The notes beneath the pieces are model-generated. The model saw only the letters and a program-made list of their open reading frames with translations. It was not told the DNA's origin and searched no databases. 64,000 nt of DNA, taken from positions 35,030,001 to 35,094,000 of the forward strand of contig NC_135808.1 of the NCBI RefSeq assembly GCF_964213995.1. The letters are read 5' to 3'. Below are positions 1-64,000 of the stretch, piece after piece. The position numbers were made by a program, and so were the translations under genes. How positions within the stretch are numbered: the stretch's first letter is position 1; each line of letters starts with the position of its first letter. This DNA is from Mustelus asterias. Lineage: Eukaryota.

Positions 1-222
1 TGCATAGACTTTGATGTACAGGGCACAATATCAAAATCTTCACATAATAAGAATCCTGGGAGTATTACGAACTTTGAGGAGGATAGCAAAGAACTTCAAC
101 AGGCCATAGACTGGTGGTAGAATAGACGAACATAAAATGTGGGACATGAAATTGAATGTGACGAAGTGTGAAGTAATTTATTTTGGTAGGAAGAATGCAG
201 AGAGACAATATAAAGGATACAA

Positions 223-619
223 TTCCTCTGGGAGCGGACCTGCGGGGTGGAGACTGTGAGCGGTGAGAGAGAGAGCGCGGACTGTGAGTAAATTCTGGGG
301 TTTTTTTTTTGTCTAATTTTCGGGAGGTTTTTTGTAATTAACGGAAACCGGAAGGCCGCATCGCGAAGCCTGCCGGTAGCTGTAGTTTTTTTTTTTCTCT
401 CACTTACCTTATAAGTACTCGCCTCGGGGTATCGGCCTCAGTGTTCCTCTGGGAGCGGACCTGCGGGGTGGAGACTGTGAGCGGTGAGAGAGAGAGCGCG
501 GACTGTGAGTAAATTCTGGGGTTTTTTTTGTCTAATTTTCGGGAGGTTTTTTGTAATTAACGGAAACCGGAAGGCCGCATCGCGAAGCCTGCCGGTAGCT
601 GTAGTTTTTTTTTCTCTCG
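223..619 (+). repeat. Tandem ~221-bp 5' UTR monomers of the CR1 element
   Basis: TTCCTCTGGGAGCGGACC starts at 223 and again at 444. The copies are near-identical apart from poly-T lengths, are CpG-rich, and each contains an ETS-like AACCGGAAG. Confidence 0.9.
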
Positions 620-754
620 GGCCCCTAGCCCTATAAATTGGTGCAGAGGAGATACCCGATCCTCTACACTGGTAGAGGATCCCACCCTTCCATCCTCCTC
701 TAACCTAATTATAAGTGTGGGGAAGTTCTTTGTTTTCTTTTTTTCTTGCTGGTA

Positions 755-1684
755 ATGGCTTCAGGGATGGCAGTTCAGGCAGTATGCTGCATCTCCTGTG
801 GGATGTATGTGGTGAGGAAATCCAGTAGTGTTTCAGGAGATTTTAGTTGTAAGAAGTGCATTAGATTGCAGCTTCTGGAGGAGCGTGTAAAGGAGATGGA
901 GGGGGAGTTAGAGGAACTCCGCATAATTCGGGAGGCGGAGGTGGAAGTTGATAGGAGTTATAGAGAAATAGTAACTCCTAGAAATGAGGCTTGGGTCAAT
1001 GCCAGGAGGAGGGGTAAGAAGCAATCGGGAAGACAGTCCCCTGGGGCGGTTCCCCTCCATAATAGGTTTTCGGTGCTGGAGGCTACAGTTGAGGAGGAAT
1101 CAACTGAGCATAGAGAGCAGATCTCTGGGGGTGAGCCGAGTGAGAAAGCTCAGGTGGTTAGGGGCTGTAAAAGACTGGGCCTTGTGATTGGGGACTCCAC
1201 AATTAAGGGGACAGATAGGAGGGTCGGAACTAAAGGTAGGGACTCAGGGTTGGTGTGTTGCCTACCAGGGGCTGGGGTCCGGGATGTGTCTGACAGGGTA
1301 TTCAGGACTCTTAGGGGGGAGGGAGATAAACCACAAGTTATTGTACATGTGGGGACACACGACATAGGGAGGATAGGGGAAGGGGATATTAGGCAGGGAT
1401 TTATGGAGTTGGGGTGGAAACTAAAGGCCAAGACTGACAGAGTGGTTATCTCTGGACTCTTGCCTGTACCACGGGATAGTTTAGAGAGGAATAGGGAGAG
1501 GGAAGGTTTGAATTCATGGCTGAGGGGATGGTGCAGGAGGGAGGGGTTCAGGTACTTAAGCAATTGGGGCTCGTACTGGGGAAGGTGTGACCTCTATGAG
1601 AAGGATGGTCTACACCTTAATCAGAAGGGGACCAATATCCTGGGGGGTAAATTTGCTAAGGCCATGCAGGGAGGTTTAAACTGA
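755..1684 (+). CDS. CR1 ORF1: zinc finger/leucine zipper plus SGNH esterase-like domain
   Basis: CxxC...CxxC (CISC, CKKC), coiled coil LEERVKEMEGELEEL, SGNH blocks VIGDS, HVGTHD and DGLH. First ATG at 755. Confidence 0.92.
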   Translation: MASGMAVQAVCCISCGMYVVRKSSSVSGDFSCKKCIRLQLLEERVKEMEGELEELRIIREAEVEVDRSYREIVTPRNEAWVNARRRGKKQSGRQSPGAVPLHNRFSVLEATVEEESTEHREQISGGEPSEKAQVVRGCKRLGLVIGDSTIKGTDRRVGTKGRDSGLVCCLPGAGVRDVSDRVFRTLRGEGDKPQVIVHVGTHDIGRIGEGDIRQGFMELGWKLKAKTDRVVISGLLPVPRDSLERNREREGLNSWLRGWCRREGFRYLSNWGSYWGRCDLYEKDGLHLNQKGTNILGGKFAKAMQGGLN

Positions 1685-1734
1685 TTCGGGGGGGGGGAGG
1701 GATCCTGAGTAGTGGGGCTGAAAGTGAGGGATGC

Positions 1735-4554
1735 ATGGATGGGGACTGCAATGCACGGCATTGCAGAGGTGGGGTGGAGCAGGGTTTGAAATGTGTATAC
1801 TTCAATGCCAGGAGTATTCGCAATAAAGTGGGTGAACTTGCAGCGTGGATCAGTACCTGGGACTTCGATGTTGTGGCTATTTCAGAGACATGGATAGAGC
1901 AGGGGCAGGAATGGATGCTGCAGGTCCCGGGGTTCAAATGTTTTAGTCGAAGTAGGGAAGGAGGTAGAAGAGGGGGAGGGGTAGCATTATTGGTCAGAGA
2001 TTGTATCACAGTGTCAGAGAGGAGGTTTGATGAGGACTTATCTGTTGAGGTAGTATGGGCGGAGATTAGAAATAGGAGAGGAGAGGTCACCCTGTTGGGA
2101 GTCTTTTATAGACCTCCTAAAAGTTCTAGAGAGGTTGAGGAAAGGATTGCGGAGTCAATCCTGCTTAGGAGTGAAAGTAATAGGGTAATTGTTATGGGGG
2201 ATTTTAACTTGACTAATATTGACTGGAATTGTTATAGCTCTAGCTCGTTAGAGGGGTCAGTTTTTGTTCAAAGCGTGCAGGAAGGTTTTTTGACTCAGTA
2301 TGTAGACAGGCCAACTAGAGGTGAGGCTATATTGGATCTGGTGCTGGGAAATGAGCCAGACCAGGTGCTAGACTTGGAAGTTGGTGTGCATTTTGGTGAT
2401 AGTGACCACAATTCGGTTACGTTCACCTTAGTGATGGAAAGGGATAGGCATGAACCTCGGGCCAGTGGTTTTAGCTGGGGGAAGGGTAATTATGAGGCTA
2501 TTAGGAGAGAATTAGGAAACATAGGTTGGACTAGGAGATTACAGGGACTGGGAACGTCCGACATGTGGAGTTTTTTCAAGGAGCAGCTACTGCGAGTCTG
2601 TGATAGGTATGTCCCTGTCAGGCAAGGAGGAATTGGTAGGGCTAGGGAACCGTGGTGCACCAAAAAAGTTTCTTTGTTGGTTAAAAAGAAAAAGGAGGCT
2701 TATGTTCGGATGAGACGTGAGCACTCGGGTAGTGCACTAGAAAGCTTTAGATTGGCTAAGAGGGAGTTGAAGAGCGAGCTTAGAAGGGCTAAAAGGGGAC
2801 ATGAGAAGACTTTGGCGGATAGGGTTAAAGAGAATCCTAAGGCGTTCTATAGGTATGTCAAGAACAGAAGGTTGGTTAGGGCAAGTTTAGGGCCAGTTAT
2901 AGATGGCAGAGGGAAGTTATGTGTGGAACCGGAGGAGATTGGTGAAGCATTGAACCAATATTTCTCTTCGGTGTTCACGCAAGGGGACATGAATATAGCT
3001 GAGGAGGACACTGGGTTGCAGGGGAGTAGAATAGACAGTATTACAGTTGATAAGGAGGATGTGCAGGATATTCTGGAGGGTCTGAAAATAGATAAATCCC
3101 CTGGTCCGGATGGGATTTATCCAAGGATTCTCTGGGAGGCAAGAGAAGTGATTGCAGAGCCTCTGGCTCTGATCTTCAGGTCGTCGTTGGCCTCTGGTAT
3201 AGTACCAGAAGATTGGAGGTTAGCGAATGTTGTCCCATTGTTTAAGAAGGGGAACAGAGACTTCCCCGGGAATTATAGACCGGTGAGTCTCACTTCTGTT
3301 GTCGGCAAGATGTTGGAAAAAATTATAAGGGATAGGATTTATAGTTATTTGGAGAGTAATGAATTGATAGGTGATAGTCAGCATGGTTTTGTGGCAGGTA
3401 GGTCGTGCCTTACTAACCTTATTGAGTTTTTTGAGAAAGTGACCAAGGAGGTGGATGGGGGCAAGGCAGTGGACGTGGTATATATGGATTTTAGTAAGGC
3501 GTTTGATAAGGTTCACCATGGTAGGCTTCTGCAGAAAATGCAGATGTATGGGATTGGGGGTGATCTAGGAAATTGGATCAGGAATTGGCTAGCGGATAGG
3601 AAACAGAGGGTGGTGGTTGATAGTAAATATTCATCATGGAGTGCGGTTACAAGTGGTGTACCTCAGGGATCTGTTTTGGGGCCACTGCTGTTTGTAATAT
3701 TTATTAATGATCTGGATGAGGGTATAGTTGGGTGGATTAGCAAATTTGCTGATGACACCAAAGTCGGTGGTGTGGTAGACAGTGAGGAAGGGTGTCGTAG
3801 TTTGCAGGAAGACTTAGACAGGTTGCAAAGTTGGGCCGAGAGGTGGCGGATGGAGTTTAATGCGGAGAAGTGTGAGGTAATTCACTTTGGTAGGAATAAC
3901 AGATGTGTTGAGTATAGGGCTAACGGGAGGACTTTGAATAGTGTGGAGGAGCAGAGGGATCTAGGTGTATGTGTGCATAGATCCCTGAAAGTTGGGAATC
4001 AAGTAGATAAGGTTGTTAAGAAGGCATATGGTGTCTTGGCGTTTATTGGTAGGGGGATTGAATTTAGGAGTCGTAGCGTTATGTTGCAACTGTACACAAC
4101 TCTGGTGCGGCCGCACTTGGAGTACTGTGTGCAGTTCTGGTCCCCACATTACAGGAAGGATGTGGAGGCTTTGGAGAGGGTGCAGAGGAGGTTTACCAGG
4201 ATGTTGCCTGGTATGGAGGGGAGATCCTATGAGGAGAGGCTGAGGGATTTGGGATTGTTTTCGCTGGAAAGGCGGCGGCTAAGAGGGGATCTTATTGAAA
4301 CATATAAGATGATTAGAGGTTTAGATAGGGTGGATAGTGATAGCCTTTTTCCTCTGATGGAGAAATCCAGCACGAGGGGGCATGGCTTTAAATTGAGGGG
4401 GGGTAGTTATAGAACCGATGTCAGGGGTAGGTTCTTTACCCAGAGGGTGGTGAGGGATTGGAATGCCCTGCCAGCATCAGTTGTAAATGCGCCTAGTTTG
4501 GGGGCGTTTAAGAGATCCGTAGATAGGTTCATGGACGAAAAGAAATTGGTTTAG
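1735..4554 (+). CDS. CR1 ORF2: APE endonuclease plus reverse transcriptase
   Basis: Endonuclease motifs YFNARS, ISETW, GDFN, SDH; RT motifs [28 protein letters not shown]. No stops over 939 aa. The frame is open upstream to 1660, overlapping the end of ORF1. Confidence 0.97.
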   Translation: MDGDCNARHCRGGVEQGLKCVYFNARSIRNKVGELAAWISTWDFDVVAISETWIEQGQEWMLQVPGFKCFSRSREGGRRGGGVALLVRDCITVSERRFDEDLSVEVVWAEIRNRRGEVTLLGVFYRPPKSSREVEERIAESILLRSESNRVIVMGDFNLTNIDWNCYSSSSLEGSVFVQSVQEGFLTQYVDRPTRGEAILDLVLGNEPDQVLDLEVGVHFGDSDHNSVTFTLVMERDRHEPRASGFSWGKGNYEAIRRELGNIGWTRRLQGLGTSDMWSFFKEQLLRVCDRYVPVRQGGIGRAREPWCTKKVSLLVKKKKEAYVRMRREHSGSALESFRLAKRELKSELRRAKRGHEKTLADRVKENPKAFYRYVKNRRLVRASLGPVIDGRGKLCVEPEEIGEALNQYFSSVFTQGDMNIAEEDTGLQGSRIDSITVDKEDVQDILEGLKIDKSPGPDGIYPRILWEAREVIAEPLALIFRSSLASGIVPEDWRLANVVPLFKKGNRDFPGNYRPVSLTSVVGKMLEKIIRDRIYSYLESNELIGDSQHGFVAGRSCLTNLIEFFEKVTKEVDGGKAVDVVYMDFSKAFDKVHHGRLLQKMQMYGIGGDLGNWIRNWLADRKQRVVVDSKYSSWSAVTSGVPQGSVLGPLLFVIFINDLDEGIVGWISKFADDTKVGGVVDSEEGCRSLQEDLDRLQSWAERWRMEFNAEKCEVIHFGRNNRCVEYRANGRTLNSVEEQRDLGVCVHRSLKVGNQVDKVVKKAYGVLAFIGRGIEFRSRSVMLQLYTTLVRPHLEYCVQFWSPHYRKDVEALERVQRRFTRMLPGMEGRSYEERLRDLGLFSLERRRLRGDLIETYKMIRGLDRVDSDSLFPLMEKSSTRGHGFKLRGGSYRTDVRGRFFTQRVVRDWNALPASVVNAPSLGAFKRSVDRFMDEKKLV

Positions 4555-6594
4555 GTTGGAGGGTCACAGTTTTTTTTTTTTTTTTTTTAACTGGTCGGTG
4601 CAACATCGTGGGCCGAAGGGCCTGTTCTGCGCTGTAATGTTCTATGTTCTATGTTCTATGTTCTAATTCTAAAGAGGGCGCAGGGTCAGTGGGACCTGGG
4701 AGTATAAGCACATAAATCATTGAAGGTGGCAGGACAGATTAAGAGAGTGGTTAATAAAGCATACAACATCTTGGGCTTTATCAATACGGGCATAGAATAC
4801 AAAAACAAGGAAGCTTTGTTAAACCCGCACAAAACATTGTTTCAGACCCAACTGGAGTATTGTCTCCAGTTCTGGACACGGCACTTTAGGAAGGCTGTGA
4901 AGGCATTAGAGAGAGTGCAGAAAAGATTCATGAGAATGGTTCCAGGGATGAGCAACTTCAGTTTTGCAGACAGATTGGAGAAGTTGGGACTGTTCTCCTT
5001 GGAGGGGAAGGTTAAGAGGAGTTTAATAGAGGTTTTCAAATTTGTGTGGGGTCTGGTCAGGGTAGACAGGAAGAAACTGTTCCATTCGTGGAAGGACCAT
5101 GAGTCAGAGGTAGAATGTGCTAAGAGGAGAATGCTGGGAGGTGGTAATAGGTGTGAAGACTCAGCTGAAAGGTTGCTCCACTGTGTGATTCCTCTGAAAT
5201 CTCAGTGGGGTTGGAAGACACCATGAAAAATTAAATCTCACACTCAAAAGATTTATCTTCCATGTAGCTCTCCTTATGTTAAGAGAGCTTGGAACTGATG
5301 TACCTTGGGCATTAAGAGATTTTTAAAATTTCCTCCTTAAAACTCTCTGCATCTTTATCTCTCTCCCCTCCTATAAAATCCTCCTGAAATCCCACCTGTT
5401 TGACCATATTTTTAGTCATCCCCTCCTAATTTCTCCTCCTTTGTCTTGGTGTTAATTTTTCTCTGATTGCGACTCTATGAAACACTTTGGGATGTTTGAC
5501 TATATTAAAGTGCTCCATAAATACTGTTATCCTCTCACATCCCCTCCAATCCTCAAGGTACTGACCTGGAGTTCAGACTGTGGACATCAATTGGCCTCTA
5601 GCGCTCTGTTCGAGTGGCCATTCAGCATGTGTAGACCCAGACAGTGAATGTTGTGAGACAATGGAGACTGTCACAGCCGAGACACATCCTGCCCTCCCCC
5701 TGACTTCCCAGCTGGGCTCACTGATGAGAAATGGGATTCCTGGCTGATTCTCCCCCTCCATAGTCCAGAGATGCTGAGGCTAATTGAAGTCCCTCCATTA
5801 CTACCCCAGGAATGGCTCCTTTCCCAGGTGTTTATGCTGGTAGATTAGAAGCTGAAGCCTTTCTAACCACTGAGTATCTGATTGTCTTCTTGGTCAGAGT
5901 GAGAGTCAGTGACTGACTTGTACCTGATGCTGCACTGAAAGGATGCTGAGTTTATACAGCAGCTTCTATACATATTGATGTCTTCTTCTGGTGATGTTTG
6001 GAATGTGGCCTAAGGTTAAATTGACCTTTTTGAAACAATTAGACTGATGATGGGAGAGGTTGGAGACAGACACTGCTGAGACAGACAGTGCTTTGGAAGG
6101 ACAGCTTCCCTGTGTGAGCACTGGAGGGTAACAACACAGAAAACTCTCAGAGTAATGGAAACAGGTGAGCTGACTCCAAGTCAATGTGGAGATGTCGGTG
6201 TTTGGTGAGAGAGGAAGAGATGAAACAATCCTGACACACGTCACACTGGAAGGGTTTGTCTCCTGCGCGGGTTCACTGATGTTCCAGGGGGTCTTTATTA
6301 CAGAACTCACAGTGATAGGCTTTCTCGACCATGTGACTGTGTTGATGGACTAGGAGATACACTGACTGTGTGAAAGCGTTGTCACACACCTCACAGTTGA
6401 ACTGTTTCTCACCCTGTGTGAATCTGCTAGCGTTCAGGTTGTGTGAAGACTTCAGGAGAGCATCCTTGTCAATCTTAAACTTACTGCCTGATGACCCAGA
6501 ATATTGACAAGTATCAGACAGCTTTGTCACAAAACCAGCATGTGAACACTTTCTCACCTGTATGATGGTCGCAGAGGTTCAATGATCACGTGAA

Positions 6595-7383
6595 TCATTT
6601 GTCATGCATGAATGATTTCTCCTGTGTGTGAATGCGTTGGTGTGCACGGAGGTTCGATAACTGTGAGAATGATTTCTCACACACCACACACTTGAAAGGT
6701 TTCTCGCCTGTGTGAACCCGTCGGTGTGCGCGGAGTGTCGATGAGTCCGAGAATGATTTATCGCACACCTCACACACGAACGGTTTCTCCCCAGTGTGAA
6801 CGCGGCGATGTTGCACGAGTGTTGATGGATGTGTGAAGGCTCGGTCACACACCTCACACTTGAAAGGTTTCTCCCCTGTGTGAATCCTCTGGTGACACAA
6901 GAGATGACAGAATTGGGTGAAACCCATCTCACAAACCTCACATCTGAAGGGTTTCTCCTCTGCATGAATGTTCTGGTGTATCATGAGCCTGGTAGATGTT
7001 GCGAAGGCTTTACCGCAAACCTCACACTTGAAGGGTTTTTCCCCTGTGTGGACTGTCTGGTGGCGTAGGAGACTGGATGATAATGTGAAGCCTTTGTCAC
7101 ACACCTCACAAATGAACAGCTTCTCTCCTGTGTGAATGCGTTGGTGAGCGCAGAGGATCGATGACTGTGAGAATGATTTGTCACACACCTTGCACTTGAA
7201 TGGTTTCTCCCCTGTATGAGTGCGTTGGTGTGTATGGAGAATCGATGACCGTGTGAATGATTTGTTGCACACCTCGCACTTGAATGGCTTCTCCCCAGTG
7301 TGAATGCGTTGGTGTTGCAGCAATGTCGATGACCGTGTGAAGGTTTGGTCACATACCTCACACGCGAATGGTTTCTCTTCCAT
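6595..7383 (-). CDS. Tandem C2H2 zinc-finger protein A (9 fingers, no recognisable KRAB/SCAN/BTB)
   Basis: Nine CxxC-x12-HxxxH units with TGEKPF linkers. Single coding exon preceded by acceptor TTTTACAG (AG at 7848-7847). Confidence 0.9.
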   Translation of the reverse strand: MEEKPFACEVCDQTFTRSSTLLQHQRIHTGEKPFKCEVCNKSFTRSSILHTHQRTHTGEKPFKCKVCDKSFSQSSILCAHQRIHTGEKLFICEVCDKGFTLSSSLLRHQTVHTGEKPFKCEVCGKAFATSTRLMIHQNIHAEEKPFRCEVCEMGFTQFCHLLCHQRIHTGEKPFKCEVCDRAFTHPSTLVQHRRVHTGEKPFVCEVCDKSFSDSSTLRAHRRVHTGEKPFKCVVCEKSFSQLSNLRAHQRIHTQEKSFMHDK

Positions 7384-10335
7384 GTCACTGCTCAGCTCAG
7401 GTAAAAGAGAAGCACTTCATGACTTAGGAGATCTTAAGAGCCTGTGGAGCCCTCCACACACTTGAACAGTCTCTCACCTATAGGAGTAACTCAGTAGTTT
7501 ATGAGGCCCGATGAATGATTGAAGCTCTCACCACAGTTGGAGTTCACTCACACTTTTTCCCAGCCTCACCTTGACTGATCACCCACAGCAAACCTTCGGA
7601 AAGTTTGGTTCTGATGGAAGGTTCCACACCACTGACCATTTTCAGACCTGAGAAATGTCAAAGCTCCCCTGACCTAACCATTTTCCAGATGATGGTTTCA
7701 CTGTCCAAACTTCTCTGTGTTGGACAATGCTGTGAAGGGACTGGATGTCTTCCCATAGTTATGCAGTTGTTCCTTGGGTAATGGTCAGGATCTATCTGCG
7801 GTGTCTATCCTCTCTGTATTCTCTGGTGTAGTACGGTGCAATCCTTCTGTAAAACAGGAAAAGGAAACATGATTTCCTACAACTCCCTCTCCTTCTTTGC
7901 TGAAGGGGCTGACACCTCAGTTGGAGACTGTTCCACAGTGAGTGCCACTCTGCCATTCCCCTATTTGGGGATCAGATACAAGTCCTTTCTTTTTCCTCAC
8001 TTGACTGTCTCACACTCTCTGTTTCCGGCAGAGACACTGGATTGTGACTAGGAGCAGACAATGTGGCTACTTTCTTTCCTACACCCAGACCCCATATTCC
8101 CAGACACCATGAGAACAATAGAAAAGACAGTTGAGTGGAGTGTAAAGCTGGCTATGAATTCACTATGAGCTCACGTTGAGCTGGTAAAGATCAGTTTTAG
8201 CCTGAGAGTATGTGTTCAATATTTAAAACATTCAGGAGAAATGTTAATTTAGTGGAAATTTTGAAAATTGTCCCCTTATTTTCCAAAATTATTTGAAGAA
8301 AATGCACTGGGCAGGTAGTGCTCGAAGCTAAGGAAAATATTGCTTCGCTGATTGAAGGGTTCTGGTTTATCCTGGGAAATTAGATACACTGCACTCACTC
8401 AGACTGCACATCCCAAATTCAGCTATCAGACACAGCACTGGGCAAAACTATCAAATCCAAGACCAGACTTTTGGGAAAGGCCGAGGCCTTCAGGTAAAAT
8501 CTTTAAAGAAGACATTAAAAGATAAGTCTCCTCTCACCCTATCAGCATATCTGTTCCTTCATCCCTCATATTATCTAGTTTCCCCTAAAAGACAGCTATG
8601 TTATTCACCTCAACTCCGCCATGTTGTGATACTGAGTTTAATACATTTTGGAATTGAATCAAAATAAAATCATGAAAACTTTCAGGTTGTCCTAAAACTG
8701 AAATATTGTCTTTCAGGGAAGGGAATCTGCTGCAACTGCCTAGTCTGGTCTACATATGACTCCAGTCCCACACAACATGGTTGAAGCTGATCTGCCCTCT
8801 GAAGTGGCCCAGCAAACAATGAGAAACAATCACTACAAAGTCCACTAAGAGGAAAATCAGGGAGATCTGGATAATCCTGACATTGTGTCAGAATAAGATT
8901 AAGATGGTCTCAGCCCAGTGAAACCTGTAAAGTCTCTCTTCCCAAGGTCTGAGGAAAAGTTCCCAAGTGAGGAGAGCTGCTCACAGACTGGTCAAGTAGC
9001 AGTGATACTCACTGAATCGTATCAATCTGGAAACATTCCAGACTCCTCCCTCACCATCCCTGGGAATGTCCCATCTCATTCGCACGGGAAGTTCTCAATA
9101 TTGACTCAATGGAGTCTCATGCCTTCAGGTCAAATAAGTGCAAGGAAAACTACAACTCCCCTCCCAGCTGATGAGTGAGTACTTCACCCTGTTAATCATC
9201 ACTGGGAAAGTAGACCAAGGACAGATCCCAAAACTGGGTATCCATGAGGTGCAGTGAGCCATCAGCAGCAGCAGGATTGTATTCACCACAATCTCACAGC
9301 CCGGCACAGCCCTCATTCCATGATTGTCAGCAAAAGAGTAGATAGACGTGTCAGGAACATCAAGGGTTATACTTTAGAGTCCAGGTTTGAACCGAGGAAA
9401 GAGGCTAAACATCCAGAGTAACTTGTAGTAAACAGAACTAAACTAATGTCTAATGTAGGGTGTTCAGTCAGGTTGAAAGTTAAAGTGGTGTTATTTTTAC
9501 TCTAATTTATTGTATTTGTGGCTGCCTACGTACTGTTTAGTCAGTTTGTTAGATTAAAATTCTGAAAATTTCAAATTGTCCTTAAGATTCCTTTCAGTCG
9601 GTCACTGGGAATTTAAGTTTCTTTTGCACGTTATTGGTCTCCAGTGGGATTGTAACAATCACTGATTCAACACCATTAAAAAACAGATTAACTGGGCATT
9701 GTCATACTGCTGTTTGTGGGAGCTTGCTGTGCCTACGTTGGTTGCCAAATTTCCGACATTACAACAGTGACTGCATATCAAAAGTACTTCACTGGCTGTA
9801 AAGAGCTTTGGGACATCTAGTAGTCCTGAAAGGCTTGATATAAATGCGAGTCTTTTCTTCTGAGAAGGTTACTGACATAGGGAGTGAGAGGTCTTGGAGA
9901 GATTTGAAAAATATAGGAAACATCCAGATCACAACAGACATAACTGACCATTCACAGTCCACAGGATAATAACCAGCTTCCAACACACACACACACACAC
10001 AACTCAACAATAGGAAGTCAGTAAGAATCCTCAAACACTCTGACCTCCCAGATAATTACACCTCACCTTCTCATATTCAGCAATGACCCATCAACAAAAC
10101 TCAGCCTGTAAATCAGAAGGGAAATGCTTCCAATAAACACACTCAATATCCAACACACAGCTCCAATCAAACAGCTCAGCACAAAGCACCGAGTAAACAG
10201 GTCTCTCAGCTGAATCTTCTCACACAGAATAAGGGGCATTTCCACACCTGATTCCCCACAGGATAGTCAGACTGCCTGAACATTAGTGTGGATATTATGC
10301 ACTGTAATTATTATAAATTCTGCTCCTTCACTCAC

Positions 10336-10790
10336 CATCTCCTCACTTGGTTTTCAGTCCCTACAGGAAGTGAAGCAGCTGTGAAAGAGGAAGAGGAGAG
10401 AATGGGCAGAGTGGGTGGGCTCTCTGATTGACGTCTCTCACAGCCAATCCTAATATTTCTGGAGTAACAGGAGCTTCCTGAAGCTTGGGAAACTGACCGG
10501 TGAAACGGAGGCAACTTTGAGCAGCAGATCAGGTGGGGATTTAAACTTGTAATTGTCCCATCTGAATAAAACCTCACTTATTGCAGCTGCTGTCTCAGTT
10601 CCCCTGGTAAATGTTGGACAGAGATTTCTAGTGCGGGAATAGCATTCTTCATCTTCGGAGGCTTTCAAACTGACAACATCAGTGTGGGATCTGTAACCTC
10701 GGATGTGTTTGACAGCAGATCAGAAGAGGAAGGCCGACAGCATCCAAGGCAGTGATGATGTGCAGTGGTGGGATCAGCACATGGACAGGA
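10336..10790 (-). promoter_or_regulatory. Putative promoter and short first exon of ZNF A
   Basis: Module highly similar to 18465-18910 and 63551-64000. Ends in GAGATG|GTGAGT donor (exon end 10336). Contains CCAAT, CRE-like TGACGTC and ETS-like AGGAAGTG motifs. Confidence 0.6.
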
Positions 10791-10893
10791 GAGTGGGACA
10801 CAGGATGGTCACAGGAAGGAGGGTGTAATTTACTCTCCTCTTCCATTCCTCCACCTTTAAACTCTCCTTCCTCTCCAATATGGTTGACTCACT

Positions 10894-11170
10894 GAAGCCT
10901 CACAGCACCAGGGACCCGGGTTCAATTCCCGGCTTAGGTCACTGTCTGTGCAGAATCTGCATGTACTCCCCGTGTCTGCGTGGGTTTCCTCCGGGTGCTC
11001 CGGCTTCCTCCCAGTCTGAAAGACGTGCTGGTTAGTTGCATTGGCCATGCTAAATTCGCCCTCAGTGCACCCAAACAGGCGCCGGAGTGTGGCGACGCGA
11101 GGATTTTCACAGTAACTTCATTGCAATGTTACTGTATGCCTACTTGTGACACTAATAAACTTTTTAAACT
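10894..11170 (+). mobile_element. tRNA-derived HE1/V-SINE-like element (alternative 3' tail type)
   Basis: B-box GGTTCAATTCC, V-SINE core (GTGGGTTTCCTCCGGGTGCTCCGG), tail GGATTTTCACAGTAACTTCATT...CTAATAAA. Confidence 0.8.
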
Positions 11171-11179
11171 CTTTCATAT

Positions 11180-11523
11180 CATAGAATAGAATCCCTACAG
11201 TGCAGAAAGAGGCCATTTGGCCCATCGAGTCTGCACCGACCACAATCCCACCCAGGCCCTACCCCCATATCCCTACACATTTACCCGCTAGTCCCTCTAA
11301 CCTACGCATCTCAGGACACTAAGGGGCAATTTTAGCACGGCCAATCAACCTAACCCGCACATCTTTGGACTGTGGGAAGAAACCGGAGCACCCGGAGGAA
11401 ACCCACAAAGACACGAGGTGAATGTGCAAACTCCACACAGACAGTGACCCAAGCCGGAAATCGAACCCAGGTCCCTGGAGCTGTGAAGGAGCAGTGCTAA
11501 CCACTGTGCTACCGTGCCGCCCA
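11180..11523 (-). mobile_element. HE1-type SINE with CR1/HER1-derived 3' tail
   Basis: Complete tRNA head, V-SINE core, and a tail with the GGCC stem-loop and ATTCTATG-like repeat shared with local CR1s. Confidence 0.85.
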
Positions 11524-12304
11524 CATATTCTGAAATGGCTGAGCAAGCTTCTCAGTTCAAGGGCAATTAGGGATGGGCAATAAATGCTGGCCCAGCCAGC
11601 GATGCCTACATACCAAGAATGAAAACAAATACCTCTATCCATCTGCTCCCCTTCCCTATCTCACCTTCCTCCTCAATCTTCTCTATTTCTCTCCCTCTTC
11701 CCCAATTCTCTCACTCCTATCTTCTCATTTTCCAGCAATTGGCAAAAACTCACCATTCATTATTCACTGAGACAGTGGATAGTGCTTCCTTTCTTTATTC
11801 TTTCCAGGACTTCAGCAGAAAAAGTCCTGGTTGACTCTCTAGTGCAGTACGGAGGGGTGGAAGAGATTACAGAGATAGAAAGGGGATGGGGCATGGAGGG
11901 ATTTGAAAACAAGTTCAAAAACCTCACTAAAACTAACACCGAGCTTTCCTGGGAAGAATGGGTTATTCCTCAAGTTTTATTCCTGACGGACTGTTAGAAT
12001 TGTGTCTCAACAATAGAACTTTCATGAGTGAATGAAAGCAGAATGGTTAATCAGCAGTACTGATTGGAGACAATTCCTTAAGATGTCCATTCCAGCTGAT
12101 ACCAGGGAATTTACCACCTTTCACAGCTTCAGGAACCCAGACACAAAGACAACACTGACACCTGCAGCTTGAACTCATCACCACTTTAAATCAAATCAGA
12201 CTTTCATGCTGCCAGTTTACAGGGGGAAAGCATTCTGTGCACAGCCTCGGGATTTAATCCATTAGAAACTGAATCTAATACAACAGAAATATTATGTTAT
12301 TGTC

Positions 12305-12746
12305 AGCTGTGGCTTCGTTAGCACTCACATTCGTCACTGAGTCAGAAATTATGGGTTCAAGTCTCACTCCAGAGACCTGAGCAATGAGCCTGACACTTTG
12401 GTGCAGTACTGAGGGAGTACTGCACTGTCAGAGGTACAATATTTCAGATGAGTTAAACCAAGGCCCCATCTGCCCTCTCAGGTGAATATAAAAGATTCCA
12501 TGACTCTGCATTGCATAAAAACAGGGGAGTTATCTCTGATGTCTTGGTCAATATGGATCCTGCAAACAAACTATCTGGTCATTATCACATTGCTGTTTAT
12601 GGGAGCTTGCTGTGCAACAATTGGCTGTCATGTTTCCTCCGTTACAACACTTGTCACACTTCAAAAAGCACATCATTGGCTGCAAAGTGCTTTCAGATGC
12701 CTTGTGTTTGTGAAAGATCATATTTAAATACAAGTCTTTCTTTCTC
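12305..12746 (+). mobile_element. Deu-domain SINE (SacSINE1-like)
   Basis: tRNA-like head (GGTTCAAGTC), central GTGCAGTACTGAGGGAGT and CACATTGCTGTTTATGGGAGCTTGCTGTGC blocks. Fragments also at ~9660-9860, ~21620-21735 and ~49105-49190. Confidence 0.7.
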
Positions 12747-12749
12747 AGG

Positions 12750-13862
12750 GAAATGTTCTGCTTCCTGTGAACTGGAAATTCTAAACCCATTGATGGAGAA
12801 AGAATACCAGCCCACAGTGACAGTGACCAATATATTGTATACAGGACTCTTATGGTAGGCTCCTGAGAGTTTCAGTGAATGACAAATCAGGTAGTTTGAG
12901 TGAAAGTGAATTTGTGAGTTATAAATCTATGCAGAAGATTGCTAAAACAATCAACAACATAATATTCAGCTTATTTCAAACTTTGAATCAACCAAAATAA
13001 CAAAGCATTTGTAAATGATTCAAGACTTTTCCCAGAACATGAAATGTATAAGATGAAGAGACTGTTTTCCAGTGGTCTAGACCACCTTCCCAGCCACGGA
13101 AAATATCCTTTCTGCATCTACCCTGTCAAACACATAGGAATTCTGTATGTTTGAATATCATCTCATTTTTCTAAACTCCACAGAATGAAGGCCCTGTCTA
13201 TTGAATCTTTCTAATCTAATCTGATTTATTTACTTCACACACCCACTGCCTCACTATACTCAGGATAGTAGCCTCCCAGACAGAGAGTACTAACATTACC
13301 CATGGTATGAGTCAAACACCTGTCACCTGGAAAGGATCTGGGTTAAGCTAAAAAGTGAATTTATTGTGGGTTATAAATCAATACAGAAGATTGATAAAAC
13401 AGCAAACAAACAACAGAATATTCAGCTTATACCAAAGTTCAAATCAACCAAAATAACAAAGCATTTGAAAATGACTCGAGGTCTTTCCCAGAACAAGAAA
13501 TGAATCTTAAAAGAGTGTAAGGTGAACGTATCACACCATTATTACATCGTGGTATGATGGGCTGAGGGAACTCAGGTCTGTAGAGACTCACCCCCACTCC
13601 CTCACCATACTCAGGATAGTAGTCCTCCCAGACAGGAGAGTACAAACATTACACCTGGAATCAGTCAAATGCCCATCACCTGAAGAGGGTCTGTCTATAA
13701 CTCACATCACCAACTAAAGCAGGGTCTGATCCTACCCCATACCTATTCCTGAGAGCTGGCTCACTTTACTAACACACACACACTCACATCAGGGAAAATT
13801 CTCTCAGAATACTACAGACAGAAGTTTCTTTAAAATCCCTGTGCTTTAGTCTGGCTCCCAAT
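12750..13862 (-). repeat. ZNF 3' flank module: X block followed by two tandem Y blocks
   Basis: X 12750-12880 matches 21738-21865. Y blocks 12880-13330 and 13340-13862 match 21880-22287 and 59130-59650. Confidence 0.85.
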
Positions 13863-13989
13863 TCTGACGATGAGAAATTACACTAAACTTTAGTGACTCA
13901 GGATGTCACGAGAACTTGACGAACATGAGGCTGAAATATGCGACCCCCTGGAACAAAAACGATCAGCCTTCATGGTCTGTCCCCAGTGC

Positions 13990-14341
13990 CTGTGGTAGAA
14001 TCCATGGGTGAGTCACCATCGATGGGAGAGCTGCAACAAACAATCAAATAGATGAAAAACAACAAAGCATGTGGCCCCGATGGTATTCCAGCTGAGGGCT
14101 TCAAAGCTGGTGGACTTCTGCTCACATCAAGACTCCATGAATTCACCCTACACATTTGGGAGGACAAAGTACTCCCCCCGACTTCAGGAATGTGACAATT
14201 GTAACCATCTTCAAGAAGGGAATTAAATCTTGCCGTGGAAACTATTGAGGTATTTCCCTCTTGTCCAGAGGAAACTCCTGGCACATGTTCTCCGAATCAC
14301 CTACTTCCTGTGGCTGACGAAATCCTCCCAGAGACACAGTG
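13990..14341 (+). mobile_element. RTE-clade LINE RT fragment
   Basis: Translates (with stops and frameshifts) to MKNNKACGPDGIPAE...VTIFKKG...GNY*GISLL...ILPETQ. Confidence 0.75.
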
Positions 14342-15418
14342 ACAGTTGTGAATAAGCAGCAGACATATTGATGTTTTCTTTTGGTGATGTTTAGTGATCT
14401 GGTCAAAGGTTAAATTAACCTTGAAATGATTGGACTGATTGTGAGAGAGGTTGGAGACAGACACTGCTGAGACAGACAGTGCTTTGGAAGGACAGCTCCC
14501 CTGTGTGAGCACTGGAGGGTAAACAACGCAGACAACTCTGTGCAGGGGAAGCAGGTGAACTGGTTCCTAGTCTGTGGCGATGTCTGTGTTGGTGAGAGAG
14601 GTGGAATAGGTGAAACAATCCTGGCACATGACGCATTGGAAATATTTGTCTCCCATGTGGGTTCACTGATGCTCCAAGAGGTCTTTATTACAGAACTCAC
14701 ACCAATAGGCTTTCTCCTCTGTGGAAGTACATTTATGGTCCAAGTGATATGTTGTGTAAAAACCTTCTCACACATGCACATCTGAATTATTTCTCTACTG
14801 TGTGGATCCACTGGTGCTTCACGAGAATGGAAGAGTTTTGTCACAAACATTTTACCTGAACAGTTCTACCCTAGTCTGAATCTGCTGTTGTATATGAAGG
14901 GTCGAAGACATCATGAAAGCTTTATTGCAAACCTCACACTGGGGTGCCTCCCCAGTGTGGCACGTCTGATGGAGCCAGAGGCATGATGACTTTGTGAAAG
15001 CTTTGTTACACACCTCATTAGTTGGTGTAAATGAAGGGCTGCTGACTCTGAAAAAGCCCCTCGCATGTGAATGGTTTCTCCACTGTTCGAATGCACTGGT
15101 GATTCAACAGGGCCACTGATAGTCCAAAATCCTGGTAACAAACCTCACACTTGAGTGGCTTCTCCCCGTGAATGTGTCCATGATTTAAAAGTGTCACTGA
15201 ATGTATGAAGCTTGATCACACACCTCACATTTGAAGGGCTTTTGGTCCCTATGGATCCTCTAGTTGTCTTGTGCAACAGGAGTTCAGAGGATTGGGGGAA
15301 AACCATCTGACAAGCCTCACGCCTAAACGACCTCACCCCAGTATGAATGTGTCAGTGTTTCACAAGCATCGATAACTGGCAAGGCTTGGTCTCTCATACA
15401 CACTTCACATTTGAAGGG

Positions 15419-16711
15419 TTACTCCCCTGTGTGGATCCTCTGATGGAGCAGGAGGTACGATGACCTCGAGAAGGACTTGTCGCATACCTTGCACATGAAG
15501 AGCTTCTCTCCAGTGTGGATTCGTTGATGGGCATGGAGATTCCATGACTCTGAGAATGATTGGTTGCACACCTCGCATGCAAATGGCTTCTGCCCAGTGT
15601 GTTTGTGTCGGTGTGTGCGGAGGGCTGATGCCCACGAGAATGATTTGTCACACAACTTGCACGTGAATGGTTTCTCCCCAGTGTGAATGCGTTGGTGGAC
15701 GCGGAGGGTCGATGACTCCGAGAATGATTTGTCACACACCTCACACATGAATGGTTTCTCTCCTGTGTGAGTTCTCTGGTGTCTCAGGAGGGCCGAAGAC
15801 TTCACAAAAGCTTTATCGCAAAACTCACACCTGAAGGGTTTCTCCCCCGTGTGAATGCTCTGATGTCGCATGAGATCAAAGGAGTGGGTGAAAGCCATTT
15901 CACAAACATCACACTTGAAGGGCTTCTCCCCTGTATGAATCCTCTGGTGCACCAGGAGGTTGGAAGATGTCACAAAAACTTTATCACAAATCTCACACTT
16001 GAATGGTTTCGTCCCTGTGTGGATCCTCTGGTGCGTCAAGAGATCGGAGGAGCGGGAGAAAGCTGCCTCACATACCTCACACCGGAATGGTTTCTCCCCT
16101 GTGTGAATCCTCTGGTGTACCAGAAGGGTCGAAGACTTCGCAAAAGCTTTATTGCAAATCTCACACTTGAATGCTCGCTCCCCTGTGTGAATACGTTGGT
16201 GGCTGGTAAGTGTCAATGAGTCTAAGAACGATTTATCACACACCTCACATGCGAATGATTTCTCACTGGTGTGAAGGTGTTGGTGTGTGCGGAGGTTCGA
16301 TGACTGCGAGAATGATTTGTTGCACACTTTGCACATGAATGGTTTTACGCCAGTGTGGATCCGTCGGTGTACATGGAGGTTCGATGAGTTTGAGAATGAT
16401 TTGTCGCACACCTCGCACGTGAATGCTTTCTCCCCTCTGTGGATGCATTGGTGGACACGGAGGGATGAGGAATGCATGAATAATTTGTTGCACATCACAC
16501 AAGTGAACGGTTTCTCCCCTGTATGAATGCGCTGATGTTCAAGGAAGGATGATGACTGCAAGAATGCTTTGTCACACACCCCACATGTGAATGGTTTCTT
16601 CCCAGTGTGAATGTGTTGGTGCATGCGGAGGTTTGATGACTTTGAGAATGATTTATTGCACACCTCACATTTGAACGGTTTCTCCCCAATGTGAACAAGT
16701 TGGTGATTCAT
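15419..16711 (-). CDS. Tandem C2H2 zinc-finger protein B (15 fingers)
   Basis: 15 canonical fingers. Stop TAA lies inside the linker (TGE*PFKC). Acceptor at 17204-17203. Confidence 0.92.
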   Translation of the reverse strand: MNHQLVHIGEKPFKCEVCNKSFSKSSNLRMHQHIHTGKKPFTCGVCDKAFLQSSSFLEHQRIHTGEKPFTCVMCNKLFMHSSSLRVHQCIHRGEKAFTCEVCDKSFSNSSNLHVHRRIHTGVKPFMCKVCNKSFSQSSNLRTHQHLHTSEKSFACEVCDKSFLDSLTLTSHQRIHTGERAFKCEICNKAFAKSSTLLVHQRIHTGEKPFRCEVCEAAFSRSSDLLTHQRIHTGTKPFKCEICDKVFVTSSNLLVHQRIHTGEKPFKCDVCEMAFTHSFDLMRHQSIHTGEKPFRCEFCDKAFVKSSALLRHQRTHTGEKPFMCEVCDKSFSESSTLRVHQRIHTGEKPFTCKLCDKSFSWASALRTHRHKHTGQKPFACEVCNQSFSESWNLHAHQRIHTGEKLFMCKVCDKSFSRSSYLLLHQRIHTGE

Positions 16712-17536
16712 GGCTTCTCTGCCATGTGATTGTCCTTGAATTAACAGTTATACGACAGATGCACCTTATGTGTTAGGAGATTTGTGAGGCTGTGGAGTCC
16801 TTACACAGCTCACACACAAACAGCCTCTCACCAGTAGAAATGAGTCCGTGGTTCATGAAGCTCAATGAATGATTAAAGCTCTCACAACACTTGGAGTTCA
16901 CTCACACTTCTTCCCAGCCTCACTCTGACCGATCACCCACAGCTGAACCTTCAGAAAGGTTGGTTCTGATGGAAGGTTCCTCGCCACTGACCAGTTTCAG
17001 ATCTGATGATATGTCAAAGCTCCCCTGACCTGATCAATTTCCAGATGGTGGTTTCACTGCCCAGCCTTCTCTGTGTTCAGCAATACTGTGAAGGGACTGG
17101 ATGTCTTCCCACAGTTGTGCAGTTCTTCCTTGGGTGATGGTCAGGATCTGTCTGCGAAGTTTATTTTCTCTGTATTCTCTGGTGTAGTGCAGTGCAATCC
17201 TTCTGTAAAACAGGAAAAGGAAACATGATTTCCCCCAACTCCCTCTCCTCCTTTGCTGAAGGAGATAACACTCCAAATCCCAGTTGAGGCTTCTGGAAAA
17301 GGCCGATGACTTTTAAATTAGTCATTCACAGACAATAATTGTGTCTCCAGATCTTGGAGCTGAATTGTTGTGGTGCTGGATTAACAATCCAGAGACTGAG
17401 AGTTCAAATCCAACCACAGAAAGTTACATACATAGAATTACAGGCCATTCAGCCCAGTTGATCCATGCCAGTGCTTATTTTCCACATGAGCCTCCACTCA
17501 CCCCTCTTCATCACATCCTATCAGCAAATCCTCCCA

Positions 17537-18192
17537 TAAAAGCAAAACACTGCAGATGCTGGAAATCTAAAACAAAAACAGAAAAACACTGAAAAAACTC
17601 AGCAGGTCTGGGAGCATCTGTGGAGACAGAACCATTAACGTTCTGAATTTGTATGACTCTTATTCAGAGCTAAAGAGAGGGAGGAATGTGATGTGATTTG
17701 ATACGATCTAAGGTGGAGCAAAGTAGAAGATCAGTGATGGTGGGAGCTAGAAATGATTACAATAAAGATGTGTAGGGCACAAGACAGAGGCAGTGTTAAT
17801 GGCAGTGTGAAGGACATGGGGAGTTGCTGATAGTGGCATGAAGGTAAATAGCAGAATGTGGTCATAGGAGAAGAAAGGTCAGTGCTCAGTGAAAACAAAA
17901 CTTACGAACAAGTGACAGATGGCCCAGTGAGGGGTGGGGGCTGGACTGAGAGAAAAAAATGATGTAATAAAAAGGGGTCAAAATGGCAGAGAAAGATCAC
18001 AGTCTAAATTGTTGAATATTGAGTCCTCAGGGCTGTGACATGCCTAATTGGAAATTGAGGTGCGGCTTCTCCAGTTTGCGTTGAGCTTCACAGGAACATT
18101 GCAGCAGGCCAAGGACTCAAAACGTTAACTCTTTTTCTCTCTCCACAGACCTTGCCAGACCTGCTGAGATTTTCTGGTATTTCTGTGTTTTT
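17537..18192 (-). mobile_element. Penelope-like element remnant with inverted pseudo-LTR
   Basis: Inverted terminal segments (CTCAGCAGGTCTGG / CCAGACCTGCTGAG). The minus strand encodes a GIY-YIG C-terminal remnant AQRKLEKPHLNFQLG...GLNI. Confidence 0.7.
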
Positions 18193-18464
18193 CTTTTGGC
18201 ATTCTTTTCTCCTTCATGTGCTTATCTTGTTTCCCCTTAAAGGCATCTATGATATTTGCCTCAACTACTCCATGTTGTGAAAGTGAATTTAATAAAATTT
18301 TTAAATTTGTAGATTGGTATCAAAACAAATAATTATCTGCGCCACCATCACACCATCCAGTAACATTACTTCACAAGAATGTTCTTTCTCACTTGATATT
18401 CGACCTGAACATTAGTGTGGATATTATGCAATATAATTATTATAAATTCTGCTCCTTCACTCAC

Positions 18465-18910
18465 CATCTCCTCACTTGGTTTTCAGTCCCTACAGGAAGT
18501 GAAGCAGCTGTGAAAGAGGAAGAGGAGAGAATGGGCAGAGTGGGTGGGCTCTCTGATTGACGTCTCTCACAGCCAATCCTAATATTTCTGGACTAACATG
18601 AGTTTCCTGAAGCTTGGGAAACTGACCGGTGAAACGGAGGCGACTTTGAGCAGCAGATCAGGGGGGATTTAAACTTGTCATTGTCCCATCTGAATAAAAC
18701 TTCACTTATTGCAGCTGCTGTCTCAGTTCCCCCGGTAAATGTTTGACAGAGATTTCTAGTGTGGGAATCGCATTCTTCATCCTCGGAGGCTTTCAAACTG
18801 ACATCAATGTGGGATGTGTAACCTCGGATGTGTTTGAAAGCAGATCAGAAGAGGAAGACCCACAGTATCCAAGGCAGTGATGATGTGCAGTGGTGGGATT
18901 AGCACATGGA
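18465..18910 (-). promoter_or_regulatory. Putative promoter and short first exon of ZNF B
   Basis: Paralogue of 10336-10790 with the same ATG|GTGAGT donor and CCAAT/CRE/ETS motifs. Confidence 0.6.
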
Positions 18911-19035
18911 CATGCTCCTCTGCTCTCTTTTCCTCCACCTATTATCTCTCCTCCTCTCCCACCCACCTCTCATCCTTCTCTTTCCTCCTATCTTTCCTCC
19001 CCCATTTCTCTCTTTCCCAGCTTTCTCATCCTTCA

Positions 19036-21199
19036 TAAGAACATAAGAAATAGAAGCAGGAGTAGGCCATCTAGCCCCTCAAGCCTGCCCCGCCATTCAA
19101 TAAGATCATGGCTGATCTGAAGTGGATCAGTTCCACTTACCCGCCAGATCCCCATAACCCCTAATTCCCTTACCGATCAGGAATCCATCTATCCGTGATT
19201 TAAACATATTCAACGAGGTAGCCTCCACCCACTTCAGTGGCAGAGAATTCCAGATATTCACCACCCTCTGAGAAGAAGTTCCTCCTCAACTCTGTCCTAA
19301 ACTGACCCCCTTTTATTTTGAGGCTGTGCCCTCTAGTTCTAGCTTCCTTTCTAAGTGGAAAGAATCTCTCCACCTCTACCCTATCCAGCCCCTTCATTAT
19401 CTTATAGGTCTCTATAAGATCCCCCCTCAGCCTTCTAAATTCCAACGAGTACAAACCCAATCTGCTCAGTCTCTCCTCATAATCAACACCCCTCATCTCT
19501 GGTATCAACCTGGTGAACCTTCTCTGCACTCCCTCCAAGGCCAATATATCCTTCTGCAAATCAAGGGACCAATACTGCACACAGTATTCCAGCTGCGGCT
19601 TCACCAATGCCCTGTACAGATGCAGCAAGACATCTCTGCTTTTATATTCTATCCCCCTTGCGATATCGGCCAACATCCCATTTGCCTTCTTGATCACCTG
19701 TTGCACCTGCAGACTGGGTTTTTGCATCTCATGCACAAGGACCCCCAGGTCCCTTTGCACAGTAGCATGTTGTAATTTTTTTCCATTTAGATAATAATCC
19801 AATTTGCTATTATTTCCTCCAAAGTGAATAACCTCGCATTTGTCAACGTTATACTCCACCTGCCAAATCCTCGCCCACTCACTCAGCCTGTCCAAATCTC
19901 TCTGCAGACCTTCTACGCCCTCCACACGATTCACTTTTCCACTTATCTTTGTGTCGTCTGCAAACTTTGTTGCCCTACACTCAGTCCCCTCCTCCAGATC
20001 GTCTATATAAATGGTAAATAGTTGAGGCCCCAGTACCGATCCCTGCGGCACGCCACTAGTTACCATCTGCCAACCAGAAAAGCACCCATTTATTCCGACT
20101 CTCTGCTTCCTGTCGGATAGCCAATCCCCAATCCGCACTAACACCCTACCCCCAACTCCGTGTGGCCCAATCTTCTTCAGCAACCTTTTGTGAGGCACCT
20201 TATCAAACGCCTTTTGGAAATCCAAAAATACCGCATCCACCGGTTCCCCTCCGTCAACCGCACTAGTCACATCTTCATAAAAATCCAACAAGATCGTCAA
20301 GCACGACTTTCCCCTCATGAATCCATGCTGCATCTGCTTAATGGAACCATTCTTATCCAGATGGCCCGCTATTTCTTCTTTAATGATGGATTCCAGCATT
20401 TTCCCAACTACAGACATTAAGCTAACCGGCCTGTAGTTACCCGCCTTTTGTCTATTTCCTTTTTTAAACAGCGGCGTAACATTAGCCGTTTTCCAATCTG
20501 CCGGCACTACCCCAGAATCCAACAAATTTTGATAAATAACCACTAACACATCCGCTATTACCTCTGACATTTCTTTCAGTACCCTGGGATGCATTCCATC
20601 CGGGCCCGGGGACTTGTCCACCTTCAGTCCCGTTAGTCTACCAAGCACTGCCTCCCTGGTAACATTAATTGTATTGAGTACCTCACCTCCTACCAACCCT
20701 CTATCGTTAATATTCGGTAAACTATTTGTGTCTTCCACCGTGAAGACCGATACAAAAAACTTATTTAAAGTTTCAGCCATTTCCTCATTTCCCACTATTA
20801 AATCCCCCCTCTCGTCCTCCAAGGGTCCAACATTCACTCTTGCCACTCTATTCCTTTTTATATATTTGTAAAAGCTTTTACTATCATTTTTTATATTTAG
20901 AGCTAGCCTAGCTTCATAACCTATCTTTCCTTTCTTTATCGCTTTCTTAGTCGTTCTTTGTTGTTTCTTAACGTTTTCCCAATCTTCCGATTCTCCACTA
21001 TTTTTGGTCACTCCGTACACATCGGTCTTTAATTTAATACTCTCCTTAATTTCCTTCGTTATCCACGGCTGGTTATCCCTTTTCTTACAGTCCTTCTTTA
21101 TCACCGAAATATATTGTTGCTGAGTACTGAAAAGGATCTCCTTAAAAATCCTCCACTGTTCCTCAGCTGTCCTACTTACCAGTCTGCTCTCCCAGTCCA
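19036..21199 (-). mobile_element. 5'-truncated CR1 LINE, (TTCTTATG)n tail subfamily
   Basis: 669-aa ORF2 fragment with FADD. TSD CCTTCA at 19030-19035 and 21200-21205. Confidence 0.92.
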
Positions 21200-21737
21200 C
21201 CTTCAGCAACCAACACTCTCATTATTCCCATCTGGGGCCATGATCATTTTGGAGGATGGTATCAGCTTCCTGGACAATGTCGAATTAACTAGTGTTAAAG
21301 ATCACAGAAGTCCAATTTACATTTAAGGACATTAAAATTTCTGATCTGGTCAATTTCAGCCTGATTACATTGATAAAACTAAGACAGACCAGTGTAAAGT
21401 CTCGGCCTTAAGCTGTGCACTTGCGATTGTTGCATATTTGTCAAGGGGTTTAACAAAAGCAAACATTTTTGAAAGTAGTCTGTGACAAACTGAAGCAGTT
21501 TTATTTAAGGGCAGCACATTGTGATCTGATTGACTTCATGATCAATGCAGTGTGTAAACATCTACAGGATAATTTTTTCACTCATATTATCCATCTGGAC
21601 TTGGACCCACAACCTTTTTCTTTGAAACAGAGGGTTATGGGTTCAAGTCCCACTCCAGAGCCTTGGGCACAGAAGCTGTCACATTGCTGTTTGTGGGAGA
21701 AGATAATATAAATATATACGTTTTTCTTTCTTTGCAA

Positions 21738-22287
21738 AATGTTATGCTTCCTGTGAACTGAAATTATAAACCCATTGATTGAGAAAGTATACCAGCCCAC
21801 AGTGACAGTGACCAATATATTGTGTACAGGACTCTTGCTGTACGCTCCTGTGTGTTTCAGTGAATAGGAACACACCATATTGACAAATCAGTTTAGTTAT
21901 ATAAGAAAAAATACATTTATTATAAGTTTCAGTTGACACCAAACTTTAAATCAAGCAAAATAAAAAAAATTTGAAAGTGATTCAAGATCTTTTCCAGAAC
22001 AAGAAATGAATCTTGGAAGAGTGTAAAGTGAACATATCACACCGTTATTACATCGAGGTATGATGGGTTGAGGGAACTCAGGTCTGTGGAGACTCACCCT
22101 CACTTCCTCACCATTCTCAGGAAAGTAGTCCTCCCAGACAGGAGAGTACAAACATTACCCATGGTATTAGTCAAACACTCATCACCTGAAGAGGATCTAT
22201 CTATAATTCACATCACCAACTAAAGCAGGGTCCGATTCTACCCCATACCCACTGACTCACTTTACTAACACACACAGTCACATCAGT
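21738..22287 (-). repeat. ZNF 3' flank module (X + Y) with no adjacent ZNF gene
   Basis: Paralogue of 12750-13790. Truncated at 22287, where LTR-retrotransposon-like sequence begins. Confidence 0.85.
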
Positions 22288-24219
22288 CAAGGGAAATCTA
22301 CACTGCCAGATAAATGTAGACCAAGGCAAGGGTCAAACCAGTCGCAAAATTGGATGTCATGGGAGAATTATTTTTTTTAGATTGCAGAAGGACACCAGGA
22401 TTAAGTAAAATATCAGAAGAGTTTATTTATTTTTATTCTTGTTTGGGGCAATCGCTGATGAAGTAATCCAAATGGAAGGCACCAAGGAATCCACAGCTAG
22501 CTTCAATGAAATATTAAATGCCTTTGATAAACATTTTAAACTCCAAGTCGTGGAGAGTACCGATCTTTGAAACAAAAGGTAAGGAATACCAATAAGTAAG
22601 TCCCAAAAGAACAAGAAGACACAGGACATGGGAGACAGGAGACTGTAAGCAATTGAGACAATACCCAAGGAAACTACAAGATGGTGACAGAACATGAGGT
22701 AGAATTATACGACCTCTCTCTTGCCAGCGGGATTTTCCATTCCCGCTGAAATAAATGGAGCTTTGAATGGCTCATTGCATTTTACGGCCCTGTCACTGAT
22801 GCAACAGAACTGTACAATTCCATCCCATTATCACCACAATGAACTGCAGGACCCAAAGAGTTCCCTTAAGAACGAGAGTTTAAGAATAGCAACTTCTGAA
22901 AATGTTGGCATTTTAACCAAACCAGAACAGCAGGTGGCAGTGTGGAGTGAGCAGCTGGCTGAGAATGATTGAAATCTGTCTTCAGCTTTTCTTTATTCAT
23001 TGGATGTGGGCATTACTGGCTGGAGCAGCATTTGTTGCCCATCACTAATTGCTCTTGAGAGTTGAGTGGCATTCAAGAATCAACTACATTGCTATGGATC
23101 TGGATCTTACCAGACCAGGTAAGGTTGGCAGATTTCCTTTGCTCAAGGACCAGATAGATTGTTGCAACCATCATCAACGCTTTCATGGTCATCATTAGAC
23201 TTTCAATTCCAGATTTAATTGAATTCAAATTTCACCACCTGCTGTGTTGTGATTTGAACCCAAATCGCCAGAACATTATCATGAGTCTCTTGATTGCTAA
23301 TCTAGTAACAGTACCACTACGCTACCACCATCTCCACAAAAGAAACAAAACCTGTTAAAATAAAATGAAACTATTCCACGGGAAGATGTTCATATCAAAG
23401 CTTAGTTGGAAGAACTCAACTTGAAGTACAGCCAGGCATGACAGCAAAAGGAAAATATTACCTTGAAAGACTCTGGAGAATCAGTCCGTACCCCTGGAAA
23501 AAAATTAGTTAACAAAAAGATGTTGAATACTACTTCAGAAAAAAAACTGCATTGGGATTATCAGAAACTCAAAGCAATGCATTGAAGCACAATGTGAGCT
23601 GGCAAGAGGTCAACAAGAAAATAAACAGTTAATTAACAATTAATTGTCCTTCAAAGTCAAGTGCAAAATAAATACACAGTCCTTCAGCAGCATGAAAAAT
23701 TGAAGACTCCCTGGGTCTTTTTCAGAGTGGCAGGCAGTGACTAATGGGACTAGTGGGATCTCGCAGGGATGAGTGCCTGTCAGCTATTCAAAATATATAT
23801 CAATGGTTTGGATGAAGGAACCAAATGTAATATTTCCAAGTTTGCTGACAACACAAAACTTGGTGGGATTGCGACAGGTGAGGAGGATGTCAAGAGGCTT
23901 CAATGTGACTGAGGCATGTTGAATGAATGGGCAGATATAGATGTAGTATAACATGGATAAATGTGCAATTATCCACCTCGGTAAGAAAAACAGATAGATT
24001 GGGAAATGTTGACATACAAAGGGATCTGGATGTCCTGGAACACCAGTCACTGAAAGCAAGCCTGCAAGCTGTTCGGAAGGCAAATGAGGACTGGAGTACA
24101 AGAGTAAGGATGCCTTACTGCAGCTGTACAGGGCATTGGTGAGGCCATACCTGGAGTACTGTGTGCAGTTTTAGTCTCCTTATCTAAGAAAGGATATACT
24201 TTCCTTTCGAACTTTCCTT

Positions 24220-25445
24220 TCCGAAGATGATTGATGAGGGTAGGGCAGTGGATGTTGTCTACATGGACTTCAGTAAGGCCTTTGACAAGGTCCCTCATGG
24301 CAGACTGGTGCAGAAGGTGAAGTCGCATGGGATCAGAGGTGAACTGGCAAGGTGGATACAAAACTGGCTCCATCAAAGAAGACAGAGGGTAGCAGTGGAA
24401 GGGTGCGTTTCTGAATGGAGGGCTGTGACAAGTGGTGTTCCTCAGGGATCAGTGCTGGGACCTTTGCTGTTTGTAATATATATATAAAAGATTTGGAGGA
24501 AAATGTAACTGGATTGATTAGTAAGTTTGCGGACGACACAAAGGTTGGTGGATTTGCGGATAGCGATGAGGACCATCAGAGGGTACAGCAGGATATAGAT
24601 CAGTTGGAGACTTGGGCGGAGAGGTGGCAGATGGAGTTTAATCCGGACAAATGTGAGGTAATACATTTTGGAAGGTCTAATACAAATAGGAAATATACAG
24701 TAAATGGCAGAACCCTTAGGAGTATTGATAGGCAAAGGGATCTGGGTGTACAGGTGCACAGGTCACTGAAAGTGGCAATGCAGGTGGAGAAGATAGTCAA
24801 GAAGGCATACGGCATGCTTGCCTTCATCGGCTGGGGTATTGAGTTTAAAAATTGGCAAATCATGTTGCAACTTTATAGAACCTTAGTGAGGCCGCACTTG
24901 GAACATAGTGTTCAATTCTGGTCGCCACACTACCAGAAGGATGTGGAGACTTTGGAGAGGATACAGAAAAGATTTACTAGGATGTTGCCTGGTATGGAGG
25001 GCATTAGCTATGAGGAGAGGTGGGAGAAACTTGGTTTGTTCTCACTGGAGCGACGGAGGTTGAGGGAAGACCTGATAGAAGTCTACAAGATTATGAGAGG
25101 CATGGACAGAGTGGATAGTCAGAAGCTTTTTCCCAGGGTGGAAGAGTCAATGACTAGGGGGCATAGGTTTAAGGTGCAAGGGGCAAGTTTTAAAAGAGAT
25201 GTACGAGGCAGATTTTTTACACAGAGAGGTGGGTGCCTGGAAATCGTTGCCGGGGGAGGTAGTGGAAGCAGATATGGTAGTGACTTTTAAGGGGCGTCTT
25301 GACGAGTACATGAATGAGATGGGAATAGAGGGATATGGTCCCCAGAAGCGTAGGGGGTTTTAGTTAAGGCAGGCAGCATGGTCGGTGCAGGCTTGAAGGG
25401 CCGAAGGGCCTATTTCTGTGCTGTAATTTTCTTTGTTCTTTGTTC
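24220..25445 (+). mobile_element. 5'-truncated CR1 nested in an older CR1 (host ~23715-24205 and ~25446-25910)
   Basis: RT motifs DFSKAFD, GVPQG, FADD; tail (TTCTTTG)n. The host RT frame resumes after the tail. Confidence 0.88.
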
Positions 25446-26184
25446 CCCAGAGGGAGTGCAACAAAGGTTCACCTGATTCCTGGGATATGAGACATTGGGT
25501 CAACTAGTCCTTTAATCAATAGAATCAATCAACAGAATCTAGAAGAATGAGACATGATCTCATTGAATCGTATAAGATTCTGACAGGGCTGGATAGACTG
25601 GCTGCAGGGATGTTGTTCCATCTGGCTGGAGGGTGTAGAATAAGGGATCACAGTCTCAGGATACATTTAGGACTGAGATGAGGTGAAGCTCCTTCACTCA
25701 GAGAATGATGAACCTGTGGAATTCTCTACCATAGAAAGTTGCGGAGGCCAAATCACTAAAAGAAAGAAATTATAGCTTTCTAGTTTCTAAAGGGGTATGA
25801 GGAGAGCATGGGAGCATTGGGTTGAGAAAGAGGATTAGCCACGATCATATTGAATGGTGGAACAGGCTCGATAGGCCAAATGACATATTCCTGCTCGTAC
25901 TTTCTATGGATCTAGGTAATAGCAGACTGGAGAAACAGCAGAAAAATGTCTAGAAGACCCTTCATTTACAAAACAAAGCAATCGAGCTTTGCAAAGAAAA
26001 GGAAAACCTATGAAGGACCTTCATATGTTACAAGATCTCTCAGGTCAAAATTTGTTCCTCTGGAAAATTGTGAAGAGGGGCAAATGAAATATAATGAACT
26101 GAAGAACCATTTGTCAGAGAAGAGCCAGCGATGTTCAACATTCCAGGAGGAAGTCAAGAGGTTACAAGAAAGTGTTTGCAAAGC

Positions 26185-27815
26185 TGGAGAACTAGCTGAA
26201 TATTTTTCATCTGTATTCACTAAGGAGGAAGACATTGCAGCTTCAGATTCTTGTTGGGATAGTGAAATTCTGGAGGATATTAAGATTAATAAGGAGGAGG
26301 TGTTAGATGTTTTAGCAGGCATAAAGGTACATAAATCCCCAGGGCCTGATGAGGCTGCTATGGGAGGCAAGAGAGGAGATTGCAGGGACCCTGATGGAGA
26401 TATTTAAATCTTCACTGGCCACAGGCGAAGTGCAAGATGACAGGAAGATAGCTAATGTGGTACCTTTACTCAAGAAATGCAGCAGGGTTAAGCCTACAGG
26501 CCAGTTAGTCTAACATAAATAGTAGGGAAGTTTTTGGAAATTCTGAGGGACAGGATTAATCAACACTTGGAAAGGCAGGGATTGATCAGGGATAGTCAGC
26601 ACAGATTAGTTGGTGGGAGATTCTGTCTAACTAATTTAATTGAGTTTTTTGAAAAGAAAGCTAAATATATTGATGAGGGTAGTGCAGTTGATGTGGTTTA
26701 CGTGGATTTCAGTAAGGCCTTTGATAAGGTCCCACATGGAAGGCTGGTCCAAAAGATTACAGCTCATGGGATCCAAGGCAAATTGGCAAATTGAATCCAA
26801 AATTGGCTTGTTGATAGGAGGCAAAGGATGATGGTGGAGAGCTGCTTTTGTGATTGGAAGCCTGTGACCAGGGGACCCCTGCTGTTTGTTATATACATTA
26901 ATAACTTGGATGTGAATGTAGAAAGTATAATTAGTAAGTTTGCAGATTACATGAAAATTGGTGGTGTTGTTGATAGTGAGGAGGATAGTCTTTTGCTACA
27001 GACTGATATTGATCAGCTGGTAAGCTGGGCAGAGCAATTGCAGTTGGAATTTAATCCTGATAAGTGTGAGGTGGTGCATTTTGGAATAATAAGGGTAGGA
27101 TATGCACGATTAACGGTAGGTCCCTAGGGAGTATTGAGGAGCAAAGGGACCTTGGTGTACAAGTCCATAGATCCCTGAAGGTGGCAGCACAAGTAGATAG
27201 GGTTGTGAAGAAGGCATACAGAATGCCTTCATTAGCCGGATATAGAATGTAGGAGCAGGGAGGTCTTGGTACAACTTCATAAAACATTGGTTAGGCCACA
27301 GATGGAGTATTGTGTGCAGTTCCGGTCGCCACACTATCAGAAGGACATTATTGCACTGGAGAGGGTGCAGAGGAGATTCATCAAGCTGTTGTCTGGGTTG
27401 GAAAGTTTCAGCTATGAGGAGGAACTGGACAGGCTGGGTTTGTTTTCTCTGGAACAGAGGAGGCTGAGGGAGGATCTGATATAGGTATACAAAACTATGG
27501 GAGGCGTAGTAGCTCATAAGATTCTAAATCACAGTAGGTCATAGGTTTAAGGTGAGGAGTCAGTGGTTTAGAGGGAATCTGAGGAAAATGTTTTTCACCC
27601 AGAGGATGATGGAAATTTGGAACGTGCTGCCTGAGAGAGTGGTAGAGGCGAGTACTCTCATAACATTTAAACAGCATCTGGACAAGCACTTAAATCGCCA
27701 AGGCAATTGGACCAAATGTTGGTAAATGGGATGAATATAAATTGGTATTTGATGGTTGGCATAGACACAGTGGACTGAAGGGCCTATTTCTGTGCTGTAT
27801 GACTCTATGACTATG
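26185..27815 (+). mobile_element. Degenerate 5'-truncated CR1 LINE
   Basis: Frameshifted RT pieces (KSPGPD, DFSKAFD, RVQRRF) and a TATGACTC tail. Confidence 0.85.
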
Positions 27816-28214
27816 AAAAGAGGAGGCATTGAAATGAAAAGATGAAGAGTCTTCTGAACAGATAACAGAATTACAGAACTGAAACTAGTTAAACTTCACC
27901 AGAGACAGACCTGGCCAACAGTAAAACCAAATGAAGAAGGACAAAGCTCTGCTGCAGATAGAGAAAGCCAGCATGCAGCTCACAAGCTGCACAACCAACT
28001 TTTTTTTTCAGATCATCCAAAACTTTGTGCAAAACAAAATGGAGGCGAGGCTCACGCTGTTACGTTGGGGGGGACTGGAGGAGAGGGGGGAGGGGGGACG
28101 GGGGGGTATGGGGGGGAGAGGGGGACGGGGGGAGGGGGACGGGGGGGGGACAGGGGGGAGCTGGCAGCTAGGAATCGAGAGCTCTATTATAAAACACAGG
28201 AACCCCCACCCCAG

Positions 28215-28470
28215 CACATACAAGGGAACCCCCCATCCCGACACACACAAGGGACCCCCCCACCCTGACACATACAAGGGAACCCCCCACCCTGACACAT
28301 ACAAGGGACCCCCCCATCCCGACACATATACGGGAAACCCCCCCAACCCCCCCACACCCCCCTCACCCCGAAACATACAAGGGAACCTACCCCTACACAT
28401 ACAAGGGAAGCTCCACTCCGAAACATACAAGGGAACCCCCTCCACCCCGACACATAGAAGGGAACCCCCC
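28215..28470. repeat. 27-bp C-rich minisatellite (CACATACAAGGGAACCCCCCAYCCYGA)
   Basis: About 5 good copies followed by degenerate ones. This explains the TYKGTPHPD ORF repeat. Confidence 0.8.
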
Positions 28471-28768
28471 ACCCCCCACCACTCCACCCCCCGCTCCCCC
28501 CACACACCCCCACCGACTGGAAATCTATCTACTTTAAAGCCCGCTAGAACAGCTAACACCTCTTCCCTCTCAATGCTAATCCATTCAATTGTATCACACT
28601 CACCCTTCTCTGCTTTCTATGACTATATTGTCCTTCTCCACAGCGAATGCAGATGCAAAATACTCAATTAGTGCCTCACCTATATCTTCAGTCACCACAC
28701 AGAGGTTGCCACTTTGGTCCCCATTCTTTCCCTGGTTATCTGCTTGCCCTTTACAAACTTGTAAAACA

Positions 28769-29284
28769 CATAGAACATATAGAACAGTACAGCACAGATG
28801 TTGTGCCGACCTTCATCTGAAACCAAGATCAAGCTATCCCACTCCCTACCATCCTGGTGTGCTCCATGTGCCTATCCAATAACCGCTTAAATGATCCTAA
28901 AGTGTCTGACTCCACTATCACTGCAGGCAGTCCATTCCACACCCCAACCACTCTCTGCGTGAAGAACCTACCTCTGATATCCTTCCTATATCTCCCACCA
29001 TGAACCCTATAGTTATGCCCCCTTGTAATAGCTCCATCCACCCGAGGAAATAGTCTTTGAACGTTCACTCGATCTATCCCCTTCATCATTTTATAAACCT
29101 CTATTAAGTCTCCCCTCAATCTCCTCCGCTCCAGAGAGAACAGCCCCAGCTCCCTCAACCTTTCCTCATAAGACCGACACTCCAAACCAGGCAGCATCCT
29201 GGTAAATCTCCTCTGCACTCTTTCCAGCGCTTCCACATCCTTCTTATAGTGAGGTGACCAGAACTGCACGCAATATTCCAAATG
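28769..29284 (-). mobile_element. Short 5'-truncated CR1 3' end (same subfamily as 46904-48125)
   Basis: ORF 28829-29281 is near-identical to the C-terminal part of ORF 46981-47700. Confidence 0.9.
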
Positions 29285-29399
29285 CTTTGGGATTATTTTG
29301 CCTGCCAGTGTTCTTCATGCCCCCTCTTCACTCTCCTAATTTCATTTTTAAGTACATCCTTGCATCTTTTATACCCCTTGAGGGCATCCACTGTTTTGA

Positions 29400-30386
29400 G
29401 CCAGAAATGCATGTGCATCTCCCAGAGCTGGCGAACAATCGGCCGGTCAGACCATGCTGGAAACCGTCGGGAAGGCAGGTAAGTTATTTGAATCTGTTTT
29501 AAATGTATTTTAAATATGTTTTCAATGTAATTATCGGGAACTTACCAGTACCAATTGAATCTCCCACTCCACCAGGAGTACTTCATTCCGGCAGGGTTTA
29601 GAGTAGCTCCCCACATTTGGGGAACTAGCGGGGGACCCCGCTGGAATGAAGGGAGGCAATCAGGACCCCCAAGAGGGTCGGGCAGTGGGGGGGTGGTGCC
29701 CCCCGAGCTTGAGCACCCTGGCAGTGCCAGCCTGTGTCCCCTGGCACTGCCCAAGGGGCAAAGTGCCCATGCCCAAGAGGCACCTTGGCACTGCCCATCA
29801 GGCATCAGGCAGTGCCAAAGAGGCAGGGCCTACAGTGAATAGGGCCGAGGGGCGATCGGTGGGGGCAGGGGTCCTGCTGCCACTCTGCACGGCGATTGGT
29901 CTGGGATGGAGGGAGGGCAGCGATTGGGGTGGGGTGGGCTTGGGGGGGGGGGGGGGGGGTCTGCCCAGGGAAGGGGGGTGGTCTGACCCTTGGAGGAGGG
30001 GGGAGGTCTGCAGGGGTGAGGGGGGTGGAGGGATTGCCACTGCTGGGGGGGGAGTGGGCTGTACATTGGGGCGCTGGGGGACAGGGGGGGGGTCAGGGCT
30101 GGCCCAGGAATTGTTGTGGGGGCCACGATCAGGCCAGCGATTGAGCTGGCCAGCAAATGGGGAGTCTGACAGATCGGAGCCACTGCGCGTGCGCAGAGTT
30201 CCAGAACTGTCAGACTCTGGCGTGAATAGGCGTCCCCCTCCACCCCCCCCGCCGGGTTTTTAATGAGATTCACGACTGGGACCTCTGCAATGCACAGAGC
30301 GGGAAGATTCGAGAAGCTGAACTGACAAAACAGTCGGGATCAAACAGTTTTCCCACCAATTCAGCACTTCTGGGAGAATCAGGGCC
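29400..30386. mobile_element. GC-rich interspersed element, probably a non-autonomous DNA transposon
   Basis: Abrupt GC/CpG-rich block ending in GGGAGAATCAGGGCC, resembling the termini of the short MITE-like copies at 45501-45638 and 49743-49875. Internal TGGCAGTGCCA/GGCACTGCC palindromes. Confidence 0.45.
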
Positions 30387-30389
30387 TTT

Positions 30390-31660
30390 ATTTCCGTTCC
30401 ATTTTGTGTTCTTTTCCATAATTACCTTAAATCTTGGGAGTTATGGTCACTATCACCAAAATGCTCTCCCACTGACACTTCTACCATCTGCCTGGCTTCA
30501 TTCCCTAAAATTAGGTCAAGTACCATCCCCTATCTTGTAGGACTTTCTACATGCTAGCTCAAAATGTTCTCCTCGATGCACTTAAAGAATTCCACCTCCT
30601 CGAAGCCTATCCCAATTAATATTGGGGAAGTTGAAATCGCCTACCATTATTATCCTATTATTTTACACTTCACTGAGATTTGTCTATATATCTGCTCTCC
30701 TATCTCTCTGTGATTGTTTGAGGGCCTATAGTACACTTCCAGCACTGTGATTGCCCTCTTTTTGTTTTTGGGTTTCCCCAAATGGCCTCAATTGAGGAGC
30801 CTGCTAAGATATTATCCCTCCTCACTGCAGTAATTGGCTCCTTGATCAATAGTGCCACACCATATCCTCTTTTACACGCCTTCAGTTCATCAGCCACATG
30901 TGTCAGACTCCTTGCATTAAAATAAGTGCCATCCAACCTTGCATATTCCTATGTGCTTTAACATGTCTGTCTTTGCATTGCCTTCTAGACTGACTTAGTT
31001 TTTCTTTCATATTTGGTTGTGCATCACCTCTCCCCCCCAACTGTACCTCCACTCTGTGACTTGTCCACTTGCCAAATTAGTCCATACCTTCCCCCAACAG
31101 CACTAAGCAAACCTCTCGCAAGGGTTTTAGCCCCATTCCGGTTCAGGTACAACCCATCCAACTTTTACCCATCTCACCTTTCCCAGAAAAGGATCTAGTG
31201 ATTCAGGAAACTAAACGCCTGCACCAACTCCTCAACCAAGAACATCTATCTATCCTTTTCCTATATTTACTAGCACATGGAACCGGGAGTAATCCAGAGA
31301 TTCCAACCTTTGAGGTTCTACTTTTCAATCTGTGACATAGCTACCTAAATTCTTGCTGCAGGACCTTGTCCCTCTTTCTGCCTAGGTTATTGGTACTGAT
31401 GTGAACCATGACCTCTAACTGTTCACCCTCCCCCTTCAGAATACCCTACAGCTGTTTTGTTACATCCTTGATCTTGGCACCAGGGAGGCAACACACCATC
31501 CTGGAGTCACTTCTGTGGCCACAGAAATGCCTGTCGGCATCCCTCACTATGAGTCTCCTACTCCTATTGCTCTACTGCTCTTACTCATCCCCTTTGTGCA
31601 GCTGAGCCACCCACAGTGCCGCGAACTTGGCTCTGGCTGCACTCCCCAGTGGAACAATCA
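30390..31660 (-). mobile_element. Old CR1 fragment spanning the ORF1 esterase end and ORF2 endonuclease
   Basis: YFNARS and GVALLIKE motifs on the minus strand; esterase-like remnants at 31100-31560. Confidence 0.7.
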
Positions 31661-33903
31661 TTCTCACTATGATCCAACACAGAAAACACAGTTGTGGTGC
31701 AGTGTTCTATAAAGCAAAACAAGCAATGACTATTCTTTAGAAATTGGCTGTTTTTTACCACAGGACACGTCCAGATCTATCGAAGCACAAGAAGCACATC
31801 TTCAGCATGGAGATGGTTAGGTGGATTGGCCATACTAAATTCTCCCTTAGTGTTAGGGGAACTAGCTAGGGTAAATGCATGGGCTAATTGGGGTTGGGCC
31901 GGGGTGGGATTATGGTCGGTGCAGACTTGATGGGCCAAATGGCCTCCTGCACTGTAGGATTCTATGATTCTGTGATAATTTTTTGCATCATTAACTTCCA
32001 GGAAGATTATGGAGGACCACACAGAAAAAGAAAACCTGGGTCCAGTCAATGAATAAACGTAGTGAACATTTCCTCCGGAAGGAACAAGATAAGCCAATGA
32101 TATCTGACCAAAGAAGACGATGGTTGATAAGGAAAAATAGGACACAGAAAAGCGTGAGAAGCAAATCATTTAAAGAGACTCAAGTATCTGAAACAACAAA
32201 TACTACAATAGAAACTCCAAACATGCACAGTCAGGCTGAAGCAACTGCGACTACACCTCCTCTGAATGTGAAAAGAACAAGTCATAAAGCTTCCAGATTG
32301 TCTGAACTTGTAAAATCAGAGACTTTAGGCGGAAAGCATGGAGAGTGTATTGTAAATATAGTTGGGTAAAGACTTGGAAGGGGAAGATATGGTACAAAGG
32401 TGTTTCGGAGAGTAATGTGGGACTACAGAGGCAGTACCGCCCATTTTCTGATGTACAGATTCACATAATAGTGGACTGAGTATAGCAGTAAGGTCTTTTA
32501 GGAGCTAGCACAAGGTAGCACCAAATCATACAGTGCAGAAGAGGCCATTCAGCCCATTGAGTCGGCACCGACTCTCTGACAGAGTAATTTACCCAGGCCC
32601 TCTCCACTGACCTGTCCCTGCACATTTACCATGATACATTAACTAACCTACACATCTTGGGAAACTAAAGGGCAATTTAGCATGGCCAATCCACCTAACC
32701 AGACCCACGCAATCACAGGGAGAACGTGCAAACTCTACACAGTCACCCAAGGCCAGAATTGAACCCAGGTCCCTGATGCTGTGAGGCAGCAGTACTAACT
32801 ACTGTGCTACCATGCCGTCCATAATGAGAGCTATATCTCAGAGATAGTTATATAGTTATGATTTACTAATAAACATTTAACCGTACCAGCTTCCAGGCCT
32901 CTGTGTGAGACACCAGACAACAATACCCCCCTTCTCTTTCTTCACACTCCAATCTCCCTCCTCTTCACCACCCCCCTCCCCCTCATCCCATCTCAGCTCT
33001 CAGCATCCTTGTAGACTGACACTGTCCCAGTCTCGGTCCTTCCACAGCTGAGAGCTGACTTTCCTGATGCTCTGCAGTTCAAACACACTCACCATTTTCC
33101 TCACAATGTGTACCCCAGCCCAATCCTTTGTGGATGGACAATTATGTTAATTCCAAAAACTGTATGCTGAGGGAGAATGAATGAAGCTTGTCTGTGCCTT
33201 AAATCAGGTTTATTTCCCAGAACTCCAATTCCTCCCTGATGATCAGAGTGAACTGGTGTACATATTTGTACAATGATTCCCTAATTTGGCAATGGCTATG
33301 TTGAATTGTCAATTTAAAGCATGCACTTCACGGCAACACAACAACACTAACAACTCACTCCCAACGTCACCTTCAGATTGGGGGAGAATTGAGCCAGGAA
33401 TAAGGATTTCAATTTCTGCTCTACCATGGAAGGTGCTCACTCTCCTTCACCCCTGTCAACCATATCCCACTCCCACCTCGCAATTATCAAGGTGAAAGAT
33501 GGGCACTGCACTTTAGGATGTTCCGAGATTTCCTGTCCTATCCACCCATCTTGTGTTTGTACTGAGACATTGTCAATCCCTAAGATAATCAGCACTGCTC
33601 TAATCAACTGGAACATCCCAGTCAATTGAGTCTTCGAACCTTCCTGCACCATTAGTCTCTGCACCATGCATCAACTTGTTTACATTTAGGCTGAGCACAC
33701 TGGAGTTGCTGCTGATAATCTTTGTGGTTTCCTGTAACTGTTGACCTAATCTGTGGAGCAGTTCTTAAAGCTTTTTGTGTATCTGTTAGACTACAGTTAG
33801 ACAGGGCACAGCTCAAAGGAATTACCCAGTCTGAACTGGGCACAACGCAGAGCCATAAGGATTCCTCACAAACTGTTCAACCAGTCTGTTGAGGGAAGTA
33901 AAA

Positions 33904-33952
33904 ATGATTGGACTGTTAATGCTGCTCCTTTTGTGTGGAGGGGTCACTGCAG
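33904..33952 (+). CDS. UAA: MHC class I exon 1, signal peptide MIGLLMLLLLCGGVTA
   Basis: AAAATG start, hydrophobic core, CAG|GTGAGT donor; phase 1 joins the alpha1 frame (V-SHTLRY). Confidence 0.85.
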
Positions 33953-34024
33953 GTGAGTAATGGGGTCAGAGGAGTCATAGTGTCTGTGCACTGGGGTATT
34001 AACCCTACAGCGAGTAATGATTTC

Positions 34025-34545
34025 TGATTTGAATTATTATTGTCACATAATAACATACAGTGAAAAGTATTGTTTCTTGGACTACACAGACAAGATATAC
34101 TGTACATAGGGAAGGAAAGGAGAGAGTGCAGAATGTGGTGTTACAGTTCATAGCCAGGATGTAGAGAAAGATCAACTTAATGCGAGGTAGGTCCATTCAA
34201 AAGTCTGATGGCAGCAGGAAAGAAGCTGTTCTTGAGTCAGTTGGTACATGTCCTCAGACTTTTGTATCTTTTTCCCGAAGACAGAAGGTGGAAGAGAGAA
34301 TGTCCGGGGTGCATGGGGTCCTTGATTATGCTGGCTGCTTTTTTGAGGCAGCGGGAAGTGTAGGCAGTGTCAATGGATAGGAGGCACGTTTGCATGATGG
34401 ACTGGGCTTTGTTCACGACTCTTTGTAGTTTATTGCAGTCTTGGACAGAACAGGAGTCATACCAAGCTGTGATACAACCAGAAATAATGCTTTTCTATGG
34501 TGCATCTGTAAAATTTGGTGAGAGTCATAGTGGACATGCCTAATA
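34025..34545 (-). mobile_element. Rex1/Babar-like LINE 3' fragment in MHC intron 1
   Basis: Minus strand reads HPGHSLFHLLSSGKRYKSLRT...KNSFFPAAIRLLN. Confidence 0.75.
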
Positions 34546-34816
34546 TCTTCTAAACTCATCGAAATACATACCAACTCGATGTAATTTTTTTTTATTAATT
34601 GGTGGATATGGCCATTGCTGGCTGGGCTAGCATTAATTGCCTATTCCTAATTGTCCCTAATTCAGTGGCTCAGAGGGCAGTTAAGAGTCAACGACATTGC
34701 TTTGGAACTGGAGCCCCTGCAAATAAATCCCAACACAACAGTCTGGCATCTGCTCTGGAGTCACATGTCACCAAAGAATTTTTAGCTGAAAAATAACTTA
34801 ATTTGAAGAAGTTGGA

Positions 34817-36092
34817 GTTGTGTTGGGGTTTATTTACAGGGGCTCTGTGCTGTGTTGGGGTTTATTTACAGGGGCTCTGTGCTGTGTTGGGGTTTATTTA
34901 CAGGGGGCTGTGTGTTGTGTTGGGGTTTATTGACAGGGGGCTGTGTGTTGTGTTGGGGTTTATTGACAGGGGGCTGTGTGTTGTGTTGGGGTTTATTGAC
35001 AGGGGGCTGTGTGTTGTGTTGGGGTTTATTTACAGGGGGCTGTGTGTTGTGTTGGGGTTTATTTACAGGGGATCTGTGTTGTATTGGGGTTTATTTACAG
35101 GGGGCTGTGTGTTGTGTTGGGGTTTATTTACAGGGGATCTGTGCTGTGTTGGGGTTTATTTACAGGGGCTCTGTGCTGTGTTGGGGTTTATTTACAGGGG
35201 GCTGTGTGTTGTGTTGGGGTTTATTGACAGGGGGCTGTGTGTTGTGTTGGGGTTTATTGACAGGGGGCTGTGTGTTGTGTTGGGGTTTATTTACAGGGGG
35301 CTGTGTGTTGTGTTGGGGTTTATTTACAGGGGATCTGTGTTGTATTGGGGTTTATTTACAGGGGGCTGTGTGTTGTGTTGGGGTTTATTGACAGGGGGCT
35401 GTGTGTTGTGTTGGGGTTTATTTACAGGGGGCTGTGTGTTGTGTTGGGGTTTATTTACAGGGGATCTGTGTTGTATTGGGGTTTATTTACAGGGGGCTGT
35501 GTGTTGTGTTGGGGTTTATTGACAGGGGGCTGTGTGTTGTGTTGGGGTTTATTTACAGGGGGCTGTGTGTTGTGTTGGGGTTTATTTACAGGGGATCTGT
35601 GTTGTATTGGGGTTTATTTACAGGGGGCTGTGTGTTGTGTTGGGATTTATTGACAGGGGGCTGTGTGTTGTGTTGGGGTTTATTTACAGGGGGCTGTGTG
35701 TTGTGTTGGGGTTTATTTACAGGGGATCTGTGTTGTATTGGGGTTTATTTACAGGGGGCTCTGTGTTGTGTTGGGGTTTATTTACAGGGGGCTCTGTGTT
35801 GTGTTGGGGTTTATTTACAGGGGGCTGTGTGTTGTGTTGGGGTTTATTTACAGGGGGCTGTGTGTTGTGTTGGGGTTTATTTACAGGGGGCTGTGTGTTG
35901 TGTTGGGGTTTATTTACAGGGGGCTGTGTGTTGTGTTGGGGTTTATTTACAGGGGGCTGTGTGTTGTGTTGGGGTTTATTTACAGGGGGCTGTGTGTTGT
36001 GTTGGGGTTCATTTACAGGGGGCTGTGTGTTGTGTTGAGGTTTATTTACAGGGGGTTCTGTGTTGTGTTGGGGTTTATTTACAGGGGGCTCT
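34817..36092. repeat. 33/32-bp GT-rich minisatellite, ~39 copies, in MHC intron 1
   Basis: Unit GTGTTGTGTTGGGGTTTATTTACAGGGGGCTGT with variants TATTGAC and GGGGATCT. Confidence 0.97.
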
Positions 36093-36153
36093 GATGTCTC
36101 TGTCTCTTGCCCTCTGTGGGGTTCATACCCTATCATCTGTCTCTCTGTTTCAG

Positions 36154-36414
36154 TCTCTCACACACTCCGGTATTTCTACACTGCGATGACTCCAATTCCT
36201 GGCCTTCCCGAATTTGTAGCTGTTGGCTTTGTAGATGAGATCCCGATTGATTACTACGACAGTGATCTTCGGAAATTGGTTCCACAGCAGCAATGGATGG
36301 AACAGTCTCAGAGCGCTGAATACTGGGAGCAGCAGACACAGTTCCTGAGGAGCTCCGAGCATGTTGGACAGACCAATATTCAGACAGCCTTAAATCGCAC
36401 CAACCAGAGTGGCG
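36154..36414 (+). CDS. UAA: MHC class I alpha1 exon
   Basis: SHTLRYFYTAMTPIPGLPEFVAVGFVD...EYWEQQT...NRTNQSG with Y7, Y59, R84 and the N86 sequon. Acceptor TTTCAG, donor GTGAGC, 261 bp. Confidence 0.95.
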
Positions 36415-37769
36415 GTGAGCTTTCACTCTCTCCAACTCCCACCCCTGCGTCACTCTATCTCCCCCATGTTTATCCGTGCCCCCCCACCCCCCCACCAAGT
36501 ATCTCTCTCTCTCTCTCCTCCTAACCTCCCTGTATCTCACAATAATTTTGAACATTATAAAGGTTGGCCCTTTGAGTCTTCTCCATTATTCAATAGGTTC
36601 CTAGCTGATCCTCCAGCTCAGCTTCACCTTCCTGTCACATCCCAATACCACTTCATTCTCTTAGTATCCCAAAATCTATTAACCTGTTATAAATACTGCC
36701 AGGGTCTGAACATCCAGGGCACAGAATTCCGAAGATTCACAAGTTCTTTGAGTGAAGACCTTTCTCTTCAATTCCGTTCTGAACGGCTGACCTTATCCTG
36801 AGTGTGTCCCCGTGTTTTCTGACGGTCATTCAGATTTGAAATATTGGCTCTGCTCTCTAACTGTCAGACCTGCTGAGGTTTTCGAACATTTTCTGTTTTT
36901 GTCCCCGTGTTCTCCGTTCCCTAGCCAGGGGACGTGACTTCTCAAGTCTCCATCCTTTTTGTTAAGTTTATTTATTAGTGTCACAATCCTGTCAAGTCCC
37001 TTACGAAGTAGGAACAGAGGTTATCTCCAGCTCACTTGATGTAATTAGACTCCCGAACTCTATCCATGGACCTCTTGGGTAGGGCAATTCCTCAAGATTC
37101 ACCACCCTCACATGAAGCAATTCCTTCTCCTCCCCTCAGTCCTCAATGATCTGTCTGAGACTTTTTCCTCTGATACTAGACTCACCAGCCAGAGGAAACA
37201 TCTTATTCACATCCACCATGTCACCAGCAACCTCCCCTCCCCTCCACGAAGGATTTTGCATGTTTCAATTAGGTCACCCCTCAGTCTTAACGCCAGTGAA
37301 AACAGACCCAGTCTCCTCAATTTCTCTCTATTGGACAGTCCTGCTGTCCCAGGGATTTGTCTGATGAACCTCCGTTGTATTCTTTCTGTATAAACTTTCT
37401 TAGGTAAGGGGACCCAAACTTACACAGTGCTCCAGCTGAAGTCATACAAAGTCCCTGTAAAGCTGTATTAAGAGATCTTTACTCCTGTACTCTAATCACC
37501 TTGTAATTAAGGCCACCATAAAATTTACCTTTAATTGCTTGCTGCACTTGCATTTTAACTTTTAGTGACCCATGATAAGGATACATGGGTCTCTTTGAAC
37601 ATCCACACTTCCCAAATTTTACATGTTACAATGAAATCACCTTTCATTAAGACACCAGGTGTAGTCTACTCAATTTCTCCTCAGAGGACATTTGTCTGAT
37701 CTCAGGAACCAGTCTAATGAACCTTTGTTGTACAGCCTCAGGGACACGTATGTCCGTTCTTGGATAAAG

Positions 37770-38068
37770 TTCATTTATTAATGTCATAAGTAGGCTTACA
37801 ATAACACTAATGAAGTTACTGTGAAAATCCCCAAGTCATCACACTCTGGCGCCTGTTCAGGGACACTGAGGGAGAATTTAGCATGGCCAAAGCACCTAAC
37901 CTGCATGTCTTTTGGACTGTGGGAGGAAATCAGAGCACCCGGATGAAACCCACACAGACACGGGAAGAATTTGCCGACTCCACACAGACAGTGACCCAAG
38001 CTGGGAATCAAACCCGTGTCCCTGATGCTGTGAGGCAGCAGTGCCAACCACTGTGCCACCATGCCTCC
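37770..38068 (-). mobile_element. HE1/V-SINE-like element (further copies at ~31805-31972 +, ~32525-32820 -, ~43360-43668 +, ~59650-59915 +)
   Basis: tRNA head plus V-SINE core, as at 10894 and 11180. Confidence 0.8.
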
Positions 38069-38743
38069 CACGGTGTCACAGGGTAAGGAGACCAAAACTG
38101 TGCACAGCCTTCCAGGTGTCGGCCTATGTCATTGCAATAAGACTTCAATCCCTTTTTAACAAAGGCCAACATATCATTTGCTGGATAGATTCTTGATAAG
38201 CAAAGGGGTGAAAGGCTATCGGAGGTAGACAGGAGGTGAAGTTCAGGTTACAATCATATCAGCTATGGATATTATTGAATGGTGGAGCAGGTTCAAAGGG
38301 TTTACTTCCTGCTCCTAATTCATAATTTTGTATATGCGCACGCACATTATTGAAACCATTTTGAAAATGCAAGTACACCACATCCACTGGTTCCCCTTCA
38401 TTCATTACATCTTTAAAAACCTCTAGCAGATTTGCAAAACATGATTTCTTTCATTAATCCACAGTAATGCTATTTAATCATATTAAAGTTCTCTAAGTTG
38501 CCTGTTACCATGTCCCTAACAAGTTTCAATGTTTGTTTCTTGTTAATGTTAGGCTATGGTTTCCCGGTTTCTCTCATCCTCATTTATTAAACAGCAGGTG
38601 TATGTTTGCTTCCTTCCAATCATTGGGAATGGTTTGAGATTGAAGGACCTTGAGAAGTCACATCCTCTCCCTGCCCTCTGCTGATTGACGGGTAAATGCG
38701 GGTGGACTGGCTCTGATTGGCTGTGTGTGTGTGTGATTGACAG

Positions 38744-39016
38744 GGATCCACACGGTCCAGGTAATGCACAGCTGTGAGCTCAGGGATGACGGACAAACCA
38801 GTGGATTTCACCAGGAAGGTTGGGACGGGAATGATTACATCAGCTTCGACAAGGATCACATGGTATGGGTCACCCCGGTAGCCTGGGGAGTGATCACCAA
38901 GAACAAGTGGGATCAGGACAAGGCCAGGAATCAGCAGAGGAAGGCTTACCTGGAGACAACCTGCATCGAGTGGCTGAAAAAATACCTGGAGCAGGGAAAA
39001 CAAGATCTGAAACCCA
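38744..39016 (+). CDS. UAA: MHC class I alpha2 exon
   Basis: GIHTVQVMHSCEL...WDGNDYISFD...ITKNKWD...YLETTCIEWLKKYL with T143, K146, W147, Y159, W167, Y171 and both cysteines. 273 bp; donor GCGAGT. Confidence 0.95.
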
Positions 39017-39356
39017 GCGAGTATGGAGGGGCCTAAAGAGTAGGGTACTGAGTAAGGGGGTTTGAGATGTGGGGGAGGGGGGGGGTGAGAGTGAGGCGGC
39101 AATACTGAGAGTGAGGTGGAGGGGAGGGGTGTTGAAAGAGGTGGGGAGGGTTGAGAGTAAGGGGGGTGGGGGGGAGACTGAGAGTCAGTTATTTAATCAC
39201 TGGTCTAAAGTGGCATGTACATTCTGGGGTCTAATCTCCAGTTTAAAGAGGTTTGTACCATTTCCTGGGGTCAGGAGTCTAATCTCCAGTTTAAGGTGTA
39301 TATGTACCATTCTCCGTCTCTCATTGATGAGGCTCTGATCTGTTTTGCTCTCTCAG

Positions 39357-39629
39357 TTGTTCCACAAGTATTTCTTTCTGTGGACAAGATGTCAGACACC
39401 AAACCGGCCCAAATGTCCTGTTTGGTCTCGGGATTTTACCCTCGTGATATCGAAGTCACTCTGCTGAGAAATGGTGAGCCAATCATGGACACGTATTCCA
39501 CTGGCGTCCTGCCCAATCATGATCGGACCTACCAACTGCGGAGATGGGCTCAGATCACCCCTAAAGATGGAGCCACCTACTCCTGTCAGTATGAACAGAG
39601 TGAAACAGAAGTGGAGACCAGAGACTGGG
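39357..39629 (+). CDS. UAA: MHC class I alpha3 (Ig C1) exon
   Basis: SCLVSGFYPRDIEVTLLRNG...GVLPNHDRTYQ...YSCQYEQ...W. Acceptor CTCTCAG, donor GTAAGA, 273 bp. Confidence 0.95.
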
Positions 39630-40255
39630 GTAAGAGGAACAGTGAGTGCAGCGACAGTGTCTGTCAGTGATTGTGTTTCAATGGGCTTGCTAGCTCATCC
39701 AGGTTCCCCTGGGTCTCTGGATTACTAGTCCAGTGACAATACCACTACACCACTGCCTCTCCAAACTGACAGGTTTATAGTTTCCAGGTTTATCCCTCTT
39801 CTTTTGTGATGCTGCCATCCTCTGGCACCACGACCATATTGAAGGAGGATTGGCAACTAGTGACTAGAGCCTCTGGTATCTCCAGCCTTCATTTCCTCAG
39901 TAAGCTCAGATGCACTCCATCCGGCTCTGGTGACTTTTCTACTTGAGTGCTGTTGAAGCTTGACTATAGCTCACCTTTTGATCTATTTTTATCCTATTCA
40001 ATTTCTCTACAACCTCCTCCTCTTTAATGAAAACCAATGCAAAATACTCATTTGATACCTCAGCCATGCCCTATGTTTCCCGATGATGGTCTCCTTTGTA
40101 GTCCCTAACCAGCCCAACCCCTCCTTGCCTACTTTTAATATTTAGAAAACTAATTCACCTGGGCCAGATCCCTTTTCAATCTGACTGAAATTAGCCCTTC
40201 TCTGGGTGATTATTTTCATTTTTCCTTGTTCTTTCCCATCTCCACTCCAAACCTA

Positions 40256-40762
40256 AAAAGCAAGGTACTGTAGAGCTTGGAATCTAGAACAAAAACAGAA
40301 AATGTGGGGAAACACTCAGCAGGTCCGACATCGTCTGTGGAGAGTTAACGTTTTGAGTCAGTATGAATCTTCAGAGTGAAAGAGAGGGAGAAATGTGATG
40401 GATTATATAATGTATAAGAGGGGATGGAGCAGCTAGAACAGAGTAAAGGATCAGTGATTGGTGGGAGCGAGGAGCGATTGCAACAAAGATGCGTAGTCAC
40501 AAGACAGAGGAAACGTTAACGGCAGAAGAAGGTGCGAGTAGTAGCAGATATCAGAATTATGGGAGAATATAGGTCAATGCTCAGTGAAAGCAAAAATAAA
40601 GAACAAGTGACAGATGGCCCAGTGGGGGAGGGGAAGGGGAGTTTTTTCATTGGGACAAAAAATGTTTGGGATATATTTTTAAAAAGGTCAAGATAAGGGG
40701 TAAGATCACAGTTTAAAGTTGTTGAGTTCTGAGGACTGTAATGTACCTAATTGGAAGATGAG
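40256..40762 (-). mobile_element. Penelope-like element remnant (same family as 17537-18192)
   Basis: Aligns with 17540-18060 (AAAACAGAAAA...CTCAGCAGGTC...GAACAAGTGACAGATGGCCCAGTG). Confidence 0.7.
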
Positions 40763-42191
40763 GGGGAATGGGATGGAATCCTTACAGAGAAGCTGTAATT
40801 GGGAGCCGGTGGGATTGCAATGAATATTGGTGGTCAGAGGTCAAGGAAGAGAAGGGAAATGTTGGAGATGAGAGAGGGTTGGAAATTGGAAGCAACCTGA
40901 TGATGTTTTGATTACTGTTTTCTAAATGGTGCCCCATTTTGTCCAACTTCATTATCGAGAACTCCAACACTGATTTTTGCCTTGCTAGTCAAGACAGTTC
41001 TCCTGTATAAATTTAAGGAAATTCTCCCCATTTCCCCCTTTCCCTTCACACTATCCCAGTCTGTATTTAGATAGGTCCCTCATCACCACTCTATAGTTCT
41101 GGTTTCTTTCTGTAATCTGCCTTAAAATCTCTCCTCAATCTCCTCCCCACTATTTGTTGATCGAAAGTTTATACCCAGCTGTGAAATCACTCCCCTAACT
41201 CTCTCCAATTACACTGGCAGATTCAAAGACAGAATGTATTGCCCCTTTCCAGAATTGGAACAGTATCTGTGATCAATAATCTCTCCTTCTCTTTACTCTC
41301 CCTAGAAATCTCTTATCTCCCATCACTGCACTTCCTCAAGGCTATTCTGAGTCTGTGTGAGGATCAATCACTTTTGTGTAGGTGACTTGAAAGGACTTTT
41401 GAATGACACGTAGTTCCAATATCTGCAGATGAACAACATCCTCAATTTATTTAGCAGCTTTGGTATAAACATCCCAAAGATCTTCACAGGAGTGTCATCC
41501 CAGACACACTGAGCCATTCTACCCTAATTTTCCAAAATTCCAGAAAGGTCCCTTCAGATTGGAAAATAGTGAATGTGAACTCCTCTATTCAAGAAAGAAA
41601 GGAGACAGAAAGCAGGAAGGTGTAGGCCAGTTAGATCAGGAGAATGCTGGATTCTATTAATAAGAATGTTATAGCAGGGAACCTAGAAAATCTTAATGCA
41701 GTCAGGCAGAATCAACATGGAATTGTTAAAGAAAAAACAAGTTTGACTCATTTGTTAGGATTTTTTGAAGAAGTAACAAACAATGTGGATAAAGGGGAAC
41801 CTGTGGATGTGCTGCATTTAGATTTCCAGAAGGTATTTGACAAGGTGCCACATCAAAGGTTATTACACAAAATAAGAGCTCATGGTGCGGAGGTAACATA
41901 CAGACAAAGGATTGCTTAGCTACAGGAAACAGAGTAGGGATAAATGGGAGTAGGCTTGAATGTGGAGTTGAAGCCACAGTCAGACCAGCCATGATCTTAC
42001 TGAATGGCGGAGGAGACTTAAGGGGCCGAGAGGCCTAATCCTACTTCTAATTTATATGTTTGTATTCTCTGGTCAGACTGTCCGTCACATCACAGATTCT
42101 AACTCCATATCAGATGCAGCTTTAATACAATAGTTTGTGAATGAGCAGTGGGTGTGATTATTCATTGATTATTTTTTCATTCTCCCCACAG

Positions 42192-42317
42192 ATGGGGTGT
42201 TCAGAGTTATTCCAGGATCTAGATGAGAAACATACTTTGGTTTGGATGTTGGAATTGTTGTTGCTGTTGTTGCACTGATTACCATTATCATTTGTGCGAT
42301 TGTGTGGAAGAGAGCAG
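42192..42317 (+). CDS. UAA: MHC class I connecting peptide/TM exon with in-frame TGA
   Basis: DGVFRVIPGSR*ETYFGLDVGIVVAVVALITIIICAIVWKRA. Strong acceptor CCCCACAG, donor GTAGGA, 126 bp. Confidence 0.85.
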
Positions 42318-42487
42318 GTAGGAAACTCTGTTATGAGTAGCTTTAAATAATTTAGAAACTTTACCTGGTGAGTTGGTGGATTGCGGGAGTGGGGCTGTGG
42401 TGGTGAACAGTAATGGAATGAGGGGGCTGGACAGGATGAGGGAGCTGTTTGTAACGGAAGATCTGTTTGTGTTTCTGTCTCTTGTAG

Positions 42488-42523
42488 GAGTAGAGAAAAA
42501 AATTGCTTATCGCCCAGCAAATC
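42488..42523 (+). CDS. UAA: MHC class I cytoplasmic exon (GVEKKIAYRPAN)
   Basis: Acceptor CTTGTAG, donor GTAAGT, 36 bp; conserved cytoplasmic Y-x-P-A motif. Confidence 0.8.
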
Positions 42524-42920
42524 GTAAGTGAATAAACAAGACAAACTTGGAGCTGTGTGTCTGTCTGTCTCTCTTGATGCATTACTGTTTCTCACTGTCA
42601 GTGTCCACCTGTCTGCCTTGGTAAGGCTGTGCCAGTCTCTCTTGGGAAGAGTGTGCCTGTCTATAAGTGTGTCTGTCTGTCTCTGTTGGCGTCTTTCTCT
42701 TTCGGTGTGTTGTGTGTCTCTTTCTGTGCGCGTGCGCGTGTCTCTGCCTCTCTCTGTATATCTTTGTAGAGAACATTCCCCATGTTGTAAAATGTTTAAC
42801 AGAAACCTTTCATTTCGTAGGTGCTGATAGTGGGGAAATCATCCTCCCAGGTCTGAGGTACGGAGTCACTCACTGGAGTTTAACAACATCATCAAACCAG
42901 GACCTGTGGATTTGGGGAGA

Positions 42921-43013
42921 ACACAGTAAGAAGTTTAACAACACCAGGTTAACCTGTGTTGTTAAACTTCTTACTGTGTTTACCCCAGTCCAACGCCGGC
43001 ATCGCCACATCAC
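42921..43013 (-). mobile_element. Mini Penelope-derived hairpin insertion at the 3' end of the MHC gene
   Basis: Same terminus as 52404-52650 with an internal fold-back. 12-bp TSD GATTTGGGGAGA at 42909-42920 and 43014-43025. Confidence 0.85.
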
Positions 43014-45500
43014 GATTTGGGGAGAGACAGGATTGCGTTTTATCACAGACTCACTGCTTTTGCACCTTGACATTTGTCATGAGTTCTCACTCAGTGAGAG
43101 TGGAAATCCATGATACAGGTCAGAATGTTACTGCCCGCCCTCTATGGGAATCAGAGCAGGCGAGGGGCAGACGATGGGAAGGTCTGTTGACCTCGGGTGG
43201 GATTTTACGGTTATGGGATGAGCGAGGCCATGAAATCCCAACGGTCTCTGAAAGACACAAGCTCCAGCAATGAAGTGAATAATTCCAGTCTGGAATTGAT
43301 CAGCCTTGGTTTACTGCATGGGAGATCCCCAATATTGATGGATCTCCCATGCAGTAAACCACAGTGGTTAGCACTGCTGCCTCACAACGCCAGGGACCCA
43401 GGTTTGATTCCCAGCTTGGGTCACTGTCTCTGTGGAGTTGGCACATTCTCCCAGTGTGTGGGTGGGTTTCCTCTGGGTGCTCCGGTTTCCTCCTACAGTC
43501 CAAAGATATGCAGGTTAGGTGGATTGGCCATGCTAAATTGCCCTTTAGTGTCAGGGGGACTAGCTAAGGTAAATATATGTGGGGCTATGGGGATAGGGCC
43601 TAGGTGGGATTGTGGTCAGTGCGGACTTGATGGGCCGAATGGCCTCCTTCTGCACTGTAGGGATTCTCTGATCAGATCTGTGTTTGTGGGAAGGAACAGT
43701 TTCTGTTAACCCACCATCAGTGTTGAGCATACCCAGATAAGGTCAGGTAGTGAAGTTCTTCCCTCCTCCTCAATTTGACCATGGATCATCTCCTTGCATT
43801 CATTACTGCTCCTTCCCTTCACTGAGATGAACTTATCTATTAAAAACCACAGGGGGAGCGTACAGGCTCTCCAGCTCTGCTTTGTGTTCCGATTTCTCTC
43901 ACCCCCGCTGTGTCTAACTGCTGCCCATGACCCTATCCAGAGAGCAGTATCAATCAATTGTTCTCTAAATGTTTCTCCCCTGGTCCTGCAGCGATGGATT
44001 AACAAGAATCTCCTGGGAACCTCGTGTTCTCTTGAAGGTCGCTGATCTGCTGCAGAATCCACTTCCCTTCAGCTCATCAATCAAAAGTACAACAGTTCTG
44101 GCCCACTGGATAGTCAGTAAGCTGGCGGAGAGAGTAGAAAATTCCAGGGGTGGGGTCTAGATTGTGAAGGTTTAATATTCCTGGCAGCAAGGGCAGGAAT
44201 GAATGTCATCGGGGGAACGAGGTCTGGTGAGCAACAAGCTTCAGGATCTTGCTAGCTGCTGAGTGAGACAGTGGATCTGTTTGACATACTAGCAAATGGG
44301 ATGACACCTGGAGAATGGGAGATAGTTGTGCTGCAGATGTGAGGGGCGGAGTTTGAACTTGGGTTTGGAGTCAGGGTCTTAAACTGATGCATCGTGGGGC
44401 TTGGAGATGTCAGGAAATTTCCCCACTCGGGAAACCTGTCTTGGTAGCAGAAATCCAGGCCTTAGTGTCTGAACTCTGACCCACCGTTGACAGCTTCTGT
44501 GAACTCTGCCATCTGACTAACCAATCACTGCCACTGTGTCAAATACTGGTCTGATTTCCCCTTTAAAGTAAATGATTCTCTTTGCATCCCCACTCCCTGT
44601 GACAACTCACAGGGAGAGCAGTTTGAGCCGGCAATTTTTTTAATTAATAAAAAGGCATAAATAGTAAAGAACAAGGCGAAAAGAAAAATTGGAAATGCCG
44701 GAATCCCGAAAAGAAAGGTCAGTACCAGGAGGCCCACAGTGCTTTTTTGACTAATGAAGTACACTTTTGAAATATAGACACTGTTCAAACAACTAAAGAA
44801 ATTCTCCTAACCTCTCTCCCAATCACTGTGATCATTTCAAATTGTTTGCCTCTTGTCAATAATTGCTCAAGCAGGAGAAATTTAAATAACTTCACCATTT
44901 GGAAAAATGCTCAATGAAATCTCTCCTTGTGTCCTGTGTGCTCCAGTTCAAACAGAACCTGTAGATGAGACACCGCAAAAATAAGCTGCTTCTTCTTGAT
45001 TCTTAATAACAAGTATTTAGCAATAATGCGTGTATGAGTATAAATTGCTGTATGCAAATTATCACGAGGTGGAAGAATGTGTATCAAATATAATCTAAAC
45101 TGTTGTGCACCAAACAGTTTTGGACAGATGTATCCTGTTATGAACGGGTGTGAAATGAATGTCATCTGATGTGAGAAGAGTTGTGTTTCTGAGAGATATT
45201 GGATAAGATTATCATGGATTAGTTGATTAATTCTTGTTACTGACTAATTTGCCGATATGTTTTAAAGATTAGTTTTGACAATGTAGTACATTTTAAATCT
45301 GCAGTTACCTGGGTTTTTAGGGTAGCCATAGTTTAACTGGACTTAAATTGTAAACTATATATTTGCACAGACCCTGTGTATAAAAACAGGTTGAGGCTGG
45401 GGATTAATAACTGACAGTTGTGATCTACATCAGCAAATGTTATTGTTTGTAAGAGATTTGATAATAAATAGCTGCTTATTGGTGCAAACCAAAGAGAAAC

Positions 45501-45638
45501 AGGCGCCAGAATTCTCTGGTCTCGTACACCGTTACCGTTTGCCAGTGAGAATGGAAAATTTGGCATCAAGCCAAATCTCCCTTCACTGCAGTGGCACTGG
45601 AGAATCCCAATTGCAGGCGAGGTCGGAGAATTCCAGCC
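45501..45638. mobile_element. ~135-bp MITE-like element (inverted copy at 49743-49875; related copy ~22697-22822)
   Basis: Terminal inverted repeats GCCAGAATTCTC ... GAGAATTCCAGCC. Confidence 0.6.
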
Positions 45639-45768
45639 AGGATAACTTGCATGATGTTATTAGACATAGGCTCAGCCTTGAACCATCATCTGGACTCCAT
45701 ATCCCAAGAACCGGTGTGGACTGGTAGTGGAACCATGCCCAGCCTGATTCTTGATGGATTGCCCTGTG

Positions 45769-48518
45769 ACATAGAAACACAGAAACATAGAAAAACTACA
45801 GCATAATACAGGCCCTTCAGCCCACAAAGTTGTGCCGAACATGTCCCTACCTTAGCGATTACTAGGCTTACCTATAACCCTCTATCTTACTAAGTTCCAT
45901 GTACTTATCTAAAAGTCTCTTAAAAGACCCTATCGAATCCGCCTCCACCACCGTTGCTGGCAGCCCATTCCATGCACCCACCACCCTCTGAGTGAAAAAC
46001 TTACCCCTGACATCTCCTCTGTACCTACTCCCCAGCACCTTAAACCTGTGTCCTCTTGTGGCAACCATTTCAGCCCTAGGAAAAAGCCTCTGACTGTCCA
46101 CTCGATCAATACCTCTCAACATCTTATACACCTCTATCAGGTCACCCCTCATCCTTCGTCTCTCCAAGGAGAAAAGGCCAAGCACACTCAACCCAGGCAA
46201 CATCCTTGTAAATCTCCTCTGCACCCTTTCTATGGCTTCCACATCCTTCCTGTCATGAGGCGACCAGAACTGAGCACAGTACTCCAAGTGGGGTCTGATC
46301 AGGGTCCTATATAGCTGCAACATTATCTCATGACTCCTAAATTCAATTCCTCGATTGATGAAGGCCAGTACACCATTCGCCTTCTTAACCACAGCCTCAA
46401 CCTGCACAGCTGCTTTGAGCGTCCGATGAACTTGGACCCCAAGATCCTTCTGATCTTCCACACTGCCAAGAGTCCTACCATTAATATTATATTCCGCCAT
46501 CCTATTTGACCTGCCAAAATGAACCACCTCACACTTATCTGGGTTGAACTCCATCTGCCACGTCTCCGCCCAGTCTTGCATCCTATCAATGTCTCGCTGC
46601 AACTTCTGACATCCCTCCACACTATCCACAACACCTCCAACCTTTGTGTCATCAACAAACTTACCAACCCATCCCTCCACTTCCTCATCCAGGTCATTTA
46701 TAAAAATCACAAAGAGTAAGGGTCCCAGAACAGATCCCTGTGGTACTCCATTGGTGACCGACCTCCATGCAGAATATGACCTATCTATAACTACTCATTG
46801 CCTTCCGTGGGCAAGCCAGTTCTGGATCCACAAGGCAATGTCCCCTTGGATCCCATGCCCCCTCACTTTCTCAATAAGCCTTGCATGGGGCACCTTATCA
46901 AACATAGAACATAGAACAGTACAGCACAGAACAGGCCCTTCGGCCCACGATGTTGTGCCGAGCTTTATCTGAAAACAAGATCAAGCTATCCCACTCCCTA
47001 CCATCCTGGTGTGCTCCATGTGCCTATCCAATAACCGCTTAAATGTTCCTAAAGTGTCTGACTCCACTATCACTGCAGGCAGTCCATTCCACACCCTAAC
47101 CACTCTCTGCGTAAAGAACCTACCTCTGATATCCTTCCTATATCTCCCACCACGAGCCCTATAGTTATGCCCCCTTGTAATAGCTCCATCCACCCGAGGA
47201 AATAGTCTTTGAACGTTCACTCTATCTATCCCCTTCATCATTTTATAAACCTCTATTAAGTCTCCCCTCAGCCTCCTCCGCTCCAGAGAGAACAGCCCTA
47301 GCTCCCTCAACCTTTCCTCATGAGACCTACCCTCCAAACCAGGCAGCATTCTGGTAAATCTCCTCTGCACTCTTTCCAGCGCTTCCACATCCTTCTTATA
47401 GTGAGGTGACCAGAACTGCACACAATATTCCAAATGTGGTCTCACCAAGGTCCTGTACAGTTGCAGCATAACCCCACGGCTCTTAAACTCCAACTCCCTG
47501 TTAATAAAAGCTAACACAATATAGGCCTTCTTCACAGCTCTATCCACTTGAGTGGCAACCTTTAGAGATCTGTGGATATGGACCCCAAGATCTCTCTGTT
47601 CCTCCACAGTCTTCAGAACCCTACCTTTGACCCTGTAATCCACATTTAAATTAGTTCTACCAAAATGAATCACCTCACATTTATCAGGGTTAAACTCCAT
47701 TTGCCATTTTCAGCCCAGCTTTGCATCCTATCTATGTCTCTTTGCAGCCTACAACAGCCCTCCACCTCATCCACTACTCCACCAATCTTGGTGTCATCAG
47801 CAAATTTACTGATCCACCCTTCAGCCCCCTCCTCTAAGTCATTAATAAAAATCACAAAGAGCAGAGGACCAAGCACTAATCTCTGTGGCACTCCGCTAGC
47901 AACCTGCCTCCAATCCGAAAATTTTCCATCCACCACCACCCTCTGTCTTCGATCAGACAGCCAGTTACCTATCCAATCGGCCAACTTTCTCTCTATCCCA
48001 CACCTCCTCACTTTCATCATAAGCCGATCATGGGGGACCTTATCAAACGTCTTACTAAAATCCATGGACATGACATCAACTGCCCTACCTTCATCAACAC
48101 ACTTAGTTACCTCCTCAAAAAATTCTATCAAACGTCTTGCTGAAATCCGTAAAAACTACATCTACTGCTCTTCCCTCGTCTGAGTCTAGTAACATCTTCA
48201 AAAAATTCAATTAGGCTCGTAAGGCATGGTCTGCCTTGGACAAAGCCGTGCTGGCTATTTCTGATCATACTATTCCTCTCCAGATATTCCTAAATATTGC
48301 CTCTCAGGATCTTCTCCATCAACTTACCAACCACTGAGGTTAGACTCACTGGTCTATAATTTCCCGGGCTATCTCTTCTCCCTTTCTTGAATAATGGAAC
48401 CACATCCGCAATCCTCCGGAACCTCTCCCGTCTCCATTGATGACGCAAAGATCATCGCCAAAGGCTCAGCAATCTCTTCCCTCGCCTCCCACAGTAGCCT
48501 GAGGTACATCTCATCCGG
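45769..48518 (-). mobile_element. CR1 (element A) interrupted by a nested CR1 (element B, 46904-48125)
   Basis: TSD TATCAAAC at 46896-46903 and 48126-48133. The RT of element A continues on both sides. Confidence 0.9.
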
Positions 48519-51343
48519 AGTGACACCTGTGATGGGTTTATCCCAGACTTAAAGGGAGGTTTTTTTTTGTTTGTTTATTCATAGGATGTGCAGATCTCTA
48601 ATTGTCCTTGAACTGAGTAATTTGTTCAGCCATTTCGGGCGCATTTCAGAGTTAACCACAGTACTGTGGATCTGGAGTCCATAAGATCAAAAGACATAGG
48701 AACAGAAGTGGGCCATTTAGCCTATCGAGTCTGCTCTGTCATTCAATATCACATGTAGCCCAGACCATGTAAGGACAGCAGTTTACCTAAAGGGCATTCG
48801 TGAAACAGATGGGATTTTTTTGACAATCGTCGACTTTTAATTCCAGATATTTATGGAATTCAAATTTCACCATCTGCTCTTTCAAGTCGTTTAAAACTCC
48901 TCAGAATGTTTGTACCAGAGAATGTTTGACATTAAATGTAGCATCTCCTCCTGATCTAAACAAAATTGATCTATGTTGTACTTTACAGAACAGATCAAAT
49001 GTGACACTATAGGATCTTTCTAGATGTTATGAATAAAGTACATTTTGAAAGAGGTGTTCCATAGTCATGTGGTGGGAGGACATTTCTCTGAATATTAAAA
49101 AAAAGACACTTGCATTTATGTAGCATAGCATGACCAGCAGGACATCTCAAAGTGCTTAGCAGCCAATGATGTACTTTAGAAATGTGGTCATAAAATACTT
49201 CTCCTCTTTCTGATTTGGATGTGTCAGCATCACCGACTAATACTAGGATTTTGTCAAGTTTGAATTGCAGAGCAGCTGCATCTGACAAGTGGCATGAGCC
49301 AAAAGGTCTCACAATGGCATGTATGCCCGCATAACCATCCTCATACAAACACTAATTGTGTTTCCCTATAGAGTGGCTCATCCTTTGAGGAACCCAAGAA
49401 ACATTTTCAGATTGAATCAGACCATTGGCAGCAATTCCAGTTCACCACAAACATTTGCGAGTTATATTAGAAACTTGGCTGTGGCTAAAATAATATGCAT
49501 CCGGATAAATGCACTGGGGAGATTGTGAGGTGCAGTGGATAGCGTCCCTGACCCTGAGCCAGAAGCTCTGGGTTCGAGTCCCACCCCAGGACTTGATGAA
49601 GGTGTGGTTATAATGTGGCCAAACTGGCTGAGAGTAAACCCACAAATCCTTCCAATAGGTACAGCAAGCAGTTATGAAAGCAACTGGTATGTGATCAGTT
49701 CAGCAAGCATCCAATTCAGTTTCTGAATGGATGTGAATTCTTGGCTGGAATTCTCTGACCTCACTTGCAACTGGGACTCCCTGGTCCCGCTGCAGTGAAT
49801 GGAGATTTGGCTGAGTACCAAATGTTCTGTTCTCACTGAGAGCGGTAACGGGGCAGGACAGGAGAATTCTGGCCCGTCTCTTTTTGATTTGGAACAATAA
49901 GTAGCCATAACTATATTTATCAATCTCTTACAGGCAATAATGGTCCAAATATTATAAAATTGTATCACATTAACTAATTAAAACCCATTAAAGAAGAAAT
50001 ACAGATGGAACTTGTTTCTCAGAGTATTCATTGTTCTGGACTGTGTATCTATCTGGAGGGAGCTACCTCCTGCTACAGAGAGATAGATAAAACAAACATT
50101 CCCCATCCTCGATGATGGAGGAACCCAGCACATCAGTGTAAGGCATTTACAACCATCTTCAGCTAGAAGTGTTAAGTGGATGATCCACCTTGGCTTCCTC
50201 CTGAGGTTCCAAGCAGCACAGATGCCAATTTCACATGATATCAAGAAATAGCTGAAGGCACAGGATACTGCAAAATCTAAGGGGCCTGACAATATTCCAG
50301 CAATAGTACTGAAGACTTGTGCTCCAAAACTAGACATGTCCCTAGCCAGGCTGTTCCAGTAGGAGTAGGACCTATCAAATGTGATGGTGGGAAAGTCTGT
50401 ATAGAATCGGTAGAAATAGCAGAGGTACTCAATGAATACTTTACTTCAGTATTCACAGTGGAAAAGGATCTTGGTAGTTGCAGTGCAGACTCGCAGTGGA
50501 CTGAGAAGATTGAGCATGTGGACATTAGGAAAGAGGATGTGTTGGGGCTTTTGAAAAGCATCAAGTTAGATAAATCATCGGGACCGGATGGGATGTACCC
50601 CAGGTTACTGTGGGAGGCGAGGGAAGAGATTGCTGAGCCTCTGGCAATGGTCGTTGCGTCATCAATGGAGACGGGAGAGGTTCCGGAGGATTGGAGGATT
50701 GCGGATGTGGTTCCGTTATTCAAGAAAGGGAGAAGAGATACCCTGGGAAACTATAGACCAGTGAGTCTAACTTCAGTGGTTGGTAAGTTGATGGAGAAGA
50801 TCCTGAGAGGCAGGATTTATGAACACCTGGAGAGGAATAGTATGATCAGAAAGAGCCAGCATGGCTTTGTCCAAGGCAGATCTTACGAGCCTAATTGAAT
50901 TTTTTGAAGATGTGACTAGACACATAGACGAGGGAAGAGCAGTAGATGTAGTTTATACGGATTTCAGCAAGACGGTTGATAAGGTGCCCCATGCAAGGCT
51001 TATTGAGAAAGTGAAGGGGCATGGGATACAAGGGGACGTTGCCTTGTGGATTCAGAACTGGCTTGCCCACAGAAGGCAAAGAGTGGTTGTAGATGGGTCT
51101 TTTTCAGCATGGAGGTTGGTCACCAGTGGAGTGCCCCAGGGATCTGTTCTGGGACCCTTGCTCTTTGTGATTTTTATAAATGACCTGGATGAGGAAGTGG
51201 AAGGATGGGTTGGCAAGTTTGCCGATGACACAAAGGTTGGTGGTGTTGTGGATAGTGTAGAGGGATGTCAGCAGTTGCAACGAGACATAGATAAGATGCA
51301 AGACTAGGCAGAGAAGTGGCAGATGGACTTCAACCCAGATAAG

Positions 51344-54300
51344 AACAAAGAACAAAGAACAATACAGCACAGGAACAGGCCCTTCGGCCCTCCAAGCCCG
51401 CGCCGCTCCCTGGTCCAAACTAGACCATTCTTTTGTATCCCTCCATTCCCACTCCGTTTATATGGCTGTCTAGATAAGTCTTAAATGTTCCCAGTGTGTC
51501 CGCCTCCACCACCTTGCCTGGCAGCGCATTCCAGGCCCCCACCACCCTCTGTGTAAAATATGTCCTTCTGATATCTGTGTTAAACCTCCCCCCCTTCACC
51601 TTGAACCTATGACCCCTTGTGAACGTCACCACCGACCTGGGGAAAAGCTTCCCACCGTTCACCCTATCTATGCCTTTCATAATTTTATACACCTCTATTA
51701 AGTCTCCCCTCATCCTCCGTCTTTCCAGGGAGAACAACCCCAGTTTACCCAATCTCTCCTCATAACTAAGCCCCTCCATACCAGGTAACATCCTGGTAAA
51801 CCTCCTCTGTACTCTCTCCAAAGCCTCCACGTCCTTCTGGTAGTGTGGCGACCAGAACTGGACGCAGTATTCCAGATGCGGCCGAACCAACGTTCTATAC
51901 ATTTGCAACATCAGACCCCAACTTTTATACTCTATGCCCCGTCCTATAAAGGCAAGCATGCCATATGCCTTCTTCACCACCTTCTCCACCTGTGACGCCA
52001 CCTTCAAGGATCTGTGGACTTGCACACCCAGGTCCCTCTGCGTATCTACACCCTTTATGGTTCTTCCATTTATCGTATAGCTCCTCCCTACATTATTTCT
52101 ACCAAAATGCATCACTTTGCATTTATCAGGATTGAACTCCATCTGCCATTTCTTTGCCCAAATTTCCAGCCTATCTATATCCTTCTGTAGCTTCTGACAA
52201 TGCTCCTCACTATCTGCAAGTCCTGCCAATTTTGTGTCGTCCGCAAACTTACTGATCACCCCAGTTACACCTTCTTCCAGATCATTTATATAAATCACAA
52301 ACAGCAGAGGTCCCAATACAGAGCCCTGCGGAACACCACTAGTCACAGGCCTCCAGCTGGAAAAAGACCCTTCCACTACCACCCTCTGTCTTCTGTGACC
52401 AAGATGTGGAGATGCCGGCGTTGGACTGGGGTAAACACAGTAAGAAGTTTAACAACACCAGGTTAAAGTCCAACAGGTTTATTTGGTAGCAAAAGCCACA
52501 CAAGCTTTCGGAGCTCTAAGCCCCTTCTTCAGGTGAGTGCTCTCCACTCACCACTCACCTGAAGAAGGGGCTTAGAGTTCCGAAAGCTTGTGTGGCTTTT
52601 GCTACCAAATAAACCTGTTGGACTTTAACCTGGTGTTGTTAAACTTCTTATTCTGTGACCAAGCCAGTTCTCCACCCATCTAGCCACCTCCCCCTTTATC
52701 CCATGAGATCCAACCTTTTTCACCAGCCGACCATGAGGGACTTTGTCAAACGCTTTACTAAAGTCCATATAGACGACATCCACGGCCCTTCCCTCGTCAA
52801 CCATTTTGGTCACTTCTTCAAAAAACTCCACCAGGTTAGTGAGGCATGACCTCCCTCTCACAAAACCATGCTGACTATCGTTAATGAGTTTATTCCTTTC
52901 TAAATGCGCATATATCCTATCTCTAAGAATCTTCTCCAACAACTTCCCCACCACGGACGTCAAGCTCACCGGCCTATAATTACCCGGGTTATCCTTCCTA
53001 CCTTTCTTAAATAACGGGACCACATTAGCTATCCTCCAATCCTCTGGGACCTCACCTGCATCCAGTGACGAGACAAAGATTTGCGTCAGAGGCCCAGCAA
53101 TTTCATCTCTCGTCTCCCTGAGCAGCCTTGGATAGATTCCATCAGGCCCTGGGGATTTGTCAGTCTTTAAATTCTCTAACAAACCTAACACTTCCTCCTT
53201 TGTAATGGAGATTTTCTCCAACGGTTCAATACTCCCCTCCAAGATACTCCCAGTCAACACATCCCTCTCCTTTGTGAATACCGACGCAAAGTATTCATTT
53301 AGGATCTCCCCTACTTCTTTGGGCTCCAAGCATAATTCCCCACTTTTGTCCCTGAGAAGTCCGATTTTTTCCCTGACAACCCTTTTGTTCCTAACGTATG
53401 AATAAAATGCCTTGGGATTCTCCTTAATCCTGTCTGCCAAGAACATTTTGTGACCCCTTTTTGCTCTTCTAATTCCCCGTTTGAGTTCTTTCCTACTTTC
53501 TTTGTACTCCTCCAGAGCTCCCTCCGTTTTTAGCTGCCTGGACCTACCATACGCCTCTCTTTTCTTTTTGACCAGTCCCTCAATTTCCCTGGTTATCCAC
53601 GGTTCTCGAATCCTACCCTTCCTATCCTTCTTTTTAACAGGCACATGCCTGTCCTGTAGCCCTAACAACTGTTCCTTAAAAGACTCCCACATGCCAGATG
53701 TGGATTTACCTTCAAACAGCCTCTCCCAATCAAGAGCTGCCAATTTCTGCCTAATCCCACTAAAGTTAGCCTTCCCCCAATCCAACACCTTACCCTTGGG
53801 ACACCACTCATCCTTTTCCATCACTATCCTAAAGCTAACAGAATTGTGGTCACTATTTGCCACATGTTCCCCTACCGAAACTTTGAAGACCTGACCGGGC
53901 TCATTCCCCAGTACGAGGTCCAGTATAGCCCCCTCTCTAGTCGGGCTATCTACATATTGTTCCAAAGAACCCTCCTGTACGCATTTTACAAATTCCTCCC
54001 CATTCAGAGTCCCTGCTCTCAGCGATTTCCAGTCTATACCAGGGAAATTGAAGTCTCCCACTACAACAACCCTATTTTTCCTGCACCTATCCAGTATCTC
54101 CTGACATATCCGTTCTTCCACTTCCCTTGGGCTGTTGGGGGGCCTGTAGTACACCCCCAACATAGTGACTGCGCCCTTCCTGTTTCTAAGCTCCACCCAG
54201 AGTGACTCGTTACACGACCCCTCTGAATTGTCCTCCCTCTGCACCGCTGTAATATGCTCTCCAACTAATACTGCTACTCCCCCACCTCTTTTGGCCCCTC

Positions 54301-54790
54301 CTCTGTCTCGCCTAAAACACTTGTACCCCGGAATATTCAGCTGCCTGTCCCTCTTTCAACCAAGTCTCTGTCACCGCAACCACATCCAAATTCCTCGTGA
54401 GCATTAAGGCCCTAAGTTCATCTGTCTTTCCTGCTACGCTCCTTGCATTGAAGTATAAGCACTCCAGACCTCCAGGCCCAGTGAGGTCATCCTCCCCCAG
54501 AGTGCTCTTCTTCTTTGCCAGCCTTGTCCCAGCCCCAAGCTCGTCCCCAGCCTCTACACTTGTAGACCTAATATTTTGATCCCCTCCCCCCTGCCATACT
54601 AGTTTAAATCCCCCCGAACTGCATTAGCAAAACTCCCAGCCAGGATATTCGTGCCCTTCCAACTTAGTTGTGACCCGGCCTTCTTGTACAGGTGCCATCC
54701 TCTCCTGAAAACTTCCCATTGATCTAGGAAAATGAAGCCCTCCCTCCTGGACCAGTCCTTTAGCCAAGCATTCAATTTTACTAACTCCCT
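51344..54790 (-). mobile_element. CR1 element D: ORF1 C-terminus plus nearly complete ORF2
   Basis: ORFs 52625-54244 and 51420-52382. TSD ATAAG at 51339-51343 and 54791-54795. (TTGTTCT)n tail. Confidence 0.92.
52404..52650. mobile_element. Penelope-derived inverted pseudo-LTR hairpin element with hammerhead ribozyme core
   Basis: 99-bp arms 52441-52539 and 52552-52650 (1 mismatch), each with CTGAAGA-stem-GAAAGCTT. 13-bp TSD TTCTGTGACCAAG at 52391-52403 and 52651-52663. Confidence 0.88.
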
Positions 54791-55363
54791 ATAAGTGTGT
54801 GGTGGTTCATTTTGGCAAGTCGAATAGGATGAAAGAATATAATATTAAGGGTAAGATGCTTGGCAGTGTGGAAGATCAGAAGGATCTTGGGGTCCGGGTT
54901 CATAGGATGCTCAAAGCAGCGTCGCAGGTAGAGGCTGTGGTTAAGAAGGCATATGGAATACTGGCCTTCATCAATAGAGCAATTGAGTTTAGAAATCAGG
55001 AGATAATGCTGCAGCTGTATAGGACCCTGGTCAGACCCCACCTAGAGTACTGTGCCCAGTTCTGGTCGCCTCATTACAGAAAGGATGTGGAAGCCATAGA
55101 AAGGGTGCAGAGGAGATTTACAAGGATGTTGCCTGGATTAGGTGGCATGCCTTATGAGGATAGGTTGAAAGAGCTAGGTCTTTTCTCCTTGGAGAAGCGA
55201 AGGATGAGAGGTGACCTGATAGAGGTGTATAAGGTGTTGAGAGGTATTGATGGAGTGGATTCTCAGAGGCTTTTACCCAGGGCTGAAATGGTTGCCACAG
55301 GAGGTCACAGGTTTAGGGTGCTGGGGAGTAGGTACAGAGGAGATGTTTGGGGTAAATTTTTCA

Positions 55364-56127
55364 AAGAACAAAGAACAATACAGCACAGGAAACAGGCCCT
55401 TTGGCCCTCCAAGCCTGTGCCGCTCCTTGGTCCAACTAGACCAATCGTTTGTATCCCTCCATTCCCAGGCTGCTCATGTGACTATCCAGGTAAGTCTTAA
55501 ACGATGTCAGCATGCCTGCCTCCACCACCCTACTTGGCAGCGCATTCCAGGCCCCCACCACCCTCTGTGTAAAAAACGTCCCTCTGATATCTGAGTTATA
55601 CTTCGCCCCTCTCACCTTGAGCCCGTGACCCCTCGTGATCGTCACCTCCGACCTGGGAAAAAGCTTCCCACTGTTCACCCTATCTATACCCTTCATAATC
55701 TTGTACACCTCTATTAGATCTCCCCTCATTCTCCGTCTTTCCAAGGAGAACAACCCCAGTCTACCCAATCTCTCCTCATAGCTAAGACCCTCCATACCAG
55801 GCAACATCCTGGTAAACCTTCTCTGCACTCTCTCTAACGCCTCCACGTCCTTCTGGTAGTGCGGCTACCAGAACTGGACGCAGTACTCCAAATGTGGCCT
55901 AACCAGCGTTCTATACAGCTGCATCATCAGACTCCAGCTTTTATACTCTATACCCCGTCCTATAAAGGCAAGCATACCATATGCCTTCTTCACCACCTTC
56001 TCCACCTGTGTTGCCACCTTCAAGGATTTGTGGACTTGCACACCTAGGTCCCTCTGTGTTTCTATACTCCTGATGACTCTGCCATTTATTGTATAACTCC
56101 TCCCTACATTATTTCTTCCAAAATGCA
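55364..56127 (-). mobile_element. CR1 element E, 5'-truncated, nested in element C
   Basis: RT C-terminal ORFs 55436-55846 and 55865-56131. Tail as in element D. Short TCA duplication/microhomology at the junctions. Confidence 0.88.
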
Positions 56128-57866
56128 TCACTCAGAAGGTGGTGGGTGCGTGAAATTGGCTGCCGGCAGTGGTGGTGGAGGCGGATTCGATAGGGTCTTT
56201 TAAGAGACTTTTGGATAAGTACATAGAAGTTAGTAAGATAGAGGGTTATAGGTAAGCCTAGTAGGTAGGGACATGTTCGGCGCAACTTGTTGGCCGAAGG
56301 GCCTGTTTGTGCTGTAGCTTTTCTATGTTCTATGTTCTAGTACAGGTACAGCACTGGCATTTACCCAGGATATGGAGGAATGTGAAAAATTGCCCAGGTA
56401 TGTCCTATCCACAAAAAGCAGGACAAATCCAACTCAGCCAATTGCCTCCCCTTTGCAGTTTTCTGAAAAATCTGTTACTTTATTTTTTGGTTGCCCTTCA
56501 GTCGCATGCTCCTGATCTTCAGGCAGCTGGTGCGGAGAAGGATTCAGGGAGAGAGGGGAACCTCCTCATGGACTTGCTCTGGGGCCAAGCCAGCTGGCCA
56601 TTCATAGGTCCAGGCAATGGATAGTCATAGGGGTCATCCATTCCAACTATCTGCCCCTCTCCCTGGAAAGGGAGCATGCAGTGTCTGCTCGCACCATCAA
56701 GACCTTCCGTGTCGTGTCTTATTGACTCCTTCATTTTATTTTGATGTTTTAAGTTTTTTTTGAGATTCTGTTTTTATTTTGATGCAGTATCTCTTTAAGG
56801 GGCTGCCTTTTAATTTATCCCTCAATTTGTTGCTTTAGTTCATTTGTTTACCTAAGAAAAGCACAGCAATAACATGATGCTCGGTTTGGGCTCCACTAGG
56901 GTCACTCAGCTCCTGACCTCATTGCAGCCTTTGTTCAAACATGGACAAAAGAGCAGAATTCCAGAGATCAGAGTGACTACTCTTGGTACCAAGGCAGTGT
57001 TTGACCGAGCACGGCCTCAAGGAGCCCCAGCAAAACTGGAGTCAATCGGCATCAGGGGGGAAACACCCTCTGCTGGCTGGAGTCATACCTGGCACAAAAG
57101 AAGATAGTTGTGGTGGTTGGAGTTCCTCAGAGTCGTGTCCTAGACCCAACCATTTGCAGCTGCTTCATCAATGACCTTCCTTCCATCACAAGGTCAGAAG
57201 TGGGGAATGTTCACTGATGATTGCACAACGTTTACGAGACAGACTACAAGGCTTCATGAAGGCAGCTCACCATCAGCTTTCCAAGCACAGCTGGACCCTA
57301 TCCAGCACAGCTGGGGCTGGGTAACAAATGCTTGCGTTGCCATCAATGCCCACATTCCATGAAGAAATCAATAAGTAATCCTTGTCAAAGCCCATGGATA
57401 AGTGTTTATTATTCTGAATTGTGCTCATAGAATTGCATTGATTTAATTAATAATTATGGTATCTTATTTAAAACATTTATTGAAACATCAGGTCAAAAGA
57501 GCATCAAGGTGTGGGCTGTAAGGGGATGGAATAAACTTTCACTTCTCTATAATTATCAAGTATTTAGCTATTCAATATCTGCAGGGATCAATTGCAATAT
57601 GCAAATTATCTCGAGATCTGAAAGGGCATGTTTAACATAGACCCACATTTGGCAAGCACAACTGTTTAATTCAAGGACAGATGCATCCTGTAATGAACAA
57701 CTGCGTACTGAATAGCAAAGCAGATTTTTTTAAAAAGGTGTGAAACTTTTAGATGTTGATTTTCAAAGGTGTACTTGTACAAGGAAAACAAAGTTAGCTT
57801 GCAGGTAAGGTGAATAATTCAGAAAAGAAATGGCATGTTGGTCTTTATTGCAAAGGAATCTGACGA

Positions 57867-59023
57867 CAAGAATAAGTGGTTTCCACTGACACAAACCAAT
57901 GCAAGGTTTCTCCCAACATGCAGGTAACATCATCTCCACTTTCCAGGCAAATACTGTCCCTTTAACCCGTCTTCAGTTTATCCTACAACCCAAACACAGT
58001 CATTACTTTGAAATGTCAACTGATATGTAAAGTTAGGGTGGCACAGTGGTTAGCACTGCTGCCTCACAATGCCAAGAGGCTGTAATGTCCAGTCACTGAA
58101 TATATTCAAGATGGAGATTGATGGATTTTTGGCTGTAAAGGGAATAAGGGATATGGGCATAGTGTGGAAGGTGGGATTGAGGTAAAAGATTAGCCCTGAT
58201 TGTATGAATGGGGCAGCAGGAATAGAGGCTGAATGGCCTACTCCTCTTATTTCTTCTGTTCGTTGTGTTCGCTGGGTGATTACACAGGTTATTACATTCT
58301 TGAACAGGAAGTCATTATAACCGGCATGGTCAATTTAATAAAACAGTTTGAGGAGATCATTAACATGCCTGGAATTGGAGGAAGCCTTGTGACACGGGTT
58401 GATGAGTTGTTTGTGAGATCAGAAACAGAGAGTCGGGATAAGGAGAATGTTCTTTCATTTTCAGGATGTGCCCAGTAGTGTTTCTTTGGGATGTGTACTG
58501 GAGACTCAGCTTTTCATTATATAACAAGAGATTCAACCTCCTTAGTAAACCACGGTTCCCTCACACCACTGCTAACCACTGTGCCACCCTAACTTTACAT
58601 ATCAGTTGACATTTCAAAGTAGTGACTGTGTTTGGGTTGTAGGATAAACTGAAGACAGGAGTTAAAGGGACAGTATTTGCCTGGAAAGTGGAGATGATGT
58701 TACCTGCATGTTGGGAGAAACCTTGCATTGGTTTGTGTCAGTGGAAACCACTTATTCTTGTGGATAATGGGTCCATGCTGGATAGGGTCTCTGGAGGTTT
58801 GTCTACATGGACTTCCAAAGGCATTTGACAATGTCCTGCACAGGAGATTATTCACCAAGATGAACGTGCCTGGAATTGGAGGAAGCCTTGTGACACGGGT
58901 TGATGAGTTGTTTGTGAGATCAGAAACAGAGAGTCGGGATAAGGAGAATGTTCTTTCATTTTCAGGATGTGCCCAGTAGTGTTTCCTTGGGATGTGTACT
59001 GGAGACTCAGCTTTTCATTATAT
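57867..59023. repeat. Interleaved inverted (57867-58055 / 58570-58760) and direct (58366-58521 / 58867-59023) duplications
   Basis: Direct sequence comparison; both pairs are nearly identical. Confidence 0.9.
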
Positions 59024-59129
59024 TGATCAGTGACTTTGGTGAACAAATAGTCTGAGGTTGTTTACTGATGATACTAAGTGAAGTGACACAGTTGTTAATG
59101 TGGATGGGAGTGGAAAAAGGACAGATGAA

Positions 59130-59650
59130 GTGACAAATCAGGTAGTCTGATTTAAGCTAAAAAGTGAATTTACTATGAGTTATAAATCTACACATTGAGA
59201 GAACAGCAGAAAAACATTACATTACAACAAACTTTGAATCAACCAAAATAACAAGTATTCAAAGTATTTGAAAATTATTCAAGATCTTTCCCAGAACATG
59301 AAATGAATCTTGGAAGAGTGTAAGGTGAACATATCACACCATTATTACATCAAGGTATGATGGGCTGAGGGAACTCAGGTCTCTATAGACTTACCACCAC
59401 TCCCACACCATACTCAGGATAGTAATCCTCCCACACAGGAGAGTACAACCATTACCCATGGTTAGTCAAACATCCAATGCCTGGAGAGGGTCTGTATAAA
59501 TTCACATCACCAACACAGGGTCTGATTCTATCCCATACCCACTCTGGAGAGCTGGCTTACTTTGCTAACACACGCACATCAGGGGAAACTCTCTCAGAAT
59601 CCTACAGACAGAGTTTCTTTAAAATCCCTGTGCTTTAGTCTGGCTCCCAA
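59130..59650 (-). repeat. ZNF 3' flank Y module downstream of ZNF C
   Basis: Paralogue of 13340-13862 and 21880-22287. Confidence 0.85.
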
Positions 59651-60566
59651 CAGATGACAGCGCAGTATTAGCACTGCTGCCTCACAGCATCAGGGACTGG
59701 AATTTGCACGTTTTCCCTGTGTCTGCGTGGGTTTTCTCCGGCTGCTCCGGTTTCTTCCCACAGTCCAAACGTGCAGGTTACGTGGATTGACCATAATCAA
59801 TGTGCGGGGTTACCAGGATAGGCAGAGGGAATGGGCCTTGGTGGAGTGCTCTTTTGGAGGATCATTGCAGACTTAATAGGCCAAATAGCCTCCTTCTGCA
59901 CTGTAGGGATTCTATGGATAGAAATATATACCTACATATATGGTAGATCAGAAGCTGAAGCCTTTCTAACCACTGATTGTCCTCTTGGTCAGAGTGGGAG
60001 TCAGTGAGTGACTTATACCTAATGCTGCACTGAAAGGATGCTGAGTTTATACAGGAGTTTCTATACATATTGATGTCTTCTATTGGTGATGTTTGGAGAG
60101 CTGGTCTGAAATTGACATTCTTGAAACGATTAAACTGATGGCGGGAGAGGTTGGAGACAGACACTGCTGAGACAGATAGTGCTTTAGAAGGATAGCTCCC
60201 CTGTGAGAGCACTGGAGGGTAAACAACACAGACAACTCAGTGTAAGGAAAGCAGGTGAGCCTTTCCAAATCCATTTGGAGGTGTCCTGTTTGGTGAGAGA
60301 GGAGAAGTGAAACAATCCTGGCACACGTCACACTGGAAGGATTGTATTCCATGTGACTTCACTGAGTTCCAACAACTGTGTAAAGGCTGTATTACAGAAT
60401 TCACACCGATATAGTCTCTCTCCTGTGTGTGTTGATGGGCCAGGAGATATGCAGATTGTGAGAAAACCTTTTCGTACACTGGTTTCTCTCCAGTGTGGAT
60501 CCTCTGGTGCTTTTGGAGGGTTGAAAACATCACCAACAATTTCTCACAAACCTCACACTTGAAGGT

Positions 60567-62090
60567 TTATTTCCCTGTGTGAATCCTCTGATGGAGCAGG
60601 AGTTTAGATGACTGCGAGAATGATTTGTCACACACTTCACACTTGAATGGTTTCTCTCCTGTGTGAATATATCGGTGTCTGTGGAGGTTTGCTGGCTCTG
60701 AGAATGATTTATCACATACCGTGCATGTGAATGGCTTCTCCCCTGTGTGAATTCGCTGATGGTGTAAGAGTTTTGATGACTGTGAGAACGATTTGGCACA
60801 TAGTTCACACGTAAATGGTCTCTCCCCAGTGTGAATGCGTTGGTGTACACGGAGGTTTGATGACCGTGAAAATGATTTGTCGCACACCTCACATGTGAAG
60901 GGTTTCTCACCTGTGTGAATCCTCTGGTGCGTCAGGAGATCAGAGAAATAAGTGAACGCAGTGCCACAAATGTCACATCTGAAGGGTTTCTCCCCCGTGT
61001 GAATGCGTTGATGCGCATGGAGGGCTGATGACCACGAGAATGATTTGTTGCACACCTCACACATGAATGGCTTCTCCCCTGTGTGAGTGCGTTGGTGTGC
61101 ACGGAGGGATGATGAGTCCGAGAAGTGTTTATCACACAGCTTGCATGTGAATGGCTTCTCCCCTGTGTGAATACGTTGGTGTGCACGGAGGGCTGATGAC
61201 CAGGAGAATGACTTATCACACACGTCACATGTGAATGGCTTTTCCCCGGTGTGAAGGCGTTTATGTACAAGGAGGTTCGATAATCGCGAAAATGATTTGC
61301 TACACATCTTACACATGAATGGTTTCTCCCCTGTGTGAACGCGTTTGTGTGCACGGAGGATCGCTGAGTCCGAGAAAGATTTGTTGCAAACTTCACACGT
61401 GAATGGTTTCTCTCCGGTATGATTACGTTGGTGTACATGGAGGGCTGATGAAGCCAAGAATGATTTGTTGCACAACTTGCAGGTGAATGGTTTCTCCCCT
61501 GTGTGAACATATTGGTGTTTGCGGAGGGCAGCTGACCGCGAGAATGATTTGTTGCAAACCTCGCATGTGAATGGGTTCTCCCCTGTGTGAATACGTTCAT
61601 GTACTCGGAGGGTTGATGAGGCTGAGAATGATTTGTCACAAACGTGGCACATGAATGGTTTCTCTCCTGTGTGTGTGCGTTGGTGCGCATGGAGGCTCGA
61701 TGAACGTGAGAATGATTTGTCACACACCTCGCATGTGAATGGTTTCTCCCCTGTGTGGATCCTCTGGTGGATCAAGAGATCGGAGGAGTTGGTAAAGGCT
61801 GTCTCACAAACCTCACACCTGAAAGGTTTCTCCCCTGTGTGAATGCGTTCATGTGCGCTAAGGGCTGATGAACATAAGAATGATTTTTCACACACCTCAC
61901 ACTTGAATGGTTTCTCAGCTGTGTGAATCCGTCTGTGTCTGCGGAGGCTCGATGACTGCGAGAATGATTTGTCACACACCTCACACTTGAATGGTTTTGC
62001 CCCATTGTGAATGTGATGTTGATTCTTGAATGTCGGTGATTGTTTGTGGGCTTGTCTGCACACCCCAAAATTGAACTGTTTTTGTTCCAT
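60567..62090 (-). CDS. Tandem C2H2 zinc-finger protein C (17 fingers plus one degenerate N-terminal finger)
   Basis: 17 canonical fingers. Stop TAA lies inside the linker (TGK*TFKC). Acceptor at 62564-62563. Confidence 0.92.
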   Translation of the reverse strand: MEQKQFNFGVCRQAHKQSPTFKNQHHIHNGAKPFKCEVCDKSFSQSSSLRRHRRIHTAEKPFKCEVCEKSFLCSSALSAHERIHTGEKPFRCEVCETAFTNSSDLLIHQRIHTGEKPFTCEVCDKSFSRSSSLHAHQRTHTGEKPFMCHVCDKSFSASSTLRVHERIHTGENPFTCEVCNKSFSRSAALRKHQYVHTGEKPFTCKLCNKSFLASSALHVHQRNHTGEKPFTCEVCNKSFSDSAILRAHKRVHTGEKPFMCKMCSKSFSRLSNLLVHKRLHTGEKPFTCDVCDKSFSWSSALRAHQRIHTGEKPFTCKLCDKHFSDSSSLRAHQRTHTGEKPFMCEVCNKSFSWSSALHAHQRIHTGEKPFRCDICGTAFTYFSDLLTHQRIHTGEKPFTCEVCDKSFSRSSNLRVHQRIHTGERPFTCELCAKSFSQSSKLLHHQRIHTGEKPFTCTVCDKSFSEPANLHRHRYIHTGEKPFKCEVCDKSFSQSSKLLLHQRIHTGK

Positions 62091-63550
62091 GTAGCTGCTC
62101 TTCTGTTACTGGTGGGACAACAGGTCCACCTTGCTTGTTAGCAGATTTTATGAGCCTGTGCAGTCCTCCTCCCACACTTGAACAGGCTCTCACTTATAAG
62201 AATGAGTCAGTGGTTTATGAGGTTCAATGAATGATTGAAGCTCTCACCACACTTGGAGCCCGCTCACACTTCTTCCCAGCCTCACCCTGATCGATCACCC
62301 ACAGCTGAACCTACAGAAAGGTTGGTTCTGATGGGAGGTTCCACACCACTGACCAGTTTCAGATCTGATGATATGTCAAAGCTTCCCTGACCTGACCGAT
62401 TTCCAGATGATGGTTTCACTGCCCAGCCTTCTGCGTTGAGCAATGCTGTGAAGGGATTGGATATCTTTCCACAGTTGTGTAGTTATTCCTTGGACAATGG
62501 TCAGTATCGATCTGTGGTGTCTATCCTCTCTGTATTCTCTGGTGTAGTACGGTGCAATCCTTCTGTAAAACAGGAAAAGGAAACATGATTTCCTCCAACT
62601 CCCTCTCGTCCTTTGCTGAAAGGGCTGGCTCCTCAGTTAGAAACTGTTCCAGTGAATGCCAGTCTGCTATTCCCCTGTGTGAGGAGAAGATACAAGCCTT
62701 TTCTTTTTCATCACTTGATTGTCACACACCCTCTATTTCCAACAGGGACATTGGACAGTGATTAGGAGCAACAACGTGGCTACTTTCTTTCCTCCACCCT
62801 GACCCCATCTACCCAGACACTGTGAGGGCAATGGAAAAGGCAGTCAGGTGGAGTGTAAAATGAACTATCAATTCACTTGAGCTCGAGTCATGCTGGCAAA
62901 AATCAGTTTTACTCTTTGGTTATGGGTTTCATATAAAAACACTCAGGAGAAATGTTAATTGAACGGAGATTTTGAAATTTCTCCCCTTAATTTTCCAAAA
63001 TTATTTGAAGAAAACACTGGATATGAAGTGCTAGAAGCTAAGGAAAATATTGCTTCAGTGTAACTGACTGAAGGATTCTGTTTTATCCTGGGAAATTAGA
63101 TACACTGCACACACTCAGACTGCACATCCCAAATTCAGCTATCAGACAAGCACTGGGCAAAACTATCAAATCCAAGCCCAGTCTTTTGATAAAGGCTGAG
63201 GCCTTCAGGTAAAATCTTTAAAGAAGACATTAAAATACATTTCAATAAATGTGACTCTGCCCCTCCCAGATAATTACACCTCACTGTCTCATATTCAGCA
63301 ATGACCCATCAACAAAACTCAGCCTCTAAATCAGAAGGGAAATGCTTCCAATAAACACACTCAATATCCAACACACAGCTCCAATCAAACAGCTCAGCAC
63401 AAAGCACCGAGTAAACAGGTCTCTCAGCTGGATCTTCTCACACAGCATAAGGGGCATTTCCACACCTGATTCCCCACAGGATAGTCAGACTGCCTGAACA
63501 TTAGTGTGGAGATTATGCAATGTAATTATAAATTCTGCTCCTTCACTCAC

Positions 63551-64000
63551 CATCTCCTCACTTGGTTTTCAGTCCCTACAGGAAGTGAAGCAGCTGTGAA
63601 AGAGGAAGAGGAGAGAATGGACAGAGTGGGTGGGCTCTCTGATTGAAGTCTCTCACAGCCAATCCAAATATTTCTGGAGTAACATGAGTTTCCTGAAGCT
63701 TGGGAAACTGACCGGTGAAACGGAGGTGACTGAGCATCAGATCAGATGGGGATTTAAACTTGTCATTGTCCCATCTGAATAAAACCTCACTTATTGCAGC
63801 TGCTGTCTCAATTCGCCTGGTAAATGTTTGACAGAGATTTCTAGTGTGGGAATAGCATTCTTCATCCTCGGAGGCTTTCAAACTGACAACATCAGTGTGG
63901 GTTGTGTAGCCTCGGATATGTTTGACAGCAGATCAGAAGAGGAAGACCCACAGCATCCAAGGCAGCGATGATGTGCAGTGGTAGGATTAGCACATGTACA
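63551..64000 (-). promoter_or_regulatory. Putative promoter and short first exon of ZNF C
   Basis: Paralogue of 10336-10790. Donor conserved; CRE core mutated (TGAAGTC). Confidence 0.6.

Follow-up and report, generated by a model that had tools for sequence, protein, structure and literature searches.

Probable −1 ribosomal frameshifting between ORF1 and ORF2 of an esterase-type CR1 LINE from a shark

CR1-group elements are described in excerpts of PMC13343379 as the dominant retrotransposons of most vertebrates, and the way in which LINEs translate ORF2 is an open question (PMC3894237). L1 and SART1, like CR1, have bicistronic LINE RNAs with a low ORF2 output; L1 has a spacer between its ORFs and SART1 an overlapping stop-start, whereas most of the CR1 junctions read here have neither and carry instead a fixed slippery heptamer. 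In Dictyostelium TRE5-A and TRE3-A, a −1 frameshift is required for ORF2, according to a legend in a review (PMC5911963). These are APE-type non-LTR elements like CR1, but they belong to another lineage and have a different ORF1, and the relevant passages of that review draw no link to CR1. The main texts of PMC13343379 and PMC4120745, queried by term searches, mention neither frameshifting nor overlap nor a translation route for ORF2, and a literature search found no report of −1 frameshifting in CR1. Among viruses, coronavirus ORF1a/1b and retroviral gag-pol, as presented in parts of PMC5009743, share with the locus described here an in-phase U_UUA_AAC, a −1 overlap, a 6-nt spacer to a candidate stimulator and a structural ORF placed before the polymerase ORF.

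The window, that is, the whole 64,000-nucleotide stretch of Mustelus asterias DNA that was analysed, contains an intact element (Table 1) that is an esterase-type CR1 LINE, as judged by its ORF1 and ORF2 domains and short-repeat tail. ORF1 combines a CxxC...CxxC motif, a coiled coil and an SGNH/GDSL esterase (PF13472, residues 168-292) and matched PDB 4c1b with an E value of 1e-38, while ORF2 matched PF03372 and PF14529 (APE endonuclease, EN) and PF00078 (reverse transcriptase, RT). The element has no LTRs, and no AUG was found in it 5' of position 755. It is thus like canonical vertebrate CR1 (PMC13343379; 4c1b for the esterase) in its zinc-finger/coiled-coil/esterase ORF1, its APE and RT ORF2 and its short-repeat 3' tail. 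The nearest named ORF1 proteins come from sharks and rays, and in an ORF1 tree close homologs (P0001, 97% identical) group with shark, ray, turtle and squamate proteins, the 4c1b-like clade being separate. Family contigs are 99% alike to the element. Those of runs X1 and X12 cross the junction and carry no listed substitution or indel over 1660-1745, so the junction does not stem from misassembly.

Table 1. Features of the CR1 copies in the window
Feature	Position	Strand	Details
Full-length, young, intact CR1 LINE, shark-type	223-4664	+	nested in older CR1 fragment
Candidate target duplication, AATTC (5 bp)	221-225 and 4665-4669		at the two ends of CR1 223-4664
5' UTR	223-618	+	~177-nt unit x2 (223-399, 444-618; 98% identical)
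ORF1, 309 aa, ends G-L-N-stop	755-1684	+	frame 704-1684, AUG 755
TAA shutting −1 frame	1657-1659	+	five codons 5' of heptamer, no AUG between
ORF2 frame (−1), 964 codons	1660-4554	+	APE endonuclease ~1798-2409, RT ~3247-3900
Slippery heptamer U_UUA_AAC (T_TTA_AAC), ORF1 phase	1675-1681	+	last two ORF1 codons
ORF1 stop TGA	1682-1684	+	directly 3' of heptamer; ORF1 end reads ...GGT TTA AAC TGA
Proximal G-tract G10-A-GGG, conserved candidate stimulator	1688-1701	+	G10 1688-1697, GGG 1699-1701
Distal G-tracts	1714-1744	+	runs 1714-1717, 1728-1730, 1741-1744; absent as conserved feature in relatives
Sole in-frame AUG before EN motif	1735-1737	+	21 codons ahead of EN motif, G at +4
3' tail, short (ATGTTCT)-type repeats	4637-4664	+	no poly(A)
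Third CR1 copy, heavily decayed	31077-31086	−	heptamer position reads TATGGAC-TAA, scored as miss
Second CR1 family, ~65% identical	54599-54608	−	T_TTA_AAC-TAG, G6-A-G4

The junction has the layout that the original prediction had read from it: TTTAAAC stands in the ORF1 phase immediately before the TGA, the −1 frame is open and continuous with ORF2, including EN and RT, and the first G-run opens at 1688 after a 6-nt spacer. TTTAAAC by itself is frequent, with 16 occurrences in the window; the one at 1675-1681 is the sole in-phase XXX_YYY_Z heptamer among the 309 codons of ORF1. A pattern of heptamer, TRR, G5 and G3, derived from these same junctions, matched the window twice, each time at a CR1 junction, and 100 shuffled versions gave no match. 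The second CR1 family in the window, copy 54608, has a 51-codon −1 linker to EN devoid of in-frame AUG.

Conservation of the heptamer and of its phase across CR1 families, which the original prediction had proposed as a check, was found in 15 of 19 readable junctions, where [T/G]TTAAAC forms the last ORF1 codons. These junctions comprise 3 in the window and 16 in fetched loci, which were located by core-esterase patterns that did not include the C-terminus; 19 of the 35 fetched loci stop short of the junction and were left out, and one metagenome supplies 6 of the 13 fetched heptamer junctions. The heptamer is kept even though ORF1 identity goes down to some 25% and synonymous codons approach saturation. 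It is missing from the decayed copy of the window and from three remote esterases whose loci contain no EN. A stop follows it directly in 13 of the 15 cases and varies (TAG in ten, TGA in two, TAA in one), whereas the heptamer is constant. The −1 frame is stopped 1-5 codons 5' of the heptamer in 11/15 junctions and has no upstream AUG in any of the 15, which indicates that ORF2 is entered at the heptamer or 3' of it. Of the 12 junctions that could be evaluated for it, 11 have EN in the −1 frame, with linkers of 37-93 codons; the exception is L032. Incidentally, a ray protein, P0031, runs from ORF1 via F-K-L into EN; since an indel or a gene-model correction could account for this read-through, it attests only the −1 frame sequence. 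Four stork gene models from a longer-protein search were excluded from the evidence. No relatives were found among viral contigs scanned with alignments A1, A2 and A3, a motif scan of viral sequences gave 17 loci, none with CR1 ORF1 or EN, and a plasmid search gave no matches.

A possibility was that the motif is kept for another cause, such as a need for C-terminal Leu-Asn in the protein, a splice signal, or a DNA or RNA element. As a matter of fact, alignment A1 shows no variation in L and N, and the ...TAG|GT of several loci looks like a splice site. A protein need, however, would leave the codons free. In the window element, 13 of the 99 Leu codons are TTA and 8 of the 37 Asn codons are AAC. 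With the residues taken as fixed, T-TTA-AAC would arise with a probability of 0.004-0.028 per element, and identical residues share the same codon between families in only 19-61% of cases, except in one close pair (91%). Because TTA and AAC are minority codons and codon sharing is low, protein selection fails to explain them: the heptamer is conserved at the nucleotide level beyond the need of the protein. Besides, LN or GN endings occur in 0/10 proteins of the 4c1b-like esterase clade. As for splicing, junctions with a TGA or TAA stop lack the AG, and the contigs, which can show the presence of a joint but not its absence, have none near the junction. We therefore give this explanation very little credence.

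The ends of ORF1 proteins were informative in the same respect. LN was found in 31/39 proteins of a first homolog set, and 155 complete ORF1 proteins ended in LN (91), GN (19), KN (1) or otherwise (44), the last group including three EN endings that match no canonical heptamer. The residue before GN was Q in 17 cases, S in one and K in one, all of which can have codons ending in G, and the single KN ending is S-KN; the like test on the residue before LN is weak by itself, because positions −6 and −10 are equally biased. With the GN and KN codons deduced from protein ends, these endings fit swaps among U_UUA_AAC, G_GGA_AAC and A_AAA_AAC, which a section of PMC5009743 places among the heptamers on which mammalian ribosomes shift most readily. 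From genome G001 a single 531-bp contig was recovered, which stops before the junction. The variant of locus L002, G_UUA_AAC, equals an arterivirus variant given in the same source.

Could ORF2 simply begin at its own AUG, by leaky or internal initiation, the heptamer being incidental? AUG 1735 is in frame, with the position and context given in Table 1, and an AUG is present in 8/11 linkers. Yet these AUGs are at differing positions and their number is near the ~6.2 expected by chance, there is none in copy 54608 or in the linker of L022, and position 1735 reads ATA in all the covering sister-lineage contigs listed for runs X16, X17 and X18, though a compensating AUG may yet lie among those ranked lower. 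AUG 1735 is thus not conserved, and the next in-frame AUG, at 1915, is already within EN. Since such a start also leaves the codon-level conservation of the heptamer unaccounted for, we regard it as highly improbable.

Termination-reinitiation deserves more weight, although it too appears unlikely. Ribosomes would terminate at the end of ORF1 and resume close by in the −1 frame, at an AUG or, in the manner of L1, independently of one; the heptamer, stop and G-tract would then serve as a ribosome-holding signal. An open −1 linker is equally expected under this scheme, and SART1 relies on UAAUG coupling (PMC3894237; PMC10275272). Of the 13 junctions that could be evaluated, 5 have an AUG 0-2 nt past the stop (2 nt past it in L003, L005, L008 and L012, and as a UAAUG stop-start, as in SART1, in L033), and GUG occupies the corresponding place in two further loci. 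The window element has no AUG there, which is no bar to reinitiation, because in L1 the ORF2 AUG can be lost or replaced by sense codons (excerpts of PMC1965478). However, an AUG overlapping or adjoining the stop is not conserved, in departure from a SART1-type stop-start, and the putative restart codon varies (ATG, GTG, TCG, TGG, CGG, GAA, GCG). Reinitiation also leaves unexplained the fixed TTA-AAC codons with their 5' T, and the LN, GN and KN endings, all of the XXY-YYC form. The original prediction of a fusion in place of reinitiation was therefore supported in its first part, by the conservation of heptamer and phase; its second part, the contrast with reinitiation, is not proven, given the five relatives with an AUG just past the stop.

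Regarding a candidate stimulator, only the proximal tract among the G-runs named in the original prediction is conserved. A run of G5-10 begins at +7 to +11 in 13/13 junctions, and in 11 of the 13 the G5+ run falls within the top 1% of its own element's G4Hunter scores, percentiles that are slightly generous since the best of 12 windows was set against single windows. The conserved part is a proximal G5-6-N1-3-G3-5, of two runs only, and a four-tract G-quadruplex spanning 1688-1744 is consequently not the shared stimulator. Neither a conserved hairpin nor a pseudoknot stem was found at the junctions (z −1.4 to +1.5), nor any Rfam match there, and these candidates were set aside. In this the CR1 junction is unlike those of coronaviruses and gag-pol, as it is in the stop adjoining the heptamer and in the lack of a protease domain by Pfam. 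Excerpts of PMC5009743 offer other parallels: in PRRSV a short linear C-rich motif lies ~11 nt past the slip site, the CR1 motif being G-rich and only a candidate protein site, and in PEMV the shift is influenced by a stop codon close by, the CR1 stop being likewise near. In reporters, −1 shifting of up to ~7% was obtained with G-quadruplexes placed 5-8 nt past UUUAAAC (PMC3919603).

Because distant relatives keep UUUAAAC, a stop and a G-run, the CR1 copying enzyme is likely made by a −1 slip, and the sequences make it probable that programmed frameshifting at the junction yields an ORF1-EN-RT fusion. Most ribosomes would halt at UGA and release an ORF1 protein ending in G-L-N, while on a minority tRNA-Leu and tRNA-Asn would leave UUA/AAC and pair anew with UUU/AAA; these ribosomes would then take CUG as the next codon and continue through ...G-L-N then L-I-R... 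into ORF2. The pause would likely come from the adjoining stop and the proximal G-tract, the latter perhaps by folding into a compact G-quadruplex or by binding a protein. The predicted product is a 1266-residue ORF1(esterase)-EN-RT fusion, and the outcome would be an excess of ORF1 protein over RT, as for Gag and Gag-Pol. ORF1 has been lost in many CR1s (PMC13343379), so ORF2 protein can evidently work unfused, which counts against a need for fusion. It may be, though we lean slightly against so wide a claim, that esterase CR1-group LINEs throughout the branch, from sharks to reptiles and in distant lineages, make such a Gag-Pol-like protein, swapping U_UUA_AAC, G_GGA_AAC, A_AAA_AAC and G_UUA_AAC, and driven by the adjoining stop and a G-tract (through a G-quadruplex or a G-tract protein) rather than by a pseudoknot.

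The fixed 27-nt signal makes the question of ORF2 translation testable with one reporter. A natural G-tract stimulator would be new, in view of part of PMC5009743, where natural use of G-quadruplexes in frameshifting was anticipated but not known as of 2016. If frameshifting is confirmed, ORF2 annotations that begin at the first AUG would be wrong, engineered CR1 assays would need to retain the junction, and the CR1 polymerase would have the coiled coil and esterase of ORF1 at its N-terminal end.

The junction at which ORF1 of the shark-type CR1 element gives way to ORF2 carries a feature that is real and conserved. As the original prediction had it, the heptamer TTTAAAC (1675-1681) forms the last ORF1 codons directly ahead of a TGA stop, with the -1 frame open from 1660 onward and a G10 run beginning after a 6-nt spacer; all of these coordinates proved correct. 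ORF1 contains no other in-phase XXX_YYY_Z heptamer. Contigs from two sequencing runs (X1 and X12), 99% alike, span the junction with no change listed there, which indicated that the frame offset is a family trait and not an error of a single copy.

The element is a full-length non-LTR retrotransposon (223-4664) with a short-repeat tail at its 3' end. Its closest named ORF1 proteins come from sharks and rays (44-61% identity), with turtles next (34-36%). An older CR1 fragment surrounds it, with a candidate target duplication of 5 bp, and about 15 more CR1 pieces, 5'-truncated or decayed and from several families, lie at 19200-56300 with 65-73% identity to the young copy. The duplicated 5' UTR units resemble a modular LINE promoter. 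The short repeat present in three copies is probably SINE-like and does not mark a CR1 junction. Near-identical copies of the shark-type element were found in runs (X1-X15) labelled as eight organisms plus a hot-spring metagenome, a spread that suggests related hosts or carried-over DNA.

Features of the element, of its surroundings and of one related locus
Feature	Coordinates	Strand	Remarks
5' UTR	223-618	+	two ~177-nt units, tandem, 98% identical; T-runs vary in length; first AUG at 755
ORF1	755-1684	+	309 aa, GDSL/SGNH esterase
ORF2 frame	1660-4554	+	APE endonuclease and RT
C2H2 zinc-finger repeat open frame	6595-7416	-	273 codons, TGEKP linkers; host gene exon adjoining element
Short repeat, three copies	10540, 18668, 63753	+	common to all: GGGGATTTAAACTTGT(C/A)ATTGTCCCATCTGAATAA
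Heptamer and UAAUG stop-start in -1 frame	L033:4492-4503		

We retrieved 35 loci through esterase-core peptide patterns that excluded the C-terminus; 19 stopped short of the junction and 16 were readable. Thirteen of these ended ORF1 on the heptamer (TTTAAAC in 12, GTTAAAC in L002), and the three lacking it were all distant esterases with no EN in the locus. In the window, the heptamer was present in a second CR1 family, ~65% identical, and missing from a third, heavily decayed copy. Conservation of heptamer and phase across CR1 families, the check originally proposed, was thus borne out at 15 of 19 readable junctions. Twelve heptamer loci were nearest to named reptile or bird proteins, L002 being a separate lineage, and 6 of the 13 derived from a single metagenome, with several subfamilies among them. 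Shark-type and reptile/bird-type ORF1 tails share only ~21-30% identity, and the same residue is encoded by the same codon in 19-61% of cases between families (91% in one close pair). At all 15 heptamer junctions, Leu was TTA and Asn was AAC, while the window element uses TTA for 13 of 99 Leu and AAC for 8 of 37 Asn codons; the per-element chance of the T-TTA-AAC codons was 0.004-0.028. The stop that follows was TAG in 10, TGA in 2 and TAA in 1, and was absent in two decayed copies. In runs X16 and X17, loose ends belonging to more distant families carried TTTAAACTAR as well.

ORF1 proteins ended in Leu-Asn in 31 of the first 39 homologs, the other 8 looking truncated, frameshifted or fused. 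With a profile made without the last columns, 155 of 206 proteins counted as C-terminally complete, ending in LN (91), GN (19), KN (1) or otherwise (44). The residue preceding LN was of 12 types, never K, Q, M or W and E once, the pattern predicted for a codon with U in third position, a test that is weak alone since helix positions -6 and -10 are biased likewise. GN was preceded by Q (17), S (1) or K (1), whose codons can all end in G. In a quick tree built with IQ-TREE from 147 of the complete proteins (8 with short domains left out), LN closed 67 of 74 in the clade with named vertebrate proteins and none of 10 in the clade resembling PDB 4c1b, presumably the zebrafish L2 element ZfL2-1. In another clade, unnamed and with 32 members, the ends were GN (18), KN (1), LN (1) and others (12). 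LN, GN and KN would match U_UUA_AAC, G_GGA_AAC and A_AAA_AAC, GN and KN being read from residues, not DNA. According to the accessible text of PMC5009743, these are three of the four most shift-prone heptamers on mammalian ribosomes. Three proteins ended in EN, matching no canonical heptamer. Four distant esterase ORF1s (P0135, P0140, P0159 and P0145) had [R/T/S]-K-N or W-G-F close to the C-terminus, within a few codons of the end, residues compatible with A_AAA_AAC or G_GGU_UUU sites and longer overlaps. Misleading database labels were carried by the CR1 ORF1 proteins P0011 (Pseudomonas SGNH hydrolase), P0028 (ribosomal protein S24 isoform) and P0090 (sarcosine dehydrogenase).

Where ribosomes could enter ORF2 was read from the -1 frame. 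A stop closed it 1-5 codons upstream of the heptamer at 11 of 15 junctions, and none of the 15 had an AUG in that frame upstream of the heptamer. The EN motif lay in the -1 frame at 11 of 12 evaluable junctions (two read by eye; L032 the sole exception), after linkers of 37-93 codons. Reinitiation after the ORF1 stop could also give ORF2. AUG 1735, the window element's only AUG before EN, was ATA in sister-lineage contigs from X16, X17 and X18 among the matches listed, and the second window family, in its copy at 54608, had no AUG across its 51-codon linker; AUGs occurred in 8 of 11 linkers, at differing positions (~6.2 expected). Weighing against a frameshift, an AUG lay 2 nt past the stop in four loci, and L033 had a UAAUG stop-start, so that a frameshift signal and a SART1-like signal coincide there. 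Reinitiation, the less likely route, keeps some support from these AUGs and from L1 ORF2, which reportedly copes without its AUG, in the available text of PMC1965478. P0031, a ray gene model, runs in a single frame from ORF1 via F-K-L to the EN domain, and is either a natural copy with a one-base indel or a corrected model.

G-runs had been pointed out downstream of the heptamer. The proximal one was conserved and is a candidate stimulator, a G5-10 run starting 7-11 nt past the heptamer at all 13 evaluable junctions, whereas the distal tracts were not shared by relatives. A second G3-5 run followed 1-3 nt after the first in 11 of 13, and in 11 of 13 the tract was in the top 1% of its own element's G4Hunter windows. 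The encoded residues differed (G-G-G, G-E-G, G-V-R, G-A-R), suggesting that it is the nucleotide sequence which is constrained. The 90 nt downstream folded no more stably than shuffled sequence (z -1.4 to +1.5); a search of Rfam gave no match. Two G runs could form at most a two-tier or intermolecular G4; G4s 5-8 nt past UUUAAAC gave up to ~7% shifting in reporters, in the portion of PMC3919603 at hand. By analogy, the CR1 site could follow PRRSV, with a protein-bound motif 11 nt downstream of its shift site, or PEMV, whose shift requires a nearby stop (both from the part of PMC5009743 available).

Literature searches on CR1 or LINE frameshifting brought up no paper whose listing describes the site; older chicken and turtle CR1 papers or Repbase notes may mention the overlap. 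"Frameshift" is absent from the main text of PMC13343379 (a 2026 CR1 survey) and PMC4120745, as is "CR1" from the first 300,000 characters of PMC5009743. For the translation of ORF2, the accessible sections of PMC3894237 consider coupling at a stop-start, reinitiation, an IRES and 2A, but not frameshifting. TRE5-A and TRE3-A require a -1 frameshift, as far as the available text of PMC5911963 goes, and thus precedent exists for LINE frameshifting.

Collectively, the junction is most likely a programmed -1 frameshift site. Its layout and conservation are seen directly in the sequences; the slip, how often it occurs, what stimulates it and what becomes of the fusion are inferred: ribosomes would mostly terminate at UGA, freeing ORF1p, while a minority would shift -1 on UUA-AAC and then decode CUG, giving a predicted 1266-residue ORF1-EN-RT fusion.

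Follow-up and report, generated by a model that had tools for sequence, protein, structure and literature searches.

The window, that is, the whole 64-kb stretch of DNA analyzed here, contains three minus-strand C2H2 ZNF paralogues (A, B, and C), four copies of a module termed Y, and one plus-strand MHC class I gene. The class I gene lies inside a 36.8-kb LINE-rich block (22298–59121), at least 13,389 bp of which is CR1-type LINE ORF2, with a Y copy at either side. The module orders that the sequence-only reading had described were upheld: SINE-X-Y1-Y2-ZNF B at 12305–14340 and, at the C slot, a SINE remnant-X-Y3 at 21612–22297 with Y4 (59122–59650) adjoining ZNF C; its observation that the class I gene is oriented opposite to all three ZNFs likewise stands. 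A Pfam scan of the 300 longest of the 467 unmasked stop-free frames of at least 40 aa gave curated-level matches to three class I exons only; as that reading had it, domains of TAP, PSMB, and tapasin were absent from these matches. The window showed neither another class I gene nor the remains of one.

The coding frames of ZNF A (6595–7416, a C2H2 array), ZNF B (15419–16747), and ZNF C (60567–62105) are arranged in tandem on the minus strand. Homology in their 3′ flanks reaches to 5838 in A and begins at 14352 in B and 59941 in C, and the three have a common splice acceptor (7847, 17203, and 62563, respectively). Neither KRAB nor SCAN was matched in ZNF A, and KRAB had no match among the window's ZNFs. 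Each gene is accompanied by a minus-strand module, Z, at 10037–10787 (A), 18404–18912 (B, 96% identical to that of A), and 63254–64000 (C, 95% identical to that of A and cut by the window end). Z likely comprises a promoter, a non-coding exon 1 (donor near 10335 in A), and the start of an intron; the copy of A carries CCAAT, CRE-like, and ETS-like motifs. The putative promoter modules are 95% identical, and the rest of the cassettes 80–88% identical. Z is not supported as a solo LTR or DNA transposon, being devoid of terminal repeats and, by eye, of a target-site duplication, and the idea of a promoter common to the ZNFs and the class I gene was rejected, as none of six orthologue N-terminal extensions mapped to Z. 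With their tandem, co-oriented genes, common flanks, and partial copies, the ZNFs form an array of the birth-and-death type, in support of the earlier proposal. ZNF A has no adjoining X or Y copy within the window. In an orthologue search for synteny, generic C2H2 proteins dominated, and no shark ZNF stood among the best 120 of the 6030 matches.

In cassette B, a full-length plus-strand SINE (12305–12745), which we take to be a DeuSINE, is joined by its tail to X (12746–12872). X is followed by Y1 (12873–13340), which contains the head and middle of Y and ends at a TCTG microhomology, and by minus-strand Y2 (13337–13861), from which the initial ~20 bp of the module are missing. Y1 is interrupted at 13050–13237 by unrelated sequence, CR1-like by eye. 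The piece at 13870–14340 is RTE-like by eye and has no Pfam match. On the minus strand, Y2 shows splice acceptors and donors as well as an AATAAA at 13365, and Y is likely a spliced ZNF 3′ UTR. At the left of the block, an internally deleted copy of cassette B's SINE and X (21612–21861) precedes Y3 (21862–22297, minus strand), which is near-complete, lacks the last ~70 bp, and has AATAAA at 21921 and no ZNF next to it. At the right, Y4 (minus strand) is a complete Y with head and tail but no X, situated between a LINE fragment on its left and a tRNA-type SINE (59651–59916) on its right. The SINE of cassette B is an interspersed repeat, since a further copy with 70% identity occurs at 9681–9864; its junction with X falls at the identical point in cassette B and at the C slot, evidence in favor of segmental duplication. 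The idea that Y derives from a class I leader exon by decay was rejected: when X and Y were aligned locally to the block, scores did not rise above shuffle level (best 104 against a null maximum of 102 from 12 shuffles), with the other nine of ten comparisons under their null maximum.

If X and Y belonged to a repeat interspersed throughout the genome, or if the block were misassembled, the pattern would say nothing about cassettes. A local templated insertion at 58359–58761, made of a direct copy of 58860–59023 and an inverted copy of 57866–58061, creates a 97–98% duplication at 57.9–59.0 kb, only ~100 bp from Y4, and lends this some substance. We nonetheless consider it very improbable: all four Y copies are co-oriented and occur, within the window, solely in cassette context; two of them carry the identical SINE junction; Y3 and Y4 differ too much for a haplotype artifact (14%); and the whole window contains no N and has no Rfam match. 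Matches to Y greatly exceeded chance expectation, with nhmmer E-values of 1e-23 to 1e-180, and the next in-window match had 0.65; the profile was built from Y2–Y4, so that only the two Y1 matches are independent.

The class I gene comprises seven plus-strand exons: a leader exon (33904–33952), alpha1 (36154–36414), alpha2 (38744–39016, with a GC donor next to it), alpha3 (39357–39629), a connecting peptide and transmembrane exon (42192–42317), and two cytoplasmic exons (42488–42523 and 42821–42857), the last of which is, by eye, out of frame relative to the orthologues' C-terminus. Intron 1 harbors a 33-bp minisatellite of 38.9 copies (34817–36090). The 5′ flank (33803–33903) matches the N-terminal extension of the horn shark orthologue with a score of 59 against a shuffle maximum of 52 (n = 15). 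Because the introns, whose loss would mark retroposition, are kept and the 5′ flank is common to the horn shark, the gene is not a retrocopy.

The alpha1–alpha3 exons are open, and exon 5 contains an in-frame TGA (42224–42226), 91 nt from the exon end and ahead of the transmembrane segment. Compensating exon 5 frameshifts, a signature of sequencing error, were rejected because the orthologues, whose transmembrane exon is open, align in the stop-bearing frame; with R or Q as the catshark residue at this site, the TGA is explained by one substitution. The window gene consequently does not encode the membrane-anchored heavy chain of classical class Ia, and the stop would yield either a null or a secreted form. 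Relaxed selection on alpha1–alpha3 was not supported, as there is no excess of changes at otherwise invariant sites (10/164 in the window gene, 10/164 in S. torazame, 20/174 in Heterodontus, and 4/158 each in Chiloscyllium and Stegostoma). The ectodomain is intact and apparently still constrained.

In a class I tree from which UDA, UEA, and UCA sequences were left out, the window gene fell, apart from UAA and UBA, into an eight-row clade (support 100/97) with proteins of Scyliorhinus (2 species), Chiloscyllium (2), Stegostoma, and Heterodontus. By eye, the clade proteins match 'Gcirratum_UAA-2' of the Verissimo query file (PMC10751288) in alpha1, alpha2, and alpha3, so that the window gene matches nurse shark UAA-2, of the MHC-Ia-like lineage, as its probable orthologue; other orthologues occur in catsharks, bamboo, zebra, and horn sharks. 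A literature search found no description of the UAA-2 lineage. Cross-species identity of 78–90% in alpha1 and alpha2 argues against high groove polymorphism. Amino-acid divergence from other orders is 18–35% per domain (one partial model left aside), compared with a corrected non-coding divergence of 13–23% between cassettes, so that the UAA-2 lineage probably predates the cassettes. The gene is a member of an old cross-order lineage rather than the fresh class I paralogue previously envisaged, although the age of a lineage is no proof of how long it has occupied its position. In Heterodontus, two scaffolds each bear a copy, and the two are nearly identical (174/176 residues), which indicates either that the lineage can duplicate or that these are uncollapsed haplotypes.

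The Scyliorhinus canicula orthologue lies on a contig of 163,470,629 bp, and the MHC-bearing chromosome 13 is ~163 Mb long, the final gene on it extending to 163.38 Mb; from this agreement in size, the orthologue would map to the MHC chromosome. Both catshark 'MHC-Ia like' loci are inside the MHC. These placements lend no support to a location outside the core MHC, which had been suggested as possible. Among the frames scanned, no TAP or PSMB8/9 was matched in the 64-kb window, which is shorter than the class Ia region with its span of 87 kb to 1.9 Mb (PMC10751288). A survey of sharks and rays describes MHC-Ia-like genes as being surrounded by ZNF genes in multiple copies (PMC10751288, section 5), and such flanking ZNFs are present in the window.

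The proposal that the block fills a site left empty in cassette B was not borne out by the junctions. Y3 extends ~100 bp beyond the end point of Y1, Y4 begins ~20 bp ahead of the start point of Y2, and the Y1|Y2 joint with its TCTG microhomology is missing from both block ends; judged from its sequence, this microhomology joint is a derived one without a counterpart at the C slot, and cassette B offers no matching empty site. The block ends show no terminal repeats or target-site duplication, their comparison being at shuffle level (scores of 26 and 25 against shuffle means of 25.7 and 25.1), and no 6-mer is common to the two junctions. The tree of the four Y copies is star-like, and as far as their sequences tell, the copies are of equal age. 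Its best topology, (Y1,Y4),(Y2,Y3), has three of five informative sites in 185 columns and is predicted by neither insertion model; the AU test rejected none of the three topologies (p = 0.215, 0.214, and 0.787), including the insertion topology with its zero-length branch. Given the differing junctions, the missing repeats, and that branch, transposition into an empty site finds no support.

Y3 and Y4 overlap by ~420 bp with 360/421 positions identical, and this repeat at the block flanks could be a long flank duplication. The class I block may be an old insertion, in which template switching brought it into cassette C, as a copy or by relocation, and duplicated ~420 bp of Y, with the tandem Y of B arising separately. 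A single event would then yield X-Y3-block-Y4-ZNF C, with direct repeats at the block ends and, as found, no ZNF, Z, X, or Y remnant inside the block. However, this explanation predicts Y3 and Y4 as sisters, favored by one of five sites; it requires two independent duplications of nearly one segment; at 14% Y3/Y4 divergence it cannot be recent; and an association with ZNFs has been described for sharks and rays at large (PMC10751288). We regard this explanation as improbable.

Because no tree was rejected, co-duplication of ZNF and class I also has to be weighed. Here X-Y-class I-Y-ZNF would have doubled whole, and the B copy would then have lost its class I block by microhomology-mediated deletion. 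A single deletion from a C-type slot yields B's junction exactly, with the left break inside a Y3-like copy, the right break ~20 bp into a Y4-like copy, and TCTG common to both, and it accounts for the two Y copies in both intergenic regions. But the predicted tree, (Y1,Y3),(Y2,Y4), has one of five informative sites and a zero-length branch, the window holds no trace of the second class I gene, and an identical junction would result if an entire ZNF cassette lying between two Ys were lost. We rate co-duplication as unlikely, though slightly ahead of an old insertion. Its boldest extension, with the ZNF cassette as an engine of shark MHC class I birth and death, Y1|Y2 marking where a UAA-2 paralogue was deleted, and the remaining gene encoding a secreted, conserved-groove molecule, is a long shot.

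The explanation we favor, and consider probable, is that an old UAA-2 gene resided in the MHC while ZNF cassettes were duplicated and partly deleted around it several times. It builds on the identity and exon structure of the class I gene, the equal-age Y copies, the common SINE-X junction, and the microhomology joint of cassette B. The cassette would consist of SINE-X-Y (likely a spliced 3′ UTR), a finger exon, and promoter module Z. X-Y3 would be the stump of a cassette minus its ZNF, in line with the ZNF loss at the C slot that had been raised before as one possibility, and Y4-ZNF C would be another cassette that lost its X. The Y1|Y2 of cassette B would represent a derived deletion or duplication scar rather than a pre-insertion site, and LINE insertions would later have widened the block. 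Against this explanation, two deletions are required at the C slot, and the lost ZNF or its promoter left no remnant in the block.

A ZNF-flanked layout of shark class I is already published (PMC10751288) and would not surprise a shark MHC specialist. Like the window, the elasmobranch MHC-Ia-like genes of Verissimo et al. 2023 (PMC10751288) are UAA-related class I genes with multicopy ZNFs on both sides; that description is one paragraph, partly unpublished, without cassette anatomy, and the window gene differs from it by the stop ahead of the transmembrane segment. In the catshark table, a plus-strand 'MHC-Ia like' locus lies 0.28 Mb from MHC-IIB and a 5-kb minus-strand locus follows 15.5 kb on, as here; the neighbors are unnamed, so they are only presumptive ZNFs, and the catshark orthologue of the window gene is tied by gene ID to neither of the two 'MHC-Ia like' loci. 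The window adds the base-level anatomy of ZNF array turnover around an MHC-Ia-like gene, and this anatomy is relevant to a published proposal in which the ZNFs isolate these genes from UAA.

By eye, nurse shark UAA-2 resembles the window gene's clade throughout alpha1–alpha3, including a long-strand alpha3, but UAA-2 orthologues, unlike the window gene, have an open transmembrane exon. The stop-bearing UAA-2 would represent either the recent loss of a lineage that several shark orders have retained or a secreted class I molecule. Among relatives with a solved structure, classical nurse shark UAA (PDB 6LUP) gives the best match to alpha1 and alpha2. Like UAA, the window gene keeps eight peptide-terminus anchor residues in the 6LUP chain alignment, at positions that we take from HLA numbering. 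It differs in its identity to UAA (50/65/41% in alpha1/2/3), its separate clade, a groove conserved across orders, and no TAP or PSMB beside it in the window. Finally, the chicken MHCY blocks (Goto et al. 2022, PMC9635633) likewise combine class I and ZNF loci with dense retroelements and segmental duplication. MHCY, however, has 45 polymorphic class I loci, KRAB-ZNFs, and lectins and is apart from MHC-B, whereas the window has one class I gene in 64 kb, no KRAB match, and an orthologue placed on the MHC chromosome.

Self-comparison, open reading frames, Pfam scanning and profile searches confirmed the layout proposed in the sequence-only reading, although its first interpretation was overread: co-oriented C2H2 zinc-finger (ZNF) genes, copies of the modules X and Y that adjoin ZNF 3' sides, and a class I block between the third and fourth Y copies. 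The self-comparison, ORF list and Pfam scan place three such genes on the minus strand of the window, ZNF A (6595–7416), ZNF B (15419–16747) and ZNF C (60567–62105), which have in common a splice acceptor (at 7847, 17203 and 62563, respectively) and, upstream, a module termed Z. Profiles derived from the window's own sequence matched Y at 12880–13049 plus 13238–13340 (Y1), 13337–13860 (Y2), 21880–22290 (Y3) and 59131–59650 (Y4), and matched X only ahead of Y1 and Y3; the next-best matches in the window had E values of 0.65 or more, and neither module was detected adjoining ZNF A. The SINE ahead of X is full length in cassette B and cut down to three pieces ahead of X-Y3 (21612–21730; identities of 44/57, 20/21 and 63/76, the last being the tail running into X). 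Because the SINE-X junction is identical in position at both copies, segmental duplication is favored over independent repeat insertions. By simple pattern match, minus-strand acceptors occur in all four Y copies, donors in three and AATAAA in two, suggesting that Y is probably a spliced ZNF 3' UTR.

Past the stop codon of each ZNF, decayed fingers lie in the present 3' flank (5838–6594, 14352–15418 and 59941–60566). The Z modules (10037–10787, 18404–18912 and 63254–64000), each probably a ZNF promoter with exon 1, are 95–96% identical and the distal introns of A and C 97.5% identical. Identity is only 80–88% in the proximal introns and in the sequence flanking the finger exons, with a step near 63250. 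The high Z identity suggests gene conversion or the recent spread of one promoter across older genes.

Cassette B had been read as the empty counterpart of the site occupied by the class I gene. An insertion into B's arrangement would leave B's ends intact, but the junctions do not match. In B, Y1 breaks off inside Y and is fused by TCTG microhomology to Y2, from which the first ~20 bp of the module are missing; Y3 extends ~100 bp past this breakpoint and Y4 has the full Y head, so that the flanking copies overlap by ~420 bp (identity 360/421). Over the portions present in all four, Y1–Y4 differ by 13–18%, comparable figures for the cassettes being 12–20% raw and 13–23% corrected. The Y alignment holds 185 ungapped columns with five two-state informative sites, one grouping (Y1,Y3),(Y2,Y4), one (Y1,Y2),(Y3,Y4) and three (Y1,Y4),(Y2,Y3); the inner branch has zero length in the first two topologies, and the AU test retained all three (p = 0.215, 0.214 and 0.787). 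Together, the mismatched junctions and the Y divergence and trees indicate that B's Y1/Y2 joint is derived and that the four Y copies are of the same age as the cassette radiation. The two block ends resemble each other no more than shuffled sequences do, in either direct or inverted orientation, and have no 6-mer in common. An old insertion with duplication of its flank appears improbable.

At least 13,389 bp of the 36.8-kb block (22298–59121) match LINE ORF2, and a profile search of the block found no remnant of X, Y, Z or a ZNF (best E 0.05). We consider it unlikely that a ZNF and the class I gene were duplicated together with loss later. The window has 787 stop-free frames of at least 40 aa, 467 of them lying largely clear of masked LINE, ZNF and tandem-repeat sequence; among the longest 300 of these 467, only the three class I exons passed curated Pfam cut-offs, four weak matches fell below, and, as originally noted, no domain of TAP, PSMB or tapasin appeared. 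Since the published size of the class Ia region ranges from 87 kb to 1.9 Mb (PMC10751288), this absence tells little about MHC location. A templated insertion of ~400 bp (58359–58761) consists of direct and inverted copies of nearby sequence (within 57866–59023; 97–98% identical) and is either a recent repair event or an assembly artefact. A near-intact CR1-type LINE at 704–4658 carries an open esterase-like ORF1 (GDSL match slightly below cut-off), an endonuclease-RT ORF2 of 964 aa and a terminal 7-bp repeat tail.

The class I gene has seven exons (33904–33952, 36154–36414, 38744–39016, 39357–39629, 42192–42317, 42488–42523 and 42821–42857). Intron 3 has a GC donor (39017–39018), and the Scyliorhinus canicula model P0002 lacks the alpha3 start, just past the matching junction. 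A 33-bp minisatellite of 1.27 kb with extreme strand skew (34817–36090) sits just ahead of the alpha1 exon and is a possible length marker. The peptide-terminus anchor residues, by HLA numbering, are retained. Across shark orders, alpha1 and alpha2 (36154–39016) are better conserved (78–83%) than alpha3 (65–74%); such a groove, with its anchors, suggests a fixed ligand for this lineage.

Searches with alpha2 and alpha1 gave 34 matches from 44 candidates and 15 from 148, respectively. In a tree of the window ectodomain and 27 of the 34 alpha2 matches (omitting three fused or multi-domain models, three unnamed records and one redundant teleost), the gene clusters with proteins of S. canicula, S. 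torazame, two Chiloscyllium, Stegostoma and Heterodontus (support 100/97), apart from the classical UAA; identities are 78–83% for alpha1, 80–90% for alpha2 and 65–85% for alpha3 (57% for one partial model). By eye, these proteins agree with the sequence labelled 'Gcirratum_UAA-2' in the PMC10751288 query file. Two near-identical Heterodontus copies on separate scaffolds (174/176) and two Pristiophorus members of the wider clade count against strict single copy. In S. canicula, the orthologue is carried by a contig of 163,470,629 bp, a length consistent with that of chromosome 13, where the catshark MHC resides; the contigs that hold the C. plagiosum orthologue and a UAA-group gene of that species have the same length. 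Chromosome 13 carries two 'MHC-Ia like' loci (PMC10751288), either of which could be P0002: for one, the distance to MHC-IIB is 0.28 Mb and that to TAP1 ~8 Mb, and for the other, TAP2 is 0.4 Mb away. One catshark 'MHC-Ia like' model on NC_052158.1 spans 47 kb, and 41 bp separate its start from the head of a neighbor on the minus strand (43,662,932/43,662,973), hinting at a bidirectional promoter; the white shark table lists several comparable head-to-head pairs; orthologue N-terminal extensions gave no support for such a promoter.

Amino-acid divergence of the gene across orders is 18–35%, compared with 13–23% among non-coding cassette sequences, and we infer that the gene is older than the cassettes. 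We think it probable, though well short of certain, that an old MHC-resident class I gene had ZNF cassettes duplicated and deleted around it. X-Y3 would then be a cassette minus its ZNF, Y4-ZNF C a cassette minus its X, and the Y1/Y2 joint a scar.

Exon 5 contains, before the transmembrane segment, an in-frame TGA (42224–42226), where catsharks carry R or Q, 91 nt ahead of the next junction; under the 50–55 nt rule, a stop so far upstream would trigger decay. In our reading, exon 7 is seemingly out of frame relative to orthologue tails, which suggests a genuine stop followed by a decaying tail. The ectodomain is intact, and its otherwise invariant sites carry no surplus of changes (10/164, as in S. 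torazame); the gene is either a null of recent origin or codes for a secreted form. Soluble class I is known in salmon (Sasa-ULA; PMC2846915).

Among the openly accessible articles searched, we found no description of UAA-2, this cassette anatomy or a secreted shark class I, and the accessible portions of PMC9992475, PMC12562908 and PMC11958417 do not mention zinc fingers. The window is a new instance of an arrangement already reported: PMC10751288 states that, in the sharks and rays whose genomes it surveyed, MHC-Ia-like genes near UAA are ringed by multiple ZNF copies, and that MHC-I genes are confined to the MHC. In chicken MHCY, too, duplicated blocks contain both class I and ZNF loci (PMC9635633).
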